The position numbers and the translations under genes were made by a program. A stretch of DNA of 64,000 nt, taken from positions 8,804,001-8,868,000 of the forward strand of contig NW_025964112.1 in assembly GCF_023055435.1 (NCBI RefSeq), in the 5' to 3' direction. The first letter of the stretch is position 1. Every line of letters begins with the position of its first letter. Shown piece by piece: positions 1 to 64,000 of this stretch. The stretch comes from Haliotis rufescens. Its lineage: Eukaryota. Below the pieces are notes generated by a model. It was not told where the DNA came from. It saw only the letters and a program-made list of their open reading frames with translations, and ran no database searches.

Positions 1-1075
1 CAACTGGCCTTTCATTTTCAAGGTCTTATGTGAATACCTTTCCATTTTCATAAATCAGTTTATCAAATCTAAGCTTACATTTCTCACCAAGTGCCTTTGA
101 ATCATCCATTATTGTTTTTAACATTTTATGCTTATTTCTAACGTTTAATGAATAGTCTTCCGAAATACTGTATGAAGTACCTTTGAGTCGTTTAGCATTT
201 CTAAGGATAGACTATTTCGTACCATAGTCTCTAAATTTGATATTGAGAGATTTACTGTTATTCAATCTATGACAACGTTCAATTGCCATATCTGAATCAC
301 CCATTTCCAGATTGTCCTTAATGATGTTACGTACTATATCTTCACAATCTGTCTATGTCTCTGATTGTTTCTCTTTCACAACACCGTTGAATAGCAGATT
401 ATTTCTACGGCTTTGGTTTTCTATATAGTCCAGTTTGTCTGTGACTGAAGACAGTGTTGTGTTGATTTTAGGGTACCGTTTTCTTCCTCGAGTTTGTTAC
501 ATCTCACAGACAGGGCGTTAACGTTGCTAGTAAGAGAGTTAATCGACTTTGGCAGATACATTCTTTATCTCGGATAGAAGCTTTTCAAAGTCTGAAGTTT
601 CACATTCCTGACCCGATGTCAACTTGAGCTGTTTCGTGTTGGTTGTACTGTTACGGGTTTCAGGTCCTGGGTTAGGTTCGACGCCAGAACGCAGCAGTAA
701 CATCGATATGATACTCAACACTTTATATGAAGACGAAACATATCTCGAGCTGTACTTATTGTAGCTTTTGATAAATCTGCAGGGTGTTGAGGTAGTAATC
801 CTGATGCTCTCTGGACCAGATGATACGACGGATCCGGAACAGAGAGAAAATTTTGGCAGAAGTGTATCCTACATTCGTGACATGTAAACAAGGTCGAGGT
901 ATCCGTTTTGGGGAATGGATATGGGGTCTGGTGATGTGGTTCTGTGTGGAATGGGAACGAGTCGACAAGTGATAGTATTGCGGTTGAAAGTGTTGTTGAT
1001 ATGACCCATAATGAAGTGAGTAACACCGTCGTGAGCGTCACTCGGTAAGCCAGGTCAAAAATGGCGTCCACTTTG
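1..1075 (-). mobile_element. Same LINE, ORF1 and 5' region (copy 1)
   Basis: Near-identical to 15561-16616. SGVEPNPGP at 662-688. YY1-like AAAATGGCG at ~1057-1066 near the element's 5' end. Confidence 0.8.
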
Positions 1076-1139
1076 ATAAACACAATAAGCCACAAAAAGT
1101 TAGGGGTATTTTATAGTCATTAGTAATGACAGATTCAGC

Positions 1140-1400
1140 AGATTCGATAGAATTTGTATTTCTTTGTAGTGTGTCCGTAAACCCTGCCATTGAAATACCA
1201 AACGTTCTCGATCAGGGGATGGGTCTTGAGACGATTAATTAGAATAGCCTTTGCTTTAGTGTCGTCATCTTCAAGGCCTATTGATATGTTTTCTTTTAAC
1301 TGTTTCCTTGCTTTAAGGAGTCGTGCAATTCCGACAGTACAGTCGTCAATGAAGTTTGCATTTGGGGAAGTGAAATTTTGTTGTTTTTGTCATTTGAAAC
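1140..1400 (-). mobile_element. Fragment of a second LINE ORF1 C-terminus (copy 1 only)
   Basis: Minus-strand translation RLLKARKQLKENISIGLEDDDTKAKAILINRLKTHPLIENVWYFNGRVYG resembles ORF1 C-terminal regions. Confidence 0.5.
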
Positions 1401-1499
1401 TTTTTCGGAACATGCGTTTAGTGTACATTGAATTGCAAAGTCGGAGAAGTTTCATATATATACTTCACGGAATGCACGAGCTAACCTTTGTTGATCATT

Positions 1500-1800
1500 G
1501 ATATACCTGAAGCTTAAGTTAAATTCCTAGGAGAAATCCCGACGCATATGCATTAAGAAACATATCCGCAAAAAGTAGGGCACAATTGGTGCCCATGGTG
1601 ATGCTTACTTCTTGCCCAAACTGTCTTACCCCCTAACTTTACATAGATTTCATCAATGATGATGTCCACCTTTTCACATATTGTTTTCTCAGGAAACTTC
1701 AGATGACATTTGCTGTCATTTTTGACAAATTGTGCTGACCTCGAAAGATAGATGTACTATTCTATCAATGGTCACCATGTTTTGTAACAAAACCCCTATG
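1500..1800 (-). mobile_element. Penelope-like reverse transcriptase remnant (also ~16710-16990)
   Basis: Translation ITMGTNCALLFADMFLNAY matches the GIPMGTNCAPLLADLFL RT motif; frameshifted. Confidence 0.65.
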
Positions 1801-2150
1801 GATCAAGGAATGAAGTTTTCCTAAGTTTTGACAGAATTGAACTTGATTCTTATCTAAGATTGTAAAAAGTCAAGCAAATCCTTTGAGTTTCAGAAAATCC
1901 ACATTATTTATTCCACTTTCCCCTTCCTTATTGTATTAAGTATAATGGTTAATCTTCAAGACATGTATTTGGTGGTACATTTGGTGTACCCAGAGATATA
2001 TCTATCTTTGTACAGAAACAAAAGTTTCTAGTTCAACGTACTGTCTTGCACAATACCTTTTATCTATTTTGATAGTATGTCATTGTATTCAGGCAGATGT
2101 TACAGGCGACACGGATTCCACGCGGGTGTGTGTATCAAGCCCTGTATATG

Positions 2151-2182
2151 TATATATATGCAGGGAAACGTGTATGTTCATT
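2151..2182 (+). promoter_or_regulatory. Putative TATA + initiator core promoter of A1 (A2 equivalent ~17358-17388)
   Basis: TATATATAT at 2151-2159, TTCATT with A at 2180 (~29 nt spacing), ATG 19 nt further on. Confidence 0.45.
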
Positions 2183-2198
2183 AAAAGCGTTGGCAACC

Positions 2199-5100
2199 AT
2201 GAGGCTCTTGTTCCTGTTCGTGTTACTGCTGTTTTCGGTGGTTTCCGGTAAGTTTATTTACGTCTCTGCCTTTTGAATTGTAAAATGGTTAAATGGGATA
2301 TTCACTCCATAAACTGGAACGACGTGGTGTCATCAAGTATCATTAATCTGTTGTTACTATTCGCTAGATACTGGGTCCTGGGGGTGCTTGGAGAGCCTAT
2401 AGGATTTTGATTCTGCTGAAATAATGGATCATGCAAACACGAACACTATGATTTATGAGTGAAGTTGTAACATATATTTCTCATCTAATTTGGGGCGGTG
2501 GAGTAGCCTGGTGGTAAAAGCGTTCGCTCGTCACGCCGAAGACCCGGGTCTGATTCATCACATGGGTACAATATGTGAAGCCCATTTCTGGTGTCCCTCG
2601 CCATGATATTGCTGGAATATTGCTAAAAGCGGCGTAAAATCAAACGTACTCACTCACTCATCTTATTCGTGTTATGGCGACTGAAACTCGAACCCTACCA
2701 ATTTCTTGCGTAACCCGGCACACCCTGTACCATCGCAAAACCTGATACAAATTTGCAAATCTCTCGAGCACTAATATATCTGTTATTTCCTGTGAAAGCT
2801 AAATTTTAAATGCGAGGATGTTGATTTAGCAATTAGCGAGAACAAATTAAAAGAACTCATTGAATAATTTTCCAGGGAAGAATGGAACCTCAGATGTGAT
2901 CGATTTCTCCCAACTAGTAAACTGCAGCGATCTACAATCTATGTTGTTAATTGAACAAAAGTGTCTTGAAGAATACGGCGTCACCTTCAAAATTCCATCC
3001 TTAAGCGAAATCAACAACTCGTCCGGAGCTGCATTATTGTCTTCGATAACCCCAGGTTATTTAGATGACATGTGTAGGTTAGTATGAACAATTCCTTTAA
3101 TAACACTTTAATAACATCAACAATCATACTTCATGCTACTATTAATGATGATTGCGGCATTGGAATAGCGAAAAACAAGATCAAATGATAATGATAATTG
3201 AAATACTACCATTATGATTTTAGTGCAGTGACTGATGTTTTACGCCGCAGTCAAGGATGCCCAAGTATCAATGTATGAAGTCGAATATTGACCGGGCAAT
3301 CCGGTGACTGGCGTTTTTGATGCATGTCATCGAATCCCAATTGCTCATGCTGTAAATCAGCTTGATGGTTTAGGCTCGATTATTTATAGACTGCCACCCT
3401 AAAGCTGGAATATTGCAAATCTCAATAAAATTAGACATCCTAATAGGTTCATGTCAGAACGACATTTCATCCCATCAATCAGTTAACCAGATCGGGAAAG
3501 TGACAGTTGGAAAGTGTTTTCTGATCATGCAAACTCGAAATGGTTTATACGAGGTATTCCGAACGACAGTAAAGGGCTGTACGACTGATTCCATAAAAAG
3601 ATCGTCTTCGTCTCGCTTTAAAGGATAATAAACATTTGAAAGTGACTTTAACAGAAGAAAATTGACTATAGCCCGTAGGAAGTACTTGACAATTAATGGG
3701 ATGACCTGAGAGCTCTGTTTAGCAGTTGGTATATTGCTAAGTGTGGTGCTAAACAACAAACAAAGAAACAAAGTAGTATTTGACATTAACCCTGCTTGAA
3801 CAACAGTATGGTTGTGTTTGGGCTATGTTTCTGCAATTGCGTATTTTTTTGATTATATGATACAGAGTATATGATACATTCAACCTTTTTATAACATTGT
3901 TGCAAAATAAACGAAATGATTCTCGTTCACGTTGTCCATGTAATAACATTGTCATTTGACGAAACGTTCAGGAATCTTGACGGTTATGGGAAGGCCGCTG
4001 ATTGTGTTGGTAACATAAACAGGAAGTGTTTAAAACAGACCGATACGTCTCCGACGGCAGACAAGATAAAGAAGTGGCAAGAATATGCCTGCGCCAACAA
4101 GGACAGTGAGTATAGCGTAATTGTTAACCACTGACAAAGGAATTGGACACAATTGTCACCGGATCCTATCCGTTATGTCAGTAATAGACCATAGTAAACG
4201 CCAGAGAATAAACAGTCTTGATTATCTGCTCAAACAGATTCAATTGGTCTTAAATCACCTCTGATAATGTGACATGTATCAGTGTTACGAAGTTTCCAAC
4301 ATGAAACGCAAAGCTAATCCTAGAAATGGGTTTGTACAAGCTAAAATTGTGAAATAAGTAAATGACCAAACATGATTAATGTATTTTATTCAAAAATACA
4401 GTTTAATGTTTACAATCAAAACAGGCAGTACAATGGTCAAACAAATGGCAATAGCAATAAGTATCAGGCCTCACAATATATTTCCGAGCACTCACGAATG
4501 TCCAGAAAATTTCAGTCGAATGTCGTTAAACAATGCTGCCTCTATTTTAGAATTCAAGCTGGTTTTGGAATTCGGTAATTTTCAGATAGGTATCCCGTCT
4601 GTACTTGATAGGTAGATAAAATGCAAGACAAGTTGTAAAAGACCTCGAATCGCACTCTTGTCGCTCTTATATAGGTACAACCACCCTTTTAGAAACTGTC
4701 CAATCCTGAAACTTCTCGAATGCTCAAGACTGTCATGTTTGTCAACAACCAAAGGGGTAACTCTATGTCTTTGAAAGGCATTTAGATGTGATACACATAA
4801 GGAAAAGAATGTATGGATATCAACTTCTTTATTATTTATATATATATATATATATATATATGTACATGTAAGGACAACACAATTAAAGTCCAAAAACAAC
4901 TTGGAAAATGAAACTGTTGGTGGTTCATGAAATGTGTAATATTCTGGAATTTTTAGGGAAATATATGTTTGTCTAAGAATGTTACTCAAATTTAAAGAGT
5001 CAATTCCCTTTTATGATATGAGGGATGACTTCAACCTTTCAATAGTCACCTTTTGTTGAGCAATATTCCAGCAGCTCCAGATTTTGGTGTCTACATTTCA

Positions 5101-8100
5101 CAACTTGAGTTGTACAATCGAGCATGCTCTTTCCTTCAAAGAACGTTATGCGACCCTTGTGCAAAATTGTTTGATCAAGGTTACAACATTCAAGGCCACA
5201 TTAAAGCTTTCCAAAGCCGTCCTCTTTCCTTTCTGGTTACCATAAAAAAAAATTCTATTGTAAGCTGAGTAGATGTAAAGTTGGATTGAATTCAGGATTA
5301 GTTATCAAAACAGGATATGTTTTGAAATTTTTGAACCACGTAAGATGTGTTCGAAAGAAAAATGCTTGTCTGAAATATATTGTTTATTGATAAACCTCGA
5401 TAACTCGACCTTCATAAACTGAATAAATTGTTCAAGGGGATGTACAAGTCCCTTTGGCTCTGTGATATCAAATCACTCGAAACTACAACCAGCTCTATAT
5501 ATTTTGATTTACTCCAGTACTTCGAGAAATGAGGTTTCTCGGTGCACTAATTCATTTTATTGATGTCAATTTCCACCTTAGATGTTAAGAAACTTGCTAT
5601 CTTTTTTAACTTTACCCTAGGCATCCGTAAGAACTTATACCAGTACATAAATAAAACAGTACTGTTTTTATAATCCCCGGCTATCTAGTTGTTTAACTAT
5701 TAAGTACGTCATTGTTCCTCAAGAGCTCAACATGACCTGCATGGTCGAAGTGACGTCTAAAATGGGGGACTGTGCCGATGTCAGCAGTTACATAACCACC
5801 AATGATTACCTTCACCTCAACTTTACTGAGTTGATGCACAAGATAGATTGTTTGTGAGTAACTTGTCGTCAAATACTAGTATCCTTCTTTAAAATGATAC
5901 AACCCGTGTGCGTGAGTGCGTGTATTTATCTCATGACCACCATTCTTAGTTTTTATGGAAGTTCACAGGCAGGAAAACATTTGTGTAACTCACATCAGGC
6001 CTGATTAAAAGATTATTAGATTCTTGCTATCCTTTTTACCCCAATAGTCGTACATGGTATCATAGAAAGGCTGATTGATATCCATGAACAGGTTCTTCCG
6101 ATATTTACTTTTCCCCAAAACTACAAAACATCGAATCTTTGACATTCCATCATTAGCAACTAGAAGATATCAACCTCATTAAGTCTTTACATGAAATACA
6201 TTACATTACAATACCAAATCCGTTGAAAGTTAATTTGATGTGCCTTGTACATGAAACAGAGCTATAACCCCTCACAATCTAATCAAAATCTTAATTATAT
6301 TAAAGGTTGATTTCATTTGAATTATCTATGTCAGGTCAGCACAGATGTCGTCGCTATGTGCCCGAAAGTACATACCAGCCTGTGGCGAGGCCGCACTCCA
6401 TATGTATGAAGCAAACGTGCCAAACAACACAGACTGCTCGTCATTTGCTACAGGTTCGTCACAACAGGACTGACAGACATCCTCACACACATATGATCAG
6501 TAAAACAGCAGATGGATTAAGGAGATGTAGTTGTGTGCAAAGGCTATTAATGAACATTATATTAACTCTGTTGTGTGTTGAGTAAAGTTGTAAATAATTA
6601 AATATAGTTACTAGTATATACGATCTATAGCCCAAACGTTAAACTGTACCTGTCATACTCTTAGGGATGCTGGCGACGGAACATTATATATTCAACCTTT
6701 CTCAAAACCTAACTGTCATATCATTTTGGTGTTATTTGACTGTAAAATATTCTTATTCATTTATTGTTGCAAGAGCTTTAGATCGATGCTCATGATGTCA
6801 ATCGATGGATTATCTGTTCGAGAATCGATTATTTACAGGCCGCCATCGTATAGCTGGAATATTCTGAGTGCGGCGTTAAACAACAATCAACAAACAGACA
6901 GACAAACAAGCAATTTCTGGTATTTGCCATGTGCATACATATTTTCTGGTCGTTTCATCGAGTAGGTTTGGGAATCATTTATAAACAAGCCTTCCTGTAA
7001 ATACATGTACCATGGCATATTCCTGCGACTTGATATTAATTCATTCACTTCCGTCAGGCCCAGACATCGCCAGCGTGGACTGTTCCACCACTGAAAACAT
7101 CCGAAGCAGCTACCATCAATGCTTATTGTACAACAGTGTATTGCTAGATGTCCCGAAGCAACTAACAAGTGAAGGCACTAGCCATTACATTATGAACGCT
7201 ATGGCAATGAGTGAAAGCAAGACGATGTGCAGGTATATGTAATTTTAAGAAATCGCTTACTACCACCTCGAACTCCTCTAGTTACAAGTGTCTGTGTTCA
7301 ATATTAATATAAAACATCAAAGCCCCCAAAACCAGTCTCGAGTATCCATTGGACCAAAAGGCAAGATAGCAGTTGATGGATCACGGAAAATCAGACATCG
7401 CGGGTAAGCGATTGATCAATATTAACAGTATTACAAATTTAGACATGAGATATGTGAGAAAAGTAAAGTTCTTTTTACAAATGTGCAATCTCAACCAGGA
7501 TGACAGCGGTATTTTGACCGTTATATCTGAGGTTGCGCTGCTTCTCTGGCGTCTGTTATCTATCGCCGTCTTCGACATTATCAATAAACATTTTCTTGAT
7601 GTTGCTTCAATTGTCGCATGGTTATCCATCCGTAAAGAAGCGGGATTTCATATGCGTACAGAAAATAGCGCTTCTTCCCGAGGCAAGAGAGTTAACTGAC
7701 TATAAAAGTACAGTTTCCAGTCCAGCCAGTTAACTCTCTTGAATCGGGAAGATGAAAATAGCGCGGCATAGATCTTAAAGTCTCCAAAATATATTTCTCC
7801 ATTTTCAGGGTTCCTTTTTAAATTACTTATATAGAAAAACATATATCTTTATCTTTTATCAACCAGTAACATTATTTGTCAATTGTATGTAATTACAAAG
7901 CTTTAAGCATTGTATTATTCGAATGTACATCTAATTCATGCTTCGGAAATACTTATTTTGAGAACTTTTAAAATCATTTTGCTTCCATTTACTATCTTCC
8001 GAATTTTCTTATGTAGAACTGATGCAAGCATTTTAGAAATTTTAAAAATGTATTACCAAACAAGCAGGTGAGCTACGTTTTAATGAGACGATACTGATAC

Positions 8101-11012
8101 TATTGAACATTTTTACACCAGGCACAGTTGACCGATATGAAATGGTTTTCAAAAAGGGCACTTTAAAGGGAACGTGAACCTATTTCAGAAGCAAGTATCC
8201 CAGCATGAATTATAGAATGACTAAATAGTACGTGTTACATATACAGAATATACATAAACATACAGCGTGCTTCATAAGTTACGTTCTATGTCGTACAGTA
8301 ATCTGAAGAACTACCAGCTGACAGTGAACTGTGTGTAACATACACAGAATATACATAAACATACAGCGTGCTTCATAAGTTACGTTCTATATCATACAGT
8401 AATCTGAAGAACTACCAGCTGGCAGTGAACTGTGTGTAACATACACAGAATATACATAAACATACAGCGTGCTTCATAAGTTACGTTCTATATCATACAG
8501 TAATCTGAAGAACTACCAGCTGGCAGTGAACTGTGTGTGACATACACAGAATATACATAAACATACAGCGTGCTTCATAAGTTACGTTCTATATCATACA
8601 GTAATCTGAAAAACTACCAGCTGGCAGTGAACTGTGTGTAACATACACAGAATATACATAAACATACAGCGTGCTTCATAAGTTACGTTCTATATCATAC
8701 AGTAATCTGAAGAACTACCAGCTTACAGTGAACTGTGTGTAACATACACAGAATATACATAAACATACAGCGTGCTTCATAAGTTACGTTCTATATCATA
8801 CAGTAATCTGAAGAACTACCAGCTTACAGTGAACTGTGTGTAACATACACAGAATATACATAAACATACAGCGTGCTTCATAAGTTACGTTCTATATCAT
8901 ACAGTAATCTGAAGAACTACCAGCTGGCAGTGAACTGTACTCTGTGGGTACAGGAGCAGTGCAGTGACCACGTGACAAAGCCGATGGTGGCCGACTCCAA
9001 GACAGTGCAGGACGGCTTGGCTAAACTCTGCGGCCACATCCAGGGTAAGATATACGTCAAAATGTCCATCCGTTATTTATACGTGTATGTCTTTGTTGAG
9101 ACTCGAGACGCACACAACATTCAAGTTCCATAATTATACGTGTGTAGAGGTTGGCATTTTAATTTTTTTTTAAACCCGGTGAGATTTGAAAGTCATTTTT
9201 AAAGTATACAGTGCATGGATACAATATATTTATTTTATTTCAAACTAGTATATACTAATTTAAATCCGGGATATAGAGTCATACATGTCTTCGATTTTTA
9301 GACGTGTTGAAGGTGGAATTTTTAAAACGGCGATATTTAAATTTAAAAAGGAAGAACTATGTATAATTTAGAAAAGGCATTCTTTTTTATTTAATTCAAA
9401 GTTGTATGGTATTTTTATTTAAGAATGATATAGTGAATCTTTCTTATAATTGTCTGTTCCTAGATTTCGACACTCAGTGCGTACAGAATGCACCTAAAGC
9501 AGTTTGCGGCAGTGGCCATGGACTCCAAGCTTTGGATTCAACTAGCCCAAGACACCTTTGCGCGTAAGTAAATTTCATCAGAGATCTTTCGGTTCAAAGA
9601 CACCATGACGGTCTGAAGAATGCTTAGTACCTTATTAAATATTTCTATGTTAGATCAATGGTGTATTCACGTGGATAATTGGTAAAGAAGTTGCATGCAT
9701 GTATTGAGCTGCAAACAATATAGCAGGCTCTACCGTGTTTACAACCCACGGTGTCACTGGTAGTCCAAAAGGATATCACAGTATGACTGAACGCAACTTT
9801 AATCAGGCTGAACTCAGTAATATTCCATCTAGATGCATTAACCGGGGACCTATCAATAGTCGTGGTCAGTCAGACCAGTGGTTGATAGCATGAATAAAAA
9901 TCCACGCCTGGATTGCATGATGACGCACAATCACTCAGGTGACACACTGTAACCACCAGATGTTCATTAAGTTTCTGACACCCATAGTATATATTGTAGC
10001 AAAACAAATAAAAGCGACAAAACCCTATGTATAACCAAACGAATTCTCTATTCAAAGTAATGACAATTGTGATATGGTTATGAATAACTAGTGATGATGA
10101 CAGTTGTTCCCGATGTGATCGTATTTGTTTCACCAATGTCACCCGTCACAAACACGTGCAATGGAAAGTCAATGGTTGAGCTGAATTTGTTTCGGAAATG
10201 TGTTCCACAAGTCTATCAAACACATTTTAAAAGCTTTACTAAGGTTTCAATGTTGCAACCCCGATGGAACAACTTATGTGCATGAGTCGTATGAAGATTT
10301 ATTGAATCTTCGAACGAAAGCGTTAGACCAGCTTTTGTGAAACGTGTACTAAGGTTAAAACAAGGCGTGTGTTCCCTTTCCGCGAAAACCTTGTGTCATC
10401 TCTCTATCAATGGTTGAGCTGAATTGCTTTGGAAATGTCTTCCACAAGTCTATCATAAACATTTTAAAAGCTTTACATAGGCCTTGAATGTTGTTACCCT
10501 AATGTGCAGGAGTATGAACCTTTATTCAATCTTCAAACGAAGGAGATGGACCGGCTTCTGTAAAACGTGTACTAACGGTAAAACAGGACATGTGTTCCCT
10601 TTACGCGGAGACCTTTTGTTCCCTTTACGCGGACACCTTGTGTCATCTCTGACTCAGTATGATAATTTCAAATAAGTTTCACTTTTTGCCTTTTGCGCTT
10701 TATGGAATATGTCCGTAATCCAGACTGGTTATTACCTGGTATTAACGTTTTCTTATTCACCATGCTTTAAATAAGTGTCAAGAGTTTTCAGATTCCTTGC
10801 GCCTTTTTTATATATGATATTTCTACTCAGGATTGTACATGGTAACTCTGGAAGTGTTTTTGCTTGTTTTCAGTGCCACTAGTGCCACCCGGAAGTGTCT
10901 GGTGTCGGCAGTGAGTGGCTGCAGCAAGACGACTGTCAGCATGTACGAAGACCTCCTGCGTAGCCAATCCCCGTCTATGTGTCTGACCGCTGGGTCAGTC
11001 GTAATTGGCTGA
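2199..11012 (+). CDS. Gene A1: secreted Cys-rich protein, 395 aa, signal peptide + two 12-Cys domains (uncharacterised family)
   Basis: Nine phase-consistent GT-AG exons: 2199-2247, 2876-3077, 3972-4105, 5724-5853, 6335-6453, 7058-7232, 8905-9044, 9464-9563, 10874-11012 (1188 nt, no internal stop). Starts MRLLFLFVLLLFSVVSG (signal peptide), ends ...SPSMCLTAGSVVIG*. Exons 2-9 each have 3 Cys; several N-x-S/T sequons. Frame is preserved in the A2 copy. ATTAAA at 11053-11058. Confidence 0.85.
2491..2660 (+). mobile_element. tRNA-derived SINE with (ACTC)n tail (copies ~17689-17857, 38497-38572, 45325-45408, 51292-51450 -, 51467-51585, 62070-62200 -)
   Basis: A-box TAGCCTGGTGG, degenerate B-box, body GATATTGCTGGAATATTGCTAAAAGCGGCGTAAAA, ACTC tail; dispersed copies. 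Confidence 0.85.
5005..5230 (+). mobile_element. Penelope-like RT C-terminal remnant (related pieces at ~10000-10650 -, ~47900-48290 +, ~58425-58865 +)
   Basis: YDMRDDFNLSIV...SNIPAAPDFGVYISQLELYNRACS resembles the YDKRDDF...SNIP..PAYGVYISQL.RY.RACS motif. Confidence 0.65.
8233..8938 (+). repeat. 101-bp tandem repeat, 7 units, spanning the intron 6 / exon 7 boundary of A1
   Basis: Acceptor ACAG|TAATCTG recurs with exon starts at 8299, 8400, 8501, 8602, 8703, 8804, 8905. Confidence 0.95.
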
Positions 11013-11709
11013 TGTAGATTGTCAGTTACAGCTTCACGTAGCTTAAACGGAGATTAAATATGTTCCAATATCTACATCGAAGTTGTTTTAAGTTTTGTTA
11101 TTCCTGTATTTTCCTGGTTTGTCCAGGTATTTTGCAATGCTAACCTATGTTATTGACAGTGTATTTAGAAGTGTAATATTTTTCATACATGACCTTCTGA
11201 GGATAAAAATCAGGAAAGTACCCGAGAGTTATATATTATAAATAATTATTGGCTGTCGTTTGATTTAGGATAACCACAGAACAAGAATTCAGTCTCTGAT
11301 CGGGTTCTGTGCTAGCTGATAACACAAACAAATATTAATATGAGGGTTGTAAATAAAGCGACAGAACCCTTTCCATATCCAATATAAATCTCTGTATAAA
11401 GCAAAGTCGATTATACAATTCCGATTATATCATGAGCATGTGTTTATAAATCACTATAAAATAGTAATCACACCAGGTTCCGCGAAAAGGTGAGCATATC
11501 CTGCCCCACCGGGGGCACCCGTCACAAACACATGCAAAGGCAACTCAATTTGTAAGTTCGATCTGAATGTATTATGACGTCACAGCTCGAAAATGCCGTG
11601 AAAGCCCCTTGACACGTTGTCAAATTTGTATGTGTTGAGTTTGTAACGTATTTTAAGAAACTAAAAGAAAATAGTACAAAAGAAAGTCCACATTCAGATT
11701 GTTCGGGTT

Positions 11710-13804
11710 TCACCCCTGAAATACTCCAACTCTCGAATATATAAGTGCGAGTACTGTCATTAACATTGAAGCCACACGTTTGCCAGCCCGGCTCTTGGGG
11801 ACGGGTGTGGTCGTCCTTCCCCCCTGCACACAGGGGGCGGGGACCTGGGATGACAGCAGGTGCGTGTACAGTTCAGCAGTGCTTGGACCACAGGATTCCA
11901 CAGAGGCTTTCATGCAGTCGGTGATGGTTTGGATGATACTGTTGGGTACAAAAAAAGTAAATTAGGTTCATACACTTTCAACACCTTACTCCATGTTCCA
12001 ATCTCGGGTCCCCGTGAAGATCCGTGTTAGAATTTGGGCTTTTCGTAAGACTATCGGGATCTGGTTGTTAGGCTCGCTGACTTGGTTGTCGCATGCCATC
12101 GTATCCTAATTGCGTAAATCGATTCTCATGATGTCAATCACTGGCTTGTCAATGTCGTGATGTTAAAGGGGATTGTACGTACATCAGAAATATACATATT
12201 TATGTTACTCCAAAATCAGCTGTAACTCAATGTACATTCTCTTGCCAAATACCCCGAGTTCTGTCTGATTGTTGACAACTTTTGGTATATCACTTGCCAG
12301 GGGATAAATCCAAGAACAGGTATTACGGCAGCTCGGTGGTTTACGACGACACACTATAGCTGCCAGAATCCGGTCGTTGTGTGTTCGAATCCCGGGTTTG
12401 AAAGCATTAGGACCGGGACACTGAGCACTGTTACACATTCATATTCAAGTTATAGAGTCTGGCCACCCTTTAGGACAATGGTGGACCAATCTTACAATGG
12501 AATCCCCACGGGTCTGTTTTATCGAAGCACTAACAGTACATTATTTACCATATTCACATAACTACAAAGCAGTAAGGAAACGTAAAACTTAAAATTGTTA
12601 TCCATAGAGTTGTTCGTTTACTTCTTACACACCAACCTCTAGAATGCCAATCAAACAGCTACAAAGCAGCACATGTTTTAATAATGCAATGGTCAGACAT
12701 ATCCTCAATCAACATTTTATCTATCTACCTGCATATTTGCTCGGGCGTGCTGGAATTAACCATCCATTTCTCACAGGTGCTCTGGTCGGCGTTCATCACA
12801 CAACCGGAGGCAAATTCTAGAAAAACAACATACGATAAACTCTAACTGGATGTCCAAATCTATGTCACTATTGTTCAATCAATTTTAAAGGTATTTTACG
12901 TTGATTGAAATTTTTTTTTCTTAAAGAAATACACAAACTAAAATCTGAACAACTAATAACTGAGCTACTATATGAAAAGTGCTACTGCGCTGTAGCTCAC
13001 CTGGATATGTAATTTATAATGCCAACAAAGACAGCCACAAAAATTAATATTTAAATATTTTCTGCTTAAATTCTAAACTCTGCATAAATACTGATTAAAA
13101 CAAAAGGTCAACGCCAGAGAATAACCAGTGTCGAATATCTAGCGAAGCATATCTAAATCTTCATGCCAAAGCAATGAACATTTGTGTTTTAGCGTTTGTA
13201 TTACACCTACTATCAAAATCCTTGTGTTCGCAAAATGAGGTCATTCCGAGAGTGGTAGAATGGGGGTCAGCAAACAGGTGTCGCTTGGACGGACTGCACT
13301 GTGTCAGGACAGCAAGGGTACAGCTGACAGCGTTATGGTAGGCCGACATGTTGCTGAGAAGGCAAATAAACAATGTTACATGAACAGAATCGGTAGGTAG
13401 AAACTATAAAATTGTCATAAGAAAGAAACCAGAAACCATGAAAAGCACCCCGTAGTGCAAGCATGCAATACCAGTTGCATTAAATGCTTTCAACCCCTAT
13501 TATATAAAAGATATATAAAAATCGGATTAAGAAAATGTCGTTCATTACGAACCCACTGTGTTCTTCGAGTATTATGTTATATTTTCAACATGACAATGTG
13601 ACTTTTACCTGCACATGTCTCTATGTCGGGACACTGTGAGACCTTTCAGTATGTAATCCGTTGTTTCTTCTGGTGATGACAACTGAGGCACTTCAAGGTA
13701 AAAACCTTGGTACAATAAGCAGTTAAGAGCTCCGTCCTGTATCCCTTTAGTCGTTGAACAGTCCACGCGGTGCGTATGTCTATTTGAGAGTTCAACTGTT
13801 GTAT
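11710..13804 (-). pseudogene. Gene B1: 5'-truncated duplicate of B2 (last four exons only)
   Basis: Exons 13804-13609, 13353-13211, 12816-12729, 11938-11710 match the last four B2 exons with intact frame. The exon equivalent to 29423-29308 is not present in 14200-14720, and homology to B2 ends at the junction near 14870, so no signal peptide or start is visible. Confidence 0.65.
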
Positions 13805-14870
13805 CTGTGGTCATAGGTCGCAAGGAATAATTATTCAAATGATTACAAATGTAACCTTCACAAATATCGACAAAACGCCGCGATTTTGCTTCATCTATCC
13901 CGAGAAGGGGGTGCCTAAGTGTCCTATCCCTAAATATCACTATGATGTTTTACATAAGGCAGTTTATGCATTTCATATTGTTTTCTCTGTAAACCTCAGA
14001 TTTCTTTTGATTTCATTTGTGAAACGGCTCATAATTGTTTGAAAGACTCATGAATGATGCAGATTATTTGTGACGCACAAAAGGAAAAGAACATGCATGT
14101 CTAGACATTATCTTGACTTTACCACAAAATGTTGAAATCGTACGCGCTGATTGTGTAACATTTCTTGAACTCTCTTATCAAAGTGGTCCAACACCTTTGC
14201 ACAACTTCCAGGAGCGATGAGATATTTCGATGATAACGAAAAAACAGTCCGTACTTATCTTTGTTTTCGTGTGTATGTAGTTAATTACATATGCCTATCT
14301 TGTGAATTGCGGGGTGTTGTTTCAGACTACGACACATCACGCTGCCGGTAATTCTTACTTCACGATAAGTGATAAGGAAACAGAGCACACACGCAAAGAT
14401 TACCATCTGTCAGTTCTAACAGTTCTACTCGCAACCTCGTCAGTGCTGCAAGGTTAAGCATTTGGTTTTCGAACATCCAACATTTACTTTATATTCCGTA
14501 TTTTAATACTGGACCTAAGTTCGGAACCAACAGGTACATTATGTAAGGAACACATAAGTAAAATACTAATGATACAATGTGCAATCAGTAGAAACAATAT
14601 GACAATTGTAACCTCACCTTCCTTTCGCAAAGAGAAATGCTGGTTCCACAGCCCCGTTTGATTATATGCTTTCAACGAATGATGTCTTGCTCTTTCCACG
14701 CAGCTTTGGACAGTGTTTTATGCCATATCACATAAATTTGTGAGGAAAGCACAAAGTGATGCAGATCCTAGACGTTTACTATTTCTGTAAAACCGGATAT
14801 AGTTTTGAGACAATCAGATACAGAACACAGCTCTTGATCAGGAGATTCTTGGATTCGAACCCATGATCCA

Positions 14871-16616
14871 TTTCATTTAATGTTAAGATATATGTTTCAC
14901 TCTCATCATCGTCAGATATAATAAAATCTTGCAAAATACCAGTTCTTGCATTTAAATCTCCTGCATGTATAATAGAAAGATCTTCAAATTTACAAAGTTT
15001 CTTAAGTAAACATTGCTCAAGATAATCAATACCTCTAACATCATGGATATCAGTCTTTGTTGGCGTAGTTTCAGGATGTACGTAAGAAAACAAAAGTAAA
15101 GTATCACGTGGTAAACCAAAAAATACGTGATCAAGTATTATAAATATACAGTCGGTACAAGTTAAATCAACATGTTTAACGCCTTTAAACAGTTCATATT
15201 TGACGAAAAGAGCGACACCACCTCTGGTATTGTATTCACGAAAGTTTATCATAATATTGTGATTGGGGAAGCTTTTTTTCATATCTTCTTCAGAACAGTT
15301 GCTCCAAATACCTGTTAAACAAAACAATTCAAATAAAGAGCAAAACCCAACGAAGGATTTGTCCTGCAACTTGCGATTCAAACCGTTAACGTTCCATGAC
15401 ATGAACGAAAAGTTTCTTCATTTACCGTTACAATCCACGGCCCGGCCGAGATCCCAGCTGTAAGCGCTACGCGCGGGTCCGCCCCCACCATGACCTCCAC
15501 GTGAACGAAACGCGGGACGGCCGCGGCCGCGACCTGCTCTGAATACCGTTCTTTCAATCTCAACTGGCCTTTCATTTTCAAAGTCTTATGTGAATACCTT
15601 TCCATTTTCATAAATCAGTTTATCAAATCTAAGCTTACATTTCTCACCAAGTGCCTTTGAATCATCCATTATTGTTTTTAACATTTTATGCTTATTTCTA
15701 ACGTTTTATGAATAGTCTTCCGAAATACTGTATGAAGTACCTTAGAGTCGTTTAGCATTTCTAAGGATAGACTATTTCGTACCATAGTCTCTTAATTTGA
15801 TATTGAGAGATTTACTGTTATTCAATCTATGACAACGTTCAATTGCCATATCTGAATCACCCATTTCCAGATTGTCCTTAATGATGTTACGTACTATATC
15901 TTCACAATCTGTCCATGTCTCTGATTGTTTCTCTTTCACAACACCGTGGAATAGCAGATTATTTTTACGGCTTTGGTTTTCTATATAGTCCAGTTTGTCT
16001 GTGACTGAAGACAGTGTTGTGTTGATTTTAGGGTACCGTTTTCTTCCTCGAGTTTGTTACATCTCACAGACAGGGCGTTAACGTTGCCTGTAAGAGAGTT
16101 AATCGACTTTGGCAGATACATTCTTTATCTCGGATAGAAGCTTTTCAAAGTCTGAAGTTTCACATTCCTGACCCGATGTCAACTTGAGCTGTTTCGTGTT
16201 GGTTGTACTGTTACGGGTTTCAGGTCCTGGGTTAGGTTCGACGCCAGAACGCAGCAGTAAACCGATATGATACTCAACACTTTATATGAAGTCGAAACAT
16301 CATCTCGAGCTGTACTTATTGTAGCTTTTGATAAATCTGCAGGGTGTTGAGGTAGTAATCCTGATGCTCTCTGGACCAGATGATACGACGTATCCGGAAC
16401 AGAGAGAAAATTTTGGCAGAAGTGTATCCTAAATTCGTGACATGTAAACAATGTCGAGGTATCCGTTTTGGGGAATGGATATGGGGTCTGCTGATGTGGT
16501 TCTGTGTGGAATGGGAACGAGTCGGCAAGTGATAGTATTGCGGTTGAAAGTGTTGTTGATATGACCCATAATGAAGTGAGTAACACCGTCGTGAGCGTCA
16601 CTCGGTAAGCCAGGTC
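14871..16616 (-). mobile_element. Degenerate LINE (CR1/L2-like): ORF1 + APE endonuclease start of ORF2, 3'-truncated
   Basis: ORF 14779-15402 has APE motifs SWNVNGL, GGVALFVK, AGDLNARTG. Upstream are L1/CR1-type ORF1 motifs (SRKNNLLF, AIERCHRL, ISEDYS) and LRSGVEPNPGP, with frameshifts. Confidence 0.85.
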
Positions 16617-17403
16617 TGTAAATGGCATTTGAAACTTTTTCGGAACATGCGTTTAGTGTACATTGAATTGCAAAGTCGGAGAAAATTCATATATAATTCG
16701 TTGATCATTGATATACCTGAAGCTAAAGTTAAATTCGGAGGAGAAATTCCGATTCATGTGCGTAAAGAAACAAATCCGCAAGAAGGGGGGCACAATCGGT
16801 GCCCGTGGAGATGCCTACTTCTTGCCTAAAATGTCTTACCCCCACATTTTACATAGATTTCATCAATGATGATGTCCACCTTTTCACATATTGTTTTCTC
16901 AGTAAACTTCAGATGACATTTGCTGTCATTTTTGACAAATTGTGCTGACCTCAAAGATAGATATGCAATTCTATCAATGGTCACCATGTTTTGTAACAAA
17001 ACCCCTATGGATCAAGGAATGAAGTTTTCCTAAGTTTTGACAGAATTGAACTTGATTCTTATCTGAGATTGTAAAAAGTCAAGCAAATCCTTTGAGTTTT
17101 AGAGAATCCACATTAATAATTCCACTTCCTTATTGTATGAAGGATAATGGTTAATCTTCAAGACAGGAATTTGGTGGTACATTTGCTGTACCCAGAGATA
17201 TATCTCTCTTTGTACAGAAACAAATGTTTCTAGTTCAACGCACACTGTCTTGCACAATACCTTTTATCTATTTTGAGAGTATGCCATGATTGTATTCAGG
17301 CAGATGTTACAGGCGACACGGATTCCCACGTGGGTGTGTATCAAGCCCTGCATATAATATAAGTGCAGGGAAACGTGTATGTTCATTATAAGCGCTGGCA
17401 ACC

Positions 17404-20400
17404 ATGAGGCTCTTGTTCCTGTTCGTGTTCCTGCTGTTTTCGATGGTTTCCGGTAAGTTTATTTACGTCTCTGCCTTTTGAATAGTAAAATGGTTAAATG
17501 GGATATTCACTCCATAAACTGGACGACGTGGTGTCATCCAGTTTTATTAATCTGTTGTTACTATTCGCTAGATACTGGGTCCTTGGGGTGCTTGGAGAGT
17601 CTATAGGATTTTGCTTTTGCTGAAATAATGGATCATGCAAACACGAACACTATGATTTATGATTGTAACATATATTTCTCATCTAATTTGGGGCGGTGGA
17701 GTAGCGTGGTGGTTGAAGCGTTCGCTCGTCACGCCGAAGATCCGGGTCTGATTCATCACATGGGTACGATATGTGAAGCCCATTTCTGGTGTCCCTTGCC
17801 ATGATATTGCTGGAATATTGCTAAAAGCGGCGTAAAACCAAACATACTCACTCACTCATCTTATTCGTGTTATACTGAGAACATCTTTGGTGTTATGGCG
17901 ACTGAAACTCGAACCCTACCATTTTCTTGCGTAACCCGGCACACCCTGTACCATCGCAAAACGTGATACAAATTTGCAAATCTCTCGAGCACTAATATAT
18001 CTGTTTCTGCCTGTGAAAGCTGAATTTTTAATTCGAGGATGTTGATTTTGCAATAAGCGAGAACAAATTAGAAGAACTCATTGAATAATTTTCCAGGGAA
18101 GAATGGAACCTCAGATGTGATCGATTTCTCCCAACTAGTAAACTGCAGCGATCTACAATCTGTGTTTTTAATTGAACAAAAGTGTTTTGAAGAAAACGGC
18201 GTCACCTTCAAACTTCCATCCTTAAGCGAAATCAACAACTCGTCCGGAGCTGCAGTATTTTCTTCGATAACCCCAGGTTATTTAGATGACATGTGTAGGT
18301 TAGTATGAACAATTCCTTTAATAACACTTTAATAACATCAACAATCATACTTCATGCTACTATTAATGATGATTGTGGCATTGGAATAGCGAAAAACAAG
18401 ATCAAATGATAATGATAATTGAAATACTACCATTATGATTTTAGTGCAGTGACTGATGTTTTAAGCCGCAGTCAAGGATGCCCAAGTATCAATGTATGAA
18501 GTCGAATATTGACCGGGCAATCTGGTGACTGGCGTTGTTGATGCATGTCATCGAATCCCAATTGTTCATGCTGTAAATCAGCTTGATGGTTTAGGCTCGA
18601 TTATTTGAAGACTGCCACCCTAAAGCTGGAATATTGCAAATGTCAATAAAATCAGACATCCCAATAGGTTCATGTCAGAACGACCTTTCATCCCATCAAT
18701 CAGTTAACCAGATCGGGAAAGTGACAGTTGGAAAGTGTTTTCTGAACATGCAAATGGTTAATACGAGGTATTCCGAACGACAGTAAAGGGCTGTACGACT
18801 GATTCCATAAAAAGATCGTCTTCGTCTCGCTTTAAAGGATAATAAACATATGAAAATGACTTTAACAGAAGAGAATTGACTATAGCCCGTAGGAAGTACT
18901 TGACAATTAATGGGATGACCTGAGAGCTCTGTTTAGCGGTTGGTATATTGCTAAGTGTGGTGCTAAACAACAAACAAAAACACAGAGTAGTATTTGACAT
19001 TAACCCTGCTCGAACGACAGTATGGTTGTGTATGTTTCTGCAATTGCGCATCTTTTGATAATATGATACAGAATATATGATACATTCAACTTTTTTATAA
19101 CATTGTTGCAAAACATACGAAATGATTCTCGTTCACGTTGTCCATGTAATAACATTGTCATTTGACGAAACGTTGAGGAATCTTGACAGTTATGGGAAGG
19201 CCGCTGTTTGTGTTGGTAACATAAACAGGAAGTGTTTTAAACAGACCGATACGGATACGACGGCAGACACGATAAAGAAGAGCCAAGAATATATCTGCGC
19301 CAACAAGGACAGTGAGTATAGCGTAATTGTTAACCACTGACAAAGGAATTGGACACAATTGTCACCGGAACCCATCCGTTATGTCAGTAATAGACTATAG
19401 TAAACGCCAGAGAATAAACAGTCTTGATTATCAGCTCGAACAGATTCAATTGGTCTTAAATCACCTCTGATAATGTGACATGTATCAGTGTTACGAAGTT
19501 TCCAACATGAAACGCAAAGCTAATCCTAAAAATGGATTTGTACAAGCTAAAATTGTGAAATAAGTAAATGACCAAACATGATTAATGTATTTTATTCAAA
19601 AATACAGTTTTATGTTTACAATCAAAACAGGCAGTACAATGGTCAAACAAATGGCAATAGCAGTAAGTATCAGGCCTCACAATATATTTCCGAGCACTCA
19701 CGAATGTCCAGAAAATTTCAGTCGAATGTCGTTAAACAATGCTGCCTCTATTTTAGAATTCAAAATGATTTTGGAATTCGGTAATTTCAGATAGGTATCC
19801 CGTCTGTACTTGATAGGTAGATAAAATGCAAGACAAGTTGTAAAAGACCTCGAATCGCACTCTTGTCGCTCTTATATAGGTACAACCACCCTTTTAGAAA
19901 CTGTCCAAGCTCAAGCCTTTGGTGTCTACATTTCACAACTTGTTGTACAATCGAGCATGCTCTTTCCTTCAAAGAACGTTATGCGACCCTTTTGCAAACT
20001 TGTTTGATCAAGGTTACAACATTCAAGGCCTCATTAAAGCTTTCCAAAGCCGTCCTCTTTCCTTTCTGGTTACCATAAAAAATTATGTTGTAAGCTGATT
20101 AACTCGTGTCGAAAGTTACTGTTGTATCCCTCCAACATATTTCAAACCATAAAAGGGACATTGAAAGCCACAGATGCGTTTTTAGTTCGAAATGTCAAAT
20201 CTTCAAAACGTTTTGTGCAGGATGTATTAGATGTAAAGTTGGATTGAATTCAGGACTAGTTATCAAAACAGGATATGTTTTGAAATTTTTGAACCATGTA
20301 AGATGTGTTCGAAAGAAAAATGTTCGACATACTTGGCTGAAATATATTGTTTATTGATAAACCTCGATAACTCGACCTTCATAAACTGAATAAATTTTTC

Positions 20401-23400
20401 AAGGGGGATGTACAAGTCCTTTTGGCTCTGTGAAATCAAATCACTCGAAACTACAACCAGCTCTATATATAGTACTTCGAGAAATGAGGTTTCTCGGTGC
20501 ACTAATTCATTTTATTGATGTCAATTTGGTTTCCACCTTAGATGTTAAGAAACTTGCTATCTTTTTTAACTTTAGCATAAGCATCCGTAAGAACTTACAC
20601 CAGTACATAAATAAAACAGTACTGTTTTTATCATCCCCGGCTATCAAGTTGTTTAACTATTAAGTACGTCATTGTTCCTCAAGAGTTCAACTTTACCTGC
20701 ATGGTCGAAGTGATGCCTAAATTGAGGGACTGTTCCGATGCTAGAAGTTACATGACCACCAACGATAACCTTAACCTCAACTTTACTGAGCAGATGGACA
20801 AGCTAGGTTGTATGTGAGTAACTTGTCGTCAAATACTAGTATCCTTCTTTAAAATGATACAAACCGTGTGCGTGAGTGCGTGTATTTGTCTCATGACCAC
20901 CATTCTTAGTTTTTATGGAAGTTCACAGGCAGGAATTGTGTAATTCACATCAGGCCTGATTAAAAGATTATTAGATTCTTGCTTTCCTTTTTTCCCCCAA
21001 TAGTCGTACATGGTATCACAAAAGGCTGATTGATATCCATGAACAGGTTCTTCCGATATTTACTTTTTCCCCAAAACTATAAAACATCGAATCTTTGACA
21101 TTCCATCATTAGCAACTAGAAGATATCAACCTCATTAAGTCTTTACATGAAATACATTACATTACAATACCAAATCCGTTGAAAGTTAATTTGATGTGTC
21201 TTATACATGAAACAGAGCTATAACCCCTCACAATCTAATCAAAATCTTAATTATATTTAAGGTTGATTTCATTTGAATTATCTATGTCAGGTCAGCACAG
21301 ATGTCGTCGCTATGTGCCCGAAAGTACATGTCAGCCTGTGGCGAGGCCTCACTACATTTCTATGAAACAGACGGGCTAAACAGCACAGACTGCTCGTCAT
21401 TTGCTACAGGTTCGTCACAACAGGACTGACAGACATCCTCACACACATATGATCAGTAAAACAGCAGATGGATTAAGGAGATGTAGTTGTGTGCAAAGGC
21501 TATTAATGAACATTATATTAACTCTGTTGTGTGTTGAGTAAAGTTGTAAATAATTAAATATAGTTACTAGTATATACGATCTACAGCCCGAACGTTAAAC
21601 TGTACCTGTCATACTCATAGGGATGCTGGCGACGGACCATTATATATTCAACCTTTCTCAAAACCTAACTGTCATATCATTTTGGTGTTATTTGACTGTA
21701 AAACATTCTTATTCATTTATTGTTGCAAGAGCTTTTAGATCGATGATCATGATGTCAGTCGGTGGATTATCTGTTCGAGAATCGATTTGTTACAGACCGC
21801 CATCATATAGCTGGAATATTCTGAGTGCGGCGTTAAACAACAATAAACAAACAGATAAACAAACAAGCAATATATTCTGAAATAAAGAAATTAAGTAAGT
21901 CAGATCACTGGTATTTGCAATGTGCATACACATTTTCTGGTCGTTTCATCGAGTACGTTTGGGAATCATTTATAAATACATGTACCATGTACCATGGCAT
22001 ATTCCTGCGACTTGATATTAATTCATTGACTTCCGTCAGGCCCAGACATCACCAGCGTGGACTGTTCCACCACTGAAAACATCCGAAGCAGCTACTATCA
22101 ATGCTTAATGTACAACAGTGTATTGCTAGATGTCCCAAAGCAACTAACAAGTGAAGGCACAAGCCATTACATTATGAACGCTATGGCAATGAGTGAAAGC
22201 AAGACGATGTGCAGGTATATGTATTTTTAAGAAATCGCTTACTACCACCTCGAACTCCTGTAGTTACAAGTGTCTGTTTTCAATATCAATATAAAACATC
22301 AAAGCCAAAGAATAACCAGTCTCGAGTATCCATTGGACAAAAAAGGCAAGATAGCAGTTGAAATTATATGAATGGATCACGGAAAATCAGACATCGTGGG
22401 TAAGGGATTGATCAATATTAACAGTTTTACAAATTTAAAGTAAAGTTCTGTTTACTTATGTGCAAGAATTTAGGGCATGGTTATCCATCCGTAAAGAAGC
22501 GGAATTTCACATGCGCACAGAAAATAGCCAATCTTCACGAGGCAAGAGAGTTAACTGACTATAAAAGTCCAGTTTCCACTTTTAAAGCCAGTTAACCCTC
22601 TTGCCTCGGGAAGATGAAAATAGCGCGGCATAGATCTTAAAGTCTCCAAAATATATTTCTCCATTTTCAGAGTTCCTTTTAAATTTACGTATATAGAAAA
22701 ATAAATATCTTAATCTTTTATCAACCAGTAACATTATTTGTCAATTGTATGTTATTACAAAACTTTAAGAATTGTATTATTCGAATGTACATCTAATTCA
22801 TGCTTCGGAAATACTTATTTTGAGAACTTTTAAAATCCCTTTGCTTCCATTTACTATCTTCCGAATTTTCTTATGTAGAACTGATGCAAGCATTTTAGAC
22901 ATTTGAGAAAATATAGTACCAAACAAGCAGGTGAGCTACGTTTTTATGAGACAATACTATTGAGCATTTTTACACCAGGCACAGTTGACTGATATCAAAT
23001 GATTTTCAAAAAGGGCACATTAAAGGGAACGTGAAGTTATTTCAGAAGCAACTATCCCAGCATGAATTATAAATGACTAAATAGTACGTGTTACATACAC
23101 AGAATATACATAAACATACAGCGAGCTCCATAAGTTACGTTCTATATCATACAGTAATCTGAAGAACTACCAGCTTACAGTGAACTGTGTGTAACATACA
23201 CAGAATATACATAAACATACAGCGTGCTTCATAAGTTACGTTCTATATCATACAGTAATATGAAGAACTACCAGCTGACAGTGAACTGTGTGTAACATAC
23301 ACAGAATATACATAAACATACAGCGTGCTTCATAAGTTACGTTCTATATCATACAGTAATCTGAAGAACTACCAGCTGGCAGTGAACTGTACTCTGTGGG

Positions 23401-25324
23401 TACAGGAGCAGTGCAGTGACCACGTGACAAAGCCGATGGTGGCCGACTCCCAGACAGTGCAGGACGGCTTGGCTAAACTCTGCGGCCACATTGGGGGTGA
23501 GATATACGGCAAAATGTCCATCCGTTATTTATACGTGTATGTCTTTGTTGAGACTCGAGACGCAACATTCAAGTTCCATTATTATACTTGTGTAGTGGTT
23601 GGCATTTTCATTTTTTTTTAAAACCCGGTGAGATTTGAAAGTCATTTTGAAAGTATACAGCCCATGGATACTATATATTTATTTTATTTCAAACTTGTAT
23701 ATATTAATTTAAATCCGGGATATAAAGTCATACATGTCTTCGATATTTAGACGTCTTGAAGGTGGAATTCTTAAAACGGCGACGTTTAAATTTAAAAATG
23801 AAGAACTATGTATATTTTAGAAAAGGCATTCATTTTTATTTAATTCAAAGTTGTATGTTTTTTATTTCAGAATGATGTAGTGAATCTTTCTTATAATTGT
23901 CTGTTCTTAGATTTCGACACTCAGTGTGTACAGAATGCACCTAAAGCAGCATGCGGCAGTGGCCATGGACTCCAAGCTTTGGATTCAACTAGCCCAGGAC
24001 ACCTGTGCGCGTAAGTAAATTTCATCAGAGATCTTTCGGTTCAAAGACACCGTGACGGTCTGAAGAATACTCACTACTTTATTAAATATTTCTATGTTAG
24101 ATCAATGGTGTATTCACGTGGATAATAGGTAAAGAAGTTACATGCATGTGTTAAGCTGCAAACAATATAACAGGCTCTACCCTGTTTACAACCCACAAAC
24201 AAATGGACTGGTCCTAAAGTGTCACTGGTAGTCCATGAGGATATCACAGTATGACTGAAGGCAACTTTAATCGGGCTGAACTCAGTAATATTCCATCTAG
24301 ATGCATTAACCGGGGACCTATAAATAGTCGTGGTCAGTCAGACCAGTGGTTGATAGCATGAATAAAAATCCACGCCTGGAGTGCATGATGAAGCACAATC
24401 ACCAAGGTGACACACTATAACCACCAGTTGTTCATTAAGTTTCTGACACCCATAGTATATATTGTAGCAAAACAAATAAAAGCGACCCTATGGATAACCA
24501 TACGAATTCTCTATTAAAAGTAATGTCCATTGTGATATGGTTATGAATAACTAGTGATGATGACAGTTGTTCCCGATGTGATCGTATCTGTTCCACCAAT
24601 GTCACCCGTCACAAACACGTGCAATGGAAAGTCAATGGTTGAGTGGAATTGTTTCGGAAATGTCTTCCACAAGTCTATCAAACACATTTTAAAAGCTTTA
24701 CTAAGGTCTTTAATGTTGCAACCCTGATGGAACAACTTATGTGCATGAGTCGTATGAAGATTTATTCAATCTTCGAACGAAAGCGTTAGCATAAACATTT
24801 TAAAAGCTTTACGTAGGCCTTGAATGTTGTTACCCTCATGTGTAGGAGTCTGAACCTTTATTCAATCTTCAAACGAAGGAGATGGACCAGCTCCTGTAAA
24901 ACGTGTACTAACGGTAATACAGGACATGTGTTCCCTTTACGCGAACACCTTGTGTCATCTCTGACTCAGTATGATACTTTCAAATAAGTTTCACTTTTTG
25001 CCTTTTGCGCTTCATTGAATATGTCCATAATCCAGACTGGTTATTACCTGGTATTTACGTTTTCTTATTCACCAAGCTTTTAATAAGTGTCAAGAGTTTT
25101 CAGATTCCTTGCGCTTTTTTTATATATGATATTTCTACTCAGAATTGTATATGGTAACTCTGGAAGTGTTTTTGCTTGTTTTCAGTGCCACTAGTGCCGC
25201 CCAGAAGTGTCTGGTGTCGGCAGTGAGAGGCTGCAGCAAGACGACCGTCAGCATGTACGAAGACCTCCTGCGTAGCCAATCGCCGTCTGTGTGTCTGACC
25301 GCTGGGTCAGTCGTAATTGGCTGA
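17404..25324 (+). CDS. Gene A2: tandem paralog (or allele) of A1, secreted Cys-rich protein, 395 aa
   Basis: Exons 17404-17452, 18097-18298, 19178-19311, 20684-20813, 21291-21409, 22040-22214, 23357-23496, 23911-24010, 25186-25324. Same lengths and phases as A1, all 24 Cys kept, no stops or frameshifts. The exon 3 acceptor is GAG rather than CAG. Confidence 0.83.
23088..23390 (+). repeat. Same 101-bp repeat, 3 units, in A2
   Basis: Exon starts at 23155, 23256, 23357. Confidence 0.95.
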
Positions 25325-26022
25325 TGTAGATTATCAGTTACAGCTTCACGTAGCTTAAAGGGAGATTAAATATGTTCAAATATCTACATCGAAGTTGTTA
25401 TAAGGTTTGTTATTCCTGTGTTTTTCTGATTTGTCCAGGTATTTTGCAATGTTATCCTATGTTATTGACAGTGTAATTAGAAGTGTAATATTTTTCAAAC
25501 ATGACCTTCTGAGGATAAAAATCAAGAAAATACCCGAGAGTTATATGTTATAAGTAATTATTGGCTGTAGTTTGACTTAAGATAACCACAGAACAAGAAT
25601 TCAGTCTCTGATCGGGTTCTGTGCTAGCTGATAACACAAACAAATATTAATATGAGGTTGGTAAATAAAGCGACAGAACCTTTACCATATCCAATATAAA
25701 TCTCTGCATAAAGCAAAGTCAATTATACAATTCCGATCATATCATGAGTATGTGTTTATGAATCACTATAAAATAGTAATGATACCAGGCGTTCGCGAAA
25801 AGGTGAGCATATCCTGCCCCACCGGGGGCACCCGTCACAAACACATGCAAAGGCAACTCAATTTGTAAGTTCGATCAAAATGTACTATGACGTCACAGCT
25901 CGAAAATGACGTGAAAGCCCCTTGAACCGTTGTCAAATTTGTATGTGTTGAGTTTGTAACGTATTTTAAGAAACTAAAAGAAAATAGAACAAAAGAAAGT
26001 CCACATTCAGGTTGTTCGGGTT

Positions 26023-28250
26023 TCACCCCTGAGATACTCCAACTCTCGAATATATAAATGCGAGTACTGTCATTAACATTGAAGCCACACGTTTGCCAGC
26101 CCGGCTCTTAGGGATGGGTGTGGTCGTCCTTCCCCCCTGCACACAGGGGGCGGGGACCTGGGATGACAGCAGGTGCGTGTACAGTTCAGCAGTGCTTGGA
26201 CCACAGGATTCCACAGAGGCTTTCATGCAGTCGGTGAAGGTTTGGATGATACTGTTGGGTACAAAAAAAAGTAAATTAAGTTCATACACTTTCAACCCCT
26301 TGCTCCATGTTCCAATCTCGGATCCCCCGTGAAGTTCCGTGTTAGAATTTGGGCTTTTCGTAAGACTATCGGGATCTGGTTGTTAGGCTCGCTGCCTTGG
26401 TTGTCGCATGCCATCGTATCCTAATTGCGTAAATCGATTCTCATGATGTCAATCACTGGCTTGTCAATATCGTGAGGTTAAAGGAGATTGTACGTACATC
26501 AGAAATATACATATTTATGTTACTCCGAAATCAGTTGTAAATCAATGTACATTCTCTTGCCAAATACCCCGAGTTCTGTCTGATTGTTGACAACTTTTGG
26601 TATATCACTTGCCAGGGGATAAATCCAAGAACAGGTATTACGGCAGCTCGGTGGTTTACGACGACACACTATAGCTGCCAGAATCCGGTCGTTGTGTGTT
26701 CGAATCCCGGGTTTGAAAGCATTAGGACCGGGACACTGAGCACTGTTACACATTCATATTCAAGTTATAGAGTCTGGCCACCCTTTAGGACAATAGAGGA
26801 CCAATCTTACAATGGAATCCCCACGGGTCTGTTTTATCCATCACTAACAGTAAATTATTGACCATTTTCACATAACTACAAAGCAGTAAGAAAACGTACA
26901 ACTTAAAAATGTTATCCATAGAGTTGTTCGTTTACTTCTTACACACCAACCTCTAGAATGTCAATCAAACAGCTACAAAGCAGCACATGTTTTAATAATG
27001 CAATGGTCAGACATATCCTCAATCAACATTTTATCTATCTACCTGCACATTTGCTCGGGCGTGCTGGAATTAACCATCCATTTCTCACAGGTGCTCTGGT
27101 CGGCGTTCATCACACAACCGGAGGCAAATTCTAGAACAACAACATACGATAAACTCTAACTCGATGTCCAAATCTATGTCACTATTGTTCAATCAATTTT
27201 AAAGGTATTTTTCCTTGATTGAAATGTCTTTCTTAAAGAAATATACAAACTAAAATCTGAACAACTAATAACTGAGCTACTATATGAAAAGTGCCACTGC
27301 GCTGTAGCTCACCTGGATATGTAATTTATAATGCCAACAAAGACAGCCACAAAAATTAATATTTAAATATTTTCTGCTTAAATTCTAAACTCTGCATAAA
27401 TACTGATTTAAACAGAATCCTATGGAAAAAAGTGTATGTCAAAGATAAGCTACCTGCCTGGCGATTTTAGAAGAGACGAAGTTTACGGAGACAGATATGC
27501 ATTTTGAGAGATTTTAAGAGCATGGTAAAAACAAGGTCAACATATGAACCATTGCATGACACCACAAACTAAACAATTACAACATTTCATTACATTTTGT
27601 ACAAAAATGACCGAGTAATGGCCGTGAATATATTTGTCAATATGGTTGCTTTGCCCTGCTCTACCGGTAGCAGCCGCCACTGACACGATTTGCAAAAGAA
27701 TGTGCTTCCCTGTGGTGTCTCACACTTGCCGTATTATCATTTTTGTCATGTCAATGATACATGTGTTGAAAATACTAATTCTGAAAAAGACAATCAGCGA
27801 CACAAGAGAAAGGAGAAAAGTTGTGCATCTTCAGCATAAAATGTCTCAGAAATGTCATATATTGCTAGTGTGCAACTAAAGCAAAAGTTGAAAGAAAACA
27901 TAATTCAAAAGGTCAACGCCAGAGAACAACCAGTCTCGAATATCTACCGAAACATATCGAAAAATGTATGTCAAAACAATGAACATTTGTGTTTTAGCGT
28001 TTGTATTACACCTACTATCAAAATCCTTGTGTTCGCAAAATGAGGTCATTCCGAGAGTGGTAGAATAGGGGTCAGCAAACAGGTGTCGCTTGGACGGACT
28101 GCACTGTGTCAGGACAGCAAGGGTACAGCTGACAGCGTTATGGTAGGCTGACATGTTGCTGAGAAGGCAAATAAACAATGTTACATGAGAAACCGTGAAC
28201 AGAATGCCCCCACACGCACTCACACGCACACACGCACGCACGCACTCAAG

Positions 28251-28303
<53 letters not shown>

Positions 28304-31300
28304 CACTAATCGGTAGGTAGAAACTATAAAATTGTCATAAGAAAGAAACCAGAAACCATTAAAAGCAACCCGTAGTGCAAGCATGCAATACCAATTGCAT
28401 TAAATGCTTTCAACCCCTATTATATAAAAGATATTTAAAAATCGGATTAAGAAAATGTCGTTCATTACGAACCCACTGTGTTCTTCGAGTATTATGTTAT
28501 ATTTTCAACATGACAATGTGACTTTTACCTGCACATGTCTCTATATCGGGACACTGTGAGACGTTTCAGTATGTAATCCGTTGTTTCTTCTGGTGATGAC
28601 AACTGAGGCACTTCAAGGTAAATACCATGGTACAATAAGCAGTCAAGAGCTCCGTCCTGTATCCCTTTAGTCGTTGAACAGTCCACGCGGTGCGTATGTC
28701 CATTTGAGAGTTCAACTGTTGTATCTGTGGTCATAGATCGCAAGGAATAATTATTCAAATGCTTACAAATGTAACCTTCACAAATACCGACAAAACGCCG
28801 CGATTTTGCTTCATCTATCCCTAGAAGGGGATGCCTAAGTGTCCTATCCCTGAATATCACTATGATGTTTTATATAAGGCAGTTTATGCATTTCATATTG
28901 TTTTCTCTGTAAACCTCAGATTTACAGAGGATTTCATTTGTGAAACGGCTCATAATTGTTTCAAAAGACTCATGAATGATGCAGATTATTTGTGACACAC
29001 ACAAAGAAAAGAACATGCATGTGTGGAAATTATCTTGACTTTACTACAAAATGTTGAAATCGTACGCGCTGGCCGTGTAACATTTCTTGAACTCTCTTAT
29101 CAAAGTGGTCCAACACCTTTNNNNNNNNNNNNNNNNNNNNNNNNNNNNNNNNNNNNNNNNNNNNNNNNNNNNNNNNNNNNNNNNNNNNNNNNNNNNNNNN
29201 NNNNNNNNNNNNNNNNNNNNNNNNNNNNNNNNNNNNNNNNNNNNNNNNNNNNNNNNNNNNNNNNNNNNNNNNNNNNNNNNNNNNNNNNNNNNNNNNNNNN
29301 NNNNTACCTGGTTCATTTTTACAGCCGGTATCATTCCTCGTTTGATCTTCGTAGATGCGTACTGCAGCATCGCCACATAACCGCAGCAGTGGATATGAAC
29401 AAGCATCAGTCTTAGCCTGCATCCTAGGATTAAGTGAGTTACCTTTTAATGGCATATCACATAAATTTGTGAGGAAAGCACAGGTGATGCAGATCCTAGA
29501 CGTTTACCATTTTGGTAAAACCGGATATAGTTTTGAGACAATCTGATACAGAACACCGCTCTTGATCAGGAGATTCTGACCCATGATCCGCGGATCTGGC
29601 TGTCACGGGTAAGAGACGCAGCACTGCACATTGAGCCGATCCTTAGACCACTGGGCTACTTATGCCCCTTGCAGTATTGGAAGACCAGCACGGGAGTAGG
29701 GAGTGAACCTTTTATTGCTTACCTTTGATAGATACATTACATATGAATCGAAACCTATCAGAGCCTACTCCATACTTACACTTAAAGTATACTAGAAAAT
29801 ATAAATTAAACGTTTTTTGTGAAATACAGCGGTTGAGTAATGAATTTAGTTAACTCCGCAGTCAGTGTCACAGCTATGTCACGAGGGCCTGTAAGTAATA
29901 CTGAGCCGGGACCAGGCTAACAAAGGAGTGAAAGCATGACCAAAGATCTACAACTCCGGGGTGCGATGAAGCAATGAGACAAGTCATAGATGACCACCTT
30001 TCCGAATTCAGTAAGGTGTAAGGTAAGGTACTGCGGGCCTTTTTATTGCTCTTATTGCTAGTAACGTAGCGAAATATCAAATGTTAAAATCAGAAAGTAA
30101 TCAGTCTTGATTATCCGTCAATACAGATTCAAGTGGGCGTAAAAAACAAAATAGCGGTGATAAACATATGAATGGATCACCGAAAACAATTGATGATGTT
30201 CACACACACACACACATAGACACACACACACGCGCGTGCACACGCACACACANNNNNNNNNNNNNNNNNNNNNNNNNNNNNNNNNNNNNNNNNNNNNNNN
30301 NNNNNNNNNNNNNNNNNNNNNNNNNNNNNNNNNNNNNNNNNNNNNNNNNNNNNNNNNNNNNNNNNNNNNNNNNNNNNNNNNNNNNNNGTTTATTTGTTAG
30401 CTGTAAATGATTTGAGTGTTTCAACCATATGGGAGTGACTGTGTTAGGGATTAGATCAGTTCAGGTCAGTCTATTCTGAACAGGAATACACGCCTAAGAA
30501 GTGTGGTCGTGTGGTCTATTACATGCAATGTTCGAAGCATTATGTGCTTAATAATGTATAGTTAATGTAACAACTGACAGTCAACTGTCAACTTACAAAC
30601 ACGTATCTGTTTCACTTCCACCAAATTCTTGCACGGCTTGTCGTGAACACTCATTAAGTTGAGTAAATAAAGAGTATACACAGGCGACAGGACTACCTGC
30701 AACAAAAGCAAAAAACTAAGACGGGAGACAAGGATTACTGATACAACGTAGACATAATCAGTCATAAATAATCATATTCCATTTTTTTTACATTTATTAT
30801 TTGTGTCTATCAGTGGTCTACTATACTAACAGAAAAAGTAACTGTGCTTCATATAAAGTTCAAAAGAATTAATTTATTCAAAATCTTTCAATACATATTC
30901 ATGAAGATATCTCCTCCACTTGAAGGTCGTGATACACAGTTTGCAAGTGCATGTTAATGTACGGTGCACAATTTGGATGTTTGTGTGTTTGTTTGCATGA
31001 TACTGCTACACGTGTATTTTTAACGTGAACATCATGTAAGGCTTGTTTAGCTATCAGATCCTCATAAAGACACTTCTCTTTAAAATTGATAACCTTTATG
31101 CAATACCATGGCTTGCTGAAACTCAACGTGTGTGCTCTGTGGGTATGAGTGAGTGAGTGAGTTGGGTTTGACGCCGCTTTTAACAGTATTCCAGTTATAT
31201 CGCGGCGTGTCAGCTTCATGTGGGAGGAAAGGCCGATTTGATGCAGGTCTCAGACATTTATCACTTCGGTGAAACCCACGAGCACGGATATGGTACTGAC

Positions 31301-34300
31301 AAACCTAGAAACATAATCGGGGCGAACCAGGATTCGAACCCACAATCATAGGTTTCTGGCGTGCCCAAGGGACGCAACTCTGCACAGCGAATCGCGGCGC
31401 CTTAAACGGCTGGGCCATACAGGAATGGCGCAAAACGAAGTTGCCAGACATTTTAATGTTCATCGAAACACAATATCATCTCTTTGGTGGCGTTATCTAT
31501 AGGAGGTCAACACTCGCCAAGGTGTCATTCATCTACGTGTGACGTCACGTCAACAAGACAACCATATTCGGTTGGTGCATTATGGAATTGATACCAAACT
31601 GCCACATCTGGGTTGAGATCAATTTATGGCAGTACCGTACGCAACCGGTTGAGGGAGCTCAACATCCGACCCCGACGTCCATCGATACGCCCAATTTTGC
31701 TTCCCCGTCACCGTCCGGCACGCCTAACTTGGAATAGCTGAGGTTCAAAAGACAAGACTGTGACAGTAAACTATTCCACAGATAAGTTTCCAGGAAAGCT
31801 CTGATGGTCGTGCAAGGGACTACATGCTGCCAGGAGAACCTGGCAGCATAAATTGTTGTACTTCCATGGCCGGCTGTTTCTCCAGACCTCTCGACCATAA
31901 ACGTGTTTTGGATGAAATAGTGAGACACCTACGACAGGACCAGAACCAGCTGGTAACGCTAGCTCAGTTGGGCAGAATTATTGATTGACATTTGGAACAA
32001 AGTGCCCATGCTGTTTTCAATCATCTGGTGTCTTCAATGCACCGCCTCGTCTATATCAACGCAAATGGTGGTCACGCCCGATATTGACATTGTCAATGTA
32101 ATTGCCTCTTTAAGGGCATGTCGCTCTGTTTAATGTCACCAGGCGTCAATGAATTTGTTATGATAAAACTTTGATCAGGCGAATGACCAAATATTCTCTA
32201 AATTCTTAGTACATTCTTACTTTAATTCGTTAGGTTAAAAGTGATTAAGAATCTTTTGATCGTTTTCACGTTTTCAATCTTACTTGATAGAAACGAACAT
32301 GTTGCATTCAACTGCTGCGAGTTATCCGATGTACTGTAGGCCGCAATGGGTATACTCCTGTTATCATCGCAGCTGTATATGATGTACTGGAGGCAGCGAA
32401 CAACTTTGGAGTAATCCTCAGTATTTCTAGTGGGGAAAAAGGACGAGAAAAATGTCATGTCATTAACTTATAAAATGTAGCTCTAGGCCGGTGTTATCTC
32501 CATGCATTGGACAGTTTCTTTTCGATTTTTGATTCTAGAACGGTTTCTTTCATTATTGTCATTCCTATATTTTAACATTGTACCACAATGCTGTACTAGA
32601 TCTATTTGTCCACAATGGCCCTGACTCACACAAAATAATACAATATGAAAAGTGCCACATCTTTGATATTTCAGGGCCCTGCGATTCTGGAATAGAATTC
32701 GTTCTCAAAAGAAAAAAAAACAAACACATTTTTTTTGTAAATTCATTGTACCTAATGAAATCGATATATCTAGTTTAATATCATAGATACAAATATGAAA
32801 TGTTGGAGCTCGATAGTCACATGTTGTCGTTGTACAAAGGAATTGAAAACTGTTCATTGTCATGTCACATAAGGCCACAAGGTGACGCTAAACTCAGTAT
32901 CTCGTGTGACCGCCCGGGCAGCGATCGCGGCTGTGCATCTACTCGGCACTGACTTGATAATTGTACGAATTATGTCCTGCGGAATTCTGCGCCAGTCTGC
33001 TAGTAAGGCGTTGGCCATTTGTTGGAGTGTCTGCGGCGTGTTCTGACGTTGACGTACACATCGATCGAGTTCATCCTAGAGGTGTTCGATTGGGTTGAGA
33101 TATGGATATCTCGACGGCCAGGGCAAGCCGTTGATGTTGGCATTATGAAGGTAGTCTAACATGACACGAGCTGTTTGCAGTGGAGCGTTGTCCTGTTGAC
33201 ACCCGAATGCCATAACTTTCTCCTCCGATTTGCTTTACTGTTTTCCTCCATGAAATTTTTGAACAAGTGTGAAAACAATGCCGTTTAATACATTGCAAAT
33301 CGACAATGGCTGCGTTTTGACGTACCCATTTGTCGAATATCAGGCAACCAACATTTTCCAACATACATCCAATTTATATACCGGATCTTTTGTGTAGTCA
33401 GGTTCAATGAACTACATACTACCTGTGCGTTTCTTTTTTTGAAGAGTGTATGTTTCCAGCAACCTATGCTGGCCGTAAGAGGCGACCAAATGGATCCAGT
33501 GGTTAGAATCGGTGACTTGGTTAAGAGCGTGTCATTGTACCCGAAGGCGTGGGTTGTTATTCGCAATATCTTAGTCATTCTTTACGAATTTTTATGTTAA
33601 ATTTAATCCAATTTTACTTTATGGTGCTGAAATATGGGAATTAAAACAATTTAATTATATCGAAAAGGTTCACTTGTATGCATGTGAAAGGTCTCTTGGT
33701 GTAAAAACCAACACATCTAGAGCAATGGTTTATGGAGAATGTGGTAGATTCCTCTATTGATATATTCACAGCTAAACGTTATTAAGTACTGACTGAAACT
33801 CCTTAAAATGAATTCATCGAGGTACTCTTGGAAATGTTACAACATGATGATGTTATAGAATACGAATGGAAAGAATAACTGGGTAACCGATGTGCAAAAA
33901 TTGTTATTCAATGGTGGTTTTGGAAATTTCTGATTGTACAATTTGAAAGTGTATTTATCAGTTCTTTTCTACAGAGGGTAATAGACATTTATTTGCAATC
34001 ATGGTCATTTTCCTTGACATTATCGAACAAATTCTTATATTATAGAATTTTGAAAATGCATATGTACACTGAATTCTATCTGTTTTATGTAAATATTCCT
34101 CATTCCTTGGTAATATTTCGATGTTATCCCATGATTTATGCATCGAGAGTGGAAGATATACAAAACCTCCAAATGTGAAATAGCCAGGGTATAGAGGTTT
34201 TTACTTGTATGTCCATTGTACTCCACTGCGAGAAAAAATATTTTCCTGTATACTACTTTAATGATCAAAGATCAATCAATTTGGAAATTCCGACAATTCC

Positions 34301-37300
34301 GAAAAAAACTTGGCCATATATATATATACTCCGCACTGATATACAGGACCTAATTTGTAAATAATAGTTCAAATTGTGCTTAACACTTCTGCCATATGTT
34401 CTATGGGCCTGTGGCTCTGTGACCTTTTAAGTGCTCGAATAAAGATTGATTGATTGAATATATATCAATCACTGGATTGTCCAGATTCGATTATTTACAG
34501 GCCACGGTAATATATAGCTTGAATGTTGCCGAGTGAGGCGTTAAAAATAAATAAACAAACAAACAATTGTTATTTCAAGCGAGGGTTTACGGTTCATGTA
34601 CACATTCCATTTGTCTTATCAATTAAACATGTTACCTGGTCCGCATGATCACCTGAGTTACTGTAGAGCTTACTGCCACTACACAGTATACTGCCCCTAG
34701 GAAGATCCGGGTTAGACTTGATCTTCAGTGCCCGAGAATTGTCGTGACAGACGACAAACGGGATCGGGTGGTCAGGACCACTAGCTTGGTTGATGCATGT
34801 AATCGTATCCCAGATCGAACACATGGCATCAATCACTGGAATGTCTGGTCCGGACATTATTTACAGACCACCACCATATAGCTGTAATATTGCTGAGTGC
34901 GACGCTAAAGAACAAACAAACAAACAGACAGACAGACTGACACAGCATACTCACTGGCACACTAATACAGTGTTGCTTATTAGAAGAGTGTTGGCCGCTA
35001 TGACAGCATTGTGGTCCCCAGTGGTCAGACTCTGAGGGTTCTGAATATTGAGCGGAAGATTGTGCATACTCAAGCATTGTTGTTGAGCTGCAAGCACGGC
35101 AGTTTGGTTCGAACACAGCAGGTTTGTCGTGAGAGCCTCTATTTCTGGAGTAACCGTCACAATACCTGTAAGGAGAATGAAGAGGTGATACGTTAATGGC
35201 TATTCTACCATAACACGGAAATATGCATGATTCTAGAAAATAAAATAAGATTCAAATCAGGTATCTAATTCCATTAGATACCTCAAAATTAACAAACCTT
35301 TAACACAAAAACTTTGTATATGAATACATCGATCTATTGATAACCCACATATCGATGCATATAACAATGACTGCCAATAACTTATTAGAACTGTATACGA
35401 TCGCTATCGGAACATTATCAGAATTTAAGCGACGACTTTGATCTTAACCTTGTGTCTCATTTCGCAATCGTCTTCAGTTCATGAGAGGCCGCATTCATCA
35501 TCTTCAGGGTGGTTCCGTTGGCAATGCGGTTGTGCCAGCAGGTTTCTAAAGCGCTCCGCTCCAAATTGACAAAAAGGGGTATCTAATCTACAGTTAGACT
35601 ACCTTAAATTACAAAACACAGAAGGGTTTATCTCGTAATTAGTTTTGTTTTGGAATAACAACTGTAAAGGAATCTGTTTTGTTTCAATCCGAATATTAGA
35701 CGCTATGAACCCGATCCATGGGTGGGTGATTTGGGTAAACATGCCGTCGTATGCCAGGAATGTTACTTTTTTTTATATGAATACACTTTTCGCGAACACG
35801 TGGTGTCATCACTGATTTTCAGTGACCTAGTATTGCAGTTCAATCAGTGAGGTCTGCTTAACGTTAGTAGTTTTCCACTTTGAAGTCGCGCACGGACATT
35901 GTGTTGTCCAATTAAGACAGCATGAATCTAGAATTCGAACACAAAATCAGCGTATCCTCAAGCAATCAAGAGGCTAGTGTGGTCTAGTGCATAGAGCGTC
36001 TTACCGGAGAACGGTAGGTTAGTGGTTCGATCCTTGGTCGCACTGTACAAGTAGACGTTAACATATGGTACATGTCGTCACCCTGCTTAGCATAAAATGA
36101 GTATTGGTGGGCTCGGAATCAGTATACTCTATCTGCGTCTACGTCGCTATATACGTGCAATGATCCTAAACGTCGACAACGTTAAACCCCATTACACCTC
36201 ACACCTAAGCTATGAAGAAACTCGGCGTTTTAGATGATAAGGCAATCAATCTCGAAAAGATGCGTTAAGTATTGTGAACTAAGTACATGTAATGGCTGGT
36301 TTCCCGAAGATTAATAACGCCAAAGTATCGATCAATGTCAAGGACACACAACCAAATGAATCATTTAGTTATTTGGTTTGATCGGGTGAAGGTTCAAACT
36401 GTGCCCCAAAGTCTTGAAATTTGAAATTCCGAACTATGAGATAATTTACCGGGGTCGTCTTCGACTAGGGTCCATTCAGTCATAAACCGTTTGACCGAGT
36501 GCTGTTCAATGCCCTAGAAGAAGACCCAAGCAGTGTCGACGAAGAACACACATTCGACATACATATCTGTTTGTTTGTTGTTTAACGCCGCATTCAGAAT
36601 AATTCCAACTATATGACGTGAGTCTGTAAATAATTGAGTCTGGACCAGATAATAGAGCGAATGATATCATAAGCATCGATCCATGCAATTGGGATACGAT
36701 GGCATGCATCAACCAAGTCAGCGAGCCTGACCACCCAATGTTAGTCGCCTCATACGAGTAGCATGGGTTGCTGAAGACATATTCTAACCCGGATTTTCAC
36801 GGGTCCGACATCTATGTACCTTGGTACGTTTGATCAACTGATGTTTGGTGTATGTCATAGATGTGGTGCGTGCAATCCAAACGTCCGAGACCATGGCGAC
36901 ACTACCCTGATTAGTAACATTTACACAGGGGAATACTACAGGGAAGTTGTATTATTTAGTAGTCTTTTACAGTTCCCAATATTACACAGTAGTAAGCCGT
37001 TTGCCTCAATTATTTCTCGACATTTATACACATATTTATACGCGGAACTGAACTGTTTTGCGCTCATACCTATACAACGGTATAAAAGGTGCTTATATAC
37101 TTATTTACCTACATTCATACATTTTAAGAAGTGTACAGTCATACATACATCTTAATAGTAAACACAGGTGTTATAGTGAGCCTTTAACACATATAATGTT
37201 AAGCGAGTGTGTGTTGAATCTATATATCATGTTTTCTGTTGCAAATATTGACTTATAGCGAGGAAATATTGGAACAGAATGCATCATTTTTTACTGATCA

Positions 37301-40300
37301 TTGCAAATACTGAAAAATGAGTTTTGTGATTTCTTTTGTTCCTGCCATATTTTTTTATGTTTGTATTCCCGTTTCAATAAAAGGATTGCAAACTCTGCAT
37401 TTAAAACGAGTTACTACAATCTGGGGAACACGATAACAGCATTAAAGCAACTCCCGATGAAGGGTGTACGAGTTTTATGCCGAACACACAGGTACAACAA
37501 TGCGGTTGTAATTAGCTTTGTGAAAAACATCCTTTGTTCAACTAAGGTAATATTAAACTGCGTGATCGACATACATATGTGACGCCATTCTATAACTGTT
37601 TAAACGATCCATTACCTTTCAGGAATAGAAAGTTGTTTGTCAATTAGTCATGTCTTCATTATCTTGAACACTAATTTCAATTTACGTACATTTGAAATTG
37701 ACGAAACTATTTTTTTTGACACAAATATAAAGTGAATGATTTCAAATGTCGCTTGCAGGGCTGGACGTGCATCGTATGATTTGACACAGGTTAAATAGGA
37801 TAGAATGAACGTATTAACATTTTTTAATATATGTCAAATCCTGAAAAATATTAAATAATATGTATAAATCTCTGCTACATTATGTTATTTGTAGAGATAT
37901 TCATACTAAATTATTTAGATAACCCTTTCACTAGAAAGACTTAAAACAGTAGAAACGTATGTATCCTTGTCTAGGGCTCTATACTATAAGCGAGGGAGCT
38001 TGGCGTATGTGTAGTAATGGGCAGTCAACTCCATCAACACAGCCAATCACAGGTAGGCTCAGAATTATTCGGTCACCACCCGTACGTACTCCATAACACA
38101 AGGTGATTTAAAGGGCAAAAAGTCAAACTGAGCAAAGTGTTTGAAATAAGGGAAAATCAATGTTTTGGTTCATTCCTGTTACATTTTAGAGATTGACATT
38201 TCACATACCAGCGTCATTGTCTCACTAAGTATGTACGTGACATTTCTTTATTCAGGGGTAGTATTATGCTTGTTTATGTTGTGACGTCAATAGGATGTCA
38301 AAAAGCAAACAAATGATATCAATAAACCAATACAATGTGGACAGATAAAAGTCTCTGACTGGTCAGTAGCGTGGCAATGTCAAGTCTTTGCACTTTGTAT
38401 GGGATGGACTGATCAAATACCTATCATAATGGCTGATGAAAACATCAGTCTCGAAACCGAAACATTCCGTAGGTCGAAAAGAGCAAAGCAGTGATTTCTG
38501 GTGTTCTCCGGAGTGATATTGCTTGAATATTGCTAAAAGCGGCGTAAAAACCTTACTCACTCACTCACTCACTACGGCTACAAAACTAATTCAGACACTA
38601 ATTCTAATGCAGCTCACATGAACTTTAACTGAATGATATATGCAATATCAATACGAATATAACAAGAAGTGTACGTTTTCATGTGGAAACATGGACATAG
38701 ATAGATGAAGCAAATTCTTCAGTAATGCTCACACCAAATCTAGTAATACCTCCATGGCGATTCCGCGTCAGAATAACCCAGAATGTTCCTCATGCTCGAG
38801 TTGACTAAAGGGGATTCGGTGGTACCCAGAAGGAGACGTTGCTGATGATGTTTGTTTGTTTGTTGTTTAACGGTCTGTAAAATAATCGAGTCCGGACCAG
38901 ACAATCCAGTGATTGACATCATGAACATTGATCCTCACAATTAGGATCGATGACATGTATCAACCAAGTCAGCGAGCCTGACCACCTGATCCCGTTCGCT
39001 CAAGCATAGTCGCCTTCCACGGTAAGTATGGGTTGCTGAAGACCTATTTTACCCCGGAATCTTCACGAGTCTGTTCATGATGTCAGCCACTGGTTTGTCT
39101 GTGGCAGACTGTTGTGATTATTGCTTACTACGACTAAAAAAATAAATAAAAAAGTCAAGCTATGAACATGTACTTACTTTCAACAATGGAGCAAGTAGCT
39201 GCCAGTCCCATACGTGTCTCGTTCTGCGTTGGCACAGTCTTTATAAAGGAGCCACCAAACCGGCACTTGTAGATGACGGCATACAGGCAGGTAGTAGCCT
39301 TGAGAGTAGCATCTGTAGAACTGGGAAATAAACATGATGTAGACACTGCAGTATCCTGCCAGACCATGTCTATGTAGATACTTACACCATTATGTACATG
39401 TGTATGTGTACTCCATCTTGATAACGGTGTAAGAATCTTCATCCCTTAATGCAAAAAAAAAGATTTGTTATCATTCGGACTACAACTTGTTTTGGAAGAC
39501 AGTTACCCTCTTCTTCTCGTTGAATACGACTGAAATGAAAGGCTCTGATTGGATACCAGGCCGTCAGGGTAGATCAAGTTACTGAACATGACCAGTGATG
39601 CATGAAGTCACTTCTTTCGACGAACATAGTTTGTTTGGGACCAATTCTAACCAGGAATCCCCAGAGGAGCGATAAAAAGTATACTCACTCACTCACTCAC
39701 ATTACTCAGAGAGGTAGCTTCCCTAAGACAGTTTGATATGTTTACATCTTAGTTACTAAATTATAGCACTTTTAATGCATCTGGTGGACACACTTTCAGC
39801 CTTTAAGTGAAAAACAACATAAGATGTATTTGTTATATTCCGAAAGAACATTTGTAATTTAGTGTTTATGTGTATTGAGGATGGTATGTAAGGATGTAAC
39901 TATTTATTTGTTATCTTTTCGGCTTAAACACAAATTCGGAAACGACAGAATCCAGTATTTAAGTGATGTTTACTTGTAACAGAATATGAACTGGGGATTA
40001 CTGTTGTTCTTATTATTGTACTGGCTCCTATCACCGATAATTGAATCAGTTATTGAAAATATGGTACATGGAATGCTTAGTTGACTGTATTGTTTAGTAG
40101 CAAATAAGTGTTGTGTACGTGATATATTCAAGGTGAAGAAAATAATGTCAAATGTTTGTTATCAAATTGAACATACAGTGAAACTGTCTCAACTTAAGGT
40201 GAGGTGAAATGGGGTTAAACGACGCTTCAAGACTGTTGCATAGATANNNNNNNNNNNNNNNNNNNNNNNNNNNNNNNNNNNNNNNNNNNNNNNNNNNNNN

Positions 40301-43300
40301 NNNNNNNNNNNNNNNNNNNNNNNNNNNNNNNNNNNNNNNNNNNNNNNNNNNNNNNNNNNNNNNNNNNNNNNNNNNNNNNNNNNNNNNNNNNNNNNNNNNA
40401 CTTATGCCAGTTTTATATCGCTACCCCAGTGAGATACCATGCGGCAGGTTTAACGTGGATACTCCACGCAGACACAGTATACTGACCCCGAGCCGAGTCC
40501 TTGTTTTAACCCCATGATGCCAAGCGCCAGACAGGGTAACAACAAATACCATCGTTTAACGTCCTTTGGTACGACGCGACCGGGGATCGAACCCCCCACT
40601 TCCTCCCCCGGGGAGACATTCTATCCACTCGACCGTGGAGGCGTTATATTCAAGATAACAAGGGCATATATTAATACAAACGCGTTGTTTTTTGGTGACG
40701 GGTGAAATACACCAGTTTGACATCTTGCAATCCGACCTTCCTACATAACCCCGTAACCTAACGCGTCAAATGTCGGTTGACCAGGTTTCACAACATATCA
40801 AAGGCTCATACGCTGGTGATCTGTTTAAGAAGATGGTTGAACATTTTCTACAAACCTGCACATTGTTTTACTGTCCTTTTGTATCAGTAAGTTAACATAG
40901 TCCATGACGATATCAGCCGAAGCGGCACCAGAAAGACTCGCGGCGTCAGAGAGTTGCTCCTGTACACTGTTGAGGTTCATACACTGCTGGCTTAACTGAG
41001 CGATGGTTGTCCCCACTGTGTTTAGTGTACAGGTAGCTGTGACCTCGACAGCGTGATTGTCCCCACCAGTGATACCTGAAACACCGGTGTCAGCTAGCAG
41101 AGGAAAACTTGGACAAAGATCGACTGCGAAGACCAGTTGAAAAGACAGTGTTGACAGGTAAAGAGGATCAGTTGTGATGAGAGTGTAGCTAGACAGAGGA
41201 CCAATTGTGTGGAGAGTGTAGACAGACAGAGGACCAGTTGAGGGAAGAGTGTAGACAGACAGAGGTCCAATTGTGTGGATAGTGTAGACACGCAGATGGG
41301 ACCGGTTGTGAGGAGAGTGTAGACCGACAAAAAGATCAGTTGTGAGGAGAGTGTAGACAGGCAGAGGATCAGTTGTGAGGAGAGTGTAGACAGACGAAGA
41401 GAATAGGTTGTGAGGAGAGTGTAGACAGACAGAGGACCAGTTAAGGGAAAAGAGTAGACCGACAAAAAGATTAGTTGTGAAGAGAGTGTAGACAGACAGA
41501 GGACCAGTTGTGAGGAGAGTGAAGACAGACAGAGGACCGCTTGTGAGGACAGCGTAGACCGACAGAGGACCACTTGTGAGGAGTGTGTAGACAGACAGAG
41601 GACCAGTTGAGAGGAGTTTGTAGACAGACAAAGAGAATCGGTTGAGAGGCGAGTGTAGACAGACAGATGGGGTCAGTTGTGAGGAGTGTGTAGACAGACA
41701 AAGAGGATCGGTTGAGAGAAGTGTACACAGTCAAAGAGGATCAGTTGAGCGGAGTTTGTAGACAGGTAGAGGACCAATTGAGAGGAGTTTGTAGACAGAT
41801 AAAGAACATCAGTTGAGAGGAGAGTGTAGACAGACAGATGGGGTCAGTTGTGAGGAGTGTGTAGACAGACAAAGAGGATCAGATGAGAGGAGAGAGTAGA
41901 CAGGCAGAGGACAAGTTGAGAGGAGTTTGTAGACAGGCAGAGGACCAGTTGTGAGGAGAGTGTAGACAGGCAGAGGATCAGTTGTGAGGAGAGTGTAGAC
42001 AGGGAAAGAGGATCAGTTTTGAGGAGAGTGTACACAGTCAAAGAGGATCAGGTGAGAGGAGAGTGTACACAGCCAAAGAGGATCAGTTGTGAGGAGAGTG
42101 TAGACAGGAAAAGAGGATCAGTTTTGAGGAGAGTGTACACAGTCAAAGAGGATCAGTTGTGAGGAGAGTGTACACAGTCAAAGAGGATCAGTTGAGAGGA
42201 GAGTGTAGACAGTCAAAGAGGATCAGTTGAGAGGAGAGTGTACACAGACAAAGAGGATCAGTTGTGAAGAGAGTGTAGACAGGCAAAGAGGATCAGTTGT
42301 GAGGAGAGTGTACACAGTCAAAGAGGATCAGTTGTGAGGAGAGTGTACACAGTCAAAGAGGATCAGTTGAGAGGAGAGTGTAGACAGTCAAAGAGGATCA
42401 GTTGAGAGGAGAGTGTACACAGTCAAAGAGGATCAGTTGAGTGGAGAATGTAGAAAGGCAGAGGACAAGTTGAGAGGAGTTTGTAGACCGGCAGAGGACC
42501 AGTTGTGAGGAGAGAGTGGACAGGCAGAGGATCAGTTGTGTGGAGAGTGTAGACAGTCAAAGAGGATCAGGTGAGAGGAGAGTGTACACAGCCAAAGAGG
42601 ATCAGTTGTGAGGAGAGTGTACACAGTCAAAGAGGATCAGGTGAGAGGAGAGTGTAGACAGCCAAAGAGGATCAGTTGTGAGGAGAGTGTAGACAGGCAA
42701 AGAGGATCAGTTTTGAGGAGAGTGTACACAGTAAAAGAGGATCAGGTGAGAGGAGAGTGTACACAGCCAAAGAGGATCAGTTGTGAGGAGAGTAGACAGA
42801 CGGAGGACCAGTTGTGAGGAGTGTGTACACAGACAAAGAGGATCAGTTGTGAGGAGAGTGTAGACAGGCAAGGAGGATCAGTTGAGAGGAGAGTGTACAC
42901 AGTCAAAGAGGATCAGTTGTGAGGAGAGTGTAGACAGGCAAAGAGGATCAGTTTTGAGGAGAGTGTACACAGTCAAAGAGGATCAGTTGTGAGGAGAGTG
43001 TACACAGTCAAAGAGGATCAGTTGAGAGGAGAGTGTAGACAGTCAAAGAGGATCAGTTGAGAGGAGAGTGTACACAGACAAAGAGGATCAGTTGTGAAGA
43101 GAGTGTAGACAGGCAAAGAGGATCAGTTGTGAGGAGAGTGTACACAGTCAAAGAGGATCAGTTGTGAGGAGAGTGTACACAGTCAAAGAGGATCAGTTGA
43201 GAGGAGAGTGTAGACAGTCAAAGAGGATCAGTTGAGAGGAGAGTGTACACAGTCAAAGAGGATCAGTTGAGTGGAGAATGTAGAAAGGCAGAGGACAAGT

Positions 43301-46300
43301 TGAGAGGAGTTTGTAGACCGGCAGAGGACCAGTTGTGAGGAGAGAGTGGACAGGCAGAGGATCAGTTGTGTGGAGAGTGTAGACAGTCAAAGAGGATCAG
43401 GTGAGAGGAGAGTGTACACAGCCAAAGAGGATCAGTTGTGAGGAGAGTGTACACAGTCAAAGAGGATCAGGTGAGAGGAGAGTGTACACAGCCAAAGAGG
43501 ATCAGTTGTGAGGAGAGTGTAGACAGGCAAAGAGGATCAGTTTTGAGGAGAGTGTACACAGTAAAAGAGGATCAGGTGAGAGGAGAGTGTACACAGCCAA
43601 AGAGGATCAGTTGTGAGGAGAGTAGACAGACGGAGGACCAGTTGTGAGGAGTGTGTACACAGACAAAGAGGATCAGTTGTGAGGAGAGTGTAGACAGGCA
43701 AGGAGGATCAGTTGAGAGGAGAGTGTACACAGTCAAAGAGGATCAGTTGTGAGGAGAGTGTAGACAGGCAAAGAGGATCAGTTGTGAGGAGAGTGTAGAC
43801 AGACAGAGGACGCCAGTTTAGAGGAGAGAGTAGACAGGCAGAGGACAAGTTGAGAGGAGTTTGTAGACAGGCAGAGGACAAGTTGAGGGGGAAGCGTAGA
43901 CAGGCAGAGGACCAGTTGTGAGGAGAATGTAGACAGGCAAAGAGGATCAGTTGTGAGGAGAGTGTAGACAGGCAAAGACCATCGGTTGAGAGGAGAGTGT
44001 AGACAGACAGATGGAGTCAGTTTTGAGGAGTGTGTAGACAGTCAAAGAGGATCAGTTGAGAGGAGAGTGTAGACAGTCAAAGAGGATCAGTTGAGAGGAG
44101 AGTGTACACAGTCAAAGAGGATCAGCTGTGAGGAGAGTGTACACAGTCAAAGAGGATCAGTTGTGAGGAGAGTGTAGACAGGCAAGGAGGATCAGTTGAG
44201 AGGAGAGTGTACACAGTCAAAGAGGATCAGTTGTGAGGAGAGTGTAGACAGGCAAAGAGGATCAGTTGTGAGGAGAGTGTACACAGTCAAAGAGGATCAG
44301 TTGTGAAGAGAGTGTACACAGTCAAAGAGGATCAGTTGTGAGGAGAGTGTACACAGTCAAAGAGAATCAGTTGTGAAGAGAGTGTACACAGTCAAAGAGG
44401 ATCAGTTGTGAGGAGAGTGTAGACAGACAAAGAGAATAGGTTGTGAGGAGAGTGTAGACAGACAGAGGACCAGTTGTGAGGAGAGTGTAGACAGACTAAG
44501 AGAATAGGTTGTGAGGAGAGTGTAGACAGACAGAGGACCAGTTGTGAGGAGAGTGTAGACAGACAAAGAGGATCAGTTGAGAGGAGTTTGTAGACAGGTA
44601 GAAGAAAAGTTGAGAGGAGTTTGTAGACAGACAGAAGACTAGTTGTGATGAGTGTGTAGACAGACAGAGGATCAGTTGTGAGGAGAGTGTAGACAGGCAA
44701 AGAGGATGTCAATAATTGAGTTGTGTGGAGAGTGTAGACAGACACGGAGATCAATTGAGAGTAGAGTGTAGACAGACAAAGAGGATGAGTTGTGAGGAGA
44801 GAGTAGATAGACAAAGAGGATCAGTTGAGAGGACAACGAAACAGATTGAGAGGACGAGTTGAGATGAAAACGTAGATAGACTAAGAAGACCAGCTGAGAG
44901 GAGGATGTAGCCAATGTACGCAATAGAAGAACGGATATAGACTAGGAGAACCAGCTTAGATGAATATATAGATACAATAAGAGGATAAGTTGAGATAGAC
45001 TAAGAGGACGAGTAGAGAAGAGGACGTAAATTGCCTAAGAGGACGAGGGGACCAGCTGGGAGGAAGATATAGATATGCCAATAGATAGAGGACCAGTTGA
45101 GAGGAGAACGGACATATACTAAGAGGGCCATTTGAAAGAAGGACGCATATAGACTCAGAGAACAAGCTGATAGAAGGTATACTTTAAGTTAACAAGTTGA
45201 GGGGAAGGCCAATACAGAAACGGCTGGGGGAACGTGACAACGATGACCAGTTGAGAGGATGGCGTCTATACCATAAGAAACAGAGGATGCACAATAATTT
45301 GAGATACTACACTAATATGATCTGAAGCTCATTTCTGGTGTCCCCCGCCGTGATATTGCTGGAATATTGCTAAAAGCGGTGTAAAACCATATTCACTCAC
45401 TCACTCACTAATATGATCAGTTAAGAAGATTTCGGAGCAGACTCAGGGCAGGACGAAGAAGGATGAAGAAGTCCAGTTGAGATGAGAACCTTGGTAGACA
45501 CAGTTTAGAGGACATACACTGTATATACATATATGCTGAGAGAACAGCAGAGAGGAATACTTATATACCATACTACTCAAAATAAGTTAAGGAACACCCA
45601 ATTATTTCGCATTACAAAAGTTATTCAATCCTGACATTGTAATAGTAACTATAGTAATATGATACAATCGAGTGTTCTCTAACTTCTTTTGAGTAGCGTG
45701 TAATGAAGAAAGACCACCTAAAGAAGGACGAGAAAATGTCAAAGGTTGCCGGTGGAGATAGATTATTATGTAGAAATGATTATTTATGACAGATACACAA
45801 TGGAACATTGTCACTTGCATTGGTACCTAAAAAAATATATATTCAAGGAAATATGTAGAGGATTGCATCAAGAAATCAAGACGTACATGTAGGCGTGGCA
45901 CGGGGAGCTAGCTTATGTTCAAATACAATGAGACCGACATGCTGCGGATGCATACTCACTTGCGATGGCATCACAGGACTGTGTCATCTGTTGCTGAAAG
46001 TCGCTTTCTGCTGGATAAATACTGTTGTCTTGAGCAGACACACTGTTGCATTTCTTGTTGACATAGTAGAGGCAGGCCACAGCTTTCGTGTAATTTTCCT
46101 GATTACTGTTTGAAACAAGATCTAATTTCGCACCTTTCTCAAGCACCAATCTACTAATCCATTAAGCTCTAGGGCCTAGCCCAAATAGTAATGAACCAGG
46201 CTTTGAAATTAAAATAGCCTTAGACCTTGTCATGATAAAAGTATAGACAATGAGAAATATGATTTCTATATAAAACTGCACAATTTTTACTTTAAAAATA

Positions 46301-46603
46301 TAGATATTTATTTTTATATAATTGCCTAAAACGTGATATATGCATATATCCCTGTTGTTTATTAATTTCATAAATTGCATATACTTTCATACCTGCACAA
46401 AGTGTCACTCTCATCTACTATGAAGTTTTCGATGATCAGCAGTGCATCTTCGGGTGTGGCTTCAGCAAGGGTGGGAGGGGACGGTATTTGTATTGGAATA
46501 TTGTACACGTCCAGACACGCCTGGTTCACCGTCTCGACTGATTTGTTGGAACATGTTACCTGTGACAGCAGCTCAACCACAACGCTGTCTTGGCCTGTGA
46601 TCC
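26023..46603 (-). CDS. Gene B2: multi-module Cys-rich paralog of A with C-terminal hydrophobic (GPI-like) tail, >=648 aa, 5' exon not securely identified
   Basis: Phase-consistent exons in transcript order: 46603-46393, 46105-45960, 41075-40856, 39320-39178, 35165-34955, 32426-32284, 30696-30597, 29423-29308, 28724-28529, 28158-28016, 27130-27043, 26251-26023. Each has 3 Cys and aligns by eye to A exons (VDCSTTKGIQDGALDCLLYH vs VDCSTTENIRSSYHQCLLYN; LCGDAAVRIYE vs ACGEAALHMYE). Ends KSRAGKRVASMLMTVLAFIYSRVGVSQG*. Joining the four most upstream exons into the same transcript is inferred from phase compatibility only. Confidence 0.72.
28211..28303 (+). repeat. (CA)n microsatellite, present only in duplication copy 2
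   Basis: Direct reading; absent at the homologous position ~13390. Confidence 0.9.
29121..29304. other. Assembly gap (others at 30253-30387 and 40247-40399)
   Basis: Runs of N; all fall in introns of the B2 model. Confidence 1.
31530..32180 (+). mobile_element. Tc1/mariner transposase remnant
   Basis: RVTSRQQDNHIRLVH, WPAVSPDLS and terminal NANGGHARY* motifs; degenerate. Confidence 0.75.
32890..33210 (-). mobile_element. Tc1/mariner transposase C-terminal remnant (second family)
   Basis: LPWPSRYPYLNPIEHL*DELDRCVRQ...GHTRY* on the minus strand. Confidence 0.75.
34700..34935 (+). mobile_element. SINE with Meta/MESC-like core and (AAAC)n tail (copies ~6770-6910, 12008-12150, 36568-36805 -, 38850-39070 -, 54595-54865 -, 61660-61905 -)
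   Basis: Shared GTAAGAGGCGAC-like core and TCGATTATTTACAGACCGCC...GCTGGAATATTGCTGAGTGCGGCGTTAAAC 3' region in many copies. Confidence 0.75.
41130..45300 (+). repeat. Purine-rich 33-35-bp minisatellite (~4.2 kb) with an 830-bp higher-order duplication
   Basis: Unit GAGGAGAGTGTA(G/C)ACAGTCAAAGAGGATCAGTTGT. Variant markers recur at 42441/43271 and 42791/43621. Edges degenerate. Confidence 0.95.
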
Positions 46604-47111
46604 CTAAAATACGAAACACGGCACTCAGTAGTCACATTTCTATCACTGTTTGATATGTCGCAAAAATTTATCTGTCCATGGATTGTAAATAGATACACAC
46701 ACAGTATTTTCAACCTCAACTTACCACTGAATATGTCGTTTCCATAGGGCGAACACAGGCTGTTATATAGCCGGAATATTGTTGAGTGGGGTGTTAAACA
46801 TCAAACAAATAAAAAGGAAATTAGAAATGAAAATTATATGAATGGGCCACTGAAAATCAGTGATGACACCAGGTGTTCGCGGATAGGTAAACATGCCCTG
46901 CTCTGTCCGCCACACACACAGTTTGTATAAAAAGGTGTGTTTGTTGTCTAACGCCGCACAGCAGTGTTCCTGCCATACGACTGCGGACCTGTAAACAATC
47001 AAGTCTTGACCAGTTAATCACGTAACACGTAATAGTACGAGGAAGAGTGACTGTGCTCATCTACAAGATACCCATGTCCTGTCTATACATTTTATAAGTG
47101 CCAGTTGTGAA

Positions 47112-47897
47112 CTGATCTTTGTCTTACATCATCGTTATAGTTAATAACTGTCACTGATCTGTAAATGTCTTACATCATCGTTATATTTAATAACTGTCAC
47201 TGATCTTTAAATGTCTTACATCATCGTTATAATTAATAACTGTCACTGATCTGTAAATGTCCTATATCATCGTTATAGTTAATAACTGTCACTGATCTGT
47301 AAATGTCTTACATCATCGTTGTAGTTAATAACTGTAATTATATAACTTATCTGTAAATGTCTTACATCATCGTTATAATTAATAACTGTCACTGATCTGT
47401 AAATGTCTTTCATCATCGTTATGGTTAATAACTGTAACTGATCTGTAAATGTCTGACATCATCGTTGTAGTTAATAACTGTCACCGATCTGTAAATGTCT
47501 TACATCATCGTTATATTTAATAACTGTAACTGATCTGTAAATGTCTTACATCATCGTTATAATTAATAACTGTCATCGATCTGTAAATGTCTTTCATCAT
47601 CGTTATGGTTAATAACTGTCACCGATCTGTAAATGTCTAACATCATCGTAAAAGTTATTAACTGTAACTTATCTGTAAATGTCTTTCATCATCGTTATGG
47701 TTTATAACTGTAACTGATATGTAAATGTCTTACATCATCGTTGAAGTTAATAACTGTAACTGATCTGTAAATGTCTTACATCATCGTTGAAGTTAATAAC
47801 TGTCACTGATCTGTAAATGTCTTACATCATCGTTATGGTTAATAACTGTAATTATATAATTTATCTGTAAATGTCTAACATCATCGTTATAGTTAAT
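47112..47897 (+). repeat. 46-bp AT-rich minisatellite, about 17 units
   Basis: Unit TGTCTTACATCATCGTTATAGTTAATAACTGTCACTGATCTGTAAA; period 46 (47121 to 47167). Confidence 0.95.
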
Positions 47898-50289
47898 ATT
47901 ATTACAGTAAATATTCATCAGCTCCAGCGGAATCGAGCATGCTCTTTCTACGAAGTCATATAACTGTGCAGAAATTGATTGATCAAGGTTATAGCATCCA
48001 AGACCCCAGAAAAAGTTTCAAAACGTTTTATGGTAGACATGTTGAGGACATTTTCATATTTCACGCATCAATGACAAAATGATGACAATTCCCTATTTTG
48101 ACTTGTACCTTATGTTTTCGTGTTTATATAGGTGAACAATTGACTTGCCATTGCATGTGTTTGTCACAGTTTGGGCAGGGTACTCTCACGTTTTCTCGAA
48201 CACCTGGTATGATCACTATTTGATGGTAATGTATAAACATATACCCATGATATAGTCAGATTCGTACAATCGTCTCTGCTCTTGGTATAAATATCTTCTG
48301 ATCATGGAAAGTGTTATGACGCTTTAAGTTAGAGCATCGCTAAAGCTTGATTTAACTGTCATGCACTGTGACTTAAGGCGCTGAGATGTATTGTGAACTC
48401 AGTGACCTTGTAAATGCTGTAGTCCTGGTATATTTGTTCGGTAAAAGTCATTATTATTCTTTTATACATGTGCTGTCGACAGAAATAGGTATGGAGGTCA
48501 TGGTGCCTCCTTCAGATAGGCGTAAATAGATTATTCGAAGACGGTCTTAAAATATGTTGACACCTAACCCGTGATACATTATTTTAATACCTTACAATAA
48601 TAGAGACTTGTAAAGTAAACTCTAAAGTTTCTAAATTTAACGTAAGGCAAAGAAAGGACGGGAAAGATCGATATTCAAATAATACGTGGCAGTGTTACGA
48701 CATTAAATAACGTGTTTGCTGAGTTCAAATTCCTCTAACATGCATACACCGATAGTTGTCGTTAATAATGCATACCTGAACGTGTTTTTAGACAACGTCA
48801 ATATGAAATCTCTACAACATACCAGGATAACAACTCATTACTCCTGAACTCCCAGTAGTGTTCATAACTAATGATGGTCTTTGATGTAACCCGTTGGGAT
48901 TCCGGGGTAGAATAGGTCCCTGCAGACATAGGTATGTTTAATTTGTTCCCATGTACCTGTGATTGGAAGGCGTCAATGTGTGATCTGGCTCACTACATGT
49001 CATGGTACCCCGAAGACGTCCATCGTTGCCCATAACAAATCGTCATGTTATTGGATTGCGGTTTAAATCAACACTTACTCTCCGGCTTTTGACGTAATAT
49101 CGTCACAGATAGAATTGCAGACTTCATTGTTAAAGATCCAGTTCCGAATCAGTGGTCATGAAGTCAACCATTTGTCTGTCTTTCCCAGACTTGCAATGAA
49201 CAGACCTAGAACGCTATGTGAAAGAAAACAACACTTTCTCACAAAATTGTCACAAAAAATATTTTTGCAATGACTTTCGCGAGCACCTGGCGTCATCTTT
49301 GATTTTCAGTGGTCCATATAATTAATACCGCTATTTTTCCTTTTGCGCCGAATGGAATCTGTTTCGGCAGATAACCGAGAGCGGTTAATCTCTGGCGTTG
49401 ATGTTTTATATTTCAATGACGGCTTTAAAGGAACATATCTCGCATTCCAACATAACGTGTTTTATTATTCCGGGATTTCTTAACAATTAAGTACGTTTCA
49501 AGATGTAACTCCCTCCTTTGACGTGTATATTTGAGTTGCCTTTGCATGTGTTTGTGACGGATGCAACCGATTGAGCAGGATACGCTTACCTTTTCGCGAG
49601 CATCTGGTATCATCACTAATTCATAGTGATACACTAATAGAAGTTTAGGATACAATCAGATCGCTTTTATTTACGTAAATGCATTATTCAATATAACTCA
49701 CATATTTTGTTTTTACATATCTCATTCGTCTGCAACTACCACAAACAAATGTTTGGTCGTTCTGCTCAGTTACAGTTGACTGACATACTATACAGGTAGT
49801 GTGCTAGTTATTGTGCTAATAACATGTTCAAGAAAATGTGATCTTCTGAACATTGTTTTAACCTGTTATAAGTAAAGTATAAAAATGTAATGAACCCTCA
49901 CTGTTGTTATCTTGTAGTTAAGGTGTCGGCATGAGCAGATACACACAGTGTACATGTAACCATTACGAGACAAACAGTGGTAGAATGATCTTTGTTTACT
50001 TGCCCTCATAAACTATTTGATGTCGATGAGTACAACACTTACAAATAATTGGCACTGCAACGCAAATTCATACACATAGAGTAAATAATGAATATTGTTA
50101 TCGATTAAAGACAAATTTGCCGATGCAGATGATTCGCATTATGAAACTTCCTATAACAAAAAACACCAAATTGCGTCTATGAATCATTAGAAACTAGATA
50201 TATGACAATTTGTGAGGAGTGTCATTTTATCTTTCATCTAACAATTTCATTAACAAACCGCGCTGTATAACTTTGTATTTTTGTATTAT

Positions 50290-50637
50290 GAGGTGAGGTG
50301 AGACGGGGTTCAACGTCGCGGCCAAGATTATTGCACTTATATAGCGACGTGCACGTGTTTGTGTGTGTTGCTGCTTGTACTTGTCCGGACTGATGCCGAT
50401 ATATAGTGCCAGCTCACTGAGATACCATGCCGCAGTTTAACATGAATACCCCACTCAGACACAGTATACTGACTCCGAGCCGACCAGTCCTTGTTTAGCC
50501 CCTTAATGCCGAGCGCCAGACAGGGTAACAACAAGTACCATCTTTTAACGTCTTTTGGTATGACGCGGCCGGGGAACGAACCCCGGACCTTCCGCTCACC
50601 GGGCGGACGCTCTACCACTAGACCACGGAGGCGGTCG
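50290..50637 (-). mobile_element. tRNA-headed V-SINE-like element (copies ~35975-36205 +, 40200-40640 -, 51690-51806 -)
   Basis: A-box TGGTCTAGTGG, B-box GGTTCGTTCCC, then GTCATACCAAAAGACGTTAAAAGATGGTAC core and (CACCT)n tail. Confidence 0.75.
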
Positions 50638-53600
50638 AAATATATCAAGGACAAGGCCCTTTTGGCCCACCTTAAAAGTCAAATTATAATTAAAAACCAC
50701 AAAATCCTTTCCATATTCATAAGAAATCACTGCTAAAAGCAGAGTCCATTGTACGATTCCGAGTATGTCATAAGCATGTGTTTATGATTCACTATCAAAT
50801 ACCAGGTGTTCACAAAAAGGTTGTAACGGGAAAAGGGAATGAAATCGATGTAATAGTAGCATGAAAATGGTACATGATCAAATGGTTGATAACAGGCCTT
50901 GGTTCTTTCTTACACCTGCAAGATTTGGTATCTTACTTCTGGCATGTTCATGATAATAGCTAACCATGAGTACGTTAATGACCCAAAATATGTTTGTACC
51001 GCCTTTATCTACTACATCTCCTCAGACAACGCAGCTTCCTTCTGTTCAAATAATATTATGTTTTCTGAAAACTTCCAGAATCAACAACTTCAAAAAAGTT
51101 TGCACATTTCTATAAGTTGGAGATCCTGTGGTCCAAAATTGGCCTTTATCACAATCTTCTCATTTCGTATCTGGAATTAAACACACAAAAAGATATATAT
51201 TGCCTTTATTCGAAACAGTTAGACCGAATCTACCGGTTTACCAATTGGTGCCCCACAAGGGTCGGTGCTGAGCTCTGTACGATTCATACTAGTGAGTGAG
51301 TATTGTTTTACGCCGCACTTATCAATATGCCAGCAATATCACGACAGGGAACACTAGAAATGGGCTTCACACATGTGTACCCATGTGGGGTGTTAAAACC
51401 GGGTCTTCGACGTGAGTAGCAAACGCCTTAACCACTAGGCTACACCATCCCCACTCTGGCAATACTGGGGCAGTGTGGTAGCCTTGTGGTTCAAACATCC
51501 AATCCCCACATGGGTACAGCTTGTCAAGCCAATTTCAGGTGTCTCCCTACGTGATTTTGCTGGAATGGCGAAGGACCATTCTCACTATTTATACTCAAAC
51601 AATTACTAAGTATGAAGTTTGTTGTTTATCCCCGCACTCAGCAATATTCCAGCTACATGATGGCGGTCTGTAAATAACCGAGTTAATGTCGTGCGCCAGA
51701 CAGGGTGACAACAAGTACCATATTTTAACGTCTTTTGGTATGACGCGGCCGGGGATCGAACCCCGGACCTTCCGCTCTCCGGGAGGACGCGCTACCACGG
51801 AGGCGGTATTGTATTATGAAGTACAACTGAAGTGATGTTCAAACATCAATATACTAAACATGCTATCCTAAACATCCCCTGCAACTCTATTATGCTAAAT
51901 TAAACAACATGAAAGTAACCCAAAGTGAAACTCTCACCTTTAATAAAAAGCCATGTTATTATTACACAGAGATCCCACGCTCCCATATTCACCGGGCGGG
52001 TGTGCTTTGGCATCTAATAGTTCCCCACCTTGCTAGTGTTTGCAAAGACGCCTCACATCGAGACACGTGCATACCAACAACGTCTATTTACACGGGTTGC
52101 CAGTATACCGATACGAAACGACTTTATAATTATTATATGACGTTATATTTGAACGAATAGGGTGCGACGAGAACGATTGATTTCCATGCACGACAGAGTG
52201 TTTCTAGGCCGTTTACTTCTGTGTACACAGTACACAACCTCAGAAGATGGTCGAGAAGATGCAGTTATTGGTCTCAATCCACCATTTGTATCATTACCAT
52301 GGTAACTACAATTCAAGGCGTAGCCTATAGTGTCAGCCGATCAATTGTTGTGTAAATATGCGTCGTGTCAGTGGTGATCATGTACCGCTTTGAAAAAATA
52401 GAGCATTTGCTTGCCTTTTGCTATTCTCGGCGTTCAATCAATGGTCGTATTGGAAAGTTCACTTTCTTGTGTCTACTTTCCTTTCTCCGCCATTTTGTAA
52501 AGCGAAAGTTAAATGACGGATGAAAACAAACTCGTTACTTTCGAAAAACGCATCGTTAATGTTCTTTCTTACGTATTTGATAATGCGTTTCTCAGAAAGG
52601 TAAATAGCTCTTGACTATTATGAGTACGAGTCAGCGTATTTGGAAAGCGTGAACATAAAAAAAAGTAAACCAGTGTTAACTCAATCTATATAATACACCG
52701 TCATGTTGAACACGTATCTGTTGTAAGGACTCATCGATGTTTTACTTGATAGACAATTTCGACATTAGTTCTGGCTGGGAAAATAGTCTGAAGTTGGCAC
52801 ATACACGTGCTTCAAATGTCACACGTGAATGTGTAGATGTCTAAATAAATGTTCTTAGAATATTAAACACATATGAAAAGATTAAAATAGGACTGGTGCT
52901 CTGGACGTAAAAAGTACAGGGTGGCAATTAGTGCAGTTATCTAGAATCCTGTTCAACTAAAAGAGCCTAGGGCTATATCTTTAAACATCGACTAACGACA
53001 GCTTTGTGAGTCACGTCCGAGACGCATTATCTAATGCCGCTATTCTCTGTCATGCATATTTCACACCGAGGTATGGTGCTGAGTTTGAGATATAGTGGTC
53101 GGATTGAAATGTGTGACTTAATTATATATAAATTGTGCGTATTTATCCTATGGTGATGATAATACTATTCATTTCGTTGGCAGCATTCTATATACTGTTT
53201 CCAATATAAATTCACACATGTGGGATAGGAATCCTTATTATCCATTGGGTTTTAGAAATAACCGAGTTAATAAAAATCGTTCACAAGTGCAAATATCACT
53301 TCACGCGCACCTTTGTATTGTATGCGTCATCCCGACGGCATTGTTGACGCCATTCGAATCCTGTTGTTACGTCATGTCGGAATGACGTCACACTAGAAAC
53401 GACGTCATAACTGAACATTGTTGACGTCGTTCGACAAATATGATTTTCTAAGTTGGTCGTGATCAGTGCATGTTTCTGAAGGGGAGCTAAAAAGGATGAA
53501 GAAATAATGGGTAATAAAAGAAATTATAACACTCGCATGTGTGTCATACTGATTTTATTTTTTAGGACATGGTAACCATAACTTACAGTAATATCCTTTA

Positions 53601-56600
53601 GCATCCGTAATATATGACATTTGTTTTCATCTCCAGGAGAAGCAACAAGGGCGTTAGTCGTTATCCGAGAATCGAGTAGTGATAAGTTTATATTTACTGT
53701 AAAGCATAATTGTTAACAAACAAACTAACTATGCCTGTCAACCCCGTTCGTCTCTCCCCATCTCGTCACATTGTTGTTTCCTTTCGATACAGTTCCTTTT
53801 GTCAGCACTAGTTTACCTACCTTTTACGACCAGTGGAATCTGTCTCGGGGGAAAGTCGTTATTCTCTGGCGTTGATGTCATATATTTCTATGTGCCATTT
53901 GAAAGATATGTGACCATGTGAATGGCAGTTTGTGCTCCTCATCTTTGCAAGAATCGATATAATTTATAGTGAAGGGACAAATAATCATCATCACTAGACT
54001 TTTTTGTATGAGAAACAACAGCGAACTACATGAACTATTTCTATAGGAGAGTGTATAGGAAGGTAGGCTGATCATCAGATAATGACTACAATAAGTTGAA
54101 AATATACGACGACAGTAATGTGTACTTAAGTGACTGGCCTTAGAGGTTTAGGGGAACACCTTGTCTCGGCCACATTCAACACTGACAAGCTGGATGTTAT
54201 TTTTACACCGCTGTTATACACCATCATTCATTTGGCCAACAATGAAAACTTTCGCTCATTAGATACGTATTGAAATACTTTCGCTGTAAGAAACATTTGT
54301 TGCATTAGCGGGGACTAGTTTAGTAATGCGCGTCAGTCAGCCACCAGATCCCCATTTTGGAGCGAATGTTATTAAACGCCAAAATCAACAATATTTCAGC
54401 TATTTTATGTTGGCCTGTTGGTAATTAATAGCAATATTATGAGCAAAGACCAACGCCATCGGAGTACAAAGACACGAAATAAACCAATGCACCGAGCCAG
54501 ATCACCAGATGCATTTTAGTCGCCTCGAGCGACAAGCATAGGTTACTGGTGACCTATTCAACCTCAGTTTCCCTTGGGAAGTCTGTTCTTGCGATAAGTT
54601 TGTTTGTTTTTGTTTGTTTGTTAACGCCGCATTTAACGATATTCCAGCTATATGACGGCGGTCTGTAAACAATCGTGTCTGGACCAAACAATCCAGTGAT
54701 TGACATCATGGCATCAATCTACGCAATTGGGATACGATGACCTGCATCAACCAAAGCAGCGAACCTGACTTCCCGATCCCGTGAGTCGCCTCTTACGACA
54801 TGCAGAGTCGCCTTTTAGGGTAAGCATGGGTTGCCGAAGACCTATTCTACCCAGGATCTTTAAGGATCTCATGCGATAAGTATGGGATACTGATTACTTA
54901 TCGTCCCTATATACATGATTAGTTTAAAGGCTCCGTGCGGAGTGTTCATCAAACAAGCGTACACCATGTTCTTGACTGGTATTGTGAATGTTATGCGATG
55001 TAGGAATCACAAAACATTGATGGAGAAGGAAACAGTTTATTAAGAATAGCACGCATACATGCGTGAACGGTTCATAACAAGCGACGTGCTGCAACACAAC
55101 AGAAAACATCTTAGGGTCTATCTAAAAAACATTGCGGCCGCGTAAACAACAAACAAACAAACAAAATTGGTTTCAGTGGAGAAGAAAATGTAAACTGAAG
55201 AAGAACGGATGGACGACGGACAACGTGACACGAATAAGCCAACTTAAATCTTCGATTTACGTGATTTTAAAAGTTTGAAAACATTATTTGAGGCATTAGT
55301 TCACACAAAGGAGATATTCTGCAAGTGCTCTTTAACCTGAACAAACAAGATACTACCTATCAAATGAATGGTGACCGTTTAAGGGTTTTGTACATGAAGA
55401 ATGTACCTTCATTTTCAGGACAGTGTATGTTATCAACAAATGTATCTTCACCACAACACTATACAGGTAACATCATAACATATTTGGAAGAACACAAACA
55501 TAAGATAAAACTATACAGCTCAATATTTAACTCAACTTTTCCTTAGAGAAAATTGTGGCCATGATTCAGTAGACAGAACATTTCGCAAATTGCATACATG
55601 TAATATTGTCTCTGGGATGCGTCATGTAAAACACTAGCTCCTTTCTATCATATATTAACGTAATCTTCCAGTAATACCCCCTCACCCCCTTGACAAGTAC
55701 TCCTGAACTATTTGATTCCATTCCTGAAGCCGTAACATGCATTTAAAAGTATTCGGTATGTTATATGGAAAAGATATATTTCACACCAATCATTTAGTAT
55801 GAATATACTAATATTTAATCAGGAATATCACCGGTTTGTCTAAGTACGTACGACAGTAATACGACACGGTCACTCTTATTTTCCTTTTCGTAAATTATGA
55901 CAAGTCAATGAATATTATATGAACTTTGTACCCTGATATGTATACCCTCTAGATAAAAGCAATAAAAATCCATTGTACGACTCCGACTACATCAAAAGTA
56001 ATCGTTTATGAATCACTATCAGAGAGTGATGACACCAGGTGTTCGCGAAATGTCTGCCGTAACCAGCCCCACCGGTGTCACTTGTCACAAACGCAAGCCA
56101 GTTAATTATTCACCTGAAAGAGATACACGGGAACTACACATGTCTAACATAATAAACGTTTTGAAAGCTTTGATTTGACCTTGTCAAAAGCTATGTCATC
56201 TGACTATAATACATAATCAATATGATTATCAAGATATTAGAAGATGTATTTACTAATTTGCTCGAAAGGCACGCTGTTTCCCAATGCAACCTTCCTTCTT
56301 TGATGGATTTTATGTACATACGGGATGGCATTAATGACAGTAACCATTAAACGATGACATTCGATGGGAATGAGAAGTGTTGTTAGCATGCAAATAGCAT
56401 ATCACATATGTGACAATGAAGCAGTGCATAATTGCAATTATTGGCACATGCTCAGCGCTCATCCACTTAGTCTTGCCAGATCTGATATATATTGTACATT
56501 AAAGGGAGTCCTAGCCATGTTTGAAAATAGCTATTTAAAACCATGACAAGTATTACCCTAATAACACACATATTCAGACCTATTTTCACACATGTCGTTA

Positions 56601-57750
56601 AAAGAATATACTCATGCGATGTATATCAAACGCAGGTACCCAAATGTAAAACGTGAGTGGTGTAATCTCATTTATGATAGCCCACGCACAGTACCAACCA
56701 TACAGTATAGGTTAGGGAGCATCCATTTCATGTCTTGGGGGGTGGGGGTTTGAAGAGGTTTTCTTATTGAAAAGTTGGTTCAGACCCCCACTGCCACCCA
56801 ATACCATCCAAATGTATGTTCCTTTAGAAAAGCACATGTGGTGATATAGTTGTCCAAAATTCAATTCCCACATGCCCCTGAAGTGTCAAATAAATACCAC
56901 AAAAGATAACTATACACCATCCATTGTAACGAAATTGTAAAAAGAATGAACTAACTACGTGCATATGGTTCATTATGACGTCTGACTGTGTCGGGATTGT
57001 ATTTATATAAATGGCCTAGGGATAGTGTGTGTGGATCACATCGCCATCATACAAAAGGATTAAACTAAATACAAAAGATTACTACTAGAAATAATTAATC
57101 GTGCTCCTCAAATTAAAGTGACGTACATAACACAATAAGGTATCAGTTAGTTGCCATGGATTCGAAATAGAAATACATTACAATTCTAGTTCAATATGAT
57201 ATGTATTTACGAAAATAGTCTTTTTGGTCGGCGAGTTAGTAGTTAAAAATGCTTACATTGATTTAATGGAAGGGTGTTTTGTATTTTTCAGTAACTAGTT
57301 TAGAAGGCTTCGATCAATTCCTAACATGGCCGTAGACTACATTACGATGCATTTGGCCAACTATTACATGAACAGTAAATAGTAAATATAATTGTCGACA
57401 CTATTTTGCCTTATCTCCAAATGGAATATGTTACGGTGCAGAAGATGGTCGAGACTGATTGTTCTCTGCCGTTGACGTAATATATTTATATAGTTTTGTG
57501 TAACTATTTTAATGTTTCCAATCAATCAAACATGTCAAAGAGCGGGTGGGAAAATAAATTGAAACTTCTTCATTTTTTTTATTGTGGATTTCGGCTCCGG
57601 TTGGTGGAATTCGTTAATAAAAAATATATAAATATTGCTTTGGCTTGGTATTACTTCAAGGTATCAAGTCGAGACTGGAAAAGGGCACAGGGCCTAGGTC
57701 CCTCTTTGTGATGCGGCACATGGGTGTTGTGGATTGGATCTGGAAGTGTT

Positions 57751-60700
57751 TCATCGCATCTTTGGTTTGTGCAGAAGCCTGAATGTGAGGAACACGCAGA
57801 GTGCCACAAGCGCCACCACAAGACCTCCCAGACAGAGAACGGTGGGGAGGAATTCAAACGGCAATCTACACGAACTGCTTTCACTGACTTGGGAAACCGT
57901 GGTGCCTGAAACAAGCGCTGTAAGTTAAGAAAAGAAGACACTACAAGGACGATACAAGTACTCTTGATTCCGAAGTTTGAGGTGTTACCTTCTTGATGCC
58001 AATACGCATTAATACCAATCTAGCCTGGTCGGTCTTGAAAAGTGGTTAGTTGTGTAGCCAGGTGGAAGCTACATCGATCTTTTGAGCCACAGTCCACTTA
58101 TCAATAAATGGATATAATCACAATCTCTTTTGCCTTTTAGTACAATTTGTGTTCCTGGCTGCTCTGGACAAAGGTACTTCAATATTTTAAAAGCGTATAC
58201 CGTACACGGTATTGATGAAGGAGTGCGGAATTGCTACTTTTTGTACTACTAGTCTTCGCTTACTTGATTCATTTGTCTGACCGCTAGAGGCGTTGGTTTC
58301 TGGGATGTAGATATTGAACGTTGACTGAACAGTGGTCTCCTCGTTAGATGACTGACGTTTGCGTCGACTGGTGCACTTGCGCTGAGGACAAAACCGTAAG
58401 AACGCGTATTTGATACACGAGCATGATACAATCGAGCATCCTCTTTCTACCAAGATTTCAAAGAGCTATACGACACTTGCATTGCTCAGGAGTTGTTTGA
58501 TCAAGGTTACAACATTCAAGGGTTCAATAAAGCTTTCAAAATGTGTTATGGTTGACATGTGGAGGACATTTCCAAATTTGACGCATGAGTGACAAAAATG
58601 ATGTCGCATACAATTCACAATTTTGACTTGTATCATATGTCCCCGTGTTTTTCGGGGTAATGATGACTTGCCTTTGCATGTGTTTGTGACGGGTGAATCC
58701 GATGGGACAAGATACGCACACCTTTTCGCGTACACCTGGTATCACCATTATTTGATAGTGATTCATAAACACATGATCGTGATATAGTCGGAATCGTACC
58801 ATCGACTCTGCTTTATGCAGAAATTTCTATTGGATATGGAAAGGGTTTTGTCCCTTTATTTGTTAAGTCATATTGGTCATACCTCAACAGAAAGGGGGCC
58901 CGAAGAAAACTGAATCATATTTTCTCACTATTGCCAGTAAAGAACTATTGTCGGGTTTTACCACGTCACAATCTCCAGCGTTGACACACACTCGCAGGTT
59001 GACTTCCACGGTCAGACGGAAACTGTTGACAAACTTGAAGGCCCAGAAGCAGAACCTGATGATGCGCTTGTTGGTTTGCGGGTAGAAGGGCAAATTGACC
59101 AGCACAGCGATAGAGTCACTAGCTTGGCAACTGTAATAAATAATCAATTATTGTAACTTATTGCTTTCAATGAGAAGCTGAATGGCAGTTCAATAACAAC
59201 CAGTATCTGTCTTGTCTAGGTTGATACTCCTGGACAATTACTTGGTATTATTCTCTTTCATCTTACACAATGTTTTAAATAAATTACACTGTAACGTTAA
59301 CAGTAACATTAATATTTTCAAATTTCATTTGACCTTGTAGAGACGTGCCCTTTGCTTATTGTGAATATGGTCCTGATTTATTTAAAACAGGACATGTATG
59401 TTTTTTTCTTATTAAAGGTAGCTCGAAATCTACACCCGTACTTCCTCTAATAAACGCCAAATATTCAATACACGCTGGGTAAAAACAAATTTTGGAAATG
59501 AGACTGAGTATAGTAAATAAAGCGAAAAAAAATTTCAATATCTCTGTCAAAAGAAGAATCGGTTGTACGATCCTGACTATATCATTAGCATGTGCTTATG
59601 AATCACTATCAAAAACTCTAAGTGAACATCCATTCACATGCATTGCCATCATGAGTGAGAAACGTAAGTTGCGTCAACGAAATTAATATTCTCTAGAAGG
59701 GTTAGAATCATATTATACATTCCTATGCAAATACACACCCCTGCGTGTACACCGGCCATGACATGGGCGTAGCGGGAAGAGAGTTGTTGAACGTAATGTC
59801 CAGAATCTCCAGACCACCAAACTCTGTAACACAGGTTTTAGATTTAATCGTCACGTACTAGCTAAGACAACATTCAAGAATACATGCATAGATATCGTTT
59901 TCGAGCGAATGTATACCAGAATGCTTACTCGGGTTTTGTAAACTAAGCATGGCATTCCGAGTAGCCTGTATTATGATTCTTGGTTTGACAACGCTTGGGT
60001 TTCACGGAGTTGGTAAACGTATGCTTGCGTTACTCTTCGCCAACGTGGTTGGTTGTGGTTAAGCTTTAGGGCGACGTGGAAAAATAAACTACGGTTATAA
60101 CGAACTCAAAGGGACCACTAATTTCAGTTCGTAATAAACGTAGTTTGTTATAAGCATATATACAGCATAAATACATTAAATGGCCGGGACTAAAAAATAA
60201 GTTCGTTGTATCCGTCAGTTCGTTATAAGCGTGTTCGTTATAAACGTAGTTTACTGTACTATCAATAAATGTGTATTGTGAAAGCACTTGTACCTGGTGG
60301 AACATCGAGTGTGACGCAGACCTTTTTGGACAGACGGATCGGGGACGTTGATACCACCGGTGATCCATCTATGTCGGCAGCCAGTGACACTGGGGAGAAC
60401 GTGTTGGTCGCATTTACCTTGGTGAACGGGTCCCTGTGAGGACATTGATGACGGTGTACTCAATAAGCAATAGTTAAAGCAAATACAGACGGAGCATACA
60501 CCGATAGATCATATAATTGTTGTCTTGTGTATTTGCTGTTTACCGAGCACTCGATATTCAAGTTACATGAAATAGATAGTCGAGTTTGGACCAGAATCCA
60601 GTAATTGATGATGAACATCGGTCCATAGCGGCAGGATACGATGACATACGAACAAGTCACAGAACCTGACCACCCCATCCATTCAGGCAGCTATTGCATA

Positions 60701-63100
60701 TGTTGCTACATTGGTAACCAGCTCGTGGTATTCCGGGACAAGCCGTATAGCGACTCGTGCCCCTCTCGTGGCCATTCTTACGACTGGGTTCCGTCTAAGC
60801 GCAAACAGGCATAGCTGAAAGAATTGTCAACTCGTTGCGTAATGATTCAAGTATATTTTCCCCCATATATCATACATATTCCAGATGCTATTTAAACACA
60901 TCAGGACTTATGGTATTATACAGCATGATTGAACACATTTTACTGTATCTCGGGTATATTTTTAGAAGCAAGACATTTGTAAAATAAAAAATGATTCCTC
61001 ATGGATTCTTTAACCGAAGTACTTAAAGTCATACGCGCATTCTGATTGGTTTGTCGTAATTTCGCATATAACGTTCATCGCTAGGGGGTCAAAGCTTCTT
61101 GTAGGTTACGGAAAGGGGCGAGTGGTGACGAATGATGTTGTTGGAGATGAATTCTTACGGGGGTTGCTTGGGGTTTCATTGTTTAGAGCGGACAAAACCA
61201 TTGCACAGTGATCGTGTGGATTTGTGGAACTTGGGACATACACTTACTTATAGACAAAGATAGCATTCTAGAAATATACATTGATAAACGAAGAGATCAA
61301 TTGAACTTACAGATTCGAGTTAATGGTCACCGCCTCAACACTGACCAGGAGGTTGTTCTTGTTAAACCTGCATATGACAGTGACCACTTGGTCCAGCCCG
61401 GTGTTGATTGCCGTGTTGTACTGGATCATAAACTCTCGCGTGTATCGGATATCAGCACTCTGCAACCAAACACATCACATATTATACTAAATGTATAGCG
61501 TTGTGTAGCATTGGATTCGTGTACTATTCTGCTTTTTACGCCCAATGGATACTCGAGACCGATCGTTCAATGGCGTTGGCGATTTATATATACTACTACT
61601 ACACTGTTTGATAATCACCATGTCAAATAACAAACACTTAATTCAAACTCTACTATGACTGTTTGTTATTGTTTGTTGTTTAATGCCGCACTCAGTAATA
61701 TTCCAGCTATATGAGGGCGGTCTGTTAATAATCGAGTCTGGACCAGACAATCCAGCGATTTATATCATGAGCATCAATCAACGCTATTGGTATACGATGA
61801 CATGCATCAACCATGTCAGCGAGCCTGACCATCCGATCCTGTAAGTCGCCTCGTACGACAAGCATGGGATTCTGAAGAGCTATTCTATCCCGGCTCTTCA
61901 CGGGTCCACTATCACTGAAAAAGTGAGTTTGGTTTAACGCCGTTTTTAACAGTATTTCGGGAGGATCATGACGTGTCAGGGTACTGTGGTGGGATACTCC
62001 ACTATGAATCATCATGACTACACTATTAGTTGAGGAAATGTATTAGAATCGGGTGAATGTAGTCAGTGAATGTAGCGCAACCTTTATGTTACGGTTGGGA
62101 ACACCAGAAAGGGGCGGCACCTAGTGTACCAAATTGGAGAATCGAACCAAGGCCTTCGGCGAGACGAGCGAACACTTTAACTACTAGGCTTCCCCACATT
62201 CAGCTTTGTCAAGTTTGTCTTTGTCTGGCATCGTACCCCGATTTCTGTTGCAACAGACTTTACAAGTCCTCATTATATACCTGCACTATCCCCAAGGTTT
62301 TATTTGATACGAAAACGTCTTACCCCTTCCTGGGGCGAGATCACTCCACACGCAGCACTTGAATGGGTTACGTTTACAAAGAAACCCTTGAGATCATCGT
62401 CGATGTCGTCTCCCGGTTGTGGTGGGTCGGGAACCCTGGCTGCCACACAATCACTTTCGTCCATCTTATCCATGACATATATTGCCCCTTGAAAGTCTCC
62501 GTGTGGCTTTGCATAGAACACCATGCTGTCCTTCGTACATTCAGCTTTCACTGGTTAAAATGCCATTTAGCATTAAGAGGCAATAGCTACTTCAGAAATA
62601 GCATATTCACGAAATATAGAAATATGACAGTTCTAACACAACGAACAGCAAGTACGTAATTCAGATTTTCTGATTTGTAAATTTACATTCTCAAGTTTGT
62701 TTGTTTGTTTGTTTGTCGAGGAATTTGACACTTGTAACGCTACCTCAATCATATTAAAAGAAATCGCACAGTGCACATTTTGCTGATGGACATCTTAGAC
62801 ATTTTAACATTGAAAATTTATATATATTTTCTGTTTTCGGCACACATTTACATCATTTCAAACAATTTCGGTGTGCTTTTTTGCCCTTCAGTTTACACCG
62901 TGACTATAAATACATAAAGTATATACACCCTTCCAATGTATTCTCCTCGTGGCATATAAAACTATACTTACAGTAGGTGTGTTCGCAGTTGTCTCCATAG
63001 TAACCAGGAAAACAAGCACATGAGGTTAAACCGCCATTCTCCTGACATTCTCCATTGCTGTTACAGCTGTTCTGACGGCAAGCACTGTCAGTCTTCCATT
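57751..63100 (-). CDS. EGF-like + ZP (zona pellucida) domain type-I membrane protein, 5'-partial (molluscan EGF-ZP / EGF-like domain-containing protein type)
   Basis: Exons 63100-62972 (EGF: CRQNSCNSNGECQENGGLTSCACFPGYYGDNC), 62550-62324 and 61459-61311 (ZP-N with 4 Cys: KAECTKDSM..., YTREFMIQYNTAINTGLDQVVTVICRF), 60433-60294, 59823-59739, 59130-58962 (ZP-C: GC...FWAFKF...RVCVNAGDC), 58381-58264 (furin site RRKR, then an EHP-like TFNIYIP), 57905-57751 (TM segment FLPTVLCLGGLVVALVALCVFLTF, basic tail, TGA). All phases consistent, about 390 aa visible. Confidence 0.9.
60085..60258. mobile_element. pogo/Tigger-type MITE in ZP gene intron
   Basis: Terminal inverted repeats TAAACTACGGTTATAACGAAC ... 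GTTCGTTATAAACGTAGTTTACTG followed by TA. Confidence 0.7.
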
Positions 63101-63252
63101 CTAAGTGAATATTTTACACACTGAACATTTCAAAATGCATGTGAGATCGAGTATAATGTTTTCGATATACTTACTTGAGCTATTCACATTGAAGCAACAT
63201 TGCTGAGTATATGAAAGGACGTCAACCTGTCATTGTCGCCACACATATAAAT

Positions 63253-63404
63253 AGAGGTTATCATGCGAGTGTGTTTGGGGATGGTAAATATCCTGCATTA
63301 GGAATAAACATTGTATTTAGCGAGCCTTGGCGAGCTAAATACATAGTGTTTATTCCTAATACAGGATATTTACCATCCCCAAACACACAAGCCTGATAAC
63401 CTCT
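63253..63404. repeat. ~150-bp near-perfect palindrome (foldback non-autonomous DNA element)
   Basis: Arms AGAGGTTATCA...TGTATTTAGC and GCTAAATACA...TGATAACCTCT around a short GAGCCTTGGCGA loop. Confidence 0.8.
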
Positions 63405-64000
63405 TTATCATATACTGTCATTCTTTTAATTCTGTGCTTTAAAATCGCTTTCCCTCTCTCACAAACATTACCGAAACATTGCGAGTTTTCCTGGAATGCG
63501 CGCATTAATATTTTTTACGTCACAGGGTCAGTGATGTGTCAGTCGGACAGTGACAGTAGCCAATATAGTTCCAACTGAAATCTGTTTCTTATACAGTGGC
63601 GAAGCAACATATACGCAAAACAACAGTTGTTTTTAATTGCCTTCGCGGTAATCCATCGGTCTGTCCGCTAGAGTAACTACCCTTTGTCAAAGGGAAGCTA
63701 CTCTAACCCTAGTCTATAAGACGTCACGGCCACGGTCAGACGTTGTTGACAGTCGGTTTGTCCTGTCATGACGTTTAGAAGTGTAGTCAGATGTACACAC
63801 AGCGACAAAACGAAACAAGGTAACAATTCAAACATATTTCGGCCAAATCCAACTATTTTAATTTGTGGAGAAGGTTTCAAGCTGCAGAGGTCTACAAGCA
63901 CAGATATAGCTACTGATCCTGCTTGGCTAGGCCTCGATCGTGCCCTCGCAAAGCTGTTTCGAAATTTATATCTCCAAAGTTGCCAAAACTTATAAAATGC

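What the first reader, a model, noticed from the sequence alone, without database searches (positions are those of the whole stretch)
2199..46603. Candidate uncharacterised recognition system: tail-to-tail secreted and membrane-anchored paralogs of a six-Cys module family
Seen: a signal-peptide protein (A, 4 modules, no anchor) faces a homologous larger protein (B, 6 modules) that ends in a Thr/Pro-rich spacer plus a hydrophobic tail. Their stop codons are ~700 bp apart, A has been duplicated, and A's N-terminal domain is hypervariable. Established: linked soluble and anchored paralogs with one fast-evolving domain are typical of immune, allorecognition and gamete-recognition loci, and abalone sperm lysin/sp18 are known cases where exons outpace introns. 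Inference: this is a ligand/decoy plus receptor, or effector plus self-protection, cassette. I do not recognise the family. The C-x(8-11)-C-x7-C spacing recalls helical disulfide-rich DUF19-like domains, but this is untested.
Basis: partly seen in the sequence, partly recalled or inferred. Interest (0 to 1): 0.9.

Follow-up and report, generated by a model that had tools for sequence, protein, structure and literature searches.

The report
Fast-evolving abalone six-cysteine gene cluster
A red-abalone locus encodes an uncharacterised family, found only in abalone, of helical disulfide-rich secreted and surface-tethered proteins. The secreted gene sits in at least four tandem copies whose front half changes amino acids faster than its own introns, which is typical of a recognition or arms-race molecule, but its target is unknown.

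Summary
The window is Haliotis rufescens, C334:8.804-8.868 Mb.

- **Gene A (+ strand):** 9 exons, 391 aa. It has a signal peptide, four six-Cys modules and no anchor.
- **Gene B (- strand):** it converges on A, with stop codons 698 bp apart. I read B as one 13-exon, 664-aa, six-module gene ending in a short Thr/Pro stretch and a hydrophobic, GPI-like tail. NCBI splits it into two loci and omits two exons.
- **Assembly gaps:** all three N gaps lie in B introns.
- **Copy number:** A is not merely duplicated. Four intact copies lie in a 15-21 kb tandem array, and an older paralog lies upstream. Each unit also copied B's last four exons, and two of the three fragments are broken.
- **Selection:** A exons 2-5 diverge 8.6-14.5% in four of six copy pairs, against 2.8-5.6% for introns. 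dN/dS is 1-3, against 0.4-0.7 in exons 6-9.
- **Family:** it has 7 genes in this genome and is seen only in Haliotis. It has no Pfam match and no PDB fold match. Only a language-model resemblance links it to DUF19/DUF1397/CPG4.

The parts
1..15560 (.). Tandem unit 0 of the array (A1 plus a 3' fragment of B plus a LINE remnant).
   Evidence: Self-BLAST matches 1-14198 to 15561-29120 at 93-98% identity. Two further units lie upstream at window coordinates -36000..-21016 and -21012..0, with no gaps.
2199..11012 (+). Gene A1: 9 exons, 391 aa, intact. Exons: 2199-2247, 2876-3077, 3984-4105, 5724-5853, 6335-6453, 7058-7232, 8905-9044, 9464-9563, 10874-11012 (the last includes the stop).
   Evidence: Exons were mapped from the exact A2 model through a 4-copy alignment. 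The ORF is intact.
2876..6453 (+). Variable half of A1 (exons 2-5, modules 1-2).
   Evidence: A1 vs A2: exons 49/573 differences against introns 127/3811 (p=1e-7), with 45 non-synonymous against 4 synonymous changes and dN/dS 3.05.
11710..13805 (-). B' fragment in unit 0: copies of B exons 10-13 with no upstream exons. NCBI LOC125372397 is a partial model of it.
   Evidence: tblastn of P0003 and P0011. The four exons are intact here, but the equivalent fragments in units -1 and -2 carry a frameshift plus a 72-nt deletion and a 78-nt deletion.
14779..15402 (-). LINE-type endonuclease remnant at the unit junction.
   Evidence: Pfam Exo_endo_phos, E=7e-8. The same junction sequence recurs in units -2 and -1.
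15561..29120 (.). Tandem unit +1. It ends at the assembly gap.
17404..25324 (+). Gene A2 (NCBI LOC124135834). Exons: 17404-17452, 18097-18298, 19190-19311, 20684-20813, 21291-21409, 22040-22214, 23357-23496, 23911-24010, 25186-25324 (the last includes the stop).
   Evidence: The spliced translation reproduces P0002 exactly.
20684..20813 (+). A2 exon 4, the most diverged exon.
   Evidence: 21-24 of 130 nt differ from the other copies, against 2-5% in flanking introns, and the boundary is sharp. The genome holds no closer donor sequence.
26023..49127 (-). Gene B as a single 13-exon model. Exons: 49079-49127, 46393-46603, 45960-46105, 40856-41075, 39178-39320, 34955-35165, 32284-32426, 30597-30696, 29308-29423, 28529-28724, 28016-28158, 27043-27130, 26026-26251, with the stop at 26023-26025.
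   Evidence: Exons 1-6 correspond to P0001 and exons 9-13 to P0003, by exact mapping. Exons 7 and 8 and the joins are. The total is 1992 nt, 664 aa and 36 Cys, in frame.
34949..34954 (-). Consensus GTGAGT donor that the NCBI model P0001 reads through as 'Q-stop'.
   Evidence: It sits 2 nt after the Cys codon, where every other t1 exon splices.
32284..32426 (-). B exon 7 (t2 of module 3). It is in neither NCBI model.
   Evidence: 143 nt, with a polypyrimidine-AG acceptor, a GTAAGA donor, the C-x7-C...C pattern and the right phase.
30597..30696 (-). B exon 8 (t1 of module 4). It is in neither NCBI model.
   Evidence: 100 nt, the same length as A exon 8, with an AG acceptor, a GTAAGT donor and three Cys.
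26026..26142 (-). B C-terminal tail: a short Thr/Pro stretch, basic residues and a hydrophobic stretch (candidate GPI signal).
   Evidence: 39 residues follow the last Cys, with a Kyte-Doolittle maximum of 2.3. The paralog G has a classical-looking tail.
29121..29304 (.). Assembly gap in B intron 9. It is also where the homology of unit +1 ends.
30253..30387 (.). Assembly gap in B intron 8.
40247..40399 (.). Assembly gap in B intron 4.

Best explanation
Shown: this is a real gene cluster in red abalone, not an artefact. It encodes a small family of extracellular, all-helical glycoproteins seen only in Haliotis. The proteins are built from two-exon six-Cys modules. The family comes in a tethered form and a soluble form. 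The tethered form is the single-copy gene G at 6.13 Mb and the six-module gene B, both with a hydrophobic, GPI-like C-terminus. The soluble form is gene A, which has no anchor. A 15-21 kb segment carrying A and the last four exons of the convergent B was duplicated in tandem at least three times. All four A copies stayed intact, while the B pieces are decaying. Modules 1-2 of A are under diversifying selection among copies and modules 3-4 are conserved. Inferred, the mechanism I think most likely: A proteins are secreted binding/recognition proteins. A variable face on modules 1-2 contacts a diverse or fast-changing partner, such as a microbe, a gamete or conspecific surface, or another host protein. 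The constant modules 3-4 give a common scaffold or docking function. B and G present the same fold on the cell surface. Whether A acts on B or G as ligand, decoy or competitor is open.
For: Gene models: three NCBI proteins map exactly to the window with GT-AG introns. All modules share one exon plan. t1 exons run from phase 1 to phase 2 and end 2 nt after the third Cys. t2 exons run from phase 2 to phase 1. All 24 Cys are invariant in 11 homologs from four Haliotis species. hhalign links module 1 to module 3 at 92.8% probability. AlphaFold2 gives an all-helical model with pLDDT 67.6. A carries 8 N-glycosylation sequons and B carries 9. Array: four units at 89-98% identity, the upstream ones without gaps. 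Four intact 391-aa ORFs. B' fragments carry disabling deletions in 2 of 3. Selection: exons 2-5 exceed introns (p=1e-7 to 1e-12 for pairs with A2). dN/dS is 1.0-3.05 there, against 0.4-0.7 in exons 6-9, which are less diverged than introns. No donor exists for A2 exon 4 elsewhere in the genome. The A ortholog in H. cracherodii is only 84% identical, against 95% for the 3' half of B. Tails: hydrophobic ends in B and G, none in A. Family size: all genome matches fall at 8.754-8.851 Mb and 6.131-6.140 Mb of one chromosome.
Against: No partner is known and the complex prediction gave no answer. Part of the exon excess is mosaic ancestry rather than pure positive selection. In copy Am1, intron 2 and the synonymous sites of exon 3 are also elevated, and A2 exon 4 has pS of about 0.13. 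Only four paralogs were compared, so no site-model test was run. B as a single gene is my inference, since NCBI annotates two loci. Its annotated first exon gives a weak signal peptide (Kyte-Doolittle 1.6). GPI anchoring was judged by eye only. The structure models have moderate to low confidence (pLDDT 67.6 and 58.6).
Confidence: 0.6

Rival explanations
1. A and B are a co-evolving pair, in which soluble A is the ligand or decoy of the tethered receptor B (or an effector with its self-protection partner), kept together by tight convergent linkage.
For: The genes are paralogous and converge, with stops 698 bp apart. One is soluble and one tethered. A evolves fast. Both genes are present on the same chromosome-scale contig in H. 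cracherodii.
Against: There is no binding evidence, as complex prediction gave no answer. Each duplication copied only B's 3' end, and those pieces decay, so new A copies do not need their own B. The sequenced 3' half of B is conserved (95% to H. cracherodii), not co-diversifying. Adjacency of paralogs is what tandem duplication produces anyway.
Confidence: 0.15
2. The family consists of carrier or binding proteins for small hydrophobic ligands (lipids, pheromones, sterols), like other helical six-Cys haemolymph and odorant-binding proteins. Variation in A would then tune ligand range.
For: The proteins are all-helical, disulfide-locked and secreted. Language-model look-alikes include the insect 27 kDa haemolymph protein family DUF1397, and two members give faint DUF1397 HMM hits at E=1.9.
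Against: No HMM or fold match to OBP/PBP or DUF1397 passes any threshold. Small-ligand carriers rarely show dN/dS above 1 over two whole modules. GPI-tethered multi-module relatives fit surface recognition better.
Confidence: 0.12
3. They are structural extracellular-matrix components (egg envelope, mucus, shell or cuticle-like matrix), comparable to nematode CPG-4, and copy number serves dosage.
For: CPG4-domain clusters appear among the look-alikes at 0.84-0.86. The proteins are multi-module and glycosylated. The next gene on the minus strand is a Calx-beta/EGF/ZP-like matrix-type protein.
Against: Scores under 0.9 are leads only. Dosage amplification predicts homogenised copies, not non-synonymous excess. 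There are no low-complexity or repeat regions typical of matrix proteins.
Confidence: 0.08
4. It is an artefact. The 'duplicates' are uncollapsed haplotypes or mis-scaffolded contigs, and the B model joins unrelated pieces across gaps.
For: Unit +1 ends exactly at gap 29121. B spans three gaps. NCBI does not join the two halves of B.
Against: Units -2, -1 and 0 and the start of +1 are contiguous without any N. Intron divergence of 3-5% with exon-specific excess is not allelic. The same unit junction recurs three times. H. cracherodii has a cluster of 5 A-like proteins at 90% identity or more, and the same exon 9-10 join in B. Phases and module order fit across all the joins.
Confidence: 0.04

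Closest known systems
DUF19 / T20D4.11-like domain (Pfam PF01579), with DUF1397 (PF07165, insect 27 kDa haemolymph protein) and CPG4 (PF15481)
   Same: These are secreted, Cys-rich, helical extracellular domains of unknown function that occur in clustered, lineage-expanded gene families. C. elegans has more than 80 DUF19 paralogs, many in clusters, with no RNAi phenotype (PMC8410859). They are the nearest protein-language-model look-alikes of both P0004 and P0002 (0.89-0.91, 183-190 of 256 features).
   Different: No Pfam HMM match for any of 11 family members or for the locus. The architecture is four or six two-exon modules. The family was seen only in Haliotis. A profile-profile comparison could not be run, because no DUF19 sequences were obtainable here.
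Abalone sperm lysin and sp18 (acrosomal fertilisation proteins)
   Same: Same genus. They are secreted helical proteins that have been duplicated, with non-synonymous change outpacing introns (my knowledge: Metz, Robles-Sikisaka and Vacquier 1998). Duplication of this family is treated in PMC9022041 (listed, not read).
   Different: As far as I recall, lysin and sp18 lack the disulfide framework. Here 24 Cys are invariant. There is no sequence relation, and no evidence that A is expressed in gonad.
GFR-alpha / GAS1 (GDNF-receptor type) proteins
   Same: This is a working analogy only. They are several all-helical, disulfide-rich domains in a row on a GPI anchor, with soluble forms alongside the tethered ones.
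   Different: There was no Pfam GDNF hit and no GFR-alpha structure among the fold matches. The Cys count per domain differs (10 versus 6).
Insect odorant/pheromone-binding proteins (six-Cys helical)
   Same: They have six conserved Cys in a small helical domain, are secreted and form expanded families.
   Different: The Cys spacing differs. There is no HMM hit. The only trace is AtraPBP1 at Foldseek rank 25 with E=2.0, which is noise.

Membership tests
DUF19 (PF01579) | Match to the Pfam HMM at or above the gathering score (23.2 bits). | tested here: not met
   No hit at E<=1 for P0001-P0004 or at E<=10 for 11 members. A six-frame scan of the whole genome gives 4 weak hits, none at this locus. 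The best of them is a low-complexity repeat.
DUF19 (PF01579) | Resemblance to family members in sequence-derived features. | tested here: inconclusive
   ESM Atlas gives DUF19 clusters as top hits at 0.89-0.91 with 183-190 shared features. However, only 3-5 of the ten best named hits share a family or clan, which the tool flags as weak.
DUF19 (PF01579) | Profile-profile homology (HHpred or hhalign against the family alignment). | not testable with these tools
   No DUF19 sequences or alignment could be fetched.
DUF1397 (PF07165) | Match to the Pfam HMM at or above 25.7 bits. | tested here: not met
   Only 2 of 11 members match, with best E=1.9. The genome scan finds nothing at the locus.
CPG4 (PF15481) | Match to the Pfam HMM. 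| tested here: not met
   It is not among the hits at E<=10. Only look-alike scores of 0.84-0.86 were found.
GPI-anchored surface protein (B and G) | An N-terminal signal peptide, plus a C-terminal small-residue site, polar spacer and terminal hydrophobic stretch. | tested here: inconclusive
   G orthologs have a clear signal (Kyte-Doolittle 2.4-3.1) and a tail with a small-residue run, about 6 polar residues and a 13-residue hydrophobic end (Kyte-Doolittle 2.9-3.1). The B tail is weaker (Kyte-Doolittle 2.3, followed by 8 mixed residues), and its annotated N-terminus is weak (1.6). No GPI or signal predictor was available.
Secreted protein (A) | A cleavable N-terminal signal and no membrane segment. 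| tested here: met
   A 10-residue Leu/Phe core (Kyte-Doolittle 3.4) is followed by small residues. Only 9 residues follow the last Cys. Judged by hydropathy, not by SignalP.
Known fold in the PDB | A significant structural match of a module. | tested here: not met
   Foldseek's best E is 1.1 and 0.3. VIA-align's best Z is 6.3 and 5.2, all generic helical bundles. The PDB sequence profile search gives a best E of 0.64. Model confidence is moderate, so this does not prove that the fold is new.
Diversifying-selection locus (lysin-like pattern) | Exon divergence above intron divergence, and dN/dS above 1, in a defined part of the protein. | tested here: met
   Caveats are mosaic tracts and only four sequences.

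The most novel reading that the evidence does not exclude
A, B and G form a self-contained extracellular recognition system specific to abalone. Diversified soluble A proteins would bind, or compete for, the tethered paralogs B and G (or a shared partner) in gamete, larval-settlement or immune recognition. That would make it a new protein family playing a lysin/VERL-like or allorecognition-like game.
Probability: 0.12. Interest if true: 0.8.

Novelty: new variant of a known kind. Interest (0 to 1): 0.5.

Why it matters
Abalone are the textbook system for rapidly evolving fertilisation proteins. A second, unrelated family with the same signature would be a ready-made system for studying how recognition molecules diversify. 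That signature is secretion, duplication, and exons that outrun introns. Here it comes with tethered paralogs next door. The work also corrects the public annotation. Two 'uncharacterised' loci plus two missed exons appear to be one six-module gene. The 'duplicate' is in fact a four-unit array that preserves only the secreted gene. The family has no Pfam model and no structural relative, so a solved structure or an HHpred link to DUF19, DUF1397 or CPG4 would give those large families of unknown function a tractable member under visible selection. Without expression or binding data its biological role remains open, and tandem arrays with hypervariable exons seem frequent in this genome.

Tried and rejected
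No RNA evidence could be gathered and read laying was not used.
The H. cracherodii, H. rubra and H. asinina loci could not be fetched to test whether the A/B pairing is conserved.
- **Complex prediction** (two pieces of B against A2) returned 'no answer' with score 0.00. This is evidence neither for nor against binding.
- **Pfam scans** of four proteins and of 11 family members gave nothing usable.
- **Genome scans** with the DUF19 and DUF1397 HMMs found nothing at the locus. The best DUF19 hit elsewhere (L022) is a low-complexity repeat unrelated to the family.
- **PDB searches** by sequence profile, Foldseek and VIA-align on two models gave only generic helical bundles.
- **HMMER search** of 1.84 billion cluster representatives with a t1-exon profile found only Haliotis proteins plus three repeat-protein false positives. 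Word-indexed searches with two proteins and with the family profile found only Haliotis.
- **hhalign** did not link the short modules (2 and 4) to the long ones or to each other. Their kinship rests on the Cys pattern and on exon phase.
- **Literature searches** for the LOC and XP identifiers found no paper.
- **Haplotig artefact** was considered and rejected, for the reasons given under the artefact rival.
- **Gene conversion** from an existing paralog as the source of A2 exon 4 was rejected, because no closer copy exists in the genome.
- **The 35-bp satellite** in B (41147-44833) was considered as a Thr/Pro-rich coding spacer and rejected. Its period is not a multiple of 3 and it lies in intron 3.
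- **The joined 13-exon B protein** was assembled only inside scripts, for the frame check and a tree. Those tools used the NCBI pieces P0001 and P0003.
Full report
**Origin and layout**

The window is Haliotis rufescens, contig C334:8804001-8868000 of a 1.33 Gb assembly. Self-comparison shows that 1-14198 matches 15561-29120 at 93-98% identity. I fetched 60 kb upstream. Two more units of the same 15-21 kb repeat lie there, at window coordinates -36000..-21016 and -21012..0, at 89-98% identity and without any N. The same junction, which includes a LINE-type endonuclease remnant (Pfam Exo_endo_phos, E=7e-8), recurs between units. So this is a genuine four-unit tandem array. It is not a single duplication and it is not an uncollapsed haplotype.

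**Gene models**

Six-frame clustering and exon-level HMMs showed two alternating exon types. Type t1 has the pattern C-x12-C-x~35-C. Type t2 has the pattern C-x7-C-x~20-C. An HMMER scan of 1.84 billion cluster representatives with a t1 profile returned four Haliotis proteins and only spurious repeat proteins besides. Three of the four are NCBI models of this very locus:

| Protein | NCBI locus | Size | Identity here |
|---|---|---|---|
| P0002 | LOC124135834 | 391 aa | gene A, copy A2 |
| P0001 | LOC124135900 | 327 aa | 5' part of B |
| P0003 | LOC124135886 | 256 aa | 3' part of B |

All three map exactly to the window with GT-AG introns.

Gene A has 9 exons: a 49-nt signal-peptide exon followed by four modules of two exons each. 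Every t1 exon starts in phase 1 and ends in phase 2, two nucleotides after its third Cys codon. Every t2 exon runs from phase 2 to phase 1. Each module is therefore a symmetric 1-1 unit. This shared exon plan is the best evidence that all modules are homologous. hhalign links only the long modules 1 and 3 (92.8% probability, E=4e-7), not the short modules 2 and 4.

**B as one gene, and the assembly gaps**

P0001 ends in 'Q-stop'. That stop is the read-through of a consensus GTGAGT donor, placed exactly where all other t1 exons splice. P0003 begins in the middle of a module and has no signal peptide. Between the two lie a perfect 143-nt t2 exon (32284-32426) and a 100-nt t1 exon (30597-30696). 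Both have strong acceptors, GTAAG-type donors and the right phases.

Joining all 13 exons gives 1992 nt and 664 aa, with 36 Cys, six modules and no stop.

The three gaps lie in introns 4, 8 and 9, so no frame depends on their length. The donor of exon 9 has only 3 nt read before gap 29121-29304 begins. Support for continuity differs from gap to gap:

- P0001 spans gap 40247-40399.
- P0003 spans gap 29121-29304. Its 95%-identical H. cracherodii ortholog P0012, from an independent assembly, shows the same exon 9-10 join.
- The join across 30253-30387 rests only on my model.

One caveat remains. Homology of unit +1 stops exactly at gap 29121. I therefore cannot exclude that further units are hidden there.

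I did not send the joined B protein to any search or fold tool. It was used only in scripts.

**Ends of the proteins**

A has a strong signal peptide (Kyte-Doolittle 3.4) and nine residues after the last Cys, so it has no anchor. B ends with about ten residues rich in Thr/Pro, then basic residues and a 13-residue hydrophobic stretch (Kyte-Doolittle 2.3). A third family member, G, lies at C334:6.131-6.140 Mb. Its orthologs are P0004, P0008 and P0009. G has four modules and a textbook-looking GPI-type tail (Kyte-Doolittle 2.9-3.1).

B's annotated first exon gives only a weak hydrophobic core. Another 49-nt candidate first exon at 51938-51986 has a better core, a GTGAGA donor and the same split Gly codon as A.

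The stop codons of A2 and B are 698 bp apart. A has AATAAA signals 40 and 340 nt after its stop. B has no canonical signal in the spacer.

**Evolution of the array**

All four A copies keep intact 391-aa ORFs. The co-duplicated B pieces (exons 10-13) have fared worse. One is intact. One has a frameshift and a 72-nt deletion in the last exon. One has a 78-nt deletion that removes a donor. Selection has therefore kept A, not the cassette.

| Comparison | A exons 2-5 (modules 1-2) | A exons 6-9 (modules 3-4) |
|---|---|---|
| Exon divergence between copies | 8.0-14.5% in five of six pairs | lower than introns |
| Intron divergence | 2.8-5.6% | - |
| dN/dS | 1.0-3.05 | 0.4-0.7 |

The excess in exons 2-5 is significant, with Fisher p=1e-7 to 1e-12 for pairs that include A2. 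In the sixth pair, Am2 and A1, exons 2-5 differ by only 1.7%, below their introns (2.6%). For A1 against A2 there are 45 non-synonymous and 4 synonymous changes (p=0.025).

The divergence of A2 exon 4 is 14-16% in 50-nt windows, against 2-4% in the flanks. It stops at the exon borders. No closer donor for it exists in the genome.

The picture is not pure positive selection. In copy Am1, intron 2 (about 10%) and the synonymous sites of exon 3 are also raised. A2 exon 4 has pS of about 0.13. Some tracts are therefore older or were imported.

A tree places the four copies as a species-level clade, sister to H. cracherodii P0013 (support 97/97). The upstream paralog A0 (P0014, at -49620..-41583) is orthologous to genes in H. 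rubra and H. asinina. The B core sits on a very long branch. A differs by 16% from its H. cracherodii ortholog, and the 3' half of B by 5%.

**What the family is**

- Whole-genome scans with the t1 profile and with the full-length profile hit only the 8.754-8.851 Mb cluster and the G locus.
- Database searches found the family only in four Haliotis species, always named 'uncharacterized protein'. The index-based searches are of limited sensitivity.
- There is no Pfam family, no PDB sequence relative and no paper naming these loci.
- AlphaFold2 gives all-helical models with pLDDT 67.6 for A2 and 58.6 for the 3' half of B. Foldseek and VIA-align find only generic helical bundles, with best E of 0.3-1.1 and best Z of 6.3.

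The one positive lead comes from protein-language-model look-alikes. For both P0004 and P0002 the nearest clusters are nematode DUF19/T20D4.11-like, arthropod DUF1397 (27 kDa haemolymph protein) and CPG4, at 0.84-0.91. However, the Pfam HMMs do not match the proteins or the locus, and the tool's own consistency measure is borderline. DUF19 is itself a large, clustered family of unknown function (PMC8410859). I file the Haliotis family as a possible distant relative, not as a member.

**Mechanism**

Shown: the family consists of secreted and tethered paralogs built on a disulfide-locked helical module. Only the secreted gene was amplified and preserved. Diversification is confined to its N-terminal two modules.

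Inferred: A is a secreted binding protein with a variable recognition face and a constant scaffold. B and G display the fold on the cell surface.

The complex prediction gave no answer. The decay of the B fragments shows that the duplicated unit is not a matched pair.

First-stage notes from elsewhere in this genome report other tandem arrays with hypervariable exons (unchecked). This tempers how unusual the pattern is here.

**Verdict**

The family is new to the databases as a characterised entity, but the phenomenon is a familiar kind. I score interest at 0.5.

Noticed in passing
window 8232-8938 and 23088-23390: A 101-bp minisatellite has 7 copies in A1 and 3 in A2 (96-97% matches). Each copy repeats the end of intron 6, the splice acceptor and the first ~36 nt of exon 7, so every copy offers a potential acceptor.
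   Followed up: partly
window 41147-44833: A 35-bp satellite with 107 copies sits in B intron 3. It has extreme GC skew (up to +0.56) and AT skew. All three frames are partly open, but the period is not a multiple of 3.
   Followed up: partly
window 47120-47849: A 46-bp tandem repeat with about 16 copies lies in B intron 1.
   Followed up: no
window 51938-51986 (-): This is a candidate alternative first exon of B. It is 49 nt long, like the signal exons of A and of the NCBI B model. It has a better hydrophobic core, a GTGAGA donor and a split Gly codon as in A.
   Followed up: partly
window 57650-64000 (-) and L021 1-8400 (contig 8868001-8876400): The neighbouring minus-strand gene has exons for Calx-beta-like repeats, an EGF-like module (62907-63113), a weak ZP/cuticlin N-terminal match (62303-62554, CUT_N E=0.003, below cut-off) and a hydrophobic segment (57754-57924). 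It looks like a large matrix or surface protein unrelated to the family.
   Followed up: partly
window 14779-15402 (-): An endonuclease (Exo_endo_phos) ORF from a LINE sits at the junction between array units and recurs at the other junctions. It may have seeded the unequal crossing-over.
   Followed up: partly
window 19176-19189 (+): NCBI isoform X1 of A2 (P0010, 395 aa) uses an acceptor 12 nt upstream of exon 3. This adds four residues between the third and fourth Cys of module 1. The H. cracherodii ortholog has the long form.
   Followed up: no
window 6900-6960, 21780-21870, 34800-34900, 36600-36750, 38850-38930, 51620-51700, 54560-54700, 61650-61760: A short interspersed repeat is scattered on both strands through the introns and spacers. 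It is recognisable by a conserved translated motif in one frame.
   Followed up: no
window 25325-26022: The 698-bp spacer between the convergent stops has two AATAAA signals for A but no canonical signal for B. The 3' UTR of B may therefore overlap that of A.
   Followed up: no

Follow-up and report, generated by a model that had tools for sequence, protein, structure and literature searches.

Signs of positive selection on one of two homologous domains in a tandemly duplicated secreted protein of abalone

Do two homologous domains of one polypeptide follow the same evolutionary course after tandem duplication? The question is raised by A1 and A2, expressed tandem paralogs of Haliotis rufescens that lie at 2876-11012 and 18097-25324 of the window (the whole 64,000-nucleotide stretch of DNA analysed) and are both labelled uncharacterized proteins by RefSeq. 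A sequence-only reading of the window had proposed that the two domains of protein A evolve under opposite regimes. The features on which the comparison rests are as follows.

2199..2247, + strand: A1 exon 1, coding part; signal peptide MRLLFLFVLLLFSVVS and first base of a Gly codon
2876..3077, + strand: A1 exon 2; first quarter of domain 1, with 3 Cys; 7 differences from A2, all nonsynonymous
3972..4105, + strand: A1 exon 3; domain 1; all 11 differences from A2 (in 134 nt) are nonsynonymous
5724..5853, + strand: A1 exon 4; domain 1; most diverged part of the gene, with 21 differences from A2 in 130 nt
6335..6453, + strand: A1 exon 5; last quarter of domain 1; 11 differences from A2 in 119 nt (Nd 10, Sd 1)
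7058..7232, + strand: A1 exon 6; first quarter of domain 2; holds VDCSTT and CLLY
8232..8938, strand not applicable: minisatellite of 101-nt units in A1 intron 6
8905..9044, + strand: A1 exon 7; domain 2; most conserved exon genus-wide; 92% identity to A0 including flanks
9464..9563, + strand: A1 exon 8; domain 2
10874..11012, + strand: A1 exon 9; domain 2, terminal; stop at 11010-11012
11713..13805, - strand: B1, tail to tail with A1; blocks 11713-11940, 12731-12823, 13191-13361 and 13590-13805
17404..17452, + strand: A2 exon 1, coding part (signal peptide), by homology to A1
18097..21409, + strand: A2 domain 1; exons 18097-18298, 19178-19311, 20684-20813 and 21291-21409, all in P0007
22040..25324, + strand: A2 domain 2; exons 22040-22214, 23357-23496, 23911-24010 and 25186-25324
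26026..29422, - strand: B2 (RefSeq P0003), tail to tail with A2; its 5' end adjoins a run of N

Each of the eight exon peptides is part of the corresponding RefSeq model (P0023 for A1 and P0007 for A2, the latter gene being modelled with two isoforms), and A1 exon 1, with a donor GT at 2248, agrees with the N-terminus of P0023. The A1 joints from exon 4 to exon 5 and onwards through exons 6, 7, 8 and 9 were present as spliced contigs in each of the four RNA runs examined, with RNA depth in the hundreds to thousands over exons, against tens or no coverage for most bins within introns. An 812-letter contig of run X6 is identical to A1 across exons 4-6, and a contig of X1 is continuous from 10874 to 11046 over exon 9. 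Every unit of the intron 6 minisatellite contains the acceptor of exon 7 together with the initial 34 nt of that exon, and the splice joint of exon 6 mapped to an inner copy (7232 to 8400), a position that is ambiguous among copies. The first 49 nt of exon 7 are the same in A1 and A2 and so do not affect the difference counts.

Protein A (395 residues) consists of a signal peptide and two homologous domains of four exons each; it is secreted and N-glycosylated, and its domains are all-helical. The homology of the domains, which had been claimed from the sequence, is borne out by intron phases and cysteine spacing that match exon for exon and by the 12 cysteines that each domain contains. All 24 cysteines are invariant in 16 Haliotis proteins from four species, and sequon positions are mostly common to six close copies. 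In this set of six, 70 of 194 sites are variable in domain 1 vs 35 of 184 in domain 2, and of 120 protein pairs from the four Haliotis species, 117 show greater divergence in domain 1. The genes form an array in which A0 is followed by four close copies (Am2, Am1, A1 and A2 were compared), each with a tail-to-tail B gene after it. These two-gene units recur every 15-21 kb, and every copy is intact and keeps AG/GT splice sites.

The alignment is unambiguous because the four close copies have no indels in any exon. Between A1 and A2, 41 of 194 domain 1 residues are replaced (7, 8, 16 and 9 whole codons in exons 2-5, plus one codon split across the exon 4/5 junction) and 2 codons are synonymous only; in domain 2, 11 of 183 are replaced (3, 2, 2 and 4) and 7 are synonymous only. 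Hand counts made earlier were thus reproduced exactly. Fisher tests separated the domains for replaced vs synonymous-only codons (p=0.0018), for Nei-Gojobori Nd:Sd (45:4 vs 12:8, p=0.0034) and for replaced vs unchanged codons (p=2e-5). In domain 1, dN was 0.106 and dS, which rests on only 4 synonymous differences in 118 sites, was 0.035, with introns at 98/3018 (0.033); dN was therefore 3.2 times the intron divergence (p=5e-9), at a dS/dI of 1.04. Domain 2, with 8 synonymous differences, had a dN of 0.029 and a dS of 0.071, its introns diverging by 0.061, and dN was about half of the intron divergence (p=0.012). Pairwise maximum likelihood gave an omega of 3.89 for domain 1 and 0.45 for domain 2; equal omega across domains was rejected (likelihood-ratio test, p=0.0018), as was an omega of 1 in domain 1 (p=0.0037), and omega in domain 2 was not significantly below 1 by the same approach (p=0.10). 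The domain difference that had been read from raw counts therefore stands under partitioned rates, and the amino-acid changes between A1 and A2 are a sign that domain 1 is under selection to diversify.

The changes are concentrated in exons. Among 815 windows of 130 nt, exon 4 ranked top in divergence, with 21 differences in 130 nt vs 6 of 150 upstream and 3 of 145 downstream; exon 5 had 11 in 119 nt, with flanks at 3 of 150 and 0 of 150. At 33 of the 41 differing domain 1 sites, the A2 state is absent from the other four close copies.

How far the asymmetry extends was gauged with omega for paralogs of the H. rufescens assembly, other Haliotis species being compared as proteins. Omega exceeded 1 in domain 1 and fell below 1 in domain 2 in all six pairs of the four close copies, which are non-independent, and the difference was significant only in the three pairs that include A2. 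The remaining pairs had omega values of 1.3-2.7 in domain 1 vs 0.4-0.8 in domain 2, and no significance was reached for unequal omega in Am1-A1, Am2-Am1 or Am2-A1 (p=0.18-0.60). In the block of Am1 that spans exon 2, intron 2 and exon 3, the intron has diverged too (10-11%) and dN is about equal to dS; this part of the domain 1 variation is an older segment rather than an exon-confined burst. Against the older paralog A0, omega was similar in both domains (0.56 and 0.52 for domains 1 and 2, respectively). Opposite regimes thus describe the A1/A2 divergence (omega 3.9 vs 0.45) but are not a standing property of protein A.

Synonymous sites are also less diverged in domain 2 when compared with A0, with a dS of 0.37 vs 0.83 in domain 1. 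By exon, dS between A0 and A1 was 0.09 in exon 7 and 0.35 in exon 9, the other exons ranging from 0.5 to 1.4. The best-matching stretches cover 204 nt around exon 7 and 175 nt around exon 9, at 91-92%, and the regions of exons 6 and 8 align at just 74-75%. In H. cracherodii, exon 9 of one copy is of the A0 type. Exons 7 and 9 have the look of short patches of conversion, and because of the lower dS and these high-identity patches, gene conversion as well as constraint probably holds domain 2 constant.

We consider it probable that post-duplication positive selection on domain 1, with domain 2 held by purifying selection and conversion, accounts for the pattern in this Haliotis-only family. After duplication, selection for amino-acid change would act on the N-terminal domain (exons 2-5), with the disulfide framework and glycosylation sites staying fixed while the domain changes. 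The C-terminal domain (exons 6-9) would be kept near-constant in part by purifying selection, and short conversion tracts between array members, at least in exons 7 and 9, would do the remainder. An unlikely alternative is that the domain 1 exons are old lineages under balancing or diversifying selection and that conversion homogenised the introns and domain 2, such that segment ages differ and there was no recent burst. Conversion does occur in the array, the Am1 block with its diverged intron is older, and domain 2 dS against A0 is less than half that of domain 1, all of which fit this account. However, an old lineage with a dN of 0.106 is expected to carry many more synonymous differences, so that the domain 1 dS between A1 and A2, equal to intron divergence, counts against it; moreover, high divergence ends at exon limits, and conversion tracts would have to end at every splice site. 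Decay of an unconstrained A2 domain 1 after duplication, which the number of sites private to A2 might suggest, has next to no probability and is already contradicted, as neutrality is unable to give a dN threefold above the intron rate. The frame, splice sites, 12 cysteines and sequons of A2 are intact as well, and RefSeq has two isoforms for it.

Differences clustered tightly in exons 3-5 could also arise without selection for change, through exon-sized conversion from a donor outside the assembly or an exon-targeted mutational process, and in exon 4, 3 of about 23 synonymous sites differ, which is above the prediction from flanking introns. We regard this as highly improbable: the whole 1.33-Gb assembly has no non-self match closer than 63% to A2 exon 4 or 75% to Am1 exon 3, cysteines and sequons are unaffected, and a mutational process would lift both dS and dN, whereas their ratios to intron divergence in domain 1 were 1.04 and 3.2. 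It is very unlikely, too, that the four close copies include alleles set side by side by the assembler, which would make the asymmetry one of allelic polymorphism at fewer loci. The introns of Am2 and A1 differ by just 2.4% and the two-gene units recur at 15-21 kb, as such an artefact would have it, but several A-type genes share a contig in each of three independent assemblies, those of H. cracherodii, H. rubra and H. asinina, and between Am1 and A2, 60 of 194 residues of domain 1 are different and introns have diverged by 6.5%. If A1/A2 and Am2/Am1 were one locus assembled twice, the asymmetry would remain, in allelic form.

B1 encodes a domain-2-like domain followed by a hydrophobic C-terminal tail. 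The earlier claim that domain 2 is the part of A closest to B's domain agrees with our searches: B (P0003) matched A1 residues 197-407, including VDCSTT and CLLY, at 33% identity (E=2e-35), vs just 26% over 73 residues for domain 1 (E=6e-6), and A1 exon 6 has 40% identity to B's matching exon. It is plausible that domain 1 sets specificity or meets a changing ligand and that domain 2 is a constant scaffold or a docking, partner-binding part. More tentatively, and on balance doubtfully, the array might be an abalone-specific variable/constant recognition system, in which the constant domain of A docks on membrane-anchored B or a shared partner. B would then offer nothing but a membrane-anchored domain of the constant type, and the variable domain of A would recognise something that changes fast, for example the surface of a gamete, a pathogen or a cue from conspecifics. 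If so, no relative of this recognition scaffold would be known by fold.

Abalone are a textbook case of adaptive evolution of fertilization proteins. In A, the genus has a second secreted family, unrelated to those proteins and as yet without a name, that bears the same signature of adaptive evolution, and it has a built-in control: a homologous, non-diversifying domain within the same polypeptide. The family offers a testable system for how selection and conversion split a duplicated domain pair into variable and constant halves, and it allows one to ask what an abundant protein recognises. A solved structure would be informative because, although the domain-2-type part of the model is a good prediction, the domain has no match among solved structures.

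The family is found only in Haliotis, with zero matches in Pfam and among solved structures, and a literature search found no paper on it. The nearest clusters by language-model features were DUF19 (PF01579), CPG4 (PF15481) and DUF1397 (PF07165), a lead only, as all scores (0.85-0.89, with 174-190 of 256 features) lie below the 0.9 line. These nematode and arthropod families are, like A, secreted cysteine-rich invertebrate proteins, but their Pfam models do not match A: neither DUF19 nor CPG4 was listed for P0002, P0007, P0003, P0004 or P0001 at E<=10, and genome-wide these two models matched at other loci only, always under the cut-off. DUF19 and CPG4 domains are secreted and carry a set of about 12 fixed cysteines (12 conserved in DUF19); each A domain has 12 invariant ones, but spans about 180-190 residues. 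The GFR-alpha/GAS1 domain (PF02351), whose helical, cysteine-rich members include GPI-anchored relatives, gave no Pfam match at E<=10, and GFR-alpha chains were absent from four fold-search lists (best Foldseek E 0.17 and 2.2, VIA Z 6.5 and 5.4). Egg_lysin (PF01303: lysin and sp18) had no match on A proteins; all nine of its genomic matches fell on C556 and C446 and none on C334.

Lysin and sp18 are Haliotis acrosomal proteins whose tandem array shows repeated duplication and positive selection, as excerpts of Carlisle et al. 2022 (PMC9022041) describe. In these respects A is like them as portrayed there, being a secreted Haliotis protein of a tandem array with duplication and, in domain 1 of A1 vs A2, positive selection by omega (3.89, p=0.0037) and by dN/dI (3.2, p=5e-9). 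They differ from A in being single-domain, unrelated in sequence and located on other contigs, and the excerpts describe no constant second domain for them (PMC9022041). A different parallel lies in hypervariable, cysteine-rich secreted peptides. In conotoxins and snake-venom phospholipase A2 genes, exons diverge faster than introns. Mussel MgCRP-I peptides are, in an excerpted account, hypervariable, cysteine-rich and secreted, with a conserved leader (PMC4558851). As far as these accounts go, A shares with this group a conserved signal peptide, invariant cysteines with hypervariable residues between them and exons that outpace introns; unlike those peptides, it has 395 residues, is glycosylated and is built of two large helical domains, with hypervariability confined to one of them, and a toxin or antimicrobial role is without evidence. 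Immunoglobulin-type receptors are laid out as V and C domains. A differs in fold, being all-helical and rich in disulfides instead of a beta sandwich, and shows no sign of somatic rearrangement; by analogy, however, it may be likened to immune receptors in its diversifying N-terminal domain, its homologous and constant C-terminal domain and its multigene array with conversion.

Two tandem paralogs, A1 and A2, diverge unevenly across the two domains of the protein they encode, domain 1 (exons 2-5) and domain 2 (exons 6-9).

2876-11012, + strand: A1, eight coding exons, with its signal-peptide exon upstream at 2199-2247
18097-25324, + strand: A2, the second copy

The sequence-only reading had counted by hand 41 replaced residues and 2 synonymous codons in domain 1 against 11 and 7 in domain 2, and our recount reproduced these figures exactly. 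In domain 1, 40 whole codons are replaced (7, 8, 16 and 9 in exons 2 to 5), together with one split codon at the exon 4/exon 5 junction, giving 41 of 194 residues, and 2 codons carry synonymous change only; in domain 2, 11 of 183 codons are replaced (3, 2, 2 and 4 in exons 6 to 9) and 7 are synonymous only. The per-domain Fisher test proposed there separates the domains on replaced versus synonymous-only codons (p=0.0018), as do Nei-Gojobori counts (45:4 versus 12:8, p=0.0034) and replaced versus unchanged codons (p=2e-5). The asymmetry between the domains of A1 and A2 is genuine and statistically significant.

Used as query against the entire assembly in six frames, the exon 6 peptide returned four near-identical + strand copies, a fifth copy, A0, further upstream at 48% identity, and four weaker - strand matches (B), one behind each close copy. 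The upstream copies were named Am2 (locus L002), Am1 (L003) and A0 (L001). The four close copies agree in exon lengths, keep open frames and AG/GT sites, and lack indels inside exons; from end to end, with their introns, the A1 and A2 loci align at 91-96% identity. The B genes (window 11713-13805 and 26026-29422; loci L002, L003, L004 and L005) stand tail to tail with the A genes, about 0.7 kb from each close A stop; they differ among themselves chiefly in the exon-6-type exon, and the one behind Am1 differs from the others at its C-terminal end in the tblastn alignment. A third family member, P0001 (RefSeq, 327 aa), lies on the - strand at 34957-46586 and has three half-domains of exon-2/exon-3 type; between its exons, at about 40-46 kb, is a tract of tandem repeats with a strong purine skew (GC skew as high as 0.56). 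A 207-aa open reading frame (14779-15402, - strand), situated upstream of the B1 exon blocks, resembles, by eye only, the endonuclease part of a non-LTR retrotransposon.

The gene model was examined with contigs from four public runs, whose RNA nature is a guess only, placed on window 5700-11100. In all four, introns are skipped exactly at the modelled limits of exons 4-5, 5-6, 7-8 and 8-9. Depth is in the hundreds to thousands over exon bins, and tens or nothing over most intron bins except those with dispersed repeats. The GT..AG joints and this contrast in depth indicate a spliced transcript. The non-exonic peaks are accounted for by dispersed repeats in introns 5 and 6 (6770-6900 and 7673-7753), which occur many times over in the window and show very high summed contig depth (up to 73,000) in each of the four runs. 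One contig is continuous over 10874-11046, which makes exon 9 terminal, with the stop at 11010-11012 in use, and an 812-letter contig from one run (X6) is identical to A1 across exons 4-6. The exon 6 donor is joined to an acceptor within a 101-nt minisatellite, and the reading frame is kept only with exon 7 beginning at 8905, within the final repeat unit. This minisatellite (8232-8938, intron 6) comprises about seven 101-nt units, and in every unit the exon 7 acceptor recurs along with 34 nt from the start of that exon. By the tool's placement the joint runs from 7232 to 8400, in an inner unit that is indistinguishable from the last. A2 has fewer units than A1, and in A0 the unit sequence occurs just once.

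Searching with an exon-6-type peptide profile brought up database proteins labelled uncharacterized in Haliotis rufescens, H. cracherodii, H. rubra and H. asinina. All exon peptides of A1, A2, Am1 and Am2 are contained in P0023, P0007, P0024 and P0025, respectively, which gives independent support for the gene model, including exon 7 at 8905. P0023, the 412-aa RefSeq model of A1, carries 17 extra codons ahead of the signal-peptide ATG (window 2148-2198); A2 has a stop in the matching stretch, so this extension is probably an annotation artefact.

With introns as the neutral reference, replacement change in domain 1 far exceeds the local background and in domain 2 falls below it.

Table. Divergence between A1 and A2 by domain
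Domain 1: dN 0.106; dS 0.035; introns 0.033 (98/3018); dN against introns, Fisher p=5e-9
Domain 2: dN 0.029; dS 0.071; introns 0.061; dN against introns, p=0.012

A codon-model likelihood fitted to the pair (GY94 type, F3x4, summed across exons) gave omega of 3.89 in domain 1 and 0.45 in domain 2, rejecting equal omega (p=0.0018) and omega of 1 in domain 1 (p=0.0037); omega of 1 in domain 2 was not rejected (p=0.10). The excess divergence is confined to exons: over exon 4, 21 of 130 nt differ, with 6/150 and 3/145 in the flanking stretches, and over exon 5, 11/119, with 3/150 and 0/150 alongside. Among 815 windows of 130 nt, those over exon 4 rank first, and the purely non-exonic maximum is 14 differences. 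Across the assembly, no sequence would serve better as a donor: the next-best match is 63% to A2 exon 4 and 75% to Am1 exon 3. None of the 24 cysteines varies among 16 proteins from four species, and the sequons, of which domain 1 has seven and domain 2 has one, occupy positions largely common to the six close copies. This pattern is poorly explained by neutral decay, by a mutational hot spot or by conversion from a paralog in the assembly, given the intron yardstick, the exon-limited excess, the lack of a donor and the untouched framework. Among the variants listed from the run contigs, 10 are exonic, with three nonsynonymous and no synonymous in domain 1, and three and four, respectively, in domain 2; these numbers are too small, and blend paralogs with alleles too much, to serve as a test.

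Would the asymmetry vanish with more sequences, as the sequence-only reading allowed? Its direction persists. In every one of the six pairwise comparisons among the four close copies, omega is >1 in domain 1 (1.28-3.89) and <1 in domain 2 (0.44-0.77), and domain 1 is the more diverged in 117 of 120 protein pairs (16 proteins; median ratio 1.68), all three exceptions including one H. cracherodii copy with an A0-type exon 9. Codon-level significance does not extend as far, being reached only in the three pairs with A2, and the six pairs share branches and so are non-independent. Of the 41 differing sites in domain 1, 33 have a state private to A2, absent from the other four close copies. Am1 differs from the other copies mainly in exons 2 and 3; intron 2 is also 10-11% diverged there and dN is close to dS, and on these grounds we take this block to be an older segment, not an exon-limited burst.

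Comparison with A0 sets a limit on the claim of opposite regimes. The contrast of a variable and a constant domain stands; opposite selective regimes are shown only for the young divergence of A2 and not as a general property, as omega against A0 is 0.56 in domain 1 and 0.52 in domain 2. Synonymous sites, too, are less diverged in domain 2 (dS 0.37) than in domain 1 (0.83), with exon 7 at 0.09, exon 9 at 0.35 and the other exons at 0.5-1.4. A0 and A1 DNA aligns only in patches, the best of which take in exon 7 (204 nt, 92%) and exon 9 (175 nt, 91%), with part of the adjoining intron in each case; exon 6 and the region of exon 8 reach only 74-75%. In H. cracherodii, P0012 has an A-type domain 1, yet its exon 9 is protein-identical to that of A0, which suggests that in a second species, too, array members have exchanged sequence by conversion or crossover. 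Together, the patches, the dS pattern and this A0-type exon in black abalone point to short gene conversions that keep parts of domain 2 uniform array-wide. Constraint also acts, exon 7 being nearly invariant over four species in protein alignments. The earlier interpretation, two domains evolving under opposite regimes, is thus sound for the A1/A2 pair once a conversion component is added. The best reading is a candidate mechanism in which domain 1 would form a diversifying recognition surface carried on domain 2, and domain 2 would be a constant partner-binding part held uniform partly by conversion and partly by constraint.

The exon pairs 2/6, 3/7, 4/8 and 5/9 share intron phase and cysteine positions (for example residues 11, 19 and 40 in exon 3; 11, 19 and 42 in exon 7), features by which the two domains of A are recognizable as duplicates. 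The proposed likeness of domain 2 to B was borne out by alignment (33%, E=2e-35). Both B and P0004, a two-domain relative in H. asinina, end in hydrophobic tails, and A proteins may accordingly be the soluble relatives of forms tethered to the membrane.

No further search by sequence or structure identified the family. Pfam searches with the eight exon peptides, one by one, gave no family at E<=10; the two Pfam rows on database proteins, PspAB (E 0.24) and RGM_N (E 0.87), were sub-threshold and were rejected, as was the one PDB-sequence match of the family profile (E 0.19). Among 1.84 billion representatives, a profile search found 6 proteins at E<=0.001, 4 of them from Haliotis; the others, P0005 and P0006, are unnamed ENA proteins with short repetitive matches. 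Fold searches used two predicted models (mean pLDDT 70.9 and 71.3), both all-helical, the second (B) mostly at pLDDT 84-94 in its domain-2-type part. Foldseek with both models returned nothing at E<=0.001 among solved structures, and the best VIA Z scores, 6.5 and 5.4, are common for helical models by the tool's own rating and gave no convincing structure match. From these models we claim neither a known nor a new fold for the A/B domains, and the idea of a GFR-alpha/GAS1 relationship was dropped on the same searches. Matches to Egg_lysin in the genome lie, all but one, at G000:C556:27.48-27.85 Mb, and the family as a whole sits on contigs other than that of the window (G000:C334:8804001-8868000), so the lysin/sp18 array is unlinked to the A array. 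In the literature, supplementary tables aside, no paper turned up that names any of 12 family loci or carries one 13-residue motif. The nearest lead for A, from a language-model search, was to DUF19 and CPG4, cysteine-rich domains of nematodes, and to DUF1397; its scores fell below the tool's line and the DUF19 and CPG4 Pfam models lent it no support. The diversification itself is a phenomenon of an already known kind, in an A/B family that appears undescribed.

Follow-up and report, generated by a model that had tools for sequence, protein, structure and literature searches.

Why should one exon of a tandemly duplicated abalone gene be several times more diverged than the introns on either side of it? 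The question is raised by two gene copies, A1 (LOC124135832) and A2 (LOC124135834), in the window, a stretch of 64,000 nucleotides of the Haliotis rufescens genome. Self-BLAST placed A1 in a tandem unit at 1..15560 and A2 in a second unit at 15561..29577, the latter also by NCBI protein mapping; both genes are on the forward strand. The signal peptide of A1 is encoded by exon 1 (2199..2247), recognized in the sequence by an ATG with a hydrophobic core behind it and by tblastx against an old paralog. The N-terminal module (N-module) is formed by exon 2 (2876..3077) with cysteines 1-3, exon 3 (3972..4105) with cysteines 4-6, exon 4 (5724..5853) with cysteines 7-9 and exon 5 (6335..6453) with cysteines 10-12. 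The C-terminal module (C-module) opens with the conserved exon 6 (7058..7232; cysteines 1-3 of this module, omega 0.34). Exon 7 (8905..9044) also belongs to the C-module and has its acceptor and first 36 nt inside a 101-bp minisatellite (8232-8938), exon 8 (9464..9563) is the internal-repeat homolog of exon 4 in the C-module and differs from A2 in 2 residues, and exon 9 (10874..11012) includes the stop codon. Exons 1, 2 and 5 to 9 are supported by the NCBI model. Exon 4, the third exon of its module, has 130 nt, made up of 2 nt of a split codon, 42 codons and another 2 nt, and its borders were confirmed by the NCBI models of both copies; the A1 model (P0020) maps to 5723-5854. The corresponding exons of A2 are located at 17404-17452, 18097-18298, 19178-19311, 20684-20813 (the divergent exon 4), 21291-21409, 22040-22214, 23357-23496, 23911-24010 and 25186-25324. 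The NCBI protein models of A1 (P0020) and A2 (P0002) have 98-100% identity to the respective exons.

The nine-exon gene encodes a protein of about 390 residues that is predicted to be secreted and N-glycosylated. Behind the signal peptide are two helical modules, homologous to each other and about 185 residues long; each is encoded by four exons and contains 12 cysteines. In hhalign the N-terminal half matched the C-terminal half over 154 columns (E=6e-5) with 12 of 12 cysteines aligned. A reading as four domains of six cysteines was dropped, as hhalign yielded alignments only for D1-D3 and for the two halves. Among 14 family proteins from 4 species, 24 cysteine columns are invariant. The array genes correspond to LOC124135832, -34, -35 and -36, and LOC124135887 is a further family member in H. 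rufescens. Searches and fold predictions were performed with single exons or with full-length database proteins. The exon-6 profile matched the family proteins P0002, P0001 and P0003 at E-values of 1e-21 to 4e-26. A 53-position exon profile yielded no relatives outside Haliotis among 1.84 billion representatives, and a full-length profile run against 5.8 billion sequences behind a word filter recovered Haliotis proteins only. By these searches the family is found only in Haliotis, though fast evolution could hide remote relatives. In Pfam, neither six single exons nor three full proteins nor all 14 family members gave a match at E<=10, and a profile search of the PDB sequences returned one chance match (E=0.38). 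AlphaFold2 predicted an all-helical model for the A2 NCBI protein (pLDDT 65.6) and a model with pLDDT 72.4 for a minus-strand paralog, with values of 80-92 in its module. The best matches of these two models to the PDB in Foldseek and VIA-align were generic helical bundles with Z-scores of 5.2-5.4, below the meaningful level for helical proteins, and Foldseek E-values were 0.3 or higher. A literature search by locus and accession names retrieved no paper on these loci.

The excess of exon-4 divergence over the surrounding introns is real. Both copies align without gaps and differ at 21 of 130 nt (16.2%), with 20 mismatches in the 42 in-frame codons and one in the 3' split codon. Seventeen of 44 residues are replaced, and the single purely synonymous codon change is AAT/AAC. 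On realignment, the hand counts of the preliminary description (21 nucleotide differences, 17 replacements, one synonymous codon, two intron sites) were all found to be correct. Its tenfold contrast to the intron holds for the chosen 120 nt on the 3' side, where 2 differences (1.7%) give a ratio of 9.7, but not elsewhere: the ratio is 3.5 against the 130 nt on the 5' side (4.6% divergence), 6.7 against both flanking introns (5274-5723 and 5854-6334; 22 of 912 positions, 2.4%; Fisher P=2e-9) and 3.8 against the entire duplicated unit (4.3%). Averaged over all introns of the gene the divergence is 4.2%. In a scan of the unit alignment (12.7 kb), just 0.2% of the 130-nt windows had at least 21 differences. 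The divergent stretch is bounded by the splice sites, with the first mismatch in codon 1 and the last one 2 nt before the donor. Transitions and transversions occur at 10:11 in exon 4 vs 222:247 in non-coding DNA. Among the four A copies, 27 sites of exon 4 are variable, 20 of them specific to A2.

Positive selection, the cause proposed at first sight, had to be judged separately for exon 4 and for the module. For exon 4 alone it is not established: the Nei-Gojobori method counted Nd=17 and Sd=3, an omega of 1.29 (Fisher P=0.48), and the maximum-likelihood (ML) omega of 1.55 did not differ significantly from 1 (LRT P=0.53). It is numerically correct that almost every change is nonsynonymous, but this is no evidence of selection, since 82% of the exon-4 sites are nonsynonymous and 17:3 thus equals the outcome of random mutation, with an expectation of about 16.4:3.6. 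The nonsynonymous divergence of exon 4 is 0.165 vs 0.024-0.042 in the introns (binomial P=1.4e-6), hence dN is 4 to 7 times the intron rate. For exons 2-5 the excess of Nd over the intron rate has a P of 1.4e-7, whereas Sd is not above it (P=0.73). With codon counts summed exon by exon, the pooled N-module (exons 2-5) reached an omega of 3.07 by NG86 (Fisher P=0.014) and of 3.97 by ML (LRT P=0.0037), in a test on one A1/A2 sequence pair with 49 substitutions and a partition picked after the data had been seen. The dS of the N-module, 0.034, is that of the introns. Three codons have two changes each; these are candidate multi-nucleotide mutations, which would inflate omega. The pattern extends beyond exon 4: all 7 nucleotide differences in exon 2 are nonsynonymous, exon 3 has diverged by 8.2% (Nd=11, Sd=0) and exon 5 by 9.2% (Nd=10, Sd=1). 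Exons 2, 3 and 5 taken without exon 4 have an omega of 8-9 (ML 9.3; P=0.002-0.007), with a single synonymous difference in 95.5 synonymous sites. The C-module has an omega of 0.41-0.47 between A1 and A2, and the contrast between the modules is significant (Fisher P=0.0034). Replacements in exon 4 spare all 10 positions conserved in the family and fall on 17 of the 34 variable positions (hypergeometric P=0.003), and no cysteine is among the 40 changed residues of the N-module. The case for diversifying selection is supported by dN above the intron rate, by the omega of the N-module and by the sparing of conserved positions.

A redundant A2 whose N-module decays neutrally, as in an incipient pseudogene, would also accumulate replacements, and the exon-4 omega, which is not different from 1, is consistent with such a relaxed constraint. 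Of all units that of A2 has diverged most overall, and the exon-3 acceptor of A2 has a C-to-G change at position -3; the NCBI isoform X2 has an acceptor 12 nt further downstream. Neutral decay, however, cannot raise dN above the intron rate (P~1e-6), and the pooled omega is significantly above 1. All nine exons of A2 are open and without frameshift, 24 of 24 cysteines are retained, and the C-module of A2 has an omega of about 0.45. In exon 4, both copies have kept 3 of 3 cysteines, both N-x-T sequons, the AG acceptor and the GTGAGT donor, as stated in the preliminary description; this acceptor and donor are common to 5 paralogs. The sparing of the 10 family-conserved positions is evidence against pseudogene decay, in agreement with the first assessment. 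Finally, the exon-4 changes are spread over both lineages, roughly half of them on the A1-type lineage, which does not fit a decay of A2. We therefore regard relaxed constraint as a poor explanation with little chance of being the right one.

The surroundings of the exon reflect exchange among the copies. The array consists of four tandem units of about 15 kb; A1 and A2 are in the window, and two further units were detected by BLAST against the 50 kb upstream. Upstream of the array is an older paralog with the same splice phases, cysteines and sequons, but an exon 4 of only 37-40% identity. The outlier copy switches along the unit, and this mosaic of divergence indicates that unequal exchange and gene conversion homogenise the introns and the C-module. 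Copy Am1 has a tract of about 1 kb over the introns around exons 2-3 that is 10-12% diverged from every other copy, thus foreign or older tracts do occur in the array. Active conversion and the Am1 tract would be compatible with a conversion of A2 exon 4 by a third paralog of greater divergence, a source that the preliminary description had offered for refutation. When the entire 1.33-Gb assembly was searched with the peptide and the DNA of A2 exon 4, however, no donor of the A2 type was revealed: the matches were confined to A2 itself, the remaining three A copies (82-84% on the nucleotide level) and the old paralog (37% on the amino acid level), to which A2 is no nearer than A1 (40%). An exact match of a tract to the exon borders is also unlikely, and exons 3 and 5 have a similar pattern and are separated from exon 4 by conserved introns. 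Such a tract is the least probable of the explanations considered here and can nearly be dismissed.

Comparisons with other Haliotis species, made on the protein level, bear on the age of the divergence. H. cracherodii has two annotated A copies, each of which differs in exon 4 from A1 in 2-3 of 44 residues and from A2 in 16-17. The exon-4 sequences of A1 and A2 are equidistant (19-23 of 44) from the orthologs of H. asinina and H. rubra, and the paralogs within H. rubra likewise differ most in exon 4 (10 of 44). Since the A1 type is also present in H. cracherodii, the episode took place largely before the split of H. rufescens and H. cracherodii. The comparison shows an old episode of paralog diversification and not an ongoing burst in A2, with most changes predating the H. 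cracherodii split. Derived states are present in exon 4 of the A1 type as well as of the A2 type, and the A2 type is known from A2 alone.

This age gives some weight to a history in which the exon-4 types predate the remainder of the unit, conversion erased the divergence of the introns but not of the exon, and the exon itself evolved almost neutrally (omega about 1). It could have been spared by the chance position of tract ends or by selection against homogenisation. The synonymous divergence in exon 4 (3 differences in 22.8 sites, pS 0.131 or 13%) exceeds that of the local introns (2.4%; binomial P of 0.07 against the gene-wide intron rate), which is compatible with a longer history of exon 4; the low exon-4 omega (1.3-1.55) agrees with it. 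No introns of the gene have diverged less than those adjoining exons 3-5 (2.1-2.7%), conversion has clearly made a mosaic of the array, and at the protein level the A1/A2 split in exon 4 (17 of 44) has about the depth of the split from the H. asinina and H. rubra orthologs and predates the H. cracherodii split. However, the pS value is based on 3 changes only, two of them within doubly changed codons, the limits of the divergence coincide with the splice sites, and an old neutral exon 4 cannot explain the nonsynonymous excess in exons 2, 3 and 5. We consider this history unlikely, albeit the strongest competitor of selection; if selection was what blocked the homogenisation, it merges with the preferred explanation.

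The A2 unit might also be a haplotype misplaced in tandem, in which case balancing selection between alleles would be concerned, or it might contain consensus errors. Runs of N are present near its 3' end (29121-29304 and 30253-30387), proteins of the A2 type are recorded from this H. rufescens assembly only, and the two annotated copies of H. cracherodii are fewer than the four units of the array. Against this, the A1/A2 junction at 15560/15561 is 94-98% identical to the corresponding junctions upstream, and numerous indels and a minisatellite copy number of 3 against 7 also set A2 apart from the other units. Unlike sequencing errors, the changes are clustered, preserve the frame and respect the cysteine framework; a consensus error behind 21 such changes in exon 4 seems implausible. 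Altogether an assembly artefact or a misplaced allele is very improbable. If A2 was an artefact, or if the family was unexpressed, the finding would have little weight.

Diversifying selection between the paralogs after duplication, acting on the N-module amid array-wide conversion, is probably the correct explanation. Unequal exchange and gene conversion would hold the introns and the C-module alike among the copies, while replacements in the N-module, in exons 2-5 with a peak in exon 4, would have been fixed faster than neutral change. Selection would act at the positions that vary in the family, and the framework of Cys, Lys and Asp as well as the sequons would be held. We infer that the N-module may be the surface meeting a fast-changing partner, e.g., a gamete, a microbe or a conspecific cue, and the C-module a conserved scaffold. 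The 15-kb unit would be a clean natural system to observe gene conversion and diversifying selection side by side.

Abalone are a textbook case for the adaptive evolution of fertilisation proteins, with a short list of genes: lysin, sp18, VERL and ZP proteins. The family described here would add a new, apparently genus-restricted, secreted tandem family with the signature of fertilisation proteins, namely exons that outrun introns and, in one module, an omega of about 3-4. The pattern itself is of a kind already known from fertilisation proteins of abalone, from venoms and from immune genes; the family is unnamed and has neither a Pfam entry nor a solved fold. Lysin is a small helical bundle without cysteines, whereas the present family has 24 invariant cysteines in two 12-cysteine modules; its members lack a Pfam match, including the lysin family (E<=10), and a fold match in the PDB. 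PMC9022041 describes the lysin and sp18 genes as tandem arrays with repeated duplication and positive selection, and the title of Metz, Robles-Sikisaka & Vacquier 1998 (listed in PMC2704960) states a nonsynonymous rate above the intron substitution rate. The genus, the tandem array, the nonsynonymous rate above that of introns, the secretion and the helical structure are common to lysin/sp18 and the present family. If the genes are expressed in gametes, mucus or haemocytes, they would be candidates for species recognition or defence, in animals of conservation and aquaculture interest.

Accelerated exons with an omega above 1 are also characteristic of tandem toxin families such as the phospholipase A2 isozymes of crotaline snake venoms and the conopeptides of cone snails. 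In toxin paralogs, introns and the signal or constant parts are more conserved than the exons for the mature, target-binding part, and the cysteine framework is kept while the residues between the cysteines turn over. The abalone genes resemble them in exons that outrun introns, in the retained cysteine framework and in the omega above 1, here of the N-module. In contrast to the toxins, the abalone protein is much larger and has two modules, of which only the N-module is accelerated. As an analogy only, one module that diversifies across tandem copies while another is kept alike, and divergent exon islands in homogenised flanks, recall families of the MHC/immunoglobulin type; the all-alpha fold here is unrelated, and a somatic mechanism is lacking.

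A language-model feature search placed P0002 and P0003 nearest to the clusters DUF19, CPG4 and DUF1397, with 170-190 shared features and scores of 0.89-0.91, of which those under about 0.9 are leads only, as 0.9 is also attained by 4-10% of shuffled proteins. DUF19/T20D4.11-like (PF01579), CPG4 (PF15481) and DUF1397 (PF07165, 27-kDa haemolymph protein) are likewise extracellular, cysteine-rich and helical, but known from other phyla (nematodes and arthropods); a search of the 14 family members with the three HMMs gave no match at E<=10. Proteins of the DUF19 type contain one or two copies of the domain, each with 12 conserved cysteines, and the abalone modules agree with it in cysteine number (12) and copy number (two). 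More speculatively, and with a rather small chance of being true, the genes may be a candidate family of abalone recognition proteins for gametes, self/non-self or microbes. Their N-module would be a hypervariable determinant of specificity kept different by selection against concerted evolution, their conserved C-module would have a common job, A2 would represent a distinct type older than the split of the Californian species and surviving only in H. rufescens, and the module would be a mollusc branch of the DUF19/CPG4/DUF1397-like 12-cysteine domains. If true, this would provide a first functional handle for these domains.

Between the two tandem copies in the window, A1 (LOC124135832) and A2 (LOC124135834), exon 4 (5724-5853 and 20684-20813) was mismatched in pairwise alignment at 21 of 130 ungapped positions, of which 20 fall in in-frame codons (42 in all) and one in the split codon at the 3' end. 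Seventeen of the 44 residues were replaced and a single codon was purely synonymous, with no difference in the three cysteines, the two N-x-T sequons or the splice signals (acceptor AG, donor GTGAGT). Re-alignment thus reproduced the counts made by hand in the preliminary description. Its tenfold excess over the flanking intron held only for the downstream 120 nt (1.7 % divergence, 9.7-fold), the most favourable choice of comparator. The excess was 3.5-fold over the upstream 130 nt (4.6 %), 6.7-fold over both flanking introns (22 of 912 positions, 2.4 %; Fisher P=2e-9), about 3.9-fold over all introns of the gene (4.2 %) and 3.8-fold over the whole aligned unit (4.3 %); the contrast is real and far above chance. 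Only 0.2 % of the 130-nt windows along the unit had at least 21 differences. The second most diverged 130-nt segment between the units (1511-1640, 22 differences) is not an exon of the gene, but lies within a degenerate repeat that recurs upstream as an inverted copy; here the outlier is A1. The mutation spectrum of exon 4 was ordinary, with a transition to transversion ratio of 10:11 versus 222:247 in non-coding DNA.

Self-comparison resolved two tandem units of about 15 kb within the window, at 1-15560 and at 15561-~29577, and BLAST found two more units in the 50 kb upstream, giving four copies: Am2 (LOC124135836), Am1 (LOC124135835), A1 and A2. An assembly artefact or an allele is a very improbable source of the A2 sequence, although this unit is bordered by N runs. 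The gene model was derived by tblastx of the A1 unit against the older upstream paralog Am3 (LOC124135887), where collinear conserved open segments with splice sites were joined to phase-consistent exons. NCBI proteins mapped onto the window agreed for exons 3-7 and 9, and three boundaries were set by this mapping. The final A1 exons 1 to 9 are 2199-2247, 2876-3077, 3972-4105, 5724-5853, 6335-6453, 7058-7232, 8905-9044, 9464-9563 and 10874-11012. Exon 4 of Am3 had only 37-40 % protein identity to that of the A copies; the splice phases, three cysteines and both sequons were common to both, which is strong evidence for a genuine constrained coding exon. The acceptor of A2 exon 3 (19175-19190) has G for C at position -3 (gag versus cag), and the NCBI isoform X2 of A2 uses an in-frame downstream acceptor, skipping 12 nt (4 residues). 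A 101-bp minisatellite, with 7 copies in A1 (8232-8938) and 3 in A2 (23088-23390), has a repeat unit that includes the exon 7 acceptor, 36 nt from the start of that exon and then a GT; the true exon 7 uses the last copy. At the unit boundary, an open frame on the minus strand (14782-15402) matched Exo_endo_phos (PF03372, E=7e-8); this probable non-LTR retrotransposon endonuclease may have initiated the duplication. Downstream of the array are a 35-bp satellite (107 copies, 83 % match, 41147-44833) and a 46-bp minisatellite (16 copies, 47120-47849).

All rate tests were performed on paralog pairs inside one assembly. In exon 4, 82 % of the sites are nonsynonymous, thus a ratio of 17:3 is the neutral expectation; omega was 1.29 (NG86) or 1.55 (ML; LRT P=0.53). 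The predominance of nonsynonymous changes, earlier read as a footprint of positive or balancing selection on a binding surface, therefore is no evidence of selection. The dN of exon 4 (0.165) exceeded the intron divergence (0.024-0.042, P=1.4e-6). Since decay cannot outrun the neutral rate, neutral decay is insufficient, and we regard relaxed constraint on A2 as improbable. The replacements spared all 10 exon-4 positions that are conserved in other family members and fell on 17 of the 34 variable positions. Positive selection became apparent at the level of the N-module (exons 2-5) and not for exon 4 alone. Its 191 codons had 45 nonsynonymous and 4 synonymous differences (pN 0.099, pS 0.034), the pS being indistinguishable from the introns (P=0.73). 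Omega was 3.07 by NG86 (Fisher P=0.014) and 3.97 by ML (LRT P=0.0037); without exon 4 the signal was even stronger (ML omega 9.3, P=0.002). None of the 12 cysteines was among the 40 changed residues. In contrast, the 180 codons of the C-module (exons 6-9) yielded an omega of 0.41-0.47 (N-module versus C-module, P=0.0034). Diversifying selection between the paralogs is probably the main explanation.

Gene conversion has to be considered. The outlier copy shifts along the unit from A1 at 1500-2500 to Am1 at 3000-4000 and A2 at 9000-10000. For exons 7 and 9, together with 20-60 nt of adjoining intron on each side, identity between the A copies and Am3 was 91-92 % (8885-9088 and 10812-10986 against genome positions 8761327-8761530 and 8762208-8762382), versus about 50 % protein identity for the rest of the gene, a pattern suggestive either of very strong constraint or of conversion among old paralogs. 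Within H. rufescens, exon 7 of A1 and Am3 (5/47) is closer than orthologs between species. Both patterns indicate active conversion, making the exon-limited islands of A2 more striking; they also keep alive an unlikely rival, exon 4 as an older tract with omega near 1 and flanks homogenised by conversion. The sole datum in its favour is the pS of 0.13 (3 changes) in exon 4, whereas pS was 0.01 in exons 2, 3 and 5. Conversion from a third paralog would require a donor; whole-genome searches of the 1.33-Gb assembly revealed no further copies of the A1-type or A2-type exon 4, and this origin is hardly credible. In Am1, a tract of about 1 kb that takes in the introns around exons 2-3 (-18000 to -16800 in window coordinates, matching A1 3001-4000) differs by 10-12 % from the three other copies. 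Unlike the A2 islands, it looks like an older or imported segment; its exon 3 had a pS of 0.22-0.26 and an omega of about 0.5.

Among the four copies, 20 of 27 variable sites in exon 4 were private to A2. Both A copies of H. cracherodii have an A1-type exon 4, with 2-3 of 44 residues different from A1 and 16-17 from A2. The orthologs of H. asinina and H. rubra were equally distant to A1 and A2 (19-23/44), and A2 has several states in common with these outgroups. From these distances, replacements occurred on both lineages, those on the A1 side mostly before the split of H. rufescens and H. cracherodii. The divergence between the two paralog types was an early episode, and change has been slow since then. 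The hot spot recurs independently in H. rubra, whose two A paralogs also differ most in exon 4 (10/44) and exon 3 (8/39).

The 24 cysteines were invariant in an alignment of 14 full-length members from four Haliotis species. Profile-profile comparison aligned the N half with the C half over 154 columns (12 of 12 cysteines in register, E=6e-5) and intron phases agree, thus the protein consists of a signal peptide and two homologous 12-cysteine modules, each encoded by four exons. Within the first of these, exon 4 comes third, and its counterpart in the second is exon 8. Sequence searches, including a HMMER profile of exon 6 against 1.84 billion representatives, retrieved no relatives outside Haliotis. 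This profile matched five proteins, three convincingly, described in a cluster look-up as uncharacterized proteins of H. rufescens, H. cracherodii and H. asinina. No Pfam family matched any member, the PDB sequence search gave no match, and a fold search with the AF2 models nothing above the helical-protein background. These models were all-helical (A2 protein pLDDT 65.6, exon-4 region 75-80). In a language-model atlas, the nearest clusters of two members were nematode and arthropod DUF19, CPG4 and DUF1397 (scores 0.89-0.91), a lead rather than a membership. The product would be a secreted glycoprotein with the N-module as partner-contacting, specificity-determining surface and the C-module as conserved scaffold, the paralog types presumably being kept for different specificities. 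Tandem arrays are mentioned for abalone lysin and sp18 in PMC9022041, and the title of Metz 1998, cited in PMC2704960, names exon-over-intron substitution in abalone fertilisation proteins. The A genes share both features and the genus, hence the analogy suggests gamete recognition; roles in immunity or chemical communication are no less likely. The pattern itself is of a known kind, here in an uncharacterised and apparently abalone-specific family. Each unit also contains a further minus-strand gene in convergent orientation, LOC124135886 (256 aa, database protein P0001; 13593-13769, 13293-13355 and 28531-28689), a paralog of the C-terminal module with a hydrophobic GPI-signal-like tail (AF2 module pLDDT 80-92). 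In its exon-6-like part, 5 of 53 residues vary between the copies. A distant single-copy member lies 2.7 Mb away (NW_025964112.1, 6136661-6136819) and is the ortholog of the H. asinina protein P0003 (427 aa), whose terminal hydrophobic tail is GPI-anchor-like; this member may represent the membrane-tethered state from which the family arose.
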